Virus record (IMG/VR): IMGVR_UViG_3300030376_000410
Location: 1 to 46,503 of that record
Direction: 5' to 3' (one strand)
Length of the DNA stretch: 46,503 bases
Source of the DNA: a virus
Lineage: Duplodnaviria > Caudoviricetes
Part shown: positions 1 to 46,503 of the stretch, one piece after another
Layout of the letters: each line of letters opens with the position of its first letter
Position numbering within the stretch: position 1 is the stretch's first letter
Program-made: the position numbers and the translations under genes
The notes under the pieces: generated by a model
The model's input: only the letters and a program-made list of their open reading frames with translations
Database searches by the model: none
What the model was told of the DNA's origin: nothing

Positions 1-149
1 ACTATGAAGTAAAGGACAATCCACTGAACTGGCTGGATGATGTGTTAGGTGTAGAGCATCAGAACTTCTTTGAAGGCCGTGCAACTACCTACATGAAGGC
101 TGGACTACGTGGCGATGTCGGTTCAATTACTTTTAACAAAGTTGCATAG
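1..149 (+). CDS. nrdB: Ribonucleotide reductase class I beta subunit, C-terminal fragment (5' truncated by window edge)
   Basis: Frame 3 reads YEVKDNPLNWLDDVLGVEHQNFFEGRATTYMKAGLRGDVGSITFNKVA*; NPLxWLD...HxNFFExRATxY is the NrdB C-terminal signature; nrdA begins at the other end of the window. Confidence 0.88.
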   Translation, partial: YEVKDNPLNWLDDVLGVEHQNFFEGRATTYMKAGLRGDVGSITFNKVA

Positions 150-158
150 GAGCATACT

Positions 159-371
159 ATGCCAAAAGAAGGAAATATTATAAGCTTTAAAGTTTTTGTA
201 GATTCTAAAGGTTTATTAATGACTGAGTATTCTAAAGTTCCTAATGATAAAATAAATAAAATATTTACATCAGAAGATGCTTCTTATATAGAAAAAATAT
301 TAGCCAAGGTAGATCCTCAGTTTAGAAATATGCACAAAGAATTGGAGCAAGAACTAGAGAGTTTAAATTGA
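159..371 (+). CDS. Hypothetical protein, last gene of the plus-strand arm
   Basis: 70 aa ORF with AGGAG RBS immediately after the nrdB stop. Confidence 0.75.
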   Translation: MPKEGNIISFKVFVDSKGLLMTEYSKVPNDKINKIFTSEDASYIEKILAKVDPQFRNMHKELEQELESLN

Positions 372-515
372 TTGATTATATATTTAATATATGTGTAAGC
401 ATATTAATTATAATAGGAGAAATTACAGGTTGGGGATATCAACTTTCTAATATACTTATTTTTGTTGTCCTTCAACCCCTTTTAATTTTTCTTTTTGCTT
501 CTCTTTGGATTAGAG

Positions 516-722
516 CTAAACTAAAAGGTTGATGATCTGGGATGATGAAGATACATTGCGTACACTTATTGTTCCATGATCGTACTGGTAGTACACAGTC
601 CTAAAAACAGTACTGTCAATTCTACCAGTATCCCCGCCGCTATTAACAACAGAAGTGCGCGTCTCTGTGTTGACATAACTACTCAGTAGCATGTTTGATA
701 CAGGTAATACAGGCCCTACCAT
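516..722 (-). CDS. Hypothetical protein, last gene of the minus-strand arm
   Basis: 68 aa ORF overlapping the end of the upstream gene in the same orientation. Confidence 0.5.
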   Translation of the reverse strand: MVGPVLPVSNMLLSSYVNTETRTSVVNSGGDTGRIDSTVFRTVYYQYDHGTISVRNVSSSSQIINLLV

Positions 723-1039
723 TTGGATCTATTAGCCCAATATGCCGCACTCATTTTACCCTTCTTAATGTTCTTAGCGTGACGAGCTTTAAAGCTTGCA
801 CGTTTCTTTTTCATCTTGTCAGACTCTCCTGCCTTTGGCTTACCTGCCGTCTTAGCACCTTGCTCACCAAATCGAATAGTCTTGATCTTGTCACCTTCTT
901 TAGCCACTACAACATGTGACTTCTTAGGATGCTTCGGAGTTCTCTTAGGCTTGTTATAGCCGCTAACGCCTGCACGAACTAAACGTGGATCTTTCTTCTT
1001 AGCCTTACCACCTTTTTTATATTCTTCTCTATCTATCAT
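716..1039 (-). CDS. Conserved highly basic phage protein
   Basis: 107 aa, Lys/Arg-rich; KKSHVVVAKEGDKIKTIRFG...RASFKARH...SAAYWA pattern recognised from aquatic phages; ATGA coupling to upstream gene. Confidence 0.8.
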   Translation of the reverse strand: MIDREEYKKGGKAKKKDPRLVRAGVSGYNKPKRTPKHPKKSHVVVAKEGDKIKTIRFGEQGAKTAGKPKAGESDKMKKKRASFKARHAKNIKKGKMSAAYWANRSKW

Positions 1040-1290
1040 TTGCGGTGCCTCGCTGTTTTCTTTGCTATCTTTTTGGGTTGCTTAGAGTGCTGTTTTCCTT
1101 TCTTTGTGTCTTCACGTTTCTTTTTGGAAGTGGCAGCGTACTCCTTGTCTGATAGAGCCTCTCTAGCCTTCTTCGGGAGATACCTTTCACCTGTTGCTTT
1201 CTTTCCTTGTGTTGAGGGTTTACCTGACTTGGTTCCCCATTTCTCTTTAGTCCACTTCTTTAGGGACTTCTGTGATTTCTTTAACGCCAT
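1036..1290 (-). CDS. Basic protein corresponding to the C-terminal partner region of DUF5872-type proteins
   Basis: SQKSLKKWTKEKWGTKSG...TGERYLPKKA motif; TAATG coupling. Confidence 0.75.
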   Translation of the reverse strand: MALKKSQKSLKKWTKEKWGTKSGKPSTQGKKATGERYLPKKAREALSDKEYAATSKKKREDTKKGKQHSKQPKKIAKKTARHRK

Positions 1291-1487
1291 TACTTGTACC
1301 CACCACCTGCTGCTTTGTATTCCTTAGCAAGCATCTGAGCTTTACGGGCTGACCACTGTCCCGGCTTACCGCCTTTACTACCCGCCTTGATCTTGTTAAA
1401 TAAACGCTTACGCATAGTAGGCTTGGTATAGTTACCTGCCTCATTAACTCTGGACTTCTTCTTTGCTGGCTTCTTAGCTGCTGGCAT
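1290..1487 (-). CDS. DUF5872-like basic protein
   Basis: YTKPTMRKRLFNKIKAGSKGGKPGQWSARKAQMLAKEYKAAGGGY motif; GGAGG RBS. Confidence 0.8.
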   Translation of the reverse strand: MPAAKKPAKKKSRVNEAGNYTKPTMRKRLFNKIKAGSKGGKPGQWSARKAQMLAKEYKAAGGGYK

Positions 1488-1498
1488 AGTGCCTCCGC

Positions 1499-1948
1499 TT
1501 ATTTAGTTAAGTATGAAATTAAAATGGCTAAACACACAGGCACCAATAGCACCAATACGGCTACGACAGCACCTATTTCTCTAACGTCCTTCCAAAACTT
1601 TTTCTTAGCTGCTGCTGCTCTAGCTAATTCTAGCTGTTTAGCCTTCCTAGCTTCAGCCATAGCAGCCATAGCTTCTTGATATAGCTGACCGTTACCACTA
1701 ACTGTAAAGAGATCTTTGATCTCCTTCATGGTTTCCTGTATTTGTTTCTTAGCTAGTGCAGCTTTTACAGCATCTGCTTCAGATAGTTTACCCTCATTTT
1801 GCGCCCTTGCAAGCTCTACTTCAGCGCCACCAAGCGTAGATAAGAAACCTGATATAGATTGTATATCATTAGTAGTTTCAGCTACACGTTTGATAGCGCC
1901 TGTGGCGGCGTTAACACCTGCTATGATCGCAGATATTTCAGCAATCAT
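1499..1948 (-). CDS. Hypothetical membrane protein in lysis region
   Basis: 149 aa, helical, C-terminal hydrophobic segment IGAVVAVLVLLVPVCLAILISYL. Confidence 0.75.
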   Translation of the reverse strand: MIAEISAIIAGVNAATGAIKRVAETTNDIQSISGFLSTLGGAEVELARAQNEGKLSEADAVKAALAKKQIQETMKEIKDLFTVSGNGQLYQEAMAAMAEARKAKQLELARAAAAKKKFWKDVREIGAVVAVLVLLVPVCLAILISYLTK

Positions 1949-2334
1949 TTTCTGGTCTTCTCATATGACCTCATAGCACCCAATCCCAACATCCCCATAA
2001 GTACAGGCATCATAGTTTCTAGTGGTACTAGAGGTATAACAATGTCTATGCCTACTAAGGCCAGTACAAAGTTAGAAAATGGAATTGTAATAAAGTTTCC
2101 GAACATCCCCAGCCCACATGTCCAACCAATAAAGGGCCTCCAGCCGCTTACAAAGATGCTAGAATGTGCTGCTTCAGTTTTGTTAACCTCAAGCTGACCC
2201 TTCATAAGTTCTTGATGATGTTCTTCTGACATCGTTGCGATCTTATGGGCCAACATAGCTTTCTGGTCTTTGTCTTCAATAAACTTATCTAGTAAGCCAG
2301 TGACAGGGCCTACTAAGCTTGCTACAATACTCAT
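1945..2334 (-). CDS. Holin (GTA 3-TM holin family)
   Basis: LDKFIEDKD, VNKTEAAH, FVSGWRPFIGW and LMGMLGLGAMRSYEK motifs; start revised to MSIVASL right after the endolysin stop. Confidence 0.85.
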   Translation of the reverse strand: MSIVASLVGPVTGLLDKFIEDKDQKAMLAHKIATMSEEHHQELMKGQLEVNKTEAAHSSIFVSGWRPFIGWTCGLGMFGNFITIPFSNFVLALVGIDIVIPLVPLETMMPVLMGMLGLGAMRSYEKTRK

Positions 2335-2335
2335 A

Positions 2336-2704
2336 TTAATAACTCCAGATGTGTGGCCTTGGACGGCCTTCAGAGCATTCAAGGTCATCAAGATGTATGA
2401 ATCTAGTAGGGCCTTTCTGACTTACACCAATACCAGTGAAACCTGCTTCTAGAGCGCCCTGTACGAGCTTGTAAGCGGCTTCACCACGTACCCCTATATC
2501 TAGGGCCTTACCTGATGCGTGTGCCCCCGGAGAGGCTTTACGGGCCTCTATGGGATGATCAGCACAACGGTATGCAGAGTTAACAGGAAAGCTAAATCCC
2601 ATCTTCTCACGTAAGTCATCTACTTTTTGCATGAACTCAGAGTCCATGCCATTAGCTTGACAATGCTTACACTCTAGTTCTTCTTCTGTAAAATATTTAT
2701 ACAT
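2336..2704 (-). CDS. Endolysin, peptidase M15 (Zn D-Ala-D-Ala carboxypeptidase fold)
   Basis: YFTEEELEC, VNSAYRC, HASGKALD and FIHLD motifs; adjacent to holin. Confidence 0.9.
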   Translation of the reverse strand: MYKYFTEEELECKHCQANGMDSEFMQKVDDLREKMGFSFPVNSAYRCADHPIEARKASPGAHASGKALDIGVRGEAAYKLVQGALEAGFTGIGVSQKGPTRFIHLDDLECSEGRPRPHIWSY

Positions 2705-3561
2705 TAAATAAGACCTTCTATTTTCTTAACATCCGTAGAGGCAAGTTTACCTAAATTAATTCTTACTTCGCTTCCCTCACCTTCTCCGCTTCCTAGCTCT
2801 CTAGCTATGTTTCTTAGCTGTGCATAAGGGCTGAAGCCTGCTCTTTTAATACCGGACATTAAACCTGTAAAACTAAACTTATCATCAGAGTCATTAAAGT
2901 TATAACGATCTACAATAATAGTATTGCCTTCATTATCTTTTTCTATACGCGCTTGACCCACGGTAGTCTTCATAGAATACTCAGGATCAAATACTTTAGT
3001 AACAAAATCTAAAGCTCCACCACCGCCGCCTACATCTGCATACTGGCTTTGTCCCTGAACTTGAGTACCATAGTCAGCGTATTCAATAGCTGCCTTACCC
3101 TGACTTTGTGCGCGTAGTGCTGCCTTTCTTAAAGCTTCTTTTTCTTCTTCTTTTAAATCTTGTTCTGTTAAAGTTTCTGAGCCGCCAAATAAATCATACA
3201 CAAACTGGCGAACATTTGTAGGTAGTAAAGGATCTTCATTACGAACAGGTTTTTCAGGCTTGCTCATTAAAGAAGGGGCCTCTTGTTTAACAGGCTCTTT
3301 ACGTACAGGAGCTTCCTGTTTAACAGGCTCTTGACGTACAGGAGCCTCTTGTTTAACAGGCTTTTCACGTACAGGTTGTTGAGCAGCTTGGACTTGTGCA
3401 GCCATATCAGGTTCTTTAGAAGGCACTACAATTTTTTGGCCTACATAAATTTTATCGGGATTACTGATTTTATTATTACGAGCAAGCTCTTTGTAATCCA
3501 TATTATACTTCTTAGCAATTTGACTGAGGGTGTCTCCTCTTTTTATTTCATACGAACTCAT
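2704..3561 (-). CDS. LysM-domain virion protein with repeat linker
   Basis: N-terminal YEIKRGDTLSQIAKKY...NPDKIYVGQKIVVP LysM, then a PVKQEAPVR repeat linker. Confidence 0.85.
   Translation of the reverse strand: MSSYEIKRGDTLSQIAKKYNMDYKELARNNKISNPDKIYVGQKIVVPSKEPDMAAQVQAAQQPVREKPVKQEAPVRQEPVKQEAPVRKEPVKQEAPSLMSKPEKPVRNEDPLLPTNVRQFVYDLFGGSETLTEQDLKEEEKEALRKAALRAQSQGKAAIEYADYGTQVQGQSQYADVGGGGGALDFVTKVFDPEYSMKTTVGQARIEKDNEGNTIIVDRYNFNDSDDKFSFTGLMSGIKRAGFSPYAQLRNIARELGSGEGEGSEVRINLGKLASTDVKKIEGLI
3278..3375. repeat. 33-bp tandem repeat (about 3 copies) encoding PVR-x-x-PVKQEA
   Basis: Units like GCCTCTTGTTTAACAGGCTCTTTACGTACAGGA recur with few mismatches. Confidence 0.85.
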
Positions 3562-6500
3562 GCTGCTCTCCCTTTACGCAAAGCCTTTAATACTTTTCCA
3601 CCCGATTCAAAATTATGTCTTGCATCATTTGGATCAAACTCAATAGCACTTTCAGTTTTAAACTGTCCGGGCTTAAACAATATGTAAGAAAACGCCTCAT
3701 CAGTAGGTACATCTGCTGGAGTATCTGAAGTGTTTAAATACCTGATAGAATCAAAGCCTTGATCTTCTAGCATTTTTCTAAATGATAAATTAATATCTGC
3801 TTTTTTCATACGCTCTACAAGCAAGTCTTTTTCTGACATTCTATTTTTATTAAGCGTACCACCTGTTACTTCATCCTGCCAAGCTTCAAAGTCCAGTACT
3901 TTTTGATACAAGTTGTCTTTGGCAGCCCTAAACTTAGAAGCATTTAAATTTGGAGCCTGAGTGAATACAGCCTCAACAATATTAGGTATTGTATCTGGAG
4001 TATCGAACAACACTGAAGCGTCTGAGTACAGAGCAAAGTTAGGATCGTTTAGTTCTAAAGGATTTTTAACTTGTATAAACCCACGCATCATAGATATTGG
4101 AGGAGGAGCTTCTCCTTTTTTCAAAGGCTTTTTAAGCCTATTAGATATTTGCCGTGAAGTTAAACCTGAGTCTTCATCAAAAGCATCCTCGTCTCCTTGT
4201 CTCCTAAACAATGCCATACGTTCTGCTTGAGTCTGAGTTCCTACGTGCAGTCCCGTTTCGTTAGGCATACCCACAGCCTCTTCAAACTCATTAGAGAAAC
4301 CACTAGCCACTGCTCTGTATTGCATTTGTTTTTCTTTAGATGCGGCTATAAAAGCTTTTTTATTTGCTTCACGAATTTCAGGAGAAACCGTGTAGTCTAT
4401 AGGCATTACCTTACCTGAAGGATCTGTAGGCAGTGCTTGCCTTGGCATTCTGCTAAAAATTTTACGAGCCAATGTCCGTTCTTCTGGCGTAAACTCTGCT
4501 ATAAGTTTTGTTACTTCTTCAGTAGAAATAGTTCTACCGACAGTTTGAGCAACACCTTTGTAGTAATTATCAAACTTATATTCCCAATTAGTATTAATGT
4601 TTCTAGCACCAATAGTATCTAGCTCGTAAGCTACATGATAATCTATGTCTTGAGTATTGGCTCCTTCCATGTCGAACTGCTCGGATAGTTTCATGTCTCT
4701 ATTGTAGTTTTTTATTTGCTCTTTACTATAACCACGCGCCCTGCTAAAGTCATCTCCCATGCGTAAAGCACCTTGCTCGTCTATAAACTCAGGCATTTCT
4801 TTTCGCATATCGGGCATACTTAGGTCATGCTTTTCACCAATCGAAGATTTAACTTTTGCAAACAACATTTCCTTAAAGTCAGGATCGTCTAGCTCTGCTG
4901 GTAAATCAGGATCTGGACTAGCGTAAGTTTCTTCAATATTTTTAGCTACTTTAATTGCACCCTCAGTAGAAACTTTTACATTGTTTTTCTTGGTTTCCCC
5001 TAGAATAGTTTGAGCCAACTCATTTACAAAGGGTGATAAAGCTTTGGTAGCTGCTCTAGTCAGTCCGCCTATTACGTATCGACTTCTTTCTTCACGATCT
5101 TCTTGATCAATAAAGGCATCCCCAGCTTGTGAGTCGTAGGGACGGCCTGTTACTTTATCTATGCGCTCATCAGGTTCACTAGATGCACTTTCTACTTCTA
5201 CAAGGCCACCTTTGTCGTATGGCGCTCTACGCTTTTTCTTTTCAAAGTCTGACCAAAACTGATCATAATCTTCTTTAACATCTTCGCCCATAACCGGATC
5301 TATAGCGCCATAAAAAGGAGTACGACCACCTATAATTGGCATCACTTTACCATAGCTAAATCCTCTAGCTATATCGCTTCCTACAGGGCCAGCTAAGGAA
5401 GCTGTGGCAGTAAAGGGATTGCCTGTTACATCATAAGTTTTTTGAGTTCGTTGAACCATATCTAAAAGAATACCCGCGCCTCCCCACCGCGCTACGCCTT
5501 CAGCAGCAATTTCAGCTCCGCTTTTATCTGAAAAAGAATCTGGATTTCTTAAATAATTCAAACCTGTAGCCACCGCTGTCATACTTATAGCAGCAGCCAA
5601 AGTATTAGCAAACCCTACAGGATTGTCAAAGGGATCTCGAACACCACGTACAAACTCTTTTAAAACTTTATTTGTAAAAGCTGTGGGGTAACCTAGTAGC
5701 TCTGCAAAGATTGCTTTTTTAGGATCTGACATCCAAATAGGTTTTATGGCTGCTCTAGGGCTTGTATCCAAAACAACTTCATTTACATACCTACCAGCAC
5801 CTCTTTTAATATTTTTATAAAAAGGATCTTTAGAATTTATTTCACCATTATTTCTATTTAAATAAGCAATACCTTGATCTACATCTACGTTGAGTTCAGC
5901 CAGTTGATTTCGTAAATTTTTAATTCTTTTAGAATCAGGCAAGGCCCCATGATTTTTAATAGCTGTTAAATTTTTATGTATTAAAGATTTGCCTGTATTA
6001 TACCCAGCAAGCTGCACTGTTTTTGTCCAACCGTCTAACAAAGTTATTTGAAAAAATCCCCTATTTGCTTTTTTAAAACCGTGCCCCGCTACACTAGAGT
6101 CTCCTAAGCGATCAGCTGCGCTAACACTGGCATTTTCTAACATTAAAAATGACTCTCGCATTTCATGGAATATTTCAGGATCTGAAAGACCTTGATCTCC
6201 TAGCTTTCTTCGTAGTCCATTAGTCATTAATTCTGTGCCTTGAGCAATTGCCTGCCCAAGACCCCTAGTCATTTCGCCTGCCCCGGCCTTTTGCATATTA
6301 ATAAGTATTTCAGTCAAACTGGATATTGTGGCAAAAGGTAAAGTAGACATTCTTACCAGAGTTGCATAGCCATCTCGGGCAAACTGTCCCGCAGGCCCAA
6401 AGTCTTCTAAGCCTTCGCCTGTCATACTCTTGTAAAGATTTTGAATGTCTGTTGCATCCTTGCCAGTAAATGTATTACCTGCTTCTTCTACTTCTCTTTT

Positions 6501-8867
6501 AATAGGCTCAATAAATTTATTAGTAAACTCATTTACATTCTCTACACCAAACACTTTTCTTTTTGAATAAGAATTCGCACTTTGCGTAATGTATTGAAAT
6601 AAAACATTTTCAATATCATTATCAAGAAAGGCTTCATACTTATTATCGTCTTTAATATTACTAAACTTACGGGCAGTGAAAAAAGAATTTCCCGATACAT
6701 GAGAAGCTCCCATAGGGCCATCTACATCATCTTTCTTTTTTAGCATACCTGCTACAATAGCATTGGCTTCGTCCATATTTTTAGCTTCGCCATCTTCTAT
6801 AAGAAGTTTAGCAAATCTATTTTGACCTTTACCCGCCAGTTGATTTCTTTTAGCATCAGTTACAACTACACTTTGACCATAAAAGTCTTTCATCAAAGCC
6901 TTTCTATTCCAAAGACGCGGGAAGTAATCTTCAGGAATAACATCTGTTTGAAATCCCAATTCTTCATTTTTAGCAATTACTTGATTTAATACATCGCGTC
7001 TAATTAAACTTGCCGCTTTGTTTACATCCTCTGATTGAGAACGTGATCCACGCAAAGCTCTTATAAGTTCTTTGTTTATAACATCCTTTAAACCGCCTTG
7101 AGAAGCGTCTCGTAGGCTGTGCGTGGCTCTTATTAAAGGGGCATACAAAGATCCAGCATAGTCTTTCCAAGTCTCGTTGTAGTCCATGCCGACCTGTCGT
7201 GCTTCGCTTGTAAAAGTTTGATTAGCGTCATAACGCATTATTTCAGCTAAACGAAGAGCGGAAGGAGACTCAGAAAACTTAGTAAGTACTTTTGTAGGTC
7301 TTCCAAATAAAGCCTTACCATGTAGCGTTTGTGTTTTCTTTAGCAACATTGCTCTAGCATTATCTGGAGATATGACACCTCTTTCTACTTGCAACAGAGT
7401 GTCGGCTACTTCTGCCTGCGTTTGCTCACTGCCTCCAATTTTAGAAGTAAACGCTTGCGCTTTAGCTGTAATAGCTGCGGGAATCTCTACACTGCCCGCT
7501 TCTTGAGCCACGATAGTCAATTCATCAAGAGCTTTAGTTACCTTTTCAGAAGGAGCATCAGGGCCTTTCTTTCTAGTTTTCATGTAGTTGCTAAACGCAG
7601 CAATAGCAAACTCTCGGCGCTGTTTAGCTTTGTTCATACCATAGAATACTTCACCTATTTCTTCCATGAGTTCGTCATCTAGATCATCAATGTTAGGAAG
7701 ATCTCTAGTAGCTTCATAGTCAAATATAACTTCTTCTAGCTCTAACCTGTCTATATCATATTGCTCTGCAATTTTTTCTATGTCTGCATCAGATACAAAG
7801 CCACCATACTTAGTATCTTCTTGCTGGCGCTGTTGAGCTTCTTTAGAAGCCTGTCGAGACTGCTTAGCATTAAATCGTGCCTGCTTCTGAGCCTGTTCTG
7901 GGCTAGGAGCTACGCTCATTAAAAGCTCTTCTACGTCATCTTTAAATTCTAGATCTACATCTTTAACTTCTTCTGCTGAAATTTCATTTTGCGTAGGAGT
8001 GCCAGTTTCATTTACTAAGTTTAATTCAACTTCTTCTTCATCTACAGAGCGTCTAATGTTGGCATCACCCAACCTACTACGAAATATATTATTATAACCA
8101 CGACCAGCAAAAGACAAACCTTTGGCTAACCCCTCTCCAATTTCAGGAGAATATCGCCCTAAAGCACCACCTAAAGTTGCTCCGACACCCGCCGAAGTTA
8201 TGCTTTGCGCCATGTCAAATTCTTTTTGAATATCTGCTGCCATATTAACAGATTGTTCAGAAGCGTTACCAAGACCTCCCCAGCCTGCCCCAGCCACTGC
8301 TGTTTTTGTCATCATAGCATTCCGACTATTGCTGGCTGCAAATTGCAAAGCTCTTTTAGCTGCCTCGTTACCAACAGCAGCTTTCATGCTTGTTGCTAAT
8401 GCGGGGCCACTTACCATAAAAGTAGCTATGTTTACAGGGTCTTGAATAAGATGTTTAGCATTACCAAAAAAAGCACTTACATTTTCAAGACCTTCGGGAT
8501 CTGTATTTTCCCAATCCTGTAGTATTCTACCGTAAGCATCTTTAACTTCTTGCGGTGCTTTTTCAAGCATAGCGGCAGTACCAAAGCCAGAAAAAGTCAT
8601 AGCGTCTTGGCGTAGCCTATCTATAATTTCATCCGAAGCATAGTCTTCTACATTTCCTGCTACAGCTTTCATGTAATCGCTGTCGCCAAACCTATGCTCA
8701 AATACAGTTTCTAAATCCTCTGCTCTTGCAGCTTTAAAATCTGACACAGACATAGTAGTGTCTTGAGCGGCCTCTGGTATATCTTTAGATACAGGCGCAG
8801 ACTGCATGTGATCTGTAAAGTCATTAAGATTTGTAAAGTCTATTTTAGGCTTTGAAATTTCAGTCAT
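3558..8867 (-). CDS. Giant internal virion/ejection protein with C-terminal ADP-ribosyltransferase-like (ART-PolyVal-like) domain
   Basis: 1769 aa in the position of T7 gp16-like core proteins; YFPRLW motif; C-terminal GLHVGT...FIQVKNPL...GFDSIRYLN...YILFKPGQFKT...FDP pattern. Confidence 0.7.
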   Translation of the reverse strand: MTEISKPKIDFTNLNDFTDHMQSAPVSKDIPEAAQDTTMSVSDFKAARAEDLETVFEHRFGDSDYMKAVAGNVEDYASDEIIDRLRQDAMTFSGFGTAAMLEKAPQEVKDAYGRILQDWENTDPEGLENVSAFFGNAKHLIQDPVNIATFMVSGPALATSMKAAVGNEAAKRALQFAASNSRNAMMTKTAVAGAGWGGLGNASEQSVNMAADIQKEFDMAQSITSAGVGATLGGALGRYSPEIGEGLAKGLSFAGRGYNNIFRSRLGDANIRRSVDEEEVELNLVNETGTPTQNEISAEEVKDVDLEFKDDVEELLMSVAPSPEQAQKQARFNAKQSRQASKEAQQRQQEDTKYGGFVSDADIEKIAEQYDIDRLELEEVIFDYEATRDLPNIDDLDDELMEEIGEVFYGMNKAKQRREFAIAAFSNYMKTRKKGPDAPSEKVTKALDELTIVAQEAGSVEIPAAITAKAQAFTSKIGGSEQTQAEVADTLLQVERGVISPDNARAMLLKKTQTLHGKALFGRPTKVLTKFSESPSALRLAEIMRYDANQTFTSEARQVGMDYNETWKDYAGSLYAPLIRATHSLRDASQGGLKDVINKELIRALRGSRSQSEDVNKAASLIRRDVLNQVIAKNEELGFQTDVIPEDYFPRLWNRKALMKDFYGQSVVVTDAKRNQLAGKGQNRFAKLLIEDGEAKNMDEANAIVAGMLKKKDDVDGPMGASHVSGNSFFTARKFSNIKDDNKYEAFLDNDIENVLFQYITQSANSYSKRKVFGVENVNEFTNKFIEPIKREVEEAGNTFTGKDATDIQNLYKSMTGEGLEDFGPAGQFARDGYATLVRMSTLPFATISSLTEILINMQKAGAGEMTRGLGQAIAQGTELMTNGLRRKLGDQGLSDPEIFHEMRESFLMLENASVSAADRLGDSSVAGHGFKKANRGFFQITLLDGWTKTVQLAGYNTGKSLIHKNLTAIKNHGALPDSKRIKNLRNQLAELNVDVDQGIAYLNRNNGEINSKDPFYKNIKRGAGRYVNEVVLDTSPRAAIKPIWMSDPKKAIFAELLGYPTAFTNKVLKEFVRGVRDPFDNPVGFANTLAAAISMTAVATGLNYLRNPDSFSDKSGAEIAAEGVARWGGAGILLDMVQRTQKTYDVTGNPFTATASLAGPVGSDIARGFSYGKVMPIIGGRTPFYGAIDPVMGEDVKEDYDQFWSDFEKKKRRAPYDKGGLVEVESASSEPDERIDKVTGRPYDSQAGDAFIDQEDREERSRYVIGGLTRAATKALSPFVNELAQTILGETKKNNVKVSTEGAIKVAKNIEETYASPDPDLPAELDDPDFKEMLFAKVKSSIGEKHDLSMPDMRKEMPEFIDEQGALRMGDDFSRARGYSKEQIKNYNRDMKLSEQFDMEGANTQDIDYHVAYELDTIGARNINTNWEYKFDNYYKGVAQTVGRTISTEEVTKLIAEFTPEERTLARKIFSRMPRQALPTDPSGKVMPIDYTVSPEIREANKKAFIAASKEKQMQYRAVASGFSNEFEEAVGMPNETGLHVGTQTQAERMALFRRQGDEDAFDEDSGLTSRQISNRLKKPLKKGEAPPPISMMRGFIQVKNPLELNDPNFALYSDASVLFDTPDTIPNIVEAVFTQAPNLNASKFRAAKDNLYQKVLDFEAWQDEVTGGTLNKNRMSEKDLLVERMKKADINLSFRKMLEDQGFDSIRYLNTSDTPADVPTDEAFSYILFKPGQFKTESAIEFDPNDARHNFESGGKVLKALRKGRAA

Positions 8868-8872
8868 TTAAA

Positions 8873-10585
8873 TTAGTCCTGAATAGATTGAAGAAGCTGA
8901 TATACAGAATACGAGTTGCCTGACTTATCGCTAATTAAAGGTTTAAATAAATGATTATATGCTGGGTCATCTTGGTATGCGTTAAAGCTTTGTAAATACG
9001 CAGTTAAAGTTTTTTTGTCGCTTTGTAAATTATTTAACTCTTTCATTAAAGCTTCGCTTTTAACAACACCTGCTATATAAGCTGAGTCTACGCGGGCAGC
9101 ATTAGATTTTTTAATACTACCAAGAGCTTCTAAAATTTCTAGAGTTGTAGGCTCTGCCTTTTTAACACTAAGGCTAAAATCAAAATCATCTTTGTTAGCA
9201 AAATCAGGAAGAAAACTTTTATCTACCATTCTAGCCATATCATTAAGAACAATATGCTGACTAATTGTCTGAGGCAAAGTAGCAGCGTTGTTCTTGTACC
9301 TGTCTGTGTTCGTATTAAATTTAATAACTGAAGAGTCTGCAACCATATCAGCGTAAGCTGCAGTGAATGTTTTAGCTGCTAAATCTTCGTTATCTACATT
9401 TATATCTCGTAGAACATATTCAGCATAGGCATCACTAAACCCGTTAAAATCAGAGTCATGTCCGCTTTGAAAAATACCTAGCTGGTGTCTAAAATCTTGA
9501 GCAGTCGCTTCCGCCTCTGCTGGAGAAACTGATGCGGCCCTTAATGGGTCTAAACGTACAGGAGTATCTGTTACGATAGGATCGCTTACAGGATTGTCAA
9601 ACGTATCTACTTGTACTTCAGTTTTTCTATTGTAAACAATACCACCTACTGTTACTTGAGTAGTTGTAATTTTTGGTGTTGTTTGAGTTTTTACATCTGA
9701 AGTTGTTTCATCGGGTACAAAAGTTTCTTTTTCTCGACCCCACCCATCTTTTTTAACAACACGCCTACCTGTCACAGTATTTTGTTTGCCATTAATGTAA
9801 ACAGTTTGTGTATCTGCTTTTTCACTGACAACTTCGTAATCATTATCAGAAGCTTTAAAAGACTCCATAGACTTAGCAATCTTCTGGGCATCCCGCACAG
9901 GCACCCCTCTTGCCAAAGCGGATTGTGCGGCTGCTAAGGCATCTACGTCTCTTATATAACGACTGTTAATAATGCTATTAGCTGCGTCTGCTCTCAACGC
10001 CCCTCCTGACTTACCTCTAAAGAATCCTGCAACGCCTTGCGCCACAGATCCTAAAGGAGTATCGGCAATCCCGTCATTAATTTTAATAAACTTTTCAAAA
10101 GCTGTAGAGTCATTACCTACAGACATAGCAGCTTGCGTAGCTTCATTAAATAAACTTTTATTCTTTTTAGCTAGTTCTGTAGCCTGCGTGTACACATATT
10201 GATCAAAACCATCTTTTGTATATGACTGCTCATCAACATTCATTTTTAATTGTTTTTCAAGCAAAGGAATGTATTGATCTCGCAAATAACCTTCTACGCC
10301 TTGAGCATGGGCTTGAGCTTTTTTATTATTATCCAAGTGCGTAATACTTTGCTGTACTCCCGCATTGTATTTAGCTCTTGCTGCCATGATGGGTTCTTGT
10401 TGCATAAACTCAAGGGCTTTTCTTTCACTATTAGTCTGAGCAATAGAGCCTAAAAGCTTGCCGCCCATCTGCAAGTAACCTTCTATCTTTTGATCTTTTC
10501 TACGTCTTCTTGCAGCCTTATCACGCTCTTCTCGGTTAGTGCGTTGTGTCGCAAGGAGGGATTCTCCTAAATCTTCAATAGCCAT
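8873..10585 (-). CDS. Putative internal virion protein
   Basis: 570 aa helical ORF in the ejection-protein cluster; function inferred from position only. Confidence 0.6.
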   Translation of the reverse strand: MAIEDLGESLLATQRTNREERDKAARRRRKDQKIEGYLQMGGKLLGSIAQTNSERKALEFMQQEPIMAARAKYNAGVQQSITHLDNNKKAQAHAQGVEGYLRDQYIPLLEKQLKMNVDEQSYTKDGFDQYVYTQATELAKKNKSLFNEATQAAMSVGNDSTAFEKFIKINDGIADTPLGSVAQGVAGFFRGKSGGALRADAANSIINSRYIRDVDALAAAQSALARGVPVRDAQKIAKSMESFKASDNDYEVVSEKADTQTVYINGKQNTVTGRRVVKKDGWGREKETFVPDETTSDVKTQTTPKITTTQVTVGGIVYNRKTEVQVDTFDNPVSDPIVTDTPVRLDPLRAASVSPAEAEATAQDFRHQLGIFQSGHDSDFNGFSDAYAEYVLRDINVDNEDLAAKTFTAAYADMVADSSVIKFNTNTDRYKNNAATLPQTISQHIVLNDMARMVDKSFLPDFANKDDFDFSLSVKKAEPTTLEILEALGSIKKSNAARVDSAYIAGVVKSEALMKELNNLQSDKKTLTAYLQSFNAYQDDPAYNHLFKPLISDKSGNSYSVYQLLQSIQD

Positions 10586-11146
10586 TTACTGCTCCATACT
10601 TAATAGACTTGGTGTCTCGGGTTGCGCTTCAGGCGGCCCTTCAGGGGGCGGTTTCATTTCTTGTATACGCTCTTCTATTTCTTGAGGCAAAGGTATGTTA
10701 CTTGTCTGCTGTGCTTCTTGTAGTCTTTGAAGGACTTCGTAGTCTGCACTATGCCCATCTAGTTCTTCTTCTTCACCGTCTATACCATCAATACTAAAAT
10801 CAATATCTGCTCTTTCGCAAAGGGCCATAAAAATATATACAGTAGGTTCAATCAACAGCACCATAAGATCAGGATTTATTTTACCATTGTTATACATTTG
10901 AAACAAAAGAACTTTGGTTATTTCCATAAGCGAAGTACCATTAGCAATCACTTCCATGAACTGCATGTAGTTTTCTTCTTCTGTTATTTTTTCAAATATA
11001 AAGTTTGTGGCCGCATTAATTGTTGTAAACTCAGGCGGCTTTTCAAATGGTAAGGGAGTATCTGGATCGTTAGCAAAAGATTCTCCGGGTACTGACCTAG
11101 ACATCCTAGCTTTTATAAGATCTGTATTAATTTCTGGCATACTCAT
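10586..11146 (-). CDS. Putative internal virion protein
   Basis: 186 aa; VPGESFANDP...PFEKPPEF motif typical of podovirus core-gene clusters. Confidence 0.6.
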   Translation of the reverse strand: MSMPEINTDLIKARMSRSVPGESFANDPDTPLPFEKPPEFTTINAATNFIFEKITEEENYMQFMEVIANGTSLMEITKVLLFQMYNNGKINPDLMVLLIEPTVYIFMALCERADIDFSIDGIDGEEEELDGHSADYEVLQRLQEAQQTSNIPLPQEIEERIQEMKPPPEGPPEAQPETPSLLSMEQ

Positions 11147-11149
11147 AAT

Positions 11150-12595
11150 TTATCTCCCATATCCTACTGCGCCGGGAAAGGCCATCGTAGGGCTTTGATA
11201 CATCATTCCTTGATTTAAAAAGTCCATAGAAATTGCACCTGCGCCATAGTTTCCTGCGTTCAAAACTGGAGTCATGTCTACAGCAGCAAAGTCAAATTGA
11301 GGCAAAACATCTGCTATGTAACCTCTTCCTCCACCAGACATTTCTATTTCTTCAGGTGTGGCAAATGCTCCTGCTGCCTTTTGCAACATCGGAATCCCCA
11401 CAGAAATAGGATCATCAATAGCTGCATTTATGCTTCTGTTAACGCCTGCCATACCACGCTCAAACAACGAAGGCTTTGCTGCTTCTCCAGCTATACCTGC
11501 TACATCAGTAACCTTGCCAGTGTTTAAAAGACCTCTTTCAAAGTCTGTTGTGCCGGGAGCATACTGAGGTTGAGAAGGCATGATGTATTGATTAGCATCT
11601 GCAAAGTCCAAAGGCTTACCTACTATTTCTTCTACAGGACTCAACAAACTTTGAGTGGCTTTTTCATAAGATAAACCACTATAGTCTGCGAGATCAGGGA
11701 CAGCCGGGGTAGAACTATAAGCTGCTAAAGTAGTTTGACTTTGATCCAAGACAGCTTGGCTGGCATCTAAAGCGCCTCCCGTAAGATCTGGTAAGCCCTC
11801 TCCCGTAGGATTAAAGTTTAAGTTCAACTCTCCGGGCTTGTATCCTGTCTCTGGAACTTTTAAAATATTTTCAAACTCTAAAGGATCTGCTGCTGGGTTA
11901 AACCCTGCAATAGTTGCTTGAGCATTAGCTTGAATAGCTTTTATGTTAGGAGAAATTTTACTAAAGTCTAAGTTTAAGTTTTGACCTGTATTAGCTAAGT
12001 TACCAAAAGTATTTTCATTTAAAACTGTATTTGGATTTAATTTTTGTAAATTTTCTACGGATAAACCTGTAGAGCTACTAAGCTTATCAAGTGTCATACC
12101 TTTAGATAAAGTAACATTATCTCGAAAAGGATTCAGTATATTACCCGCATCCATTTTAATTCCTTCCATCACACTATCAGCACCAAAAAAGTTTGCCTTG
12201 GCACTGCTTATATTAATACCGGGAATTTTATTTAATGCAGTTTTACCAAACTCCATGATGCCGCTCGTCACAGTTTTAAAAGCGTTGACACCTGTCTGCA
12301 CAAAACCGTGGGCACCTTTTAATACAGTACCTACGCCTTTAACAACACTGCCTAAAGCAGAGCCTTGAAGCCCCGCAAACTTACCAGTAAGACTAGCCAT
12401 CTTACCTGCCATTCCTCCTAAGCCTTTCATTAAGGCTCCTCCTATTCCCGGAAGAATAAACATCATAGCTAGTTGACCAACTATGCCAATCTTACCCATG
12501 AATTTACCAAATTTCTTAAAGCCTTTCTTGATTGCTCTACCAATCTTTTTAAAGACCTTACCAATACCTTTAAATATTTTTTTGAAAAAACCCAT
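11150..12595 (-). CDS. Putative DNA transfer/pilot protein with amphipathic N-terminus and internal LysM-like domain
   Basis: MGFFKKIFKGIGKVFKKIG amphipathic helix, Gly-rich hydrophobic stretch, and VTLSKGMTLDKLSSSTGLSVENLQKLNP...GQNLNL. Confidence 0.65.
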   Translation of the reverse strand: MGFFKKIFKGIGKVFKKIGRAIKKGFKKFGKFMGKIGIVGQLAMMFILPGIGGALMKGLGGMAGKMASLTGKFAGLQGSALGSVVKGVGTVLKGAHGFVQTGVNAFKTVTSGIMEFGKTALNKIPGINISSAKANFFGADSVMEGIKMDAGNILNPFRDNVTLSKGMTLDKLSSSTGLSVENLQKLNPNTVLNENTFGNLANTGQNLNLDFSKISPNIKAIQANAQATIAGFNPAADPLEFENILKVPETGYKPGELNLNFNPTGEGLPDLTGGALDASQAVLDQSQTTLAAYSSTPAVPDLADYSGLSYEKATQSLLSPVEEIVGKPLDFADANQYIMPSQPQYAPGTTDFERGLLNTGKVTDVAGIAGEAAKPSLFERGMAGVNRSINAAIDDPISVGIPMLQKAAGAFATPEEIEMSGGGRGYIADVLPQFDFAAVDMTPVLNAGNYGAGAISMDFLNQGMMYQSPTMAFPGAVGYGR

Positions 12596-15500
12596 TATGT
12601 AATCCCATTAATAAGAGTGAATAATCTGTCTACATTAGTAGACTTTTCTGCGCCACCTGTAGCTCCCTCGTTAGCTAAGGCTGTAGCATACAGAGTAGTT
12701 TTTCTTTGCTGTTCATTTTCAAAAGCAGTTCTTACATAGGACGCATCGTCCCGTAAGTTCTGCCATAAAAAAGCCATTTCTGCCGAGTCCATTTGGAAGA
12801 CTTGTTGAGCATTCAGCATGTTAGAAGCATTCTGTGCTGCCGTATCAATTGTATTTGATTTTCTACGCCACTCAATATTAGACTGCTCTACAGCTTGAGC
12901 ATTTGCAGCATTCCATGTTTCTCTTTGCAGATCCATGTTTTCATTAAACTGGTCTGCTGTAAGTTTTAAACTTGCATTATGTTTAGATACATCTGTAGCA
13001 TTTTGAGCGTTGATTGCAGAAATTCTATTTTTTTCTGCGGCATTAAACTGTTTCATTGCATTATTTTGTCCGACATTAAACTGACGCATTGAGGCTTCTG
13101 TAGAAGTTAAAAATTGATTTACTTGATTTTCAGAAGTAGCATTGAATTGCCTACGCGCATTCTCAGCTGCTTGATCTGATAAAAGTCGTTGTTGTTTGGC
13201 TTGCTGGTCAAACATAAGAGCTTGCTGCTCATTATTTAAATTAGCCATATCCATAGACAAAAAACTTTGAGCATTTGTAATCGCTACTTTTGTTCTTTGA
13301 TCCACTGCTGCCATATCTAAACTTGCAAGGGCTGTAGCATTTTGAAGCATAGCTTGCTGTTCATTACTTAAATCTGCAAGCACAAGAGTTTGCATAGCTT
13401 TACTGTTGGCAAGTTCAACTTGTTGAGCCGCATTAAACTTTGTAAGGTCTACATTAGCAACCATAGAAGCATGTTGAATAGCTCTTTGTTGATCTACATT
13501 AAGTTGAGCTTGATTCATTTCTGAAGCAATTTTACCTTGCAGCAAATTAGTTTGCAGCCTAGCGTTTAGATTAGCTAACTCTGTTTGTTGTGCAGCACTA
13601 AGATTTTCAGATTCATTTTGATTTCTAGCAGACAGATTAGCTAAGCGCATTTGCTGATCATTAGAAAGATTAGCAAGCTCCATTTGTTGTTTAAACGCTG
13701 CATTCTTTGAAAGAAAATCTGCAGCTAACTGCATTTCTACAAGGCGCTCTTGATTTTCAACAGTCATGTTCTCACGCTCAGTGGCGTCCATGTACTTCAT
13801 TTCAGCCAGCTCTATCTGCTGCTCATTACCAAGCTCCATAGCATTAATAGACTGTTGATTCTGAGAGCGTAACATTGCTGCTTGCTGCTCATTCGCAAGA
13901 TTTTGAGTACGTGTTTGCTGTTGTTGTTGTGCGCTGGTAAGTACTGCTTGTTGATTAAAGTTGCTTTGCAGCACTCCCATTTGTTGAGCCATTTGTGCAG
14001 TCTGTGAAGCTGCTGTCTGCCTGTTAGACAAGTTAGCCATACGACGTTGCATATCTTGAGTAGACTGTGCAAGGTTTGCCTGCTGCTCATTAGATAAGTT
14101 TTGTGCTGCGCGTTGCTGAAGGGCCTGTGCGTTGCTCTGCGCCATAGGCAATGCACTTTGTATAATGGCATTAAAAAGCGCGTCACGGCCCACTGTAGAA
14201 GCTGAGAGGCCCCTTTGAGCAAGCTTTTGTTCTACAGCCGCTAATGCTGGTTTAGCCCACGCAGGCGTTTCTCCATCTTCTAATCCGCCAAGAAGTGAAT
14301 CCATTTGCGAAGACACAAGAGCTTCTGTAGGCAGGGCTGCTACGGCGGCTCGAACTTCTACAGGCTGATCATCAATCTGGGCTTCTACTGTTGCAGGATC
14401 TTCTACTACAGCTGCGGATATATCAGGAGGTAAGTTACCGACAGCGGCTACCATTTCTGCTGCTGCCCCCTTAGCGGCTGTGCCTGTAACAGAACGTCTT
14501 TTAGAAGCTTCATAGCCTACTACTTCATTAATAACCGCAGCATCTCCATCGGGAGCAGGCTCACCTGTAATCTCTTTTCTTTGATTTTCTTCAGCGGCTT
14601 TTGTAGAAGAAACTTGAGCTTCTTCTCCAGTAACCTTACCTGCAAAAGATCTAGGATCAATAGTAAATTCAGCGTCTTTAGCTAAAGTGCTTTCTTTTTG
14701 CTCATCTGTTGTTGTTTTAGCTACGGCTTCTTGAGTAAGCTCTCTAATTTCTTCAGGATCTGCAACAGCTTCTTTGCTTACAGTACCCTCTGCGGCTTCT
14801 GTAGGATCTAATTTTCCTGCTTTTTCTGCCCTATACTCAGCAGCATCAAAGTCATCTACACTTTTAGCTTGATCAGTGTCTGTAACAGACGTTGCTGTAG
14901 CTACCCCGGCCTCTGCCTTATCTCTTGTAACAGCAGTGGGGGTAGTATCTAACTTTTGAACTTCAGTACTTATTCCTGCTGCCAACTTGTCAGCATCAGA
15001 TGCGTTTTTGCCCACAATAGAAACATCTAATTTTTCTACATCAGATTTATTTATAGTTGGTTTGTTGGGGGGAGTTATTATAGGGCGAGGAATACTTTCA
15101 ACAAACTCCTCTAAATTTGTTTTTTTACCTGCCATATTATTTCCTTGTCTTTGAGATGTCGTTGTGTTATTAGCAATGTCTGTAGTAGAGCCGCTACCAC
15201 CGCCCTCTGTCACATTTACAAAATTGTCATCAGAATATGTCCCTCTAGAAGCTTCTCCTTGTCTAGCTTTCCAAGCATTGTGTGCTTTTTTCCACGCATT
15301 CTGGCCTCCAATGCCTCCGGGATATTGATTCCTTCTAGGTTCTGAGTAGTTAGTAGAGGGTGCTGTAGTAGTAGGTGTAGTAGTAGTAGTAGTTGTAGTA
15401 GGATTTTTAACAGTCACACTACCTACATTTCTTGCAGAAGTAGTCTCTATATTTGGACGATTAGCTAGACCTACTGTAACAGAACCTTTTTCTTCTCCTG

Positions 15501-15681
15501 AAGGTTGAGTTGTTACAGGAGTAGAAACTTGTTGTCTTTTTATATCTTCTGGATTAAAAGTAAGGGGGATATTTTTAAGATTAAGACCTCCACCTATTCC
15601 TATACCACCAACCATCTTACGCTTTCGCTTTAAAGCTTTTAAAACCTTCTTGGTATTTCTACTAGATCTTTTATTACTCAT
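12595..15681 (-). CDS. Long Gln/Asn/Ala-rich coiled-coil virion protein (probable ejection conduit)
   Basis: 1028 aa; disordered Thr-rich N-half, repeated (A)NLSNxQQ units in the C-half. Confidence 0.65.
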   Translation of the reverse strand: MSNKRSSRNTKKVLKALKRKRKMVGGIGIGGGLNLKNIPLTFNPEDIKRQQVSTPVTTQPSGEEKGSVTVGLANRPNIETTSARNVGSVTVKNPTTTTTTTTPTTTAPSTNYSEPRRNQYPGGIGGQNAWKKAHNAWKARQGEASRGTYSDDNFVNVTEGGGSGSTTDIANNTTTSQRQGNNMAGKKTNLEEFVESIPRPIITPPNKPTINKSDVEKLDVSIVGKNASDADKLAAGISTEVQKLDTTPTAVTRDKAEAGVATATSVTDTDQAKSVDDFDAAEYRAEKAGKLDPTEAAEGTVSKEAVADPEEIRELTQEAVAKTTTDEQKESTLAKDAEFTIDPRSFAGKVTGEEAQVSSTKAAEENQRKEITGEPAPDGDAAVINEVVGYEASKRRSVTGTAAKGAAAEMVAAVGNLPPDISAAVVEDPATVEAQIDDQPVEVRAAVAALPTEALVSSQMDSLLGGLEDGETPAWAKPALAAVEQKLAQRGLSASTVGRDALFNAIIQSALPMAQSNAQALQQRAAQNLSNEQQANLAQSTQDMQRRMANLSNRQTAASQTAQMAQQMGVLQSNFNQQAVLTSAQQQQQTRTQNLANEQQAAMLRSQNQQSINAMELGNEQQIELAEMKYMDATERENMTVENQERLVEMQLAADFLSKNAAFKQQMELANLSNDQQMRLANLSARNQNESENLSAAQQTELANLNARLQTNLLQGKIASEMNQAQLNVDQQRAIQHASMVANVDLTKFNAAQQVELANSKAMQTLVLADLSNEQQAMLQNATALASLDMAAVDQRTKVAITNAQSFLSMDMANLNNEQQALMFDQQAKQQRLLSDQAAENARRQFNATSENQVNQFLTSTEASMRQFNVGQNNAMKQFNAAEKNRISAINAQNATDVSKHNASLKLTADQFNENMDLQRETWNAANAQAVEQSNIEWRRKSNTIDTAAQNASNMLNAQQVFQMDSAEMAFLWQNLRDDASYVRTAFENEQQRKTTLYATALANEGATGGAEKSTNVDRLFTLINGIT

Positions 15682-15684
15682 TAT

Positions 15685-15918
15685 TTAACCTAAGTGTGCA
15701 ACAATAACAGAAGAGGCACCAGCAAATACAACGCCTACAACAAGCCATGCAAGTCTTTCCCATCGTGCAGCATGAGATGCAGCTAACTCTCTTAACTGTT
15801 TTAGCTCTGCTGTAGCTTCTCCCCAACGCTCACCACATTCTTTCTCATGTTGAGCAATCTTTTCCAAAGCCTCTAAAGCTAAATCCATCTCAGTTTTTAC
15901 TGCCATATCTAGTTTCAC
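15685..15918 (-). CDS. Small membrane protein (coiled coil plus C-terminal TM)
   Basis: HEKECGERW motif followed by WLVVGVVFAGASSVIV; start may be the ATG at 15906. Confidence 0.7.
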   Translation of the reverse strand: MKLDMAVKTEMDLALEALEKIAQHEKECGERWGEATAELKQLRELAASHAARWERLAWLVVGVVFAGASSVIVAHLG

Positions 15919-16077
15919 CTACTGCTTGGCTTTGCCAATATTAATGGCTAATAAGTCTATAAACTTGTAAAGCTTTGCAATCCACTCATCATCTTTAGGA
16001 GTAGGTGTTGAAGCTGCAATAATAGAAGCTACTGTAACAATTGTTGTAACAGTATTAATAATAATAATTAAATCCAT
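15919..16077 (-). CDS. Small membrane protein, possible second holin (not in ORF track)
   Basis: 52 aa MDLIIIINTVTTIVTVASIIAASTPTPKDDEWIAKLYKFIDLLAINIGKAKQ; AAGGAG RBS. Confidence 0.8.
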   Translation of the reverse strand: MDLIIIINTVTTIVTVASIIAASTPTPKDDEWIAKLYKFIDLLAINIGKAKQ

Positions 16078-16123
16078 TTTAAACTCCTTTAAAGATTATA
16101 ACATACTTTTAGTGGTTTGTAAA

Positions 16124-16417
16124 CTACCAAGGTGTACCAGTTGCTGTTACAGGTGCTTTCTGCTCTGCAATGTTTGCAGTCAGTGCTGCTTCAGTAGCAT
16201 CTTTGTCTACCTCTGCCTGAACCCATCCTAGTACTGTAGACTCAGTAAGGTCTGCATAAGCTACAAAGCCTTCAGCAGATGCGTCAGGTGTAAAGCCTAC
16301 AGTGCCATAAGAAGATGCAGAGTAATCTCCATCTACTTCAGATACTGTCCAGTGTGCAACAGTTACGCCGCCATCTGATGTGTTGCGTTCAAGTGTTGAT
16401 ATAGTCCATGTAGCCAT
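16124..16417 (-). CDS. Conserved tail-fibre-associated protein
   Basis: 97 aa WTISTLER...AHW...FVAYADLTESTVLGWV...GTPW pattern, downstream of fibre genes. Confidence 0.7.
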   Translation of the reverse strand: MATWTISTLERNTSDGGVTVAHWTVSEVDGDYSASSYGTVGFTPDASAEGFVAYADLTESTVLGWVQAEVDKDATEAALTANIAEQKAPVTATGTPW

Positions 16418-16671
16418 TATGGTGTCTCCTTCTGTGCAGCTTCATAGGCTGCTATAGCTTCTGATGTGTGGAACGTATTGCACATGGCTTGAACCTCTGT
16501 GCTTTCACCAGACCAATCGTCTGCTGGGTTCACAACGTGTCGATGAAAGGATCTGCTGACCTCTTCATCATCCCTTTTAATAATAGTAGCTGTACGGACT
16601 TGGATGACTTTCCAGCCTCCGCAATCTACTACTTCAATTTTGTCTTCTACTATTGCTTCTGAAAGTGCCAT
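16417..16671 (-). CDS. Tail-fibre-associated small protein (possible chaperone)
   Basis: 84 aa DKIEVV...IQVRTATII...SRSFHRHVV pattern, which typically follows LDDYEEGT-type fibres. Confidence 0.7.
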   Translation of the reverse strand: MALSEAIVEDKIEVVDCGGWKVIQVRTATIIKRDDEEVSRSFHRHVVNPADDWSGESTEVQAMCNTFHTSEAIAAYEAAQKETP

Positions 16672-16691
16672 GTTTAGCTCCTTGATGTAAA

Positions 16692-17528
16692 TTAATCGAC
16701 GGTGTAGTGCCCAGAGACCATGAAGTATTGGGTACCGCCATTGTAATTCACGCTGCTGACAGAGTTGTTGCCAACAAAATACGCGACGGTACTATTCAGT
16801 GAGGAATAACCACTTGTTGCATCCGTTGTGGCGGTATTATGTGCTGAGAAAAAACAGGCATAATTGTGTGAGGCATTGCTTGTTGTAAAAGGAAGACCCG
16901 TAATCTTTGCCTGAACAGTCGTGAAAGTTTTGGCTCCAGTGTAATACTGCCAAAAAACTGTGTTCCCTATTTTCGTGTAATATGCGGTGTTGTTACCTCC
17001 TGACGTACCGTTTACCGTAACCGTGAACGTGCCTTCTTCGTAATCGTCTAACAAATTAGACGCTGAAGTTGCGTTGCTTTGCAGTCCTGCCGCTGCTCCG
17101 AAGTTTACACCGCCTGCTAGGTAGAGGTCTTTGAAGCGTACTGATGACAGCCCAAGGTCTACTGCGTTATCCGCTGTGGCACCAGTATTGTTTGTGGGTA
17201 GGTAATACCCTTCGCCAAGACGAAGCCCAACATGATTAGCAGTGTTACTATAAAGAACAATATCGTTTGTTCCTTCTATAGCAATACTACCTACGGCTGC
17301 GCCTGCCTTATAAAACTCAAGGATGCTACCGTCAGAATCAATACTGTTCAGAGCTAAAGTTGAAGCATCACCAGCGTCACTTTGTATCTCCATCTTTGCA
17401 GTAGTGAATACTGAAGTACGGTTGACCATCACATTCTCACTACTATCAATAGTTATAGCAGTAGCATTGGAGTTATCAACGATCCCCGGAGTACTTGATA
17501 GTTCTATTGGAACTTGTGTTACTGACAT
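16692..17528 (-). CDS. Short tail fibre / receptor-binding protein 3
   Basis: 278 aa; AITIDSSENV repeat, DNAVDLG..SVRFKDLYL and LDDYEEGTFT...YTKIGNTV...GLPF domain. Confidence 0.8.
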   Translation of the reverse strand: MSVTQVPIELSSTPGIVDNSNATAITIDSSENVMVNRTSVFTTAKMEIQSDAGDASTLALNSIDSDGSILEFYKAGAAVGSIAIEGTNDIVLYSNTANHVGLRLGEGYYLPTNNTGATADNAVDLGLSSVRFKDLYLAGGVNFGAAAGLQSNATSASNLLDDYEEGTFTVTVNGTSGGNNTAYYTKIGNTVFWQYYTGAKTFTTVQAKITGLPFTTSNASHNYACFFSAHNTATTDATSGYSSLNSTVAYFVGNNSVSSVNYNGGTQYFMVSGHYTVD

Positions 17529-17540
17529 TAGTTGTTCTCC

Positions 17541-18791
17541 TTAGATTGCTGAGATGATGAAGGCGAGTAGTTCGTTATATCTCACGCTCATTCTTGTAAC
17601 TTCTTCGCCGCTGGTTTCATCTGTCCATGTGTCACTACACCACATGCTGTAACGTGCGGGGTCTAATCCTTCCGCTATAAATGCGTCTCTTAGGTCTTGA
17701 GAAATAATACCAACGTGGATTCGAGCATCGTCGCCTTTTTTGGTAACTGAGGACTTCCACCGGAACTTTCTTATCAAACCCTTGCAAGCTACAGCAACAC
17801 GCTTTTCAGCGTCTGTCAGTTCTTCTATGTCTTGCTTCTCATTGCGGTCACTAGTGTTGATACCGCCGGTAGAAAACACATCATCCCATCGGGAGTTGGC
17901 TGAGCCGATATCCATGACGTTGTCTAAGTTCGCCTGTGTTGTTTTATTCCAAGGACGAACATCCACTTGGTCATTAAAATAAATTGCACCGTTTCCGCTT
18001 CCACCGATATATGTGGAGTTTGAAGCAATACCAATAGCGCCTTTTGTCGAGCCGTCCTTGTTGATCTGAACAACTTCGCCATCGCTAGACAGCCTATTAA
18101 AGTTACAAACATTACCGCCGTCCCGTACGGCGCTTAAAAGACCATCATTACGGAGGATAACCCCAGCGTTGCTGGAGTATTCAAGAGTAGTCTTCCCCAC
18201 CAGCAAGTTGCTAGATTCGTCTATACGCATTGATTCTGCCCACGAAATGCTTGAATCAGCTGATCCGCTTGCAGCGTTAAACCAACGATGTGTCCCGCCT
18301 GTCTGCTCATACGAGTGGGCGTAGCCAGTTCCAATGCGCTTATAAGCTCCATCGTAGTAAGCGTTACTAAACACTCTAGCGTTATCGCCACCTGAAGTTA
18401 TTAAGGATGCAACACCAACTTGTAAAACTTCAGTAAACGCAGAATGCCATGCTTCTGGAACAACACCAATACCCACGTTGCCTGATGAGTCAATACGCAT
18501 GCGTTCTGTGTTGTCAGTGAACAGAGTCAAGTTCTTACTTGAGTCATACCCAATATAGCCACTATCACCATCTGCTTGACCAGTTGAAGCTAACTGAACG
18601 TAGACTTGAGAACCGCCTGCTTCAAACTTACCTGCTGTGGAGATTCCACTTGCACCTTTAGAATGAAAAGTTCTTGCAGGAGCAGTACCAATACCCACAT
18701 TCTCACTACTATCAATCGTTATAGCAGTAGCATTCCCGTTGTCTACAATGCTTGTACTCAGGAGTCCTCTGGATACTTGTGTTAAAGCCAT
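17541..18791 (-). CDS. Tail fibre 2 with C-terminal peptidase S74 intramolecular chaperone
   Basis: 416 aa; ERMRIDSSGNVGIG repeats; TSDRNEKQDI...HVGIISQD...VRYNELLAF S74 motif. Confidence 0.85.
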   Translation of the reverse strand: MALTQVSRGLLSTSIVDNGNATAITIDSSENVGIGTAPARTFHSKGASGISTAGKFEAGGSQVYVQLASTGQADGDSGYIGYDSSKNLTLFTDNTERMRIDSSGNVGIGVVPEAWHSAFTEVLQVGVASLITSGGDNARVFSNAYYDGAYKRIGTGYAHSYEQTGGTHRWFNAASGSADSSISWAESMRIDESSNLLVGKTTLEYSSNAGVILRNDGLLSAVRDGGNVCNFNRLSSDGEVVQINKDGSTKGAIGIASNSTYIGGSGNGAIYFNDQVDVRPWNKTTQANLDNVMDIGSANSRWDDVFSTGGINTSDRNEKQDIEELTDAEKRVAVACKGLIRKFRWKSSVTKKGDDARIHVGIISQDLRDAFIAEGLDPARYSMWCSDTWTDETSGEEVTRMSVRYNELLAFIISAI

Positions 18792-21700
18792 TAGTTGTTC
18801 TCCAGTGTTTGTACTTTCGCTTCTAGGGTTTCAATGCGTGTCTGTGCTTCTTGTAAGGCTTTGATAGCCATCCACATCATCTGTTGTTCTTTAACAGCCA
18901 TACGAGTAGTGTTTTCGTTTACGTTAAATTCAGATACAACTTCTGGGTTGTGAGATTCTACTTCTTGAGCAATAACGCCTAATTTCTTGGTGTCAGAATC
19001 AGCGTCAGCATTGTAATGGAACTTCTTTAAGCTCCACTGCTTTAGTGAATCCCATTGGGACTCAAGGTTCTCAATGTTCTTTTTCTCACGCTCGTCTGAC
19101 AGGTTTGAGTTGTTGCCGCTATAGTTATAAATACCACCATTGACGTTTACATAAAAAGTGTAAGCGGGAGATGTTGTATTGTAGACATGATAGGTGTTTG
19201 AGCTAGCGATGCTTGAATAAGCGCTGCCGTCAGCAGCTACTTGAAAGCCGCTTGTTCCAATTGTCGTAACTGACTTACCCACCAGCAAGTTGCCTGAAGC
19301 ATCAATGCGGAGGCGTTCTGCATTATTGGTTGCAAAAATAAGATTTTTATTTTCGTAATGCCAAAGGTAGCCTTCTTCTGAGCTATCTAATCCAACAAAC
19401 AAACCATCGCTTGCAGTGGTACCAGTAGTGCTATTTTGCAGGATGACTGCCGCTCCTGAGCTATCTCCTGATTCAATTCTGGCCTTTAAAAATCCGCTAG
19501 AATTTTTTACATGAAGAACATCAGACGGACTCGAAGTTCCTATACCCACGTTGCCTGATGAGTCAATACGCATGCGTTCATCAGAACCTGTAGCAAAACG
19601 TATGTCTTCTGCTCTAAAACCTAGTGGCTTTAAGGCTGAACCTGCTACGTTAGATACTTGTAAGGCAAAGTTACCGCTGCCTACTTCACCTATAGCGTCA
19701 CTGAAAGTACCCATTGCATCAGTGCCAAGGGTGAAAGACGTATGTCCACCAGAGTCTATACGCATGCGTTCTACAGCCGCTGAGTTTGTTGGGGCTGTTT
19801 TGAAAGTTAAATGGCCACCCGGAGCAGTTGAACTTGCGTCAGCTATGACATTTATGGACGTTACAACCCGCGCCCCAGTTCCGCTTGTGTCTGAAGAAAA
19901 GAACTCTATATCTCCTAGTGCATAATCACTTCCAGACGTTTCATCACGTCCGCAATTCAATCTCAGCACCGGCAAAGTTGCGTCTTTTATTTCTAAATTT
20001 TTCTGGGGACTGCTAGTACCAATACCCACGCCTGTACTATCAATGATCATACGCTCAGTACCAGCAGTATCAAAGCGTATCTTGTCCTCATCACTGGACT
20101 CTTCTACTTGAATCTTAGTGTCTTCATCAGCATCTTTTAAGATCGTAGCAGTATTAATGTCCGTCTGCGTAAGTGTGATAGCCTCTACAGCAGCACCGTT
20201 TGGAGGAGCCGTAGAGAATGTCAGAGTAGTGCCAGAGATACTAAATGTACTCTTGTTTTGATATACACCGTCAATGTAGACTTGTACATTATTTTCATTA
20301 ACAGGATTAGCTGAAAGGGTCAAAGTAGTATCACTACCATCACCTGTCATTGTCGCTATACTAGTGTTAGACCCGGATACTGCTGTGCGTACAGAGTATA
20401 CAATTAATGTATTACCATTAGCTGGTGCAGTTCCAAAGGTAAGCGTAGTGCCAGAGACACTGTAAGCTGCTTGGTTCTGAAAGACACCGCCATTAAATAC
20501 GATCAGGTCATTCTCATCATCAATAGACTGTGACAGTGTAAATGCAGTAGTAGAGCCATCACCTGAAAAACTATTACGAGTAAAAGTATTGGTTCCACCG
20601 CCACCACCAATCTCAGCGAACTCAGTACCGTTATGGCCTTCAAAGCGTCCAAGAGTACTGTTATATCGGAACTGTCCTGCTGCACCACTAGGACGTTGTG
20701 CTGTAGTACCTACGGGTACAAGAAGTGCATCAGTATTAGAACCTAAGTCAAGAGAGACTGTAGGTGACGCTTGGTTAATACCTACACGATTGTTACTAGA
20801 GTCTACCTTTAGCGTGTTTGTATCTACAGTGACATCACCAGAGACTGTAAGACTTCCTAGTGTACCAACACTTGTAACATTAGTCTGTGCTGCGGTAGCA
20901 AGTGTACCTGTAATATTATTTACTACTAAGTTAGCAGCAGTATACCCAGTGGCGCTAGTGTCTACTGTAGCCGCAGGCTCTGTTTGAGTGTCTGTAAATA
21001 ATCTAAATGTATTATCAGTAGAAGAATCATAAAATAATCCAGCAAACTTAGTTGTACTAGACTCTACATATTTACCAAAGAATCCAAAGTCTGTAGAATT
21101 ACCTGAGTTAGCATTTGTAAGACCTGTAAAGTTATCATCCGATACTATAGGGCCTGTTTGTGTAGTTGTACCTGATACAGTTAAGTTGCCTGATACTGTA
21201 AGATTGTTGCTTACAGTCACATTACTAGGAAGACCTACTGTGATCGTACCGCTGCTTTCTGCTACGTCTACTTCATTAGAAGTTCCTGAGAAAGTTATTG
21301 TTCCGCCTAAGCTAGTAGCAGTGCTATTAGAACCATCAGACACAGTAATTGCGCTGTTTGCTAATTTGCTATTAGCTATTGAACCCGCAAGCTGTGCGTT
21401 AGTAATTGTACCTGTAAGGCTAGAAGTAGGATAACTTGTTGCATCACTTAAATCAAAGGCAGGGGTAGCATCGGAAGCTCCTAAAGCTACGCTAACGCCT
21501 CCAAAAGATACACTACTGTTAGCAAGCTTCGCATTTGCAATAGAACCTGCAAGTTGTGCATTAGTAATTGTACCGCTTAGTGAACTGGTAGGATAATTAG
21601 TAGCATCACTAAGATCAAAAGCAGGCGTAGCATCAGAAGCTCCTAGTGCAACAGAAATGCCTCCAAAAGAGACTGTAGAGTTTGATAGCTTGCTATTTGC

Positions 21701-22900
21701 AATACTGCCTGCAAGCATAGTGTTTGTTACAGTACCTGTGTCTCCTGTTCCTACTATGTTACCTGTAGTTGTAGGTAGAGTAAGAGTAGTATTACCACTA
21801 AATGAAGAGTGTGCTGGAGCCTGTAGTCTTGCATAATGTGCATTAGAAGATTCACAATAAAAGTCTATGTAAGATTGAGTGCCACCATTTTTAATAGCAA
21901 TGGCACCTTGAGAAATTTGCACACCATTAGTAGAGCCACCACCTACACCAAGAGATGTAGTAATCTGTGCAGCAGCAGGTATTCCTATAGTTACTGCATT
22001 CCCTGTAGCAGAAGTTTCTATTTCATTAGAAGTACCGCCAATAGTCAATGTCTCACTATCTAAGTCAATAGCAATAGTACCACTATCTGTAGTAAGATCT
22101 AAATCTTGAGCAGTTACCTGTGCATCTACATAAGCTTTGATAGATTGTTGCGTAGCTAATGATGTAGCACTATCAGAACTAAAATTATCTTCATCAAGAA
22201 TAGCAGTAACTGTAGAGCCACTACCTAGTACAAGGCTGTCCAGATTTGCAGTACCATCAATATATAAGTCTTTCCACTCAGATCCTGAAGCACCTAAATC
22301 ATAAGTATTATCATCACTAGGAAGTAAGTTAGAAGCTACATCAGCACTAAAGGCTACCGTATCTGTAGCAGCATCACCAAAGGTTAAATTACCTGCAATA
22401 GTTGCATTGCCTGTTACTGTAAGATTACCACCAACACTCAAATTATCTGCAAGAGTTGTAACGCCTGTAACGCCTAAAGTACCTGTAATGGTAGCGTTTG
22501 CATCTACATCTAAAGTATCTACGTGGGCTGTACCGTCTAAAAATAAATCTTTAAATTCTAAAGAAGACGTACCTAGATCAATATCATTATCTGTAACAGG
22601 TACAATAGCACCATCTTGAATACGGATCTGCTCTACAGCAGCACTAGAAACTTCTACATAAAAACCAAGACGGTTGTTAGTTCCATCTACTTCGATCTTG
22701 TTAAGAAAATCAAGATCACCAATTTTAAAAACATTACCACCTTGTCCAGCAGTGCCATCGTGTCTGTGACCTGTACTAGATGAACTTCCAGCAGAATAAC
22801 TAAAAGCATTTAAAAGTTGATTATATTCATTATTAAACAAAGATGCTGATATAGTATCCCCGTCAGAAAATGTACTTTGTCTTGTATAGCTTTGAGCCAT
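18791..22900 (-). CDS. Main tail fibre with C-terminal peptidase S74 chaperone
   Basis: 1369 aa; N-terminal YTRQSTFSDGDTI...FNNEYNQL anchor, Ser/Thr/Gly-rich repeats, ERMRIDSSG repeats, LSDEREKKNI...LGVIAQEV...IKALQE. Confidence 0.9.
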   Translation of the reverse strand: MAQSYTRQSTFSDGDTISASLFNNEYNQLLNAFSYSAGSSSSTGHRHDGTAGQGGNVFKIGDLDFLNKIEVDGTNNRLGFYVEVSSAAVEQIRIQDGAIVPVTDNDIDLGTSSLEFKDLFLDGTAHVDTLDVDANATITGTLGVTGVTTLADNLSVGGNLTVTGNATIAGNLTFGDAATDTVAFSADVASNLLPSDDNTYDLGASGSEWKDLYIDGTANLDSLVLGSGSTVTAILDEDNFSSDSATSLATQQSIKAYVDAQVTAQDLDLTTDSGTIAIDLDSETLTIGGTSNEIETSATGNAVTIGIPAAAQITTSLGVGGGSTNGVQISQGAIAIKNGGTQSYIDFYCESSNAHYARLQAPAHSSFSGNTTLTLPTTTGNIVGTGDTGTVTNTMLAGSIANSKLSNSTVSFGGISVALGASDATPAFDLSDATNYPTSSLSGTITNAQLAGSIANAKLANSSVSFGGVSVALGASDATPAFDLSDATSYPTSSLTGTITNAQLAGSIANSKLANSAITVSDGSNSTATSLGGTITFSGTSNEVDVAESSGTITVGLPSNVTVSNNLTVSGNLTVSGTTTQTGPIVSDDNFTGLTNANSGNSTDFGFFGKYVESSTTKFAGLFYDSSTDNTFRLFTDTQTEPAATVDTSATGYTAANLVVNNITGTLATAAQTNVTSVGTLGSLTVSGDVTVDTNTLKVDSSNNRVGINQASPTVSLDLGSNTDALLVPVGTTAQRPSGAAGQFRYNSTLGRFEGHNGTEFAEIGGGGGTNTFTRNSFSGDGSTTAFTLSQSIDDENDLIVFNGGVFQNQAAYSVSGTTLTFGTAPANGNTLIVYSVRTAVSGSNTSIATMTGDGSDTTLTLSANPVNENNVQVYIDGVYQNKSTFSISGTTLTFSTAPPNGAAVEAITLTQTDINTATILKDADEDTKIQVEESSDEDKIRFDTAGTERMIIDSTGVGIGTSSPQKNLEIKDATLPVLRLNCGRDETSGSDYALGDIEFFSSDTSGTGARVVTSINVIADASSTAPGGHLTFKTAPTNSAAVERMRIDSGGHTSFTLGTDAMGTFSDAIGEVGSGNFALQVSNVAGSALKPLGFRAEDIRFATGSDERMRIDSSGNVGIGTSSPSDVLHVKNSSGFLKARIESGDSSGAAVILQNSTTGTTASDGLFVGLDSSEEGYLWHYENKNLIFATNNAERLRIDASGNLLVGKSVTTIGTSGFQVAADGSAYSSIASSNTYHVYNTTSPAYTFYVNVNGGIYNYSGNNSNLSDEREKKNIENLESQWDSLKQWSLKKFHYNADADSDTKKLGVIAQEVESHNPEVVSEFNVNENTTRMAVKEQQMMWMAIKALQEAQTRIETLEAKVQTLENN
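21355..21735. repeat. 54-codon internal repeat in main fibre (2 full copies plus a partial)
   Basis: GTITNAQLAGSIANxKLxNSxVSFGGxSVALGASDATPAFDLSDATxYPTSSL repeated; boundaries approximate. Confidence 0.85.
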
Positions 22901-22903
22901 TTA

Positions 22904-24508
22904 TTATCTCCTACCTGAAGGGGTATAATCTACATATAAACCATTAATAGTAAATGGTGCATTTTGATCTGAACTTGTTACAATAAAACTTACAGTATGT
23001 CCACTACCTTGTATTGCTTGACGTACTAATGGATCAGGAGTAGCTCCAAAAACATTAGTACCAAAAATGCCTGAACCAAAAAGACTAGGCAAAGGAATAC
23101 TATCTAAAATGTAATCTAAAGGTTGTGCGATAAGAGGATCTTCATAATCATAGCGCACACGTAATGTTGGTTGAATACCGCCTTCAGGACTTACAGAAAT
23201 CCTGACATAACGCATAGTTTTTTTAGTTCCTACATCACCAAAATCTAAATTAGGTGTTTGATACGAAGCTGTAATATTTGCAGGCGTACCCCCATAATCA
23301 TACGAATTACCTATATTATGATTATAAATATAACCATCACCGTCCCCATGAAATGTTTTTTCAACACCGTCGGAAGCAAAATCAGATGTTATAGCTGTAG
23401 CTTTAATTCCTTGTAATTCTGAAAACTGGAAACCTTCATTTGTTAAAGTAGCTATAAAACCTTTAGCAGAACTATTAGCTGTACCATTAGTATTATAAAA
23501 TAATCTATATTGTGAATTATCTCTTAATACTACACTGCTAATAGTTAAAGTATTTACACTATCTGCTATAGTTTGAATAATAGATTGTATAGGTCTACTT
23601 ACAGCACCTAACTCAACGTCTCCAATACGGGCTGTACCTGCAACAGTTCTTAAACCATCTGGGCTTAAAAATAACAAGTTACCGCCCATTTCTTGAATAC
23701 TTGAAGCACTAATACAACCTACATTTTTTGTTACAGGCTGTATTGTAATATTTGAAGAATCATTAATATTCAACAATTTAAAAATACTATTTTTACAAAA
23801 AATAACAAGATCGTTACGAAAACTAGCTAAGCCTACTACTTGATCTTCAAGTACAATAGAGCCTGAACCACCTCCTGTAAAATCATCAGGATCGTTTGTT
23901 TTACTATAAAAAATTGTATTTTCTGCACCTTCGGCACCTGAAACTACAAGATGTTTATCATGGATAGTACCTACTGTCGGAGCAACTGTACCACTTACTG
24001 TAACTTCACCAGCAAAAAAAGTTCTTGTTGCTAATGCCCCTGTTCCTTCCATTCTAAAAAAATAAGGTTTATTAGATCCGTCACATATGATAATTTCACC
24101 GTAATCTGAAATACCTTCAAATAATGAAAAACTTGTTTGATTCTGATCACTACGAGTTAAATCTGTACGGCCTGTAAAGGTTGTAAAATTATCTCCACTG
24201 CTGTGTACACTTTGCTTAGATATAGAAATCCAAGATGTACCATCCTGACTAAAAAAGATTCCTGTACCTGAGCAAACTATTACACCATCAGCATAAACTT
24301 TAATACCTAATATTTTATTAGAACCATTAGGTCTTACGGATGACCCACCACCAAAAATACTAAAACCATTTACACGCCTATAGCCGCCATTAATATCTAC
24401 TTCAAAATTTGTAAGCTTAGAAGCAATACCCGGCTGCTGAAGCATTTCAAGTTGGTTAAGACTTGTATAAAGTCCTCCTCTAGCTGATAAACCAAATGGC
24501 TGGGACAT
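22904..24508 (-). CDS. Tail tube/nozzle protein (tail tubular protein B or P22 gp10-like)
   Basis: 534 aa beta-rich; GGYRRVNG, VTKNVGC and FLSPDGLRTV motifs; sits between adaptor and fibre genes. Confidence 0.75.
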   Translation of the reverse strand: MSQPFGLSARGGLYTSLNQLEMLQQPGIASKLTNFEVDINGGYRRVNGFSIFGGGSSVRPNGSNKILGIKVYADGVIVCSGTGIFFSQDGTSWISISKQSVHSSGDNFTTFTGRTDLTRSDQNQTSFSLFEGISDYGEIIICDGSNKPYFFRMEGTGALATRTFFAGEVTVSGTVAPTVGTIHDKHLVVSGAEGAENTIFYSKTNDPDDFTGGGSGSIVLEDQVVGLASFRNDLVIFCKNSIFKLLNINDSSNITIQPVTKNVGCISASSIQEMGGNLLFLSPDGLRTVAGTARIGDVELGAVSRPIQSIIQTIADSVNTLTISSVVLRDNSQYRLFYNTNGTANSSAKGFIATLTNEGFQFSELQGIKATAITSDFASDGVEKTFHGDGDGYIYNHNIGNSYDYGGTPANITASYQTPNLDFGDVGTKKTMRYVRISVSPEGGIQPTLRVRYDYEDPLIAQPLDYILDSIPLPSLFGSGIFGTNVFGATPDPLVRQAIQGSGHTVSFIVTSSDQNAPFTINGLYVDYTPSGRR

Positions 24509-25278
24509 TAGACAAACCTCATACGATCATCTTTAAACTCACCCGGATTAGGCTCCATTAAGTTTAGCTTCATCAAACGTAACCCACGTTTGTAATCTTC
24601 AAGAGCAAAGGCAGAAAACTGTGGACTTTCTTTAAATTGATAAATATAATATCTAGCTCTATTAAGTAATACAGGCTTATAAGTATTTGCAAATACAATT
24701 TCATCACTATATAAAGAAAGCTCTGTAGGTAGTACGTAAGCATAAAACCAAATACGGTATACTTTATCTGGTATAGCACTCAAACCAAACTTACGATTGT
24801 CAGGACTTTTGATTACACGATCAGGTACACCGTACTGTTGTGTATCTGCATCATCTAAGTTTTCTGAAATACGACGGTAATCTTTCCAAGCTTCTGTTGT
24901 AGTAAAACGTAAGTTACGTGCAACATAAGGCGCGGCTTCGCCTGATACACCTACAGTAGTAAGATAAAAGTTATCCCAATCAATGTAGCCATAATCAGTA
25001 GTTAGCGAAGAACTAGAAGGCTTTAAAGTATACCAGCGTTGTCCTGCTACAGTTTCTACATACACATTACCGTACATAGGATCTGTTTCGCCACTCAAGT
25101 TAGCAGCAAGGAAAGGCCATTGAGGTTCTTCATTGACAATATCTAGATACGCACGATTAATAGCATCTTTTACGTGTTGTTGAATACCCACAGCAGAAGC
25201 AAAGCTAGAACTTGTAAGCTCTACCTCATTCATCTCCCGAAGGAGTTCATTTGCTAAATCTAGATATGTTGCTGCCAT
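24508..25278 (-). CDS. Head-tail adaptor (tail tubular protein A-like)
   Basis: 256 aa; TYLDLANELLREMNEVEL...INRAY.DI...WPFL motif; downstream of capsid gene. Confidence 0.75.
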   Translation of the reverse strand: MAATYLDLANELLREMNEVELTSSSFASAVGIQQHVKDAINRAYLDIVNEEPQWPFLAANLSGETDPMYGNVYVETVAGQRWYTLKPSSSSLTTDYGYIDWDNFYLTTVGVSGEAAPYVARNLRFTTTEAWKDYRRISENLDDADTQQYGVPDRVIKSPDNRKFGLSAIPDKVYRIWFYAYVLPTELSLYSDEIVFANTYKPVLLNRARYYIYQFKESPQFSAFALEDYKRGLRLMKLNLMEPNPGEFKDDRMRFV

Positions 25279-25451
25279 TATTTATTATTCCTTGCCTTTT
25301 CTTTTGCTTTAGCAGATAAATCTTTAAAGTGATACAACCTTACACTTGTTTTAGTATGAGTTTTATTTGTGTGAAGTTGACCATTTGGCATCTTATGAGT
25401 ATTACCTTTGTACTCAGTACCGTCTCTTTTATAGTGCTTAACGCCTTTCAT
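25278..25451 (-). CDS. Small basic His-rich protein (not in ORF track)
   Basis: 57 aa MKGVKHYKRDGTEYKGNTHKMPNGQLHTNKTHTKTSVRLYHFKDLSAKAKEKARNNK; ATGA and TAATG couplings on both sides. Confidence 0.8.
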   Translation of the reverse strand: MKGVKHYKRDGTEYKGNTHKMPNGQLHTNKTHTKTSVRLYHFKDLSAKAKEKARNNK

Positions 25452-25621
25452 TTCATTGAATTCCGTGATTCTTTAGAAGAACAGTGTCTTTCCATATCTT
25501 GAACAGAAGCATAGCCGCCTGTATTATAAGTACTACGTTGTACAGTGCTGCCTCCCATTTTACCTTCACGTACCATACTACCGTACATCATACCTTTCTT
25601 TTTATCTTTGCCGTACATCAT
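25448..25621 (-). CDS. Small protein built from repeated (K/R)xx(M/K/Y)xxG(G/S) motifs (not in ORF track)
   Basis: 57 aa MMYGKDKKKGMMYGSMVREGKMGGSTVQRSTYNTGGYASVQDMERHCSSKESRNSMK; translationally coupled on both sides. Confidence 0.8.
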   Translation of the reverse strand: MMYGKDKKKGMMYGSMVREGKMGGSTVQRSTYNTGGYASVQDMERHCSSKESRNSMK

Positions 25622-25827
25622 TAGTCTTGCTCCATTGAAAAAGTTTTACTAATTGCTCTAGCTCCTTCAAACTCTGTAGCGCATTCAGGGTCAGAGTCTT
25701 TATTAAAAATTTTATCAAAGTTATCTTTGTAACGTGCGTAATTAGTTCCTTTGCGGATTCTACTGCCTTTACCAGCAATAGTTTGTCTCATCATCATAGG
25801 CTTTGAATCTGAACCAATTTGAGGCAT
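25621..25827 (-). CDS. Hypothetical protein
   Basis: 68 aa from MPQIGSD with GGAG RBS; contains GKGSRIR...YKDNFDKIF. Confidence 0.75.
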   Translation of the reverse strand: MPQIGSDSKPMMMRQTIAGKGSRIRKGTNYARYKDNFDKIFNKDSDPECATEFEGARAISKTFSMEQD

Positions 25828-25840
25828 TATAATCTCCAAT

Positions 25841-25873
25841 AAAAAAAGGAAAGGGGCCACCGAAGCAGCCCCC
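25841..25873 (-). terminator. Rho-independent terminator after major capsid gene
   Basis: Minus strand GGGGCTGC-TTCG-GTGGCCCC followed by TTTCCTTTTTTT. Confidence 0.85.
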
Positions 25874-25884
25874 ACCTAAAAGGT

Positions 25885-26874
25885 CTAGTCGATACCGTAA
25901 AAGGCTGAGACCAGAGCTTCTGGACGCAGTACCTTAGCACCGTAAACGTGTAGACCACGTACAATATCACCAAAGCTTGAAGGATCACGGATCACTTCAG
26001 TGCTGGTAATAGTTTGAGCCGTAGCCGTAGCAGACATGTGACCAGCCAAGCACTTACCAGCAGCGTTAGACGTTGCAGCAATGTTGTTCGACTTGTACAT
26101 ATCAAATCCACGAAGCTTGCCAGAGCTTACCAAACCGTTACGGATTGAGCCTTGGCCTGCGTTGAAGTCTACTGACAAGAGCTTAGAAGAGCTTTGTGCA
26201 AGCACTTCGTAGAACTCAGGATTAGCTACGAACCATCGTCCTTCTTCTGGGATGTTTTGCTCGTCTAGCAAACGTGCCATACGTGCCATCACATCAATAG
26301 GATCATGCTCAGAAGCAGCAAAACCAATGTCCAAGTTACCAGTACCATCAAAAGTACCAGCAGCAAGATCAGTAGCACTATCCGTACCCATGCTGTGGTT
26401 TGGAGATGAATCTGGAACACCGGCAAACATAGTAGCCAGTACACCTGAGTCAAAAGCATCACGCAAAGAGTAAGCTGCTGAAGACGTAGCAACGTCACGG
26501 AAGTTAACGTGAGACATGTTAGTTTCAATGTCATCTACGATAAACTTAAATGCGTTAGCAGTGTCAACAACCAAAGTTACTTCTTGGTCAGTCAACTTAG
26601 TTTGCGTTACATCTTGACCACGCTCATACTGGTAAACAGTAATTTCAGGCTCTTTGATGATTCGTACACTATCACCGAATGCTGCGATTTCACCCGCATA
26701 GTCAGTGTTCGTAATACCTTCAATCACAGAAGCCTTACGGAAAAAGTTTAGTACCTGCTTGGAATAAACTTTAGGTAGGAAAAACGAGTTAGTTTGTCCT
26801 GATACAGAGTTACCAAAGTTAGCATCGGTATCTGTAGACGGTTCAAAAAATTGGTCACTTACGTTGTTAGCCAT
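25885..26874 (-). CDS. Major capsid protein (HK97 fold)
   Basis: 329 aa; FLPKVYSK, ITNTDYAGEI..FGDSVRIIKEP, LDEQNIPEEGRW and FGDIVRGLHVYGAKVLRPE motifs; strong RBS and downstream terminator. Confidence 0.92.
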   Translation of the reverse strand: MANNVSDQFFEPSTDTDANFGNSVSGQTNSFFLPKVYSKQVLNFFRKASVIEGITNTDYAGEIAAFGDSVRIIKEPEITVYQYERGQDVTQTKLTDQEVTLVVDTANAFKFIVDDIETNMSHVNFRDVATSSAAYSLRDAFDSGVLATMFAGVPDSSPNHSMGTDSATDLAAGTFDGTGNLDIGFAASEHDPIDVMARMARLLDEQNIPEEGRWFVANPEFYEVLAQSSSKLLSVDFNAGQGSIRNGLVSSGKLRGFDMYKSNNIAATSNAAGKCLAGHMSATATAQTITSTEVIRDPSSFGDIVRGLHVYGAKVLRPEALVSAFYGID

Positions 26875-26902
26875 GTTAATATTCTCCTAATAACACAATT
26901 AA

Positions 26903-27724
26903 TTATGCTACTACACGGCCCTCCATCATTGCTTGTTTAATATCTTCTTCATATTTATCAAACTGATCTAGGGACATAGCAGCGATTTCCCGTTCAGTCC
27001 AGATCTTAGGTTGACCAGCATCTACGTTAGTTGTTTTAGTTGATACCATATCTGCTGCCGAACCTTGAGATTTCTTTCTGGGCTGTTGTTTTTGAGTAAT
27101 ACCAGTTTCCAATTTATAAAGATCAATAGCTTTTGAAGCTAAAGCAACATTATCAGGGTTGTTATAAACCCAATCTTGAATCTGTTCAGGTTGCTCTTTA
27201 GCCCACGCATGAAACTGCTCATCCCCTCTGATGTCCTCAAAGTCTGGATGACGCTGTTGCAAAGTGGTTTCAGCCTCTCTACGCAATACTTCAGACTCAC
27301 GTTGCCGCATAGCCTGTAGTTGCGCTTCAAGTTCTGCTACCTGCCGTTGACTCTGCATATGTGCTACAGATTCAACAGTGTTATACAGATCAGGATACTC
27401 CTCTTTAAAACTTTCTAACTCTTCTTCAGACTTAGGCGGTTCATAACGAGGTTGTGCTTGTTGAGCCATCGCAAGGAGTTCTTGTTCCTTTTGTTTAAAC
27501 TCTCCAAGTTTTTGATCATAATGTTTCTTTAAATCATCGTATCGTTTCTTATAGTTAGTCCTCTTACGAGGTTGAGCATCTTCTTCAGGGGCCTCTTCAG
27601 GGGTAGCCTGTGATTCTGGCTCAAAAAATAATCCATCTGCACTGCCTCTACTGGGCTTGTCTGGCGTGTGCCAAGACTTTTTAGCATTATAAGGATTACC
27701 AACTTCTTCTTGTACTTCTGACAT
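26903..27724 (-). CDS. Capsid scaffolding protein
   Basis: Acidic coiled-coil protein directly upstream of MCP; NYKKRYDDLKKHYD and HPDF..I...F..W motifs; start revised to ATG 27724 after AAGGAG. Confidence 0.8.
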   Translation of the reverse strand: MSEVQEEVGNPYNAKKSWHTPDKPSRGSADGLFFEPESQATPEEAPEEDAQPRKRTNYKKRYDDLKKHYDQKLGEFKQKEQELLAMAQQAQPRYEPPKSEEELESFKEEYPDLYNTVESVAHMQSQRQVAELEAQLQAMRQRESEVLRREAETTLQQRHPDFEDIRGDEQFHAWAKEQPEQIQDWVYNNPDNVALASKAIDLYKLETGITQKQQPRKKSQGSAADMVSTKTTNVDAGQPKIWTEREIAAMSLDQFDKYEEDIKQAMMEGRVVA

Positions 27725-27740
27725 TCTCAATCTCCTTCAC

Positions 27741-27811
27741 GGGGCTTGTGTCTTGCAAGGTAGCCATATTAACTCCGTCGAGTTTATGGGGCTTGTCTTA
27801 CCAAGGTAGCC
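27741..27811 (-). promoter_or_regulatory. Tandem structured RNA element in scaffold/capsid leader
   Basis: Two copies of GGCTACCTTG-N6/7-CAAGCCCC separated by an AACTC-GACG-GAGTT hairpin, ending 3 nt before the RBS. Confidence 0.6.
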
Positions 27812-27818
27812 GTAAAAA

Positions 27819-28658
27819 TTATCGAAGACTAGGCATTTTATTTGCACCCACCATAAGCTTTTTGATTTCCTCATCGGTTTGACTGAGGGGTGAATCTTGC
27901 TCTTCAGGGTCTTCTTGCATATAACCGCCAATAGCCTTCATTTGATAACCGCCATCATAAGCACGTTCAGCATCATCCATCATTGTTTGAAGCTGATCCG
28001 CACCAATCTGATCGGTTGCTTTTCTGGTAAATACAAACTCTCCATCACTCAAACGAGCGGGGATAGAATCTGATACACCAGTTCCGGGGCCGTCTACTTC
28101 GCCAGCACCCGAAAACTCACTAGCAACTGTAATTACTTTATCTAAGATATCTGATAGTCTTGGATCATTTTGTAATACACCTGCTAGGTAATCTTGTTCT
28201 TCATCGTCAAGGGATTCATCCATGACGTAACTAATATAATCATCTTCCATCTCATCATCTGGAAGCTGTGAAGCCAGTGCTTCATCCATTTCATCTTCTG
28301 GTATGTTTGGATAGGTATCTACCGGCATACCTTCAGGGGGCATCATCATAGAGCCGCCTTCGTTAAATACTCCACGTCCTTTCAAGACATCTGCCTGAGT
28401 AATCTCTCCATCGCCTGTAAGATCTGGCAAGCCACCTTTTGCTTTTCCTGATCTTGTTGCACGTTCTTCAGCACTGCGTTCCTCTTCTATTTTTTTGTGA
28501 ACAGCAATTTTAGTCATATCACTGACGTTTCCAGTATCCCTTTGAAAGTTAGACTCAATATTTTTTCTTTCAGCAGGGGTCTTAGCCTTAGCATAAGACT
28601 TTTGAAAATCTTCCAACATAGATCTATATCCTGCTTCCATATCAAAACTTCTAGTCAT
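27819..28658 (-). CDS. Head-module protein with GPGTGxSDSIPARLSDGEFV domain and EF-hand/dockerin-like loop
   Basis: 279 aa; DLTGDGEITQADVL loop; GEVDGPGTGVSDSIPARLSDGEFVFT domain also seen in tape-measure proteins; multiple xxGG motifs. Confidence 0.75.
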   Translation of the reverse strand: MTRSFDMEAGYRSMLEDFQKSYAKAKTPAERKNIESNFQRDTGNVSDMTKIAVHKKIEEERSAEERATRSGKAKGGLPDLTGDGEITQADVLKGRGVFNEGGSMMMPPEGMPVDTYPNIPEDEMDEALASQLPDDEMEDDYISYVMDESLDDEEQDYLAGVLQNDPRLSDILDKVITVASEFSGAGEVDGPGTGVSDSIPARLSDGEFVFTRKATDQIGADQLQTMMDDAERAYDGGYQMKAIGGYMQEDPEEQDSPLSQTDEEIKKLMVGANKMPSLR

Positions 28659-28884
28659 AATCTTTCCTATTAAGTGCTTCGTCTACTTGTTCAGGAAGTG
28701 TCTCTAGCCTAGCCAGAGAACTCAGCTTCCCCTGACTGCGGAACAGATCCAGTTCCGATGTTGCCGCCACCAGTACCTGTAACTCCAAGGTCTTGAGGTT
28801 GTTCAGGTACTCCTTCAGGGCCTCCCATTGGCGCTTGTCCTTGACTATCGGGGCCAGCTTCCGGGCTAGGGCTTTGTCCAACAT
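28651..28884 (-). CDS. Small conserved protein overlapping the portal 3' end
   Basis: 77 aa with WEALKEYL...LFRSQGK...L.RL..L pattern usual after podoviral portals; bridges the portal to the next gene. Confidence 0.7.
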   Translation of the reverse strand: MLDKALARKLAPIVKDKRQWEALKEYLNNLKTLELQVLVAATSELDLFRSQGKLSSLARLETLPEQVDEALNRKDYD

Positions 28885-30883
28885 TATTTTGCATTCCTAT
28901 AATCTGAGCCATCATTGCAGCTTCTTCAGGGTCATTCATCAGTTCATCTGGATCTAGATCTAAGCTATATGCCAGTTCACTAATAAGCTTGTTCATCTTA
29001 ATAAACGGAGCTACAGCAGGATTAGCTGCGGTCTGCAGGAACATTGTAAGCCTTTGAGAGCGTACTTCCTTCTGCATCAAACTGTTTGTTCCTGTAGCCT
29101 TAACTTCTAAATCACCCTCAATACCAAGCTTATAGTCTGAAAACTGCATGTTCCATTGGAAGTATGCTTCACCCATAGGCTTTAACAGGAAGTCATCAAG
29201 ATTTTTAATAACAGTCTTAATGTTCAATGAGGCTGCACCAAGCAGCATAGACATACCTGATGCGGTACGTGTCATGCTTTGTACGCCTGTTTGACCATGA
29301 CTATAAGAAGGAATACCTGTCTGTTCGTCTGCAAGCTGTCGAAACTTGTCAAACATCTGCATGTTTTCTACAGTAGTGTTAGGAAACTTCAAGCCGTTAA
29401 TAGCTTGTCCGGGTACACCAGCTTGTCGCCTAAATACTTTACCGGGATAAATCTCCATGCTCTGACCACCTACAAGGGCAGTCTCATCTACATCAAAGAT
29501 TACAGAGCCTGATAGAGCCAAATTATCAATAGCCATACGTGCATGACCATTCATAATTTTTTGAGAGTCATCCATGTTCTCTGCTACGCCAATACCAAAG
29601 AAGCTGTAGGGGTTCTTTTCATAGCTAAACGCATGATAAGGAATACGGAAAGGTGTAAAAGGATTAACTACGCTGCGAAGCATTTGACCGTTGCAGACCC
29701 AAGCATTAATTTGTACTTCATCTAGGTCATCTACTTCATCAGGGATTTCCATACCTACCTGTCGGCAGTACTCTGCATCCATAACACCCCAGTACTCTAG
29801 TACTTCATACTGAGATGCACCGTATTCATCATTACGATTATCATCTTTTAATTCATGCTCGTAATCTTCTTCTACGTAATTAGGCCCCATCTGGAGACAT
29901 GTACGAATAGCTTCTTTGTCAAAGTAAGGCATCTTACCGAGACTACGAAGCTGAGTACGGTTCATTCTATGGCGGTGGAATACATACTCTGATTCGTCAA
30001 CATTTGTTGCGTTGGGGTCTGGGAAAAAGTCCCAGATGCTGACAAACTCCAAGCGAGGCACCCTAACATCAACAGGAGAGTAAGTTCGATCACCATCCTC
30101 TCCTTCATCCCATCGGTGGAGGGTCTTGTTAAAATTGAACGGCCCTTTAACAATTCCGGTGCCGAATAAAGCTGATTCAAATAATGCGTTCCTAATTTCA
30201 CTAGCGCCGTTAGACTCCTCTATCTGATCGTGTATAAGTTTTTCCATACGTCTTGCAGCTTTTTGTGCAGGACTTAATTCAAGTACTTGTGGGTCTGGTG
30301 AAGGCCCTTCTTTAAGCATTTCTTTTTCTTCAGCAAGTTTGTCAAGTTTAATGTCTTCAAACTTGCCTGTAGCAAAAGTAGCTCCCGGCTTTAGTACTTT
30401 ACCATCACCCGCGTACCCCACATCATAAGGATTATCTGTGATTTTTTGTTCTTCTTCAGGAGCTTGTCCTTGAGAAGTTTCAATTCCCGGTGCAGCAGAA
30501 GCATCTATATGAGAATACTGAGAAATACCTTCAGGCATCTTAGTTTCACTAATGCCAATAGGAAACTTATTAGCACCAAACACAACATCTACAAGTTGTC
30601 CAAAGGCTGCAAGTACTTTGGTCTTAGTTACTTTAACAAAGATACGAGACTTCTCAGACTCTCTAAAGCGTACATTCTTGCCGTATAAACCACGATAGTT
30701 GTGGTATGCTGTAAGCCAACGCTGTTCATCTAGGTCACGTGAAGACTTAGCAGAAACATAGCGATCAATAATTAGACCTACTAGATTATTGCGTAGATTT
30801 TCTTCTAAGGTTAGTTCAAGGCCATCTTCGCCTTCAACGTCTCCGAAGTAAATATTATTCGCTGTTAAACTATTTTCTGCCAT
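28709..30883 (-). CDS. Portal protein
   Basis: 724 aa directly after TerL; FVKVTKTKV, VSIWDFFPDP, VLEYWG, FFGIGVAE and TRTASGMSML motifs. Confidence 0.92.
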   Translation of the reverse strand: MAENSLTANNIYFGDVEGEDGLELTLEENLRNNLVGLIIDRYVSAKSSRDLDEQRWLTAYHNYRGLYGKNVRFRESEKSRIFVKVTKTKVLAAFGQLVDVVFGANKFPIGISETKMPEGISQYSHIDASAAPGIETSQGQAPEEEQKITDNPYDVGYAGDGKVLKPGATFATGKFEDIKLDKLAEEKEMLKEGPSPDPQVLELSPAQKAARRMEKLIHDQIEESNGASEIRNALFESALFGTGIVKGPFNFNKTLHRWDEGEDGDRTYSPVDVRVPRLEFVSIWDFFPDPNATNVDESEYVFHRHRMNRTQLRSLGKMPYFDKEAIRTCLQMGPNYVEEDYEHELKDDNRNDEYGASQYEVLEYWGVMDAEYCRQVGMEIPDEVDDLDEVQINAWVCNGQMLRSVVNPFTPFRIPYHAFSYEKNPYSFFGIGVAENMDDSQKIMNGHARMAIDNLALSGSVIFDVDETALVGGQSMEIYPGKVFRRQAGVPGQAINGLKFPNTTVENMQMFDKFRQLADEQTGIPSYSHGQTGVQSMTRTASGMSMLLGAASLNIKTVIKNLDDFLLKPMGEAYFQWNMQFSDYKLGIEGDLEVKATGTNSLMQKEVRSQRLTMFLQTAANPAVAPFIKMNKLISELAYSLDLDPDELMNDPEEAAMMAQIIGMQNNVGQSPSPEAGPDSQGQAPMGGPEGVPEQPQDLGVTGTGGGNIGTGSVPQSGEAEFSG

Positions 30884-32568
30884 TAGTATCCAAACTCCGA
30901 ATCAACGGGTGTATATGCCTGTTCCATTCTTAAATTCCTAAACTGACTAAAGATGTCATTAACTTTAGGTCTTGACATAATTAAGTAGCGTAGCGCATCA
31001 TAAGCGTGGTCAGGTGCATTTGTATTAACATCTTCTGGGTTAGACTTGTCCAGAGGAAGACTTTGGAGTTCACGTATCAAGTTGGGACAGCTATTAAATA
31101 TCTGTATCTTAGGTCTGCCACTTGGCTGCACTCTTAAGTATTCGTGGATTTGTATCTTACCCTGTATTCTATTTTTATCTGCTCTACGTAATTTATGCCC
31201 TGCTCGTTGAAGTGTCTCTCCAACTGTAGGGCCTGTAGTACCTGTTCTGTTCCATGCTGCTGTGTCAAGTACTCCCGACACAGAGTAGGGGTCTGGTAGC
31301 TCCATGTTCGTAATCATCTGAGCTAAATCAACACCTGTCAGTCCTTTCCGATAAAGTTCCCTATATATAATAAGTGTACCGTCAGAGGGATCAACAGTGC
31401 CCCAAACACAAGCAGATTCTGAAGCGTATCCGTAGTCAATTCCTTTCACCCTTTCCCAGCCTACTGGGATTTCAAATGGTGTTATAACATGCTCCATTAC
31501 ATCAAACTCTGTAAAGGCAGCACCTTCTGTAACATCCCAGTTACCTTCTAGAAGCTGCTTACGCTGTACCGCTGGTAGAGCTTTAAGCATTTGCTCATAC
31601 CTACCATCTAAAGAAAGGTATGGATTATCTTCTAGACGGGCTGGTATGAAACGTCGTGTCAATCCATCATGGCCTGTAAAGCTCTCATTAGGCTCTGATG
31701 GATTCACATAACGCTTCTTTACCCATGTTGCACCAGCACCACCGGGGTTAGCTGTACAACGCATGTACGGCGTAATTTCAGGGTCTGTAGTACGCAGCCG
31801 TGATGCTAGGTAGTTCCAAGAAAACTCTGTTGATAGGTGAGTAATCTCATCGAAACCAATCCAACTATAAGCTTGTCCCTGATAGCGGTACACATCTGCA
31901 TCTCTTTCAAGGAAGCCAAACTCTAGTTTAGCACCACTAGGGAATGTCCAGATCTTTTCAACTTCTCTGAACCTGCATCCCGGAAAAGCCTTTGGGTATA
32001 ACTCCCTAGACTTATCTATAAGCTCCCTCAGTTCAGGCATGGAGCGTCTTAGTATTAACGCCCTGTGAGCAGCCCTGTGTGCGAATCTGAGGGGATCTAC
32101 GAGCATAGCATAGGACTTACCGCCCCCTGCTGCGCCACCATACAATACGTCTGTCTCTGGAGCCGCTAGGAAGTCTGTCTGCGGCCCATCATTAGGTTTA
32201 AAGATAATATTTTCAAGAGCTTCTTCTTTTACCTTTTTAGGAAGTTGCTCAATAGTATCTTCTGTAAGAACTTTACCTTCAATAGCTTTCTCGCTATTGT
32301 CTAGTTTAGCAAGTGTAGCCTTAGAAGTTTTTAAAGCAGTCTTTTGATTTTTAATCTTAGCTTCTGCTTTTGCAATAAGTTTTTCTTTTACACGTACTGC
32401 TTTCTTAGCAGCCATTTTATTTTGAGTAGCTCTGCTATAATGATAGCCTCGAGATTTAGATCCTTTGGCTCTTCCAGACTTCTTTCTAGGTGTTCCGTCT
32501 ACTTTTAATACAAAGTTTCCATCATCATCTGTCTGATATCTGTCAGGATTTACATCCCAATCATTCAT
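30883..32568 (-). CDS. terL: Terminase large subunit
   Basis: Walker A YGGAAGGGKS, Walker B IGFDE, motif III TANPGG, nuclease GIDYG and DHAYDALRY. Confidence 0.96.
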   Translation of the reverse strand: MNDWDVNPDRYQTDDDGNFVLKVDGTPRKKSGRAKGSKSRGYHYSRATQNKMAAKKAVRVKEKLIAKAEAKIKNQKTALKTSKATLAKLDNSEKAIEGKVLTEDTIEQLPKKVKEEALENIIFKPNDGPQTDFLAAPETDVLYGGAAGGGKSYAMLVDPLRFAHRAAHRALILRRSMPELRELIDKSRELYPKAFPGCRFREVEKIWTFPSGAKLEFGFLERDADVYRYQGQAYSWIGFDEITHLSTEFSWNYLASRLRTTDPEITPYMRCTANPGGAGATWVKKRYVNPSEPNESFTGHDGLTRRFIPARLEDNPYLSLDGRYEQMLKALPAVQRKQLLEGNWDVTEGAAFTEFDVMEHVITPFEIPVGWERVKGIDYGYASESACVWGTVDPSDGTLIIYRELYRKGLTGVDLAQMITNMELPDPYSVSGVLDTAAWNRTGTTGPTVGETLQRAGHKLRRADKNRIQGKIQIHEYLRVQPSGRPKIQIFNSCPNLIRELQSLPLDKSNPEDVNTNAPDHAYDALRYLIMSRPKVNDIFSQFRNLRMEQAYTPVDSEFGY

Positions 32569-32785
32569 TATCTACAATCTTTTTTAGACCAGCATGGCTT
32601 AGTTTACGGCCTGTTTTGTATTCAACCCACATAGCCCCTTCGCGCAAACTTAAAGACCTATCTTTTATCAGAGGCTTTATTTCTTCTAATATATTTAGTT
32701 GTTCTGGAACCTCTTCTAGAAACTTAGTATCTTCAGAAAGCACATATCCAAATGGAATTGTAGAACTTGACCTACGTTTCAACAT
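32561..32785 (-). CDS. Small DNA-binding-like protein between terminase genes
   Basis: 74 aa; IPFGY motif and SLRE...TGRKLSHAGL resembling the serine-recombinase DNA-binding region without a catalytic domain. Confidence 0.7.
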   Translation of the reverse strand: MLKRRSSSTIPFGYVLSEDTKFLEEVPEQLNILEEIKPLIKDRSLSLREGAMWVEYKTGRKLSHAGLKKIVDNE

Positions 32786-33155
32786 TAATTACTACCTCTT
32801 CTTTAGCGGGTAGCACAAAAATCCCTCCTTCTACCTTATGACTGACATCTAGTTTGTCTGCTTTTCCTAGCCCTGTGCGATCTAAAATCGTTTGAGCTGC
32901 CTGTAGTCTTACATTGACTTGAGGCATAGGTATTTCAGACTCCATAACTTGCACAAGCTTCATGGCAGCTTTAGGTGCAGATTGAGCTAGAATATTAGAG
33001 GCTAGATCTATTATTTCATTTTTTAAGGCTTTAGTTACCTGCCAATGAGTGTTAGGAGCATAGCCTGCTAAATCTGCTGCTTGCTTTGGATCACCTCCTG
33101 TCTCGACTAAATAATCTAAGAAAGTCTGTTGTTTCGTTGTCAATTCTTTTTTCAT
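32772..33155 (-). CDS. terS: Terminase small subunit
   Basis: LTTKQQTFL...AADLAGY HTH and RLQAAQTILDRTG motif; first gene of the structural arm. Confidence 0.85.
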   Translation of the reverse strand: MKKELTTKQQTFLDYLVETGGDPKQAADLAGYAPNTHWQVTKALKNEIIDLASNILAQSAPKAAMKLVQVMESEIPMPQVNVRLQAAQTILDRTGLGKADKLDVSHKVEGGIFVLPAKEEVVINVET

Positions 33156-33161
33156 TGTTTT

Positions 33162-33190
33162 ATTATAGAGGTAGTTTACAGATTTGTCAA
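33162..33190 (-). promoter_or_regulatory. Consensus sigma70 promoter for the structural arm (leaderless terS)
   Basis: TTGACA-17 nt-TATAAT; -10 ends 6 nt before the terS ATG. Confidence 0.85.
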
Positions 33191-33198
33191 GTTTTTTC

Positions 33199-33227
33199 TT
33201 GACAAATCTCTAAATTAACTCTATAAT
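33199..33227 (+). promoter_or_regulatory. Consensus sigma70 promoter pointing into the non-coding region
   Basis: TTGACA (33199-33204)-17 nt-TATAAT (33222-33227). Confidence 0.8.
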
Positions 33228-33271
33228 ATTTATAGACCCACCGGGGCTATATCTATATATACCTCCCTTCT

Positions 33272-33377
33272 TTGAAGGTCTTTGAAGACCCGCCCAAACT
33301 GGTACACACTACTTTTGGCTTATAGGGGGTTGAAGAGATTTTGAAGACCTGCCTAAACTAGTTGACATCCCTTTTGG
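33272..33377. repeat. Imperfect ~47-bp direct repeat, 2 copies
   Basis: TTGAAG..TTTGAAGACC(C/T)GCC(C/T)AAACT(G/A)GT....CTTTTGG at 33272-33318 and 33330-33377. Confidence 0.75.
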
Positions 33378-33440
33378 TTCAAAATGTATATGATTTAGTA
33401 TATATAGGGGGTGGGGGGTATGGCCTCCTGCCCGGCCCCT

Positions 33441-33888
33441 CCAAGTTCTCTAAAGAACTTGGCAAACTCCATTATTCTTCCGCGCATACTTTAAAGTCTC
33501 TAGAGACTTTAAAGCAGATCCCTCCCAGACTCTAAAGTCTAAGAAGACTTTAGAGGCTGAACCCTCCAGAGAATTTTAAAGACTTCTAGTTTACAAAGTA
33601 AACTGAAGTCTTTTTAGTCTTTGAAGTTTAGAATAAACTTCAAAGTTCTTTATAGCTTTCAAGAACTTGAAAGCTATTTAACTCCAAAGCTGCCAAGTCC
33701 ATCTAGCTCCTCCTAAGAGGAGCTAACAGACTCCAAAGTTTAAAAGACCCAAGGGGTCTTTTACATTTCCACCTAGTCCTATTAAGCCTTCTTAGGCTTA
33801 ATAGGACTAGGTGGATAAGGTTTGACTATCTTTAAAATCTTCAGAAGAAGTCTTACGACTTCTGAAGATTTTAAAGATAGTCAAACCT
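33441..33888. repeat. Array of 10 consecutive, sequence-distinct inverted repeats
   Basis: Stems of 9-30 bp checked by eye at 33441-462, 33489-514, 33530-555, 33578-613, 33619-645, 33652-677, 33704-725, 33741-763, 33768-815 and 33818-888. Confidence 0.92.
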
Positions 33889-33936
33889 AGGAAGGGCTTC
33901 GGCTCGACGAAAAATTACACAATCGGGAAAACGATT

Positions 33937-34311
33937 ATGGCTAAGTATGATTTGACAAAACCTGCGACCGACAAAGCGATCTATGCCTGTGCTGCGACCT
34001 TGGCATATAAATTCATCGGTGAGAATGATCTCAAGAGATTTGAGTTTAATAAACTCAAAGCCCGCTTTGGGGCTTCGATCAAGTCGGTTCACGAAGGACA
34101 GCCTTTGGCTGGGGATATCAACAAATTGTTTTCGGTGAAAAAAATCAACGGTAAGACTTCCGCTGCGTCGAAGTATATCAAAGTTCTCCGAACTGATGAC
34201 TTGAAATCCAACAAAGAAGTTAAAATCACTGCAAATCCAAAGCAGTCAAAGAACTTTAAAACCTCTTCGGCTCCTCGTCTTGCGACTGCCGCTGACCTCG
34301 GAATGATCTAA
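33937..34311 (+). CDS. Early hypothetical basic protein
   Basis: 124 aa, first ORF of the plus arm, followed by a terminator. Confidence 0.75.
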   Translation: MAKYDLTKPATDKAIYACAATLAYKFIGENDLKRFEFNKLKARFGASIKSVHEGQPLAGDINKLFSVKKINGKTSAASKYIKVLRTDDLKSNKEVKITANPKQSKNFKTSSAPRLATAADLGMI

Positions 34312-34320
34312 TTTAACTTG

Positions 34321-34341
34321 GCCCCCTTCGGGGGGCTTTTT
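34321..34341 (+). terminator. Rho-independent terminator
   Basis: GCCCCC-TTCG-GGGGGC followed by TTTTT. Confidence 0.85.
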
Positions 34342-34350
34342 GGAGTTTTT

Positions 34351-34440
34351 ATGGATAAATATAATTTAGATATTTGGATACCAGTGGTTGCACTATTAGC
34401 AGCTCCGCTGACCCCATTCATTATTGTAATTTTTTCTTAG
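34351..34440 (+). CDS. 29-aa hydrophobic peptide (not in ORF track)
   Basis: GGAG RBS; MDKYNLDIWIPVVALLAAPLTPFIIVIFS; stop overlaps the next gene's AGGAG RBS. Confidence 0.6.
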   Translation: MDKYNLDIWIPVVALLAAPLTPFIIVIFS

Positions 34441-34448
34441 GAGTCAAT

Positions 34449-34718
34449 ATGACTAATTCTGTTGTTGTCGATGAGCGCCGTGATGTATCTTTTGAACTTA
34501 TGAAGTTGATGAAGTTTGAGCATGTAGTTGATATGTTAACTTCTGAACTTGGTGGTCTTCAAATGAATCCTGAACTTCATACTGCGGTGTTAGCGAGATT
34601 TGAAGATGTGGTGGCTGCCAAGTTTAATAAAACTGAAGTTTGGCAGATTGATAAATGGGATGTCGCGCAAATAATCGTGATGTTAGTTCAAAGAATTACC
34701 CCGGAGGATTCCGCTTAG
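34449..34718 (+). CDS. Early hypothetical protein
   Basis: Start revised to MTNSVVV after AGGAG; 89 aa. Confidence 0.7.
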   Translation: MTNSVVVDERRDVSFELMKLMKFEHVVDMLTSELGGLQMNPELHTAVLARFEDVVAAKFNKTEVWQIDKWDVAQIIVMLVQRITPEDSA

Positions 34719-34813
34719 TTATAAACTAAAATTATAACCATTAGTATGGTTATGGTACAGCTTCTTAAGATGGTAACCAACCCGGAGTTATGCGGCTGTA
34801 CTGATTAAATAAT

Positions 34814-34834
34814 GGGAGCTACGGCTCCCTTTTT
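34814..34834 (+). terminator. Rho-independent terminator overlapping the next hairpin
   Basis: GGGAGC-TACG-GCTCCC-TTTTT. Confidence 0.75.
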
Positions 34835-34878
34835 AATCTTTAGAGGAGGTCTTACGACCTCTAAAGATTAAAAAGGGA
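34826..34878. promoter_or_regulatory. Conserved-apex hairpin, copy 2
   Basis: Perfect 21-bp arms around AGGTCTTACGA. Confidence 0.8.
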
Positions 34879-34892
34879 ACAGGAGAAAACAT

Positions 34893-35702
34893 TTGGTGAA
34901 TAGAATAAACGCAATAACTTTGAAGACTATTAAACCTATTAAGGAGTATATATATAATTATAATTTACCCTTAATGGGGTTTAATAGTTCTACTAAGATC
35001 TTAAAAGGCTTTAAAAAGCAAGATTATACCACAGGTATATTGTATTTGCAACCCGCTGATCTTGTGGCGCGTAATACTTTATGTGCTTATGCCGATGTTG
35101 CTGGGTGTAAAGAACCCTGTCTTAGATCTTCGGGCCGACTTGGAATGTCTAATGCTCAGAGGGCTATGACCCGTAGAACTGTGCAATATCTTGAAGATCC
35201 CGATGGCTTCAAAGAAAGATTACGGGCCGAGATATTACGCAATGAGACTGACAATTATTGTATCAGACTGAATGGTACTAGTGATGTGGTGTGGACTGAT
35301 CTTATTGCATCGTTACCTAACATACAATTTTATGATTACACAAAAGTTCTACACCGCGTTACTCGTAATGTTTTGTCTAACTATCATCTTACATTTTCGG
35401 CATCATTAAATAGTGTCAAGACTATTGGACAACTTAAAACTGCTACAGATCTTGGACTCAACATTGCAATATCTTTTAATACTAAAGAGTGCAGGGGCGA
35501 GTTCAAGATACCTAATAATATACAGTTGTTTGGTAATACTGTAGAGTTAGCAGACTTTGATGCCACCGACTTGAGATTTTTAGATGAGGATGGCACCGTC
35601 GGTAAATTAACACGAAAAGGATCTACAAAACTAGAAAGACTCAAGGGGCAAGGCGATCTGAATTTCTTTGCAGACCCTAATAATTTACAGTTGGTCGCTT
35701 GA
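34893..35702 (+). CDS. Gp88-like protein (radical-SAM-like Cys cluster); start uncertain
   Basis: ILYLQPA...LCAYADVAGCKEPCL..SGR, IRLNGTSD, QFYDYTK, NYHLTFS and DLRFLD motifs. Confidence 0.75.
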   Translation: MVNRINAITLKTIKPIKEYIYNYNLPLMGFNSSTKILKGFKKQDYTTGILYLQPADLVARNTLCAYADVAGCKEPCLRSSGRLGMSNAQRAMTRRTVQYLEDPDGFKERLRAEILRNETDNYCIRLNGTSDVVWTDLIASLPNIQFYDYTKVLHRVTRNVLSNYHLTFSASLNSVKTIGQLKTATDLGLNIAISFNTKECRGEFKIPNNIQLFGNTVELADFDATDLRFLDEDGTVGKLTRKGSTKLERLKGQGDLNFFADPNNLQLVA

Positions 35703-35727
35703 CATCGCAGTTAAAATACTTTAAGAT
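35699..35727 (+). promoter_or_regulatory. Sigma70-like promoter
   Basis: TTGACA-17 nt-TAAGAT. Confidence 0.7.
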
Positions 35728-35730
35728 TCT

Positions 35731-35780
35731 CCCTAGAAAACTAGGAAGGAGGTCTTACGACCTTCCTAGTTTTTCTAGGG
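35731..35780. promoter_or_regulatory. Conserved-apex hairpin, copy 3
   Basis: 19/20-nt arms (one extra T) around AGGTCTTACGA. Confidence 0.8.
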
Positions 35781-35887
35781 GTACGGTTGGAGGCACCGTG
35801 AAGCCTGACCCGCCACCTCCCTTGTGGAGCCTTTAAAGAGTGGCAATGAGCAGCTGGCAACTCATAATTTTATAATCAGGAGTTCGT

Positions 35888-36844
35888 ATGAACACAGTTA
35901 GTTTTTTGTTTGGAAACAATTCAGAAGTTGATAATCTGCGAAATGCTGGATACGGCGAAGCAGACTTTGAAGTTGTCTCTACGCCAGTATTGTATAAGGC
36001 AAGCGGCACAGATAAATTTGGAGGCATACTTAAACTTGAAGGCAAACATGTTTATTACCGCGAAGATACCGGCGATGCTTTGGCGATTCACGGTGAACGC
36101 TACAAGCCAGTGTCACATACTAAAATGATTGACACTGCTCGTAATGTATTGGAGCGCAGCAACTTAAGCCTTCAGAACATTAAAGAAACTATTCAGGTGG
36201 GAGATGATGGTGCAGTTTGTTTTGTGCGGCATCAGCTGCCTAACCATGAGATCACAACTCCCGATGGCGACACGGCTATTCTTGAGATGCTCCATATCAA
36301 TTCATTCAATTCTGTATGGCCCTACCAAGCGACTGTTGGAGCATTGCAAAATGCTTGCACAAACCATCAAGTATTCCTTGGGCAGACCGCTGGAATCTAC
36401 AAAGCTCGACACACTAACAAGCTCAGTGTAGATCAAGGCGCTCACCAAATGAATAAGATAATGAGTATCCTCGATACTCAAAATGAGATCTGGGCTGAGT
36501 GGTCTAATACTCCTGTTGGTCGCAAGGAAGCCTTTAGTTACATTGCAGAGGCAACAGGTTCTAAGTTTGCACTTGGTAAACTAAAAGAAGGCGAGGATAC
36601 TTCTTCAATCATGGGTATGCCGACTGCCTATAATAATTCTTCTTTGGTCTATGCTTGGCATCAATACAATGGAAGATACAAGCCGACGATGGGTGAAACT
36701 TACTGGGCTGTCTACAATGCTTTGACTGATTGGTCAAGTCACCATGTAGGTACTCGAAAGAATACAAGAGACATTCCAGTGGCTCAAGTCAAGAAATCTG
36801 AAAAGGTACAGCAAGTAATAGCAAAGTTCCCAATGGCAGCATAA
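35888..36844 (+). CDS. DUF932-family protein
   Basis: YREDTGDALAIHGERYKPVSH, INSFNS, ACTN, RHT and TYWAVYNALTDWSSH motifs; AGGAG RBS. Confidence 0.8.
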   Translation: MNTVSFLFGNNSEVDNLRNAGYGEADFEVVSTPVLYKASGTDKFGGILKLEGKHVYYREDTGDALAIHGERYKPVSHTKMIDTARNVLERSNLSLQNIKETIQVGDDGAVCFVRHQLPNHEITTPDGDTAILEMLHINSFNSVWPYQATVGALQNACTNHQVFLGQTAGIYKARHTNKLSVDQGAHQMNKIMSILDTQNEIWAEWSNTPVGRKEAFSYIAEATGSKFALGKLKEGEDTSSIMGMPTAYNNSSLVYAWHQYNGRYKPTMGETYWAVYNALTDWSSHHVGTRKNTRDIPVAQVKKSEKVQQVIAKFPMAA

Positions 36845-36848
36845 CTCC

Positions 36849-36879
36849 TGACACCCTGAGCATGGTGTTAAACTGCTCA
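36849..36879 (+). other. Predicted H-type RNA pseudoknot
   Basis: S1 GACACC/GGTGTT, S2 TGAGCA/TGCTCA, loops C, T and AAAC; intergenic. Confidence 0.6.
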
Positions 36880-36912
36880 CTTAATATAACTCCGGGTAAT
36901 AGAAGATTGAAT

Positions 36913-37209
36913 ATGGATAGTAGGATTGAAAGTTTGTTTGGTATTACTGAAGATGGTTATCGTGATCTTCGGTTTAATCTTAATGAGTCTAGTGTACATA
37001 CTGCTCTAGGTGGTGACGATTTACATGTTCTTTATTTTGATTCTGATGATGGTTGTGCTTTATTCTCTACCCCTTGTGAGATCTTTGAGGAGTCTGGAAT
37101 TAAATTTCAATTAATTGATTGTAATTACTGCGACATCGCCCTTTCGGATCTACAGTTTATTTATAAAATTTTCAAATCTTTTTCTGCGGAGAACACTAAT
37201 GTCCACTAA
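36913..37209 (+). CDS. Hypothetical protein
   Basis: Likely start MDSRIES; acidic; overlaps the next gene. Confidence 0.6.
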   Translation: MDSRIESLFGITEDGYRDLRFNLNESSVHTALGGDDLHVLYFDSDDGCALFSTPCEIFEESGIKFQLIDCNYCDIALSDLQFIYKIFKSFSAENTNVH

Positions 37210-37378
37210 AAAAATTCTTGTCGAAGTAGCTCTTACAGTTGAAGAGAATGTTGACTCTGAAGATGTAGTTTGTTGCTGTGACTACTCATTTACAGATTAT
37301 GACAACAGGATAATCTCTACTGAAATTAGAGGCTATACTGAAGTTTTTCCTAATGGTCAGATTACTGAGGATGTTTAA
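37199..37378 (+). CDS. Hypothetical protein
   Basis: MSTKKILVEV start after GGAG; TAATG coupling downstream. Confidence 0.65.
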   Translation: MSTKKILVEVALTVEENVDSEDVVCCCDYSFTDYDNRIISTEIRGYTEVFPNGQITEDV

Positions 37379-37611
37379 TGAAAACTAGAATCCATGTTAA
37401 TCAACATAACATTAAGGCTAACTCCAAGGGTGCTAAGTTGCCGGTTATTACTGTCAAGGACTACAAACAAAATAGAAAGGCTAATCATGCTGCTGTTGTA
37501 GACTCTGAAGGTAAACCATTGGTAAGTGTTTACTACTGTCCTGACAACCCACTGCCTTGTGGTGCTAAGGTCTGGATTGAAACTGAGTTGGAGGTTGTGA
37601 CCGTTGGATAA
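37378..37611 (+). CDS. Conserved hypothetical phage protein
   Basis: IHVNQHNIKAN...VITVK...Y.PD.PL.CGAKVWIET pattern. Confidence 0.8.
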   Translation: MKTRIHVNQHNIKANSKGAKLPVITVKDYKQNRKANHAAVVDSEGKPLVSVYYCPDNPLPCGAKVWIETELEVVTVG

Positions 37612-37891
37612 AATAGGTTTGTTTGTTGATCACTTTGTTATTTATTCTGATAGGCGGGAGGCTTTGATTCTAAATTGTGGTACTGTTTCAGCGTTTGAAG
37701 AAAGTTTGCGAGAGTTGATCTCCTCTGAAATTAGAGATACACTACTGGAGCGTGTAAAGGTATTAGATTATGACATGAAACTAACTGAACCTAATCGCCA
37801 TGTAAGTCCTCAATATGACAGACTTAGAGATGCTAGAACTACTTTGATGCGTTTGCATAATGATCTTCTTTGGAATAAGGAAACTGCATGA
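37604..37891 (+). CDS. Hypothetical protein
   Basis: 95 aa, TTG start after GGAGG, coupled to neighbours. Confidence 0.65.
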   Translation: MDKIGLFVDHFVIYSDRREALILNCGTVSAFEESLRELISSEIRDTLLERVKVLDYDMKLTEPNRHVSPQYDRLRDARTTLMRLHNDLLWNKETA

Positions 37892-38343
37892 ATATATTTT
37901 ACATTGATACTTGCCCTGTCAAGGCTGCACAAATGCAGTGCGATAAGCATGTAGTTAAAATGATTTTAGAATCTGCACAAATGCTTTGCGCTGCTCATCA
38001 TGTTGAGGGTGATGGTAATGTACCTTACAAGTTGGCTCATAAGAACCACCCCAGTACAGTGTGGACTCGAACTAATAAGAAACATTATCAGTGGCTATGG
38101 GATCACATGGTAGCTTTAGGTGAGGAATATACTGATCGTTATGGTAAAATACACATGACTATAACTAAGTGTGCTGAAGCTCTCAAAAATCCTCCTGAAG
38201 CTGTGCCAGATCTTGAGTGGGCTGATCCACCCCAGTGTATGCCTGATGAGTGTAAGCGTGAGACTTCATTGGCTGGGTACACTGAATACTATTTTAATTA
38301 CAAACCAAAGGTTATTGATATGCGTTGGAGGGGCGTTAAGTGA
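37888..38343 (+). CDS. Pyrimidine-dimer DNA glycosylase / endonuclease V-like protein
   Basis: MNIFY...DKHVVKMILESAQML...HKNHPSTVW...EYT.RYGK.H...PPQCMPD family motifs. Confidence 0.82.
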   Translation: MNIFYIDTCPVKAAQMQCDKHVVKMILESAQMLCAAHHVEGDGNVPYKLAHKNHPSTVWTRTNKKHYQWLWDHMVALGEEYTDRYGKIHMTITKCAEALKNPPEAVPDLEWADPPQCMPDECKRETSLAGYTEYYFNYKPKVIDMRWRGVK

Positions 38344-38573
38344 GTTCAATGTTTTATAAAGCTATTAATTCTCAACGTAATCTTGATAACATATTTATCA
38401 ATAGATACTGGCCTATCGGAAGACAGACCCCACCTACAGTAAACACTGTTAGTGTTTTAAAACTACACAGAGAAGGGTATCGCCAAGTTAAAATTTGTAA
38501 TAAATTAAATCTTGCTGCCTCCACTGTTAATCGTATTGTGAAAAACTCAGGTATAGATAGAGGCGATCCTTAA
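38340..38573 (+). CDS. Small HTH-like protein
   Basis: LHREGYRQVKICNKLNLAASTVNRIV helix-turn-helix pattern. Confidence 0.65.
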   Translation: MSSMFYKAINSQRNLDNIFINRYWPIGRQTPPTVNTVSVLKLHREGYRQVKICNKLNLAASTVNRIVKNSGIDRGDP

Positions 38574-38764
38574 TGCAAAACCTTATAGACATGTGTAATC
38601 ATATTCTTTATTACTCCACTATTTATTGTGGGTTTGAAGATGTCAATGATGAAATGCAAGAAGATGCGCTGCGCTTAATGTTAAAACATGGTGAGGAATT
38701 TCCTGAATCTTTTGTTAGACTTTATTTAAAAACCCAACTGGAGGATGTCAATGAGTGCTACTGA
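38573..38764 (+). CDS. Hypothetical protein
   Basis: 63 aa, TAATG coupling. Confidence 0.6.
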   Translation: MQNLIDMCNHILYYSTIYCGFEDVNDEMQEDALRLMLKHGEEFPESFVRLYLKTQLEDVNECY

Positions 38765-38975
38765 TCCACGAGAAGAATTTTGTAGTGAGATAGACGATTG
38801 GTGGTGCCAATTATTTGCATTGCGAATTGGTGCCAACCCACCTTCGGATAGAATTAAACATCGGTTTATTTCTTTCGTAGAAGAAAGATGTTCCGAAGTA
38901 GGCTGCTGGAAAATTAAAGATGGAGATTTATCTGTTTTGTTTTCTGAGTTTATTGAAAGGCTGGGTGAATGGTAG
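38745..38975 (+). CDS. Hypothetical protein
   Basis: 76 aa; start may be the ATG at 38751 after GGAGG. Confidence 0.65.
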   Translation: MSMSATDPREEFCSEIDDWWCQLFALRIGANPPSDRIKHRFISFVEERCSEVGCWKIKDGDLSVLFSEFIERLGEW

Positions 38976-39262
38976 AAGATATTTTAAAACTTAAAAGTTT
39001 TTTGTTGAACCCTAAACGCAGCGATGAGTTTTCAACTTGGTATTATCTGGATGGCTGGCGAATGTGTAAAATTAAAATAGGAAATAAAAAATGCACAGTC
39101 GTGCCCTTGTTCGGCAAGGGTAAAATAACCTTAACTATCAGAGCTTTAAAGGAGGAACTTAAATCTATTTATTGGTACGCCGCACGTTGCGATGCCAGTA
39201 AACTCGCCCGTGAAAGCGGATTGAAAAAAAGAAAATTGCAATGGGAAAGAAATTATGCTTGA
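38969..39262 (+). CDS. Hypothetical basic protein
   Basis: 97 aa ORF in the operon. Confidence 0.6.
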   Translation: MVEDILKLKSFLLNPKRSDEFSTWYYLDGWRMCKIKIGNKKCTVVPLFGKGKITLTIRALKEELKSIYWYAARCDASKLARESGLKKRKLQWERNYA

Positions 39263-39287
39263 CATGATTCCTTACTCAATGTATAAT
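39259..39287 (+). promoter_or_regulatory. Consensus sigma70 promoter for the replication module
   Basis: TTGACA-17 nt-TATAAT upstream of the SSB gene. Confidence 0.85.
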
Positions 39288-39319
39288 CTCCCCACCAAAA
39301 CCAAACGAGAGGTATAAAA

Positions 39320-39745
39320 ATGGCAGTACTAGAAGGCACAGCATATTGGGCTTTTGTTACTACCCCTAACACAACTTATGATCCGTGCTACACGGTCAAC
39401 TTAGTTGTAGATAATGAGACGGCGCAAGCATTTGAAGACCGTGGTTTCACTGTCAAGCAAATGAATGAAGGCCCCGCCATCATTATTAAACGTAAAGTCA
39501 ATGGGCCAAATGGTATGGTTCGTAGGGCACCTGTTCTTATGGATAGACTCAAGCAAGAAATTGATGTCAACGTCGGCAACGGATCCCATGTCAAAGTGCA
39601 ATATAAAGAATGGGAATCGCAATGGAACGGAAAGACTTTCAAGGGTCTTGACTTTATGAAGATGCAAGTCTTAAATCTTGTTGAATACAATAACGGTGAT
39701 GTCGATGAGTTCGATATTGAAGGTGAAGAGGAGGCAGAGCTTTGA
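39320..39745 (+). CDS. Single-stranded DNA-binding protein (T7 gp2.5-like)
   Basis: EGTAYWA..TTPNT.Y, VGNGSHVKV, QVLNLVEY and acidic C-terminal tail. Confidence 0.85.
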   Translation: MAVLEGTAYWAFVTTPNTTYDPCYTVNLVVDNETAQAFEDRGFTVKQMNEGPAIIIKRKVNGPNGMVRRAPVLMDRLKQEIDVNVGNGSHVKVQYKEWESQWNGKTFKGLDFMKMQVLNLVEYNNGDVDEFDIEGEEEAEL

Positions 39746-39972
39746 GTGAAGAAGCAAAAAACACTTTGACCTTTGAGGATAAAGAATACAATGTTGCTGA
39801 CCTCCCTGAGAGGGGACAAGTACTTGTAGGTTTTGTCCGAGAAGTTCGTGACGAGGGTGCCGCGCTGCAAAAAAGACTTTCCGTGTTACAGGCAGCAGAG
39901 ATAACTTTCTCCAAGGAATTGGAGGAGCTACTCACTGCTCCTGAACAAGAAAGTCTTGACGGTATCGACTAA
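39742..39972 (+). CDS. Hypothetical protein
   Basis: 76 aa, TTGA coupling, GGAGG RBS. Confidence 0.7.
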   Translation: MSEEAKNTLTFEDKEYNVADLPERGQVLVGFVREVRDEGAALQKRLSVLQAAEITFSKELEELLTAPEQESLDGID

Positions 39973-39978
39973 TAAATA

Positions 39979-40001
39979 GGGGCTTCGGCCCCTTTATTTT
40001 T
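39979..40001 (+). terminator. Rho-independent terminator
   Basis: GGGGC-TTCG-GCCCC followed by TTTATTTTT. Confidence 0.8.
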
Positions 40002-40013
40002 GGAGGTTATACT

Positions 40014-41684
40014 TTGGCGTTTGTTAAATTTCATTTGCCTTGTAATAAATGTGGCGGTAGTGATCCTGTATCCGTGGATGCTGATGGTAACGGCTACTGT
40101 TTTAGTTGTAATACATATCTAAAAAACTATGAAGGAGGTGATACTATCACTGCCCCTGTGTCAGACTTTAAAACTTATAAGCGTAATGCAATGAACTATA
40201 GTGATGGTTCTTTCAACGCACTGGCTGACCGTTCAATCTCTTTGGACACTGTAAAAAAGTATGGTGTAAAATCTATACTTGATTCAAATCAAAAAGTAAT
40301 TAATCATTTCTATCCCTACTACAATGGCAATGAAATGGGCGGCGCTAAAATACGCAACGTGCAGAACAAAGACTTTGCTTGGGAAGGATCTCCTAAAAAC
40401 ACGGGCTTGTTCGGGCAGCAAATCTTTCAGGCTGGCGGTAAGTTCGTTACCCTTGTTGAAGGAGAGTGCGATGCGATGGCGGCCTATGAATTGCTTGGTT
40501 CTAAATGGCCTGTGGTATCTGTAAAGAATGGCGCGGGAGGTGCGGTCAAAGATGTCAAAGAAAGCTTAGAATTTTTAGAGTCTTTTGAATACGTAGTTAT
40601 TAATTTTGATAACGACAAAGTAGGACGCGAGGCCGCTAAGAAAGTAGCACGTATACTACGCCCCGGCAAAAGTAAAATACTTACACTGCCAGAAGAGTTC
40701 AAAGATCCTAATGATATGCTGCGGCAAAACAGTAGGCAGGCTTATGTTACATCTTGGTGGGCAGCTAGGTTGTATACACCTTCGGGCATTATCAATGTCT
40801 CTGATATGGATGACAGTTATTTCTCTAGGGAAAAACAAGAGTCTGTACCTTATCCTTGGGATGGCCTCAATGAAAAGCTTTACGGTATGAGACAGGGCGA
40901 ACTGGTTACTTTGACCGGAGGCACGGGACTTGGCAAGTCTTCGATTACTAGAGAAATTGAACACTTTCTTATCAAGAATACTAAAGACCGTGTAGGTATT
41001 CTAGCATTGGAAGAAAATAAAAATCGTACCGTGGACGGTATTGTTTCTATCGAAGCCAATGCTAAACTCTACATCAATCAAATACGTGAAGAGTTCCCTG
41101 AAGAAGATTGGCGCAAGCACCATGCTGCCTTATTCAAAGGTGAAGCTAAAGATAGATTGTGGATTTACTCTCACCTAGGCCAGCACGACATCGAAGAAAT
41201 ATTTTCTAAGCTGCGCTACTTGACCATAGGCTGTGATTGTAAATGGATTGTAGTAGATCACTTGCACATGCTCGTATCTTCTATGGCTGACGGCGATGAG
41301 CGCAGGGCTATTGATAGCATTATGACTCGACTAAGATCTCTAGTAGAAGAGACAGGGGCAGGCATGATTCTTGTATCCCACCTCCGACGTGTAGAGGGGA
41401 ACAAGGGACATGAGCAGGGTGTTACAGTGGGTTTGTCGCACCTTAGAGGTAGTCAATCTATCGCACAGCTTAGTGACTGTGTGATTGCTTTGGAACGCAA
41501 TCAACAAAGTGACGATCCACAAGAGGCAAACACCACGCACCTTCGTGTTCTTAAATCTAGATACACTGGAGATGTAGGTATGGCGACACACTTGTTGTAT
41601 GATAACGACACAGGAAGGCTCAAAGAATTATTTGATGAGCAGCCCGACGAGTTCTTTAATGAAGAGGATAACATACCATTTTAA
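40014..41684 (+). CDS. DNA primase-helicase (T7 gp4-like)
   Basis: Zn finger CNKC...CFSC, TOPRIM EGECDA and FDND, Walker A GGTGLGKS, VVDHL, LRGSQSIAQLSD, acidic tail ending in IPF. Confidence 0.95.
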   Translation: MAFVKFHLPCNKCGGSDPVSVDADGNGYCFSCNTYLKNYEGGDTITAPVSDFKTYKRNAMNYSDGSFNALADRSISLDTVKKYGVKSILDSNQKVINHFYPYYNGNEMGGAKIRNVQNKDFAWEGSPKNTGLFGQQIFQAGGKFVTLVEGECDAMAAYELLGSKWPVVSVKNGAGGAVKDVKESLEFLESFEYVVINFDNDKVGREAAKKVARILRPGKSKILTLPEEFKDPNDMLRQNSRQAYVTSWWAARLYTPSGIINVSDMDDSYFSREKQESVPYPWDGLNEKLYGMRQGELVTLTGGTGLGKSSITREIEHFLIKNTKDRVGILALEENKNRTVDGIVSIEANAKLYINQIREEFPEEDWRKHHAALFKGEAKDRLWIYSHLGQHDIEEIFSKLRYLTIGCDCKWIVVDHLHMLVSSMADGDERRAIDSIMTRLRSLVEETGAGMILVSHLRRVEGNKGHEQGVTVGLSHLRGSQSIAQLSDCVIALERNQQSDDPQEANTTHLRVLKSRYTGDVGMATHLLYDNDTGRLKELFDEQPDEFFNEEDNIPF

Positions 41685-43426
41685 ATTTAGTATTTGATAT
41701 TGAAACAGATGGTCTAGATTATACAAAAGCATGGTGTATTGTTGCTTATGATGTGGATACTCAAAAGGTACACACCTTTGATCCTGATCATCTAGAAGAG
41801 GGGGTAGCTTTTTTGTCTACTGCCGACAAACTTATTGGACATAACATTATAGGTTTCGATGTCCCTGCAATAAAAAAACTTTATGGTGTAGACCTGTCAG
41901 AAAATTGTATTCTTAGAGATACATTAATTCTTTCTCGTCTTCTTAATCCTACCCGCGAGGGTAGCCACAGCTTAAAGTCTTGGGGCTTTAGGATTGGTCA
42001 TAGGAAAACAGAACATGTAGAATTTGATGAGTACTCACCCGAGATGATGAAGTATTGTATCAATGACGTAATGGTGAACGCTAAGGTTTACGAGTATCTT
42101 AAAAGAGAAAGTAAAGGTTTCTCTGCTTTGTCAGTTGAAATAGAACACGAAGCTTACAAATTAATAGATGATCAAAGAAATAAAGGTATACTTCTTGATA
42201 GAAAATATGCCATGACTTTAGAAGCTAAGTTTGAAGAAGAGCTTGAGAATGTTAAGCGTGAAGTACATAAAGTATTCAAGCCTAAAAAAGAAGTGTTCAC
42301 TCTTCGTATAGCTTACAATGCAGATGGGGCCGTATCTAAGTTTGCTAAGTGCCGAGAGTTAAACAAAAGAGTAAGACTATCTGATGACGAGTATGTCGAA
42401 ATATGTGGTAATAAAAAACTTAAAAGAGTTATGTCTCATCCTTTCAATCTTGGATCAAGAAAACAAATAGGTGAGTACTTACAAGAGTTTGGTTGGAAAC
42501 CAAAAAAGTTTACACCAACAGGTCAACCTATTGTTAATGAAAGTGTATTGAATAAAATAAAAAATATACCTCAAGCACAATTGATTTCAAGATACTTGAT
42601 GTTACAAAAGCGTCTAGCTTCTATAACTTCGTGGTTAAAAGAGTGTGACGATGACTCAAGAGTAAGAGGATATATAAATTCTAACGGTACTATTACAGGA
42701 CGGATGACGCATAACAGCCCTAACATGGCCCAAGTGCCTAGCTTATCTTCTGAGTACGGTAAGGAATGTCGGGCTTGTTGGACTGTCCCCGAAGGCTACA
42801 AGCTTGTTGGAATTGATGCTAGTGGTCTTGAGTTGCGAATGCTTGCACATTATATGGACGATCAGGAGTACACAAATGAAATCATTAACGGAGATGTCCA
42901 CACAGCTAACCAAAAGCTTGCAGGACTTGAATCTAGAAATCAGGCAAAGACATTTATATATGCCCTCTTATACGGAGCAGGAGATCCTAAACTTGGAAGC
43001 GTGGCTGGAGGAGGTAGGGACGTTGGTGCAAGACTTAGAAAATCTTTCTTCGATAATCTTCCATCATTCAAATCTCTTAAAGATAAAGTTGGAAGAGCAT
43101 CCAAGAAAGGCTACATAAAAGGTATTGATGGTCGTAAGCTCATTGTTCGCAGCGAGCATTCAGCTTTGAATACATTGTTACAAAGTGCCGGTGCTATTGT
43201 TATGAAAAAAGCTTTGATTATTTTTTCAGACAAAATAAAAGATTTAGATGCCTCTGTTGTCGCCAATGTCCACGATGAATGGCAGGTCGAAGCAGAAGAA
43301 ACTATAGCTGACACTGTGGGACACTTAGGTATCGGTGCTATAATAGAAGCCGGTGTACAATTAGGACTTAACTGTCCGCTAGATGGAGATTATAATGTCG
43401 GAAGCAACTGGTCAGAAACACACTAG
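41678..43426 (+). CDS. DNA polymerase family A (T7 gp5-like, Tyr762 type); start extended to a probable ATT codon
   Basis: ExoI VFDIETDGL lies in frame upstream of the track start; GHNIIGFD, DASGLELR, RNQAKTFIYALLYG and VHDE motifs. Confidence 0.93.
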   Translation: MLNLVFDIETDGLDYTKAWCIVAYDVDTQKVHTFDPDHLEEGVAFLSTADKLIGHNIIGFDVPAIKKLYGVDLSENCILRDTLILSRLLNPTREGSHSLKSWGFRIGHRKTEHVEFDEYSPEMMKYCINDVMVNAKVYEYLKRESKGFSALSVEIEHEAYKLIDDQRNKGILLDRKYAMTLEAKFEEELENVKREVHKVFKPKKEVFTLRIAYNADGAVSKFAKCRELNKRVRLSDDEYVEICGNKKLKRVMSHPFNLGSRKQIGEYLQEFGWKPKKFTPTGQPIVNESVLNKIKNIPQAQLISRYLMLQKRLASITSWLKECDDDSRVRGYINSNGTITGRMTHNSPNMAQVPSLSSEYGKECRACWTVPEGYKLVGIDASGLELRMLAHYMDDQEYTNEIINGDVHTANQKLAGLESRNQAKTFIYALLYGAGDPKLGSVAGGGRDVGARLRKSFFDNLPSFKSLKDKVGRASKKGYIKGIDGRKLIVRSEHSALNTLLQSAGAIVMKKALIIFSDKIKDLDASVVANVHDEWQVEAEETIADTVGHLGIGAIIEAGVQLGLNCPLDGDYNVGSNWSETH

Positions 43427-43964
43427 AACAGGTAAGCATGTTTTTGAGGATGGGGATTGGTGGTATTACTACCCCGAAGATGGCTCCAGTATCCATACTG
43501 GGGGACACATCCGAGAAAGAACTTCTGTTAAAGAAAAAAGAAACTCTAATAGAATGTGGGTAGATGGTAATTATATATCACAAGCCCATCCTTTACACAA
43601 GCCCGGAAGATACAAAGGTTTTACTGATGCCGCTTTTAGTTCTTTAGAAAACTATGAAAGATCTAAAGAGGGCGAAGTATATATTATGTGCAACCCTTCA
43701 TTTCCGGGATGGGTTAAGGTAGGTATGGCTGTAGATTCTAAAGATAGATTAAAACAATATCAAACATCATCACCTTATAGAGATTATGAAATTGTAAAAT
43801 CTTATAAAGTTTCTGATAGACGAGAGGCTGAGAGTAAGGCACACAATGCTCTTACCCTAGAGGGCCGTGGGCGTAAAGGAGAATGGTTTTATATGGGATC
43901 TACCGTGGCTGTTGATGAACTTGATAAGTTATTTTATGAGGGAGGACAGTTTGAACTCTTCTAA
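43395..43964 (+). CDS. GIY-YIG (T5orf172-like) domain protein
   Basis: GEVYIM.NPSFPGWVKVG...RLKQYQTSSP...E...H...GEWF; start revised to ATG after GGAG. Confidence 0.8.
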   Translation: MSEATGQKHTRTGKHVFEDGDWWYYYPEDGSSIHTGGHIRERTSVKEKRNSNRMWVDGNYISQAHPLHKPGRYKGFTDAAFSSLENYERSKEGEVYIMCNPSFPGWVKVGMAVDSKDRLKQYQTSSPYRDYEIVKSYKVSDRREAESKAHNALTLEGRGRKGEWFYMGSTVAVDELDKLFYEGGQFELF

Positions 43965-44820
43965 AACTCTAGACACTTTAGTAGAGGACATATACTCTAC
44001 CCTTGATGTACTGTCTGAAGGTAAAGATATTGATCTTACTGATGATATAATATATAACTTTGGTGAGAATATGAAGTCCGCTTTGGTACACTGGGCTACG
44101 CCTAGGACACAAACAAAGGGGCTGCGTATGAGTAACGTGGGGAAACCTTCAAGGCAGCTTTGGTATGATATTAATAATACTAATCATGTACAAAAACATT
44201 CGGCTTCCACGCAGATTAAATTTCTTTACGGACATATTCTAGAGGAATTACTTCTTATGCTTGTGCGCTTGTCTGGGCACACAGTAACTGATGAGCAAAA
44301 AGAAGTTGTAGTGGAGGGGATTACAGGCCACATGGACTGTAAAATTGACGGTGAAGTAGTTGATGTAAAGACTGCTTCTGGTTTTGCATTTAAAAAGTTT
44401 TCTCAAGGAACTTTAGCAGAACAAGATGACTTCGGATACATGGCTCAGTTAGCGGGATATGAGGCCCATGAAGGGACAGAATCAGGTGGCTTTCTTGTGA
44501 TCAACAAAGAAAACGGGGAGTTGTGTTTGTTCCGTCCCGATGATATGGATAAGCCTTCTATTAAAAGTAAAATAAAAAACTTAAAGAAGGCTATAAAGCT
44601 TGACTCCCCTCCAGAAAAATGCTATAATCCTATACCCGAAGGAGTAAAAGGTAACGAAAAGCTGCCACGCTCCTGCGTGTTTTGTCCCCATAAATTTAAT
44701 TGCTGGGCAGACAGTAATGATGGTGAGGGGCTTCGGGTATTTGAATACTCTAAAGGTCTGACGTACTTCACTAAAATTGTTAATGCTCCTAGAGTTAAGG
44801 AAGTTATAGTTGAACAGTAA
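43951..44820 (+). CDS. PD-(D/E)XK exonuclease (Cas4-like)
   Basis: LRMSNVGKP.RQLWY, GHMDC...VDVKT, QLAGY and CVFC...C motifs; start revised to TTG after GGAGG. Confidence 0.85.
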   Translation: MNSSKTLDTLVEDIYSTLDVLSEGKDIDLTDDIIYNFGENMKSALVHWATPRTQTKGLRMSNVGKPSRQLWYDINNTNHVQKHSASTQIKFLYGHILEELLLMLVRLSGHTVTDEQKEVVVEGITGHMDCKIDGEVVDVKTASGFAFKKFSQGTLAEQDDFGYMAQLAGYEAHEGTESGGFLVINKENGELCLFRPDDMDKPSIKSKIKNLKKAIKLDSPPEKCYNPIPEGVKGNEKLPRSCVFCPHKFNCWADSNDGEGLRVFEYSKGLTYFTKIVNAPRVKEVIVEQ

Positions 44821-45106
44821 AACTATGAAGTTGATCCGTAAAAAAAGTCTAGATATTTTAGCTGATTGGATGCACACTTTAGTCCCCGAAGAAGACCAAA
44901 ATAAAATCACGCCTGCCAACGTAGAAGATTTCTTGTCTCAACAAGAGTATATCTACAACAATAAAACATTATATAAAAGTATATACACCCGATCTTGGGT
45001 TGTGTCCGTGCTTAAAAAAATGATAAAAGATGGGCACACTTTAAACAATATAGATTATACAATGTTTAATAACAGCTATAGGAAGTATATCTATGGCAAA
45101 AATTAA
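44810..45106 (+). CDS. Hypothetical protein
   Basis: 98 aa, AAGGA RBS, in operon. Confidence 0.65.
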   Translation: MNSKTMKLIRKKSLDILADWMHTLVPEEDQNKITPANVEDFLSQQEYIYNNKTLYKSIYTRSWVVSVLKKMIKDGHTLNNIDYTMFNNSYRKYIYGKN

Positions 45107-45605
45107 ATCAGGCGCTAGGAAAAGACGAGTGCCTCGCCCTAAAAAACTTATAAAGCCTGACGGTAATAAGTATGATTCTATATGGGAGGCGCTTCTTCAC
45201 GAATCAATCTTAAAAGATTGGAAGCACCATGTAGATAAAGTACCTTATGTAATTGAACACAAGTATGAGCCAGACTTTGTTCGCCATATCGGAGGTAAAA
45301 AAATCCTTTTAGAATCTAAGGGTAGGTTCTGGGACTTCCAAGAATATAATAAATATATTTGGGTAAGAAAAAAATTACCCAAAGATACTGAATTGGTATT
45401 CTTGTTTGCAAATCCCGATGCCCCTATGCCGGGAGCTAAGCGCCGTAAAGATGGCACTAAAAGATCTCATGGTGAGTGGGCGTGGGCTAATGACTTTAGG
45501 TGGTTTAGTGAAGACACAATCCCAGATAGTTGGATTGATGTCAAAGCTAAAGAGTCTGAAGAATTTAAAAAACGAAATGATAAACTAACTGTGGAGATGC
45601 AATGA
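45093..45605 (+). CDS. Endonuclease I / Holliday junction resolvase (T7 gp3-like)
   Basis: YDSIWE, KYEPDF, LESKGRF, LVFLF and GEWA motifs. Confidence 0.85.
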   Translation: MAKIKSGARKRRVPRPKKLIKPDGNKYDSIWEALLHESILKDWKHHVDKVPYVIEHKYEPDFVRHIGGKKILLESKGRFWDFQEYNKYIWVRKKLPKDTELVFLFANPDAPMPGAKRRKDGTKRSHGEWAWANDFRWFSEDTIPDSWIDVKAKESEEFKKRNDKLTVEMQ

Positions 45606-45976
45606 GCATTGATGACGCAACACCAGAAGAGTGGAATGCACTTAGGAAAAAACCTGCTACCCCTGTAGCTGACACATGGAATCATATTTATGATGATGAC
45701 AACGAACCTAATGATCATCCTTTATATGGAGATTATAAGTTTGATCCTGTACATAGGCCAGAGCATTACAACAACGGCGGTATGGAGTGCATTGATGCTA
45801 TCCAAGGTATGCTCACCCACGATGAGTACATTGGATACTTGCGCGGTAATGCACTAAAATATAACTGGCGTTGTCGTTACAAAGGTAAGCCTATAGAAGA
45901 CTTACGTAAGGCTCGTTGGTATGAAGAGCGTTTGATTCGTTACATGTTGGAGCATCCGGGTGACAAGTTGGGATAG
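45602..45976 (+). CDS. DUF3310 protein (T7 gp1.7-like, putative nucleotide kinase)
   Basis: V..PEHY..GG.ECIDAI...GNALKY.WR..YKG...EDLRKARWY. Confidence 0.85.
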   Translation: MSIDDATPEEWNALRKKPATPVADTWNHIYDDDNEPNDHPLYGDYKFDPVHRPEHYNNGGMECIDAIQGMLTHDEYIGYLRGNALKYNWRCRYKGKPIEDLRKARWYEERLIRYMLEHPGDKLG

Positions 45977-46127
45977 AAAAGCAGAAAGAGCTGAGAGATT
46001 TCAGAAGAAAAAGAAATCTAAAAGTAAAGCAAGAACTAAGGGCTACAGACAAGCCCAGTTAAAAGAGAAGGATGATTTGGATGACATCAAAGATTGGCAA
46101 GCAGAACTATCTGGGGATAGAAATTGA
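45960..46127 (+). CDS. Small basic hypothetical protein (not in ORF track)
   Basis: 55 aa MTSWDRKAERAERFQKKKKSK..., GTG start after GGAG; fills the gap before nrdA. Confidence 0.6.
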   Translation: MTSWDRKAERAERFQKKKKSKSKARTKGYRQAQLKEKDDLDDIKDWQAELSGDRN

Positions 46128-46503
46128 CTACGATAGAGAAAAAGATCTTAATGTGTTTTCTCTTGAAACACTGAAAGATCGCTACTTTTGGGAGGAAGAA
46201 ACACATGCACAAGAAGCCTTCGCCAGAGCGTCCGTCTATGGTGCAACGTATCAAGGACATACTGACTACAATCTTGCACAGCGGCTTTACGACTACGCAA
46301 GCAAGGGCTGGTTCGGTTTTAGCACTCCTATTCTTAGTAACGGGGGAACCACACGTGGCTTACCTATTAGCTGCTTTCTCAATTATGTTCCTGATTCAAG
46401 GCGTGGTTTATCTGATCACTATGATGAGAACATATGGTTGGCTAGTGGAGGTGGAGGCTTGGGTGGATATTGGGGTGCTGTTAGAAGTAATGGCGTTTCA
46501 ACT
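46081..46503 (+). CDS. nrdA: Ribonucleotide reductase class I alpha subunit, N-terminal part (3' truncated; no ATP cone)
   Basis: TLKDRY, QEAFARA, STPILSNGG..RGLPISCFL and GGGLG motifs. Confidence 0.92.
   Translation, partial: MTSKIGKQNYLGIEIDYDREKDLNVFSLETLKDRYFWEEETHAQEAFARASVYGATYQGHTDYNLAQRLYDYASKGWFGFSTPILSNGGTTRGLPISCFLNYVPDSRRGLSDHYDENIWLASGGGGLGGYWGAVRSNGVST

What the first reader, a model, noticed from the sequence alone, without database searches (positions are those of the whole stretch)
1007..28454. Shared R-x-x-[FYK]-x-x-G-G peptide tag across structural-arm proteins: candidate capsid-loading or processing signal
Seen: eight exact matches in five unrelated proteins. They are REEYKKGG (1007-1030), RHNFESGG (3597-3620), RSRYVIGG (5064-5087), RAPYDKGG (5205-5228), RKRKMVGG (15604-15627), RSTYNTGG (25514-25537), RGVFNEGG (28353-28376) and RSGKAKGG (28431-28454). 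Near-matches are KKGMMYGS, REGKMGGS and YQMKAIGG. Matches sit near termini or domain boundaries, and I saw none in the replication arm. Known: (F/Y)AxGG starts the GPGTxTSDSIPAxLSxGEFV domain of tape-measure proteins, and that domain is present here as a head-module gene. Inference: a tag-and-reader system that sorts cargo into the prohead or marks maturation cleavage sites.
Basis: partly seen in the sequence, partly recalled or inferred. Interest (0 to 1): 0.85.

Follow-up and report, generated by a model that had tools for sequence, protein, structure and literature searches.

The report
Gly-Gly tag on podovirus cargo proteins
A marine podovirus and many relatives repeat one short peptide ending in glycines between the modules of proteins likely carried inside the virion, and the tag is found mainly in phages that also encode a small unnamed tape-measure-type module, which likely reads it and may cut it; neither binding nor cutting has been shown.

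Summary
The window is an HTVC103P/HMO-2011-like marine podovirus. All eight matches are real and in frame (8 vs 0.38 expected; p about 0.01-0.05 after look-elsewhere correction). Out of sample the motif is strong: 141 vs 1.1 in 136 divergent relatives of gene 27819-28658, where it separates swappable cassettes. It is not a general structural-arm tag: absent from capsid, scaffold, portal, terminase, adaptor, nozzle and fibre homologues, present in predicted internal and tiny basic proteins. Tags in other late proteins track a ~50-residue LSxGE module in that gene (22 vs 7.6 expected in seven module-positive phages, 1 vs 5.3 in five module-negative ones). The same motif flanks the module in tape-measure proteins, including lambda gpH, which is cleaved near there by an unknown catalyst, and flanks the portal-bound domain of crAss001 cargo protein gp45. 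R-x-x-[FY] tags are often followed by basic amphipathic helices. Best guess: an address that the module reads and cuts (0.40); uncut docking is nearly as likely (0.35). This scan noted the motif before on other phages; I found no paper describing it.

The parts
27819..28658 (-). Module protein between portal and scaffold genes: variable tag-separated N-terminal cassettes, acidic helical part, LSxGE module, C-terminal tags; candidate reader
   Evidence: single module copy in the record
27960..28115 (-). LSxGE module, residues 182-233; D197, A201, S204, G206, E207 invariant in alignment A1
   Evidence: invariance is inflated because many rows were found with a pattern covering these residues
28116..28325 (-). 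Acidic helical part (23 D/E, 2 K/R in 70 residues), predicted helical bundle; possible partner of basic tagged tails (inference)
28431..28454 (-). Tag RSGKAKGG
28353..28376 (-). Tag RGVFNEGG, last before the conserved part
27924..27965 (-). Two tag-like copies just after the module, as in tape-measure proteins
3558..8867 (-). 1769-aa predicted internal virion protein with three tags; 7 of 7 distinct homologues carry the regex
5205..5228 (-). Tag RAPYDKGG
5064..5087 (-). Tag RSRYVIGG followed by an amphipathic helix
3597..3620 (-). C-terminal tag RHNFESGG with a short basic tail; an internal junction in 2516- and 2564-aa relatives
   Evidence: L092, L098
15604..15627 (-). N-proximal tag RKRKMVGG of the 1028-aa predicted internal protein 12595-15681; tag-like copies in orthologues of HTVC103P, HMO-2011, CRP-1, ctYwJ313
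   Evidence: the exact regex is in 0 of 9 homologues
25448..25621 (-). 57-aa basic protein made largely of tandem tags (25514-25537, 25547-25570, 25577-25600); 13 of 13 homologues carry the regex
1007..1030 (-). Optional N-terminal tag REEYKKGG on basic protein 716-1039 (PHROG 7595)

Best explanation
The peptide [R/K]-x-x-[Y/F/K/M]-x-x-G-[G/S/A/T] is a conserved boundary tag on proteins likely packed inside the virion, and it is likely recognised, and probably cut, by the small LSxGE module encoded between the portal and scaffold genes. Shown: the tag is real, in register, confined to the module protein, large predicted internal proteins and tiny basic proteins, separates exchangeable cassettes, and is enriched only in relatives that have the module. 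Inferred: during head assembly the module, probably as an oligomer or on a partner since it does not fold alone in AlphaFold2, gathers tagged proteins in the prohead and cuts at or just before the glycines. That would release cassettes starting with basic amphipathic helices (membrane entry at ejection) and short basic peptides (DNA neutralisation). In tape-measure proteins the same module with its two flanking tags would act in cis.
For: Cassette architecture; tag number scales with length (rho 0.57, about 1 per 100 aa). Small residues at the two glycine positions and a fixed residue three before, like a protease consensus site. 34% of 68 R-x-x-[FY] tags are followed at once by a basic amphipathic helix vs 3% of background and 0% before the tag. 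Tags in other late proteins: 22 vs 7.6 expected in seven module-positive phages, 1 vs 5.3 in five module-negative ones (module absence). The motif flanks the module in tape-measure proteins. Lambda gpH has it at 733 and 778; a cut at the first gives 80.0 + 12.3 kDa vs reported ~78 and ~14 kDa, site and catalyst unknown (PMC12617516, passages). The gene sits where prohead proteases usually sit (recalled knowledge), and no other protease apart from an M15 lysin and tail S74 domains was found. Absent from 77 capsid, 71 scaffold, 87 portal, 49 terminase homologues (closely related, not independent).
Against: No protease family or fold: Pfam, NCBIfam, PHROGs give only tape-measure hits; both AlphaFold2 models leave the core without strands and at low confidence. 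The module is only ~50 residues. In crAss001 the gp45 domain is modelled from residue 425, across Gly427-Gly428, and the authors treat gp45 as one chain (PMC10172136, passages), so that copy is not cut between the glycines unless the piece stays bound. [quoted passage not shown] R-x-x-K tags are not followed by amphipathic helices (6% vs 3%). CRP-3 has the module and no tags outside it, ctYwJ313 one. The lambda masses fit the upstream Gly-rich stretch as well. Module-positive phages are related, so co-occurrence is not independent.
Confidence: 0.4

Rival explanations
1. Uncut docking tag: the motif (often with the following helix or basic tail) binds the module or another prohead component many times over and so loads and orders cargo; the module protein is a portal-anchored cargo organiser like crAss001 gp45.
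For: crAss001 gp45 carries the motif about eight times and its portal-bound domain 425-552 lies between two copies, with the first copy modelled intact. Many tags are under 20 residues apart (54 of 197 spacings) or near termini. The tag is an optional N-terminal add-on on 716-1039. No catalytic fold. Same co-occurrence as the best explanation.
Against: Homology of the module with the gp45 domain was not shown (hhalign P 0.12 and 0.29). No portal, capsid or scaffold feature marks module-positive phages. Does not explain the motif on both sides of the module in tail proteins, nor helices starting right at the tag. gp45 peptides were not above decoy in gel bands 5-13 where the portal was found (weak, untagged gp46 was unclear too).
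Confidence: 0.35
2. Flexible hinge or unfolding point between modules of ejected proteins, spread by cassette duplication and shuffling, with no specific reader.
For: Gly-Gly is a common hinge; the tag marks junctions where modules are gained or lost; shared ancestry inflates counts.
Against: A hinge does not need Arg at -6 (149 of 319 GG contexts, 9-fold) and Y/K at -3 in fixed register; it occurs in unrelated proteins and in 45-57-aa peptides; codons vary; it is missing in module-negative relatives.
Confidence: 0.13
3. The tag is read by a host protease or chaperone, during assembly or after ejection; the module is merely a fellow passenger.
For: No phage protease was identified; host involvement in T5 tail-protein cleavage is cited in 10.1101/2022.09.20.507954 (reference title only).
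Against: The motif occurs in phages of Alphaproteobacteria, Bacteroidetes, Gammaproteobacteria and Actinobacteria and follows the module rather than the host: HTVC033P lacks both, HTVC103P/104P/115P have both, all infect Pelagibacter.
Confidence: 0.09
4. Chance pattern from a post-hoc regex.
For: Look-elsewhere test in the window is only modest; the exact regex is barely enriched in named relatives.
Against: 141 vs 1.1 out of sample with register controls; positional conservation in orthologues.
Confidence: 0.03

Closest known systems
C-terminal module of siphophage tape-measure proteins (lambda gpH 733-782, JBD30 gp46 ~1018-1090, Douge gp16 two copies; inside NCBIfam TIGR01541)
   Same: Homologous module (profile E 4e-27 Douge, 7e-13 JBD30, 0.014 lambda) flanked by the same hydrophobic-x-x-Gly-Gly motif.
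   Different: Here it is in a separate head-region gene of a podovirus, and copies of the flanking motif are spread over other proteins. The module is not resolved in those structures.
Cargo protein C1 (gp45, Pfam PF25725) of Bacteroides phage crAss001
   Same: Virion cargo protein strung with the same motif; its portal-bound domain lies between two copies and has a similar hydrophobic-x-E/D-G-E-x-V core; nearest named ESM Atlas cluster at 0.83, a lead only.
   Different: Homology to the module not significant; that domain is 128 residues; gp45 lies among tail genes.
T4 capsid-targeting sequence with prohead protease gp21; phiKZ gp175 (recalled; also named)
   Same: A short shared peptide on internal proteins that serves as address and cut site.
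   Different: Different consensus; those use a recognisable serine prohead protease that also cuts capsid and scaffold, which lack the tag here.
Adenovirus protease sites (M/I/L)XGG|X and (M/I/L)XGX|G (as quoted; biology recalled)
   Same: Hydrophobic residue upstream of glycines; cutting frees an amphipathic helix and short basic peptides.
   Different: Spacing differs by one residue, extra Arg upstream, no adenain-like cysteine protease found here.

Membership tests
Tape-measure-protein C-terminal LSxGE module | Sequence homology of the core | tested here: met
   (TIGR01541 E 0.003, far below cut-off for the whole domain)
Tape-measure-protein C-terminal LSxGE module | Flanked by hydrophobic-x-x-GG on both sides | tested here: met
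   C-terminal copies intact, N-terminal copy degenerate (first Gly replaced) in the window family
Tape-measure protein | Long protein in a long-tail module | tested here: not met
   279 aa, between portal and scaffold, podovirus gene set
crAss cargo protein 1 domain (PF25725) | Pfam or profile-profile match | tested here: inconclusive
   no Pfam hit in 55 rows; hhalign P 0.12 and 0.29 with shallow profiles, cores in register
crAss cargo protein 1 domain (PF25725) | Binds the portal wing | not tested
Phage prohead proteases (HK97/T4/ClpP-like) | Family match in sequence | tested here: not met
   no hit in Pfam, PHROGs, NCBIfam
Phage prohead proteases (HK97/T4/ClpP-like) | Protease fold | tested here: inconclusive
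   low-confidence models; fold searches uninformative
Phage prohead proteases (HK97/T4/ClpP-like) | Gene between portal and scaffold/capsid genes | tested here: met
T4-type capsid targeting and processing system | Shared short motif on internal proteins | tested here: met
   that the proteins are internal is inferred from synteny and PHROG hits
T4-type capsid targeting and processing system | Tag is sufficient for encapsidation and removed on maturation | not testable with these tools
   needs virion proteomics and reporter fusions

The most novel reading that the evidence does not exclude
The LSxGE module is an unrecognised small, oligomer-activated protease. In tape-measure proteins it cuts its own flanking tags and is the missing catalyst of lambda gpH to gpH* cleavage; in marine podoviruses and perhaps crAss-like phages it has become a stand-alone maturation enzyme that loads and cuts cargo polyproteins into membrane-active and DNA-binding peptides.
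Probability: 0.25. Interest if true: 0.9.

Novelty: new variant of a known kind. Interest (0 to 1): 0.66.

Why it matters
HMO-2011/HTVC103P-type phages are abundant in the sea, and how podoviruses pick and prepare their ejection proteins is poorly understood. A transferable eight-residue address would let internal proteins be annotated from sequence and could be used to load reporters into capsids. If the module also cuts, it gives a direct test of an old open question, what cleaves lambda gpH (stated as unknown in PMC12617516), with point mutants in laboratory lambda. The module family is large: 4497 clusters at E<=0.001.

Tried and rejected
DNA-repeat origin: rejected, codons vary. General structural-protein tag: rejected. 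AlphaFold2 of the module alone (pLDDT 61, pTM 0.35) and with its acidic part (pLDDT 72, pTM 0.42, core 57-75) gave no usable core; Foldseek PDB nothing, VIA-align best Z 2.7, BFVD one hit at E<=0.001, unnamed, and weak rows including tape-measure proteins; VIA-align of the second model was not run. Profile-profile link to crAss C1: not significant. Portal, capsid or scaffold residues specific to module-positive phages: one position each in portal and capsid among 11 genomes, none in scaffold, not meaningful. Complex prediction of module plus tag was not available, so there is no result either way. Re-matching published crAss001 MALDI peak lists (PMC6235969 supplement 8, bands 5-13 of 13; trypsin and very weak peaks left out by hand) assigned portal, capsid, gp22, gp23, gp25, gp26, gp29, gp36 but not gp45; gp46 was also unclear, so this is weak. 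phiRIO-1 virions show no processing (PMC4819975, passages), but I did not test whether phiRIO-1 has the module or tags. Eight literature searches found no description of the motif; the library lacks most subscription papers, and the figure with gp45 peptide coverage and the supplements of PMC10172136 were not read.
Full report
Setting. The window is a 46.5-kb virus record, 90% complete, of a marine podovirus. The minus strand holds terminase, portal, scaffold-like gene, P22-like capsid protein, adaptor, nozzle, fibres and a block of large hypothetical proteins; the plus strand holds primase-helicase, DNA polymerase A and other replication genes. The capsid protein is 61% identical to Pelagibacter phage HTVC115P, 51% to HTVC103P/104P and 44% to HMO-2011. 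That the large late proteins are internal virion proteins is inferred from synteny and PHROG hits, not shown.

Observation. All eight peptides are present, in frame, in five late proteins. The count is 8 vs 0.38 expected, and 0 vs 0.17 in the early arm. Allowing for the post-hoc choice of pattern, the window alone is only modestly significant: score 7.1 against a shuffle 95th percentile of 6.35 and maximum of 9.1 in 135 shuffles. The exact regex is barely enriched in seven named relatives, though looser copies sit in the same gene classes. The decisive test came from 146 new 50%-cluster representatives of the 27819-28658 protein. I dropped four giant proteins and six without a usable N-terminal part; in the remaining 136 variable N-terminal parts the regex occurs 141 times vs 1.1 expected, shifted registers 2-11 times, and among 319 distinct GG contexts Arg lies six before the first Gly in 149. 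Some copies are homologous, so these counts are inflated, but the register specificity is not explained by that. The working consensus is [R/K]-x-x-[Y/F/K/M]-x-x-G-[G/S/A/T].

Where it occurs. Among homologues from the fetched loci the regex is in 52 of 78 module proteins, 7 of 7 large internal proteins, 13 of 13 of the 57-aa basic protein, 5 of 68 of 716-1039, and 0 of 77 capsid, 71 scaffold, 87 portal, 49 terminase, 61 adaptor, 66 nozzle and 52 fibre homologues (many are close relatives). The 1028-aa protein has no exact match in 9 homologues but tag-like copies in HTVC103P, HMO-2011, CRP-1 and ctYwJ313. In the module protein the tag separates cassettes that are gained, lost and swapped between relatives, at about one per 100 residues. 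Tags with Tyr/Phe are followed at once by a basic amphipathic helix in 34% of 68 cases vs 3% of background; tags with Lys are not.

The module. Residues 182-233 of 27819-28658 are homologous to a module near the end of tape-measure proteins of Douge, JBD30 and lambda and of many prophages, where the same motif flanks it on both sides. HMO-2011-type phages carry a variant in the same gene position. A profile trained only on tags from module-protein N-termini, applied to the other late proteins, found 22 hits vs 7.6 expected in seven module-positive phages (7, 5, 3, 3, 3, 0, 1; two pairs of hits overlap) and 1 vs 5.3 in five module-negative relatives. Module absence was checked on whole records for HTVC033P, CHOED and phiM6 and on fetched regions plus tblastn for MQM1 and RHph_N3_13; only part of CHOED's late region was scanned for tags. 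Partial RHph_TM3_14A and crAss001 were left out of both totals. The sample is small and related, but HTVC033P shares its host genus with three module-positive phages and lacks both module and tags.

Structure. AlphaFold2 gave a confident acidic helical bundle before the module and two helices at its end, but no confident core; fold searches were uninformative. No protease family matched.

Links to studied phages. Lambda gpH has the motif at 733 and 778 around the module. PMC12617516 (passages) says a ~14-kDa peptide is cut from the glycine-rich region, gpH* is ~78 kDa, and site and catalyst are unknown; a cut at the first copy would give 80.0 and 12.3 kDa, compatible but not exact. PMC11445458 (passages and section 16) predicts a hairpin-and-helix hook for the JBD30 copy, speculates on a cut at 1066 and finds no peptidase motif. 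PMC13033339 (passages) does not mention cleavage. crAss001 gp45 carries the motif repeatedly, and its portal-bound domain 425-552 lies between two copies (PMC10172136, passages); homologues keep both flanking copies. The model starts two residues before Gly427-Gly428, which argues against a cut between these glycines but not against one just upstream. Homology between that domain and the module is suggested by an ESM Atlas lead and by cores aligning in register, but is not significant. In published crAss001 MALDI peak lists (PMC6235969, passages and supplement 8 parts 71-74) gp45 was not above decoy in bands 5-13 while the portal was (9 vs 1.6), but untagged gp46 was also unclear: weak. The T5 paper (10.1101/2022.09.20.507954, passages) and the phiRIO-1 paper (PMC4819975, passages) bear only indirectly.

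Mechanism. Shown: a selected, in-register peptide on a cargo-like class of proteins, at cassette borders, co-occurring with the module. Inferred: the module reads it; whether it cuts is open. I put address-plus-cut at 0.40, uncut docking at 0.35, hinge without reader at 0.13, host reader at 0.09, chance at 0.03. It works like the T4 targeting/processing signal or the adenovirus sites (recalled analogies) but is not a member of either: no such protease was found and shell and scaffold proteins lack the tag.

Novelty. Eight searches found no paper on the motif. This scan noted it before in crAss-like and marine phages (unchecked AI notes, most favouring docking, one linking it to the tape-measure module); a sequence look-up gave nothing further. 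Added here: the register-controlled test, the family-level exclusion, co-occurrence with the module, the helix after the tag and the lambda mass comparison. Verdict: real feature, new variant of a known kind, interest 0.66.

Noticed in passing
L012:581-1111, L013:6466-6831, L026:3660-4049, L038:2707-3078: A family of 121-176-aa proteins absent from the window that begins with a ten-residue tag and continues into an unrelated sequence; a clean case of an N-terminal address.
   Followed up: no
window 11150-12595 (-): 481-aa protein starts with a strongly amphipathic basic helix (hydrophobic moment 0.73), like the helices that follow tags; likely a pilot/ejection protein.
   Followed up: partly
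window 2704-3561 and 3558-8867; L092, L098: The LysM protein and the large internal protein both match PHROG 7348; relatives have 2516-2564-aa forms with the tag at the point where the window's protein ends.
   Followed up: partly
window 28377-28430 (-): A short cassette between two tags with an Asp/Gly-rich, EF-hand-like look (recalled resemblance), present or absent as a unit in orthologues.
   Followed up: no
window 716-1487 (-): Cluster of three very basic small proteins (PHROG 7595, 14910, 17747); the first has about 10,000 matching stretches in the viral collection.
   Followed up: partly
L331:3001-3360: crAss-like contig with in-frame stops at Gln positions, probably a recoded stop codon.
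   Followed up: no
P0191, P0231, P0257, P0260: Giant proteins (2334-4725 aa), three with a tape-measure domain, carrying three or four copies of the module.
   Followed up: partly
L267, L270, L276, L260, L283: The module also occurs N-terminally in 680-780-aa proteins of Comamonadaceae prophages and C-terminally in small proteins of marine contigs.
   Followed up: no

What the first reader, a model, noticed from the sequence alone, without database searches (positions are those of the whole stretch)
33818..35780. Three long hairpins with unrelated stems but an identical bulged apex (ARG-ARG-TC-TTAC-GA-CYT), each before an early gene
Seen: 33818-33888 (30-bp arms), 34826-34878 (21 bp) and 35731-35780 (19/20 bp), about 1 kb apart. 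All have an 11-nt centre A(A/G)GTCTTACGA in which a duplicated trinucleotide creates a 3-nt bulge, with compensatory AAG/CTT versus AGG/CCT. The loop is C-TTAC-G on top and C-GTAA-G (GNRA-type) on the template strand. Copy 2 overlaps a terminator's 3' side and copy 3 starts at about +1 of a sigma70 promoter. Known analogues: N4 template-strand hairpin promoters, T7 early RNase III sites, HUH-nuclease hairpins and antitermination RNAs; none matches exactly. Inference: a structure-specific recognition element controlling early transcription or staged DNA entry.
Basis: partly seen in the sequence, partly recalled or inferred. Interest (0 to 1): 0.88.

Follow-up and report, generated by a model that had tools for sequence, protein, structure and literature searches.

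The report
Tagged long hairpins before phage genes
A marine phage and many relatives place long, almost perfectly paired hairpins with the same bulged tip in front of their early genes; these likely mark where a host enzyme cuts the early messenger RNA, but the fixed tip points to a second, still unidentified reader.

Summary
Confirmed: three hairpins (30, 21, 19 bp) with an 11-nt apex sit before early genes of an uncultured marine podovirus (terminase 65-67% identical to pelagiphage HTVC103P-type; no RNA polymerase found). Related phage contigs gave 56 distinct versions with the TC-TTAC-GA core: arms differ and stay paired (1195 Watson-Crick pairs, 2 G·T, 0 A·C), and a 3-4 nt purine-rich bulge always lies 5' of the loop on the gene strand. 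The apex never flipped (35 of 35) while neighbouring short hairpins flip their loops. Copies follow stop codons or terminators, or abut sigma70 promoters, some firing antisense. Best reading (0.40): T7-like RNase III processing sites in early mRNA, kept perfect by DNA-level conversion, with the apex as a recognition tag. Against: no shared RNase III register and almost no G·U. Rivals: target tag for a phage antisense RNA (0.2), template-strand DNA hairpin that restarts transcription without a phage polymerase (0.2), protein-bound leader (0.1). No RNA ends could be mapped. The scan's earlier notes report similar hairpin sets in other phages (unchecked). New variant of a known kind.

The parts
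33818..33888 (+). Copy 1: 30-bp perfect arms, apex AAG-TC-TTAC-GA; 48 nt before the first early gene
   Evidence: homologues with compensated arms
34826..34878 (+). Copy 2: 21-bp perfect arms, apex AGG-TC-TTAC-GA; 5' arm includes the last four bases and T-tract of the upstream terminator; ribosome-binding site AGGAG at 34881-34885
35731..35780 (+). Copy 3: 19 bp with a one-base bulge, apex AGG-TC-TTAC-GA; starts 3 nt after a sigma70 -10 box
33768..33815 (.). 22-bp perfect hairpin 2 nt upstream of copy 1; its loop flips between relatives
33894..33905 (+). Small C-UUCG-G hairpin with a G·U pair in the leader of the first gene (predicted RNA structure)
33937..34311 (+). First early gene, 124 aa, basic, no family; the hairpins accompany this gene type in every locus examined
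34321..34341 (+). Terminator-like hairpin T1 after the first gene; relatives carry either a sigma70 promoter (L112) or a long hairpin (L392) fused to this terminator
34814..34834 (+). Terminator-like hairpin T2 (C-TACG-G, C-TTCG-G in relatives) overlapping copy 2; also scored on the minus strand
35023..35051 (-). Leftward promoter-like site TTGCAA-17-TATAAT with TG, inside the GP88-domain gene, pointing at copy 2; conserved at silent codon positions
35699..35727 (+). Sigma70-type promoter TTGACA-17-TAAGAT directly before copy 3
35784..35887 (+). Structured leader after copy 3: H-type pseudoknot (35784-35806) and further helices, with compensatory and G·U changes
33162..33227 (.). Back-to-back perfect sigma70-type promoters (leftward to terminase small subunit, rightward toward the hairpins)
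33381..33410 (+). Conserved motif resembling, by eye, the sequence just before the mapped terminal repeat of ICBM1, RIO-1 and VpV262; probable left genome end near 33400

Best explanation
The three hairpins are likely RNA processing signals: the early transcript would fold each into a helix of about two turns that the host's RNase III would cut, splitting the message into gene blocks, and the fixed bulge-plus-UUAC tip would serve as a recognition or positioning tag. Shown: the structure, its conservation, its fixed orientation to the genes and its place between gene blocks. Inferred: that it acts in RNA; that RNase III is the enzyme; that the neighbouring terminator or adjacent hairpin protects the upstream piece and the UUCG hairpin or pseudoknot leader protects the downstream piece; that the arms are kept perfect by template switching during DNA replication.
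For: Arms are 17 bp or longer in 51 of 56 distinct versions (13-31 bp); an ideal RNase III substrate is 22 bp and cellular ones are often under about 20 bp (PMC3867540, passages). A ribosome-binding site and ORF follow on the apex strand in 39 of 49 versions with long flanks, against 5 of 49 on the other strand. Copies lie just after stop codons or terminators, as do the hairpins between T7 early genes, which share AAGGTC...GGCCTT with our AAGGTC/GACCTT upper helix (that these are T7's RNase III sites is recalled, the record does not mark them). RNA-type structures follow copies 1 and 3 (leader: 98% of cells paired, 6 pairs with changes on both sides, G·U variants). In L369/L370 the ribosome-binding site lies inside the 3' arm, so the stem must be opened or cut. 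No phage RNA polymerase was found. Neighbouring short hairpins flip their loops between relatives, which shows arm-to-arm exchange at the DNA level.
Against: With the E. coli pair matrix (PMC6212723 Table S4) only 2 of 17 arms beat shuffles at p<0.05 and no common cut register emerged. G·U is 2 of 1195 pairs against 155 of 2040 cells (7.6%, my sum) in E. coli RNase III targets. RNase III is not known to read loop sequence (recalled), yet the loop is the most conserved part. The helix above the bulge is 2-6 bp, shorter than in the T7 hairpins. Copy 2 lies behind a terminator, so only read-through RNA would contain it. If the left genome end is near 33400, no consensus promoter precedes copies 1 and 2 on incoming DNA. 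The fold that variants support is the lowest-energy fold on the minus strand as DNA (3 of 3) and not on the plus strand, by 1 kcal/mol or less.
Confidence: 0.4

Rival explanations
1. The shared tip is a loop-loop target for a phage antisense RNA. A leftward promoter would make a minus-strand copy of one hairpin (GUAA loop) that pairs with the tip of every sense copy and shuts the early blocks down together, as plasmid CopA/CopT RNAs do for one target (recalled).
For: Both strands must fold, which would remove G·U and A·C alike (2 and 0 of 1195). In a second phage family a strong leftward promoter TTGAC(A/T)-17/18-TAYAAT, with TG in the five loci printed, has its -10 box at the foot of one copy (15 of 95 contexts; background 85 of 3000 random windows). 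A leftward site at 35051-35023 is kept in 20 of 21 codon variants of the GP88-domain gene. One antisense apex pairs with all three window copies in prediction (-18.7 to -32.9 kcal/mol). A flipped copy would lose the match, which fits 35 of 35 unflipped.
Against: The 15 contexts are close relatives, so about one lineage. The 35051 site is also kept in hairpin-less relatives. No leftward consensus promoter was found near the hairpins of L368, L139, L392, L485 or L469. The predicted open loop is only 4 nt. No antisense RNA was seen; the RNA runs were unstranded contigs.
Confidence: 0.2
2. The hairpins act as DNA: they would extrude as cruciforms and present a template-strand C-GTAA-G hairpin that restarts transcription after a terminator, working like N4 early promoters but with host polymerase or an unrecognised virion factor.
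For: Strict Watson-Crick arms. The template loop has the C:G closing pair and 5'G/3'A loop bases that N4 promoters need (PMC4496689, passages); three copies near the left end as in N4. Terminator-plus-hairpin fusions occur in three unrelated sequence settings (window, L004, L392); at terminator T1, L112 has a sigma70 promoter and L392 a hairpin. A loose promoter lies between the probable left end and the first called gene in 1 of 11 hairpin-bearing and 14 of 29 other loci (Fisher p=0.03).
Against: No RNA polymerase in any protein tested. N4's polymerase needs single-stranded template from -4 on a stem of up to 7 bp; here the template stays paired for 13-31 bp. 15 of 29 hairpin-less loci also show no promoter, and 8 of the 11 are one clade. 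A fixed start 10 nt after the loop held in 17 of 17 close versions but only 16 of 32 others. One variant loses the template 5'G; in L360 the GNA-type loops lie on the other strand.
Confidence: 0.2
3. The tip is bound in nascent RNA by a phage protein, most likely the product of the first gene, to read through terminators or to open translation, like lambda N at nut sites (recalled).
For: Order promoter - copy 1 - small basic gene - terminator; every locus with the window's gene-1 type has the hairpins and none with the other common type does.
Against: That co-occurrence is explained by linkage. The same core occurs beside clearly different first genes (L369/L370, L392). Copy 2 lies after, not before, its terminator. 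Long perfect arms are unexplained. The gene-1 model has no fold match.
Confidence: 0.1
4. The hairpins are uncut barriers (3'-end stabilisers, or terminators for leftward transcription) or by-products of template switching in a palindrome-prone genome end, with the tip shared by descent.
For: The 33440-33815 region is full of short palindromes with flipping loops. The 10 nt after the hairpin hold more T on the minus strand (mean 3.9) than on the gene strand (1.7). Hairpin-less relatives keep the same gene order.
Against: The core is kept while arms, flanks and neighbouring genes change, also in phages with 63% terminase small subunit identity. No loop-only flip was found.
Confidence: 0.1

Closest known systems
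RNase III processing hairpins of the phage T7 early mRNA (site names and function recalled; sequences from NC_001604)
   Same: Between early genes near the left end, tens of bases before the next start; a conserved AAGGTC helix next to a defect.
   Different: T7 hairpins have 9-12 bp above an internal loop, G·U pairs and a variable tip; here the long perfect helix lies below the defect, only 2-6 bp lie above it, and the tip is the fixed part.
N4 virion RNA polymerase hairpin promoters P1-P3 (PMC4496689, passages; EF056009)
   Same: Three copies near the left end; template-strand loop with C:G closure and G...A; a terminator upstream of one copy.
   Different: N4 stems are 5-7 bp with a 3-nt loop and are read by a 3500-aa virion polymerase; here arms are 13-31 bp with a bulge and no polymerase was found.
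PeSL promoter-terminator cassettes of T4-type phages (PMC2839356 passages; PMC4122927 part 1 of 3)
   Same: Repeated elements at early gene-block boundaries where genes are swapped; fusion with terminators; a true promoter-terminator composite stands at L112:4774.
   Different: PeSLs contain a sigma70 consensus and a short G/C stem; copies 1 and 2 have no promoter consensus and long AT-rich arms.
Cis-encoded antisense hairpins such as CopA/CopT, and multi-target phage antisense RNAs such as P1 c4 (all recalled, no paper read)
   Same: Hairpins that must fold on both strands, a bulge near the loop, leftward promoters at or near a copy.
   Different: No antisense RNA shown; 4-nt loop; several dispersed targets with different arms in a lytic-looking phage.

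Membership tests
RNase III processing site (T7 early type) | Double helix of about 22 bp | tested here: met
   19-30 bp in the window; 17 bp or more in 51 of 56 versions
RNase III processing site (T7 early type) | Position between cistrons of one early transcript | tested here: inconclusive
   Position met; the promoter upstream of copies 1 and 2 is uncertain
RNase III processing site (T7 early type) | Pair preferences around one cut register | tested here: inconclusive
   2 of 17 arms above shuffles, no common register; only Watson-Crick columns over 12 positions were used
RNase III processing site (T7 early type) | RNase III-dependent monophosphate ends in vivo | not testable with these tools
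   RNA runs held only contigs
N4-type hairpin promoter | Virion-borne single-subunit RNA polymerase | tested here: not met
   No hit in PHROGs, Pfam, NCBIfam or PDB sequence and profile searches; the large virion proteins were not folded
N4-type hairpin promoter | Short stem and 3-nt loop with unpaired template from -4 | tested here: not met
   Arms 13-31 bp; loop 4 nt in 55 of 56 versions
N4-type hairpin promoter | Template loop with C:G closure, 5'G and 3'A | tested here: met
   C-GTAA-G in 54 of 56, C-GTA-G in 1, C-TAAA-G in 1 (most versions were found by patterns containing this loop)
PeSL | Sigma70 consensus joined to the stem-loop | tested here: not met
   Only copy 3 abuts a promoter; 14 rightward and 15 leftward of 95 contexts
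Cis-encoded antisense RNA system | Opposite-strand promoter that transcribes the hairpin | tested here: inconclusive
   Consensus sites present in some lineages, absent in others
Cis-encoded antisense RNA system | Antisense RNA made and pairing with the target | not testable with these tools
   No stranded reads
Rfam families | Score above a family's gathering threshold | tested here: not met
   19 weak matches in 32500-40000, none at gathering score
HUH/REP or integron attC hairpin | Cognate HUH nuclease or integrase gene; conserved foot | tested here: not met
   None among 44 ORFs in PHROGs or 27 in Pfam; the foot varies and the tip is conserved

The most novel reading that the evidence does not exclude
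In these phages a long DNA hairpin replaces the sigma70 promoter: the bulged C-GTAA-G tip on the template strand restarts early transcription behind terminators and at the promoter-less left genome end, with no phage RNA polymerase, so that host polymerase or an unknown virion factor reads a DNA structure as a promoter.
Probability: 0.15. Interest if true: 0.9.

Novelty: new variant of a known kind. Interest (0 to 1): 0.55.

Why it matters
Relatives of abundant marine podoviruses without their own polymerase use two designs at the same early loci: sigma70 promoters or long tagged hairpins. If the hairpins are RNase III sites, they extend the T7 device with a fixed tip that RNase III alone does not explain. 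If the tip is read by one antisense RNA or works as a DNA restart signal, it is a new way to time phage early genes. The 56 natural versions and the promoter-for-hairpin swap at one terminator give ready-made test constructs.

Tried and rejected
Rfam: nothing at gathering score. Fixed start or cut 10 nt after the loop: 17 of 17 in close versions, 16 of 32 in a wider family; dropped. One RNA contig begins at 35769 inside copy 3 (run X15); a single contig cannot show an end; not used. DNA contigs begin at 33381-33383, but a 31-mer shared by many phages explains such breaks; not used as an end. RNase III matrix: no register. Virion polymerase: not found; a wider search of protein representatives was not obtained, so remote polymerase folds stay open. 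Gene-1 protein: no Atlas hit above 0.78 and no fold match. Metagenome scan: 1 of 117 loci held a long hairpin. No relative of gene 1 in bacterial genomes, so no host. HTVC103P and HTVC115P lack such hairpins in the stretches read. 'Hairpins replace promoters' as a rule: weak, since 15 of 29 hairpin-less loci also lack a detectable promoter. T4 RegB-type GGAG target (recalled): absent from copy 1. No covariance model was built. Ten literature searches were run; those on Zobellviridae + hairpin (16), marine podovirus + RNase III + hairpin + early genes (131), cobaviruses, HTVC103P (118) and UUAC/UNAC (132) listed no paper describing this element; most subscription papers and bioRxiv supplements are outside the library.

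Full report
Setting. The window is a 46,503-base virus record, 90% complete. Virion, portal and terminase genes run on the minus strand up to 33155; early and replication genes run on the plus strand from 33937. The terminase is 65-67% identical to pelagiphages HTVC103P, 104P and 115P and the DNA polymerase about 50%. The host is unknown. No RNA polymerase was found: 44 ORFs against PHROGs, 27 against Pfam, 12 against NCBIfam, two virion proteins and a six-sequence profile against PDB sequences. The large virion proteins were not folded.

Observation. The three hairpins are as described. The window has 5 perfect inverted repeats of 13 bp or more against 0 in each of 20 simulations. Rfam has no match at gathering score.

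Conservation. An exact apex scan gave 91 loci, and protein-anchored searches (primase, gene 1, DUF932, terminase small subunit) gave syntenic relatives without using the motif. A second pattern gave 119 loci, 67 with a long hairpin on the same core; 44 of those 67 also hit a marker protein of this phage group. Pooled, there are 56 distinct versions with 13-31 paired bases: 1195 Watson-Crick pairs, 2 G·T, 0 A·C, 24 other mismatches and 16 one-base bulges. These are related sequences, not independent events. The bulge is AAGT, AGG, AAG, GAGT, AAGG, ATAG or ACT, always 5' of TC on the gene strand. The loop reads TTAC in 54, TTTA in 1 and TAC in 1, but most versions were found by patterns that contain TTAC. 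The unbiased count is 35 of 35 apices in the gene-strand orientation in 13 terminase-anchored loci, where neighbouring short hairpins show both loop orientations (AAGA 9/TCTT 2, TCTT 3/AGAA 3, AAA 4/TTT 2). More distant relatives keep the plan (long stem, small defect, short top) with other tips: L133/L139, L360, copy 1 of L369/L370 and of L392. Many syntenic relatives have no such hairpin, so it is one of two designs.

Fold. Energy models put two folds within 1 kcal/mol: a 2x2 loop with a triloop (lowest on the plus strand) and the bulge with a C-TTAC-G loop (lowest on the minus strand as DNA in 3 of 3 copies). Variants favour the second: the unit next to TC covaries with the 3' arm, and the TTTA variant keeps TC/GA while breaking the other fold.

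Context. A ribosome-binding site and ORF follow on the apex strand in 39 of 49 versions, against 5 of 49 on the other. Of 95 contexts, 14 overlap a terminator, 14 start just after a rightward -10 box and 15 have a leftward promoter at the foot of the 3' arm; the background for such a promoter is 85 of 3000 windows. The terminator fusion recurs in three unrelated settings, and at terminator T1 one relative has a promoter and another a hairpin. Genes after copy 2 differ between close relatives, as at PeSL cassettes (PMC2839356, passages; PMC4122927, part 1 of 3). The sequence at 33381-33400 resembles, by eye, what precedes the mapped terminal repeats of ICBM1, RIO-1 and VpV262 (repeats described in PMC6775973, passages). 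If that holds, the perfect promoter at 33199 lies only at the right end of virion DNA and copies 1 and 2 have no consensus promoter upstream on entry (output partly cut). Yet that promoter is present in every terminase-anchored locus listed and is often the only consensus one in 5 kb, so it may be the early promoter after all. This point is open.

Mechanism. I take RNase III processing as most likely (0.40). Helix length, intercistronic position, likeness to the T7 hairpins, RNA-type leaders downstream and the lack of a phage polymerase favour it. The step from structure to enzyme is inference. The E. coli matrix (PMC6212723: passages, section 27 and Table S4) gave no register, G·U is nearly absent, and the fixed tip needs a second reader. 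Perfect arms can come from template switching, which the flipping loops show at work; then the mismatches that persist at fixed places (for example A·A at pair 14) would be selected weak points, and defects at a target site can turn a double cut into a single nick (PMC3867540, passages). The antisense reading (0.2) explains the lack of both G·U and A·C, the shared tip and its fixed orientation, and has consensus leftward promoters behind it in two lineages, but not in five other loci examined. The DNA restart reading (0.2) explains terminator fusion, the promoter swap and the N4-like template loop (PMC4496689, passages) but lacks a polymerase and conflicts with the long paired template. A protein-bound leader and a passive barrier get 0.1 each. 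The first two readings can combine, since an antisense duplex is itself an RNase III substrate.

What was not seen. All RNA and DNA runs were contigs, so no start, end or strand was measured. Statements on CopA/CopT, P1 c4, lambda N, RegB and the names of the T7 sites are recalled. Paper searches were read as listings except where passages are cited; none listed a description of this element, and most subscription papers are outside the library.

Earlier notes of the scan describe long hairpins with a conserved tip before early genes in other phages and mostly favour RNase III. They are unchecked and were not counted as evidence; I held RNase III at 40% before reading them. Sequence look-ups of copy 3 and of an L370 copy found no look-alike.

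Verdict. Real, conserved, uncatalogued in Rfam, and under strand-specific selection. It works most like T7 early processing hairpins but fails to match them in anatomy, and it is not an N4 promoter by membership. New variant of a known kind; interest 0.55.

Noticed in passing
window 35784-35887: Leader after copy 3 with an H-type pseudoknot and further helices; 8 versions, 98% of cells paired, 6 pairs with changes on both sides. No Rfam match at gathering score.
   Followed up: partly
window 35051-35023 (minus strand): Leftward extended-10 promoter-like site inside the GP88-domain gene, kept in 20 of 21 codon variants and also in hairpin-less relatives; would make antisense RNA to the first early genes.
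   Followed up: partly
L473, L458, L460, L511, L370:5806: Strong leftward sigma70 consensus whose -10 box is the foot of a hairpin arm; predicted short minus-strand hairpin RNA, often followed by T-rich bases.
   Followed up: partly
L360/L368:3689-6211: Four 18-27 bp hairpins with a different tip (AC-NNN-GTG; loops TTT, ATA, GTA, GAA) before early genes, three of them shortly after a stop codon; only one weak promoter match in the region.
   Followed up: partly
L133:1227, 1636; L139:3506, 3915: Two near-identical 17-bp hairpins with an 11-nt tip whose bulge lies on the 3' side.
   Followed up: no
window 33440-33815: Run of eight short to medium perfect palindromes just inside the probable left genome end; loops invert between relatives; more perfect in hairpin-bearing phages than in three hairpin-less genomes.
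   Followed up: partly
window 33161-33228: Back-to-back perfect TTGACA-17-TATAAT promoters forming one inverted repeat; the rightward one is present in all terminase-anchored loci listed and in HTVC103P and HTVC115P.
   Followed up: partly
L112:4774-4804: Terminator hairpin sitting inside the spacer of a sigma70 promoter (PeSL-like composite).
   Followed up: no
window 2704-3561 (minus strand): LysM plus an unknown conserved 170-aa domain (invariant DRYNFN-like and GS.EGEG-like motifs), fused to the large virion protein in other phages by PHROG 7348; present in 2 of 2 hairpin-bearing and 0 of 3 hairpin-less genomes.
   Followed up: partly
window 3558-8867 (minus strand), residues about 1500-1760: C-terminal domain that looks by eye like an ADP-ribosyltransferase fold (recalled motif pattern; no library hit); shared at 30% with hairpin-less relatives.
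   Followed up: no
window 34351-34440: Short hydrophobic ORF (about 29 aa) with a ribosome-binding site directly behind terminator T1, so T1 is probably read through.
   Followed up: no
window 39978-39993: Two-way terminator-like hairpin between the SSB block and the primase gene, with no consensus promoter before primase.
   Followed up: no
L124: Mosaic: window-type first gene and hairpins joined to a primase of the hairpin-less type (66%).
   Followed up: no
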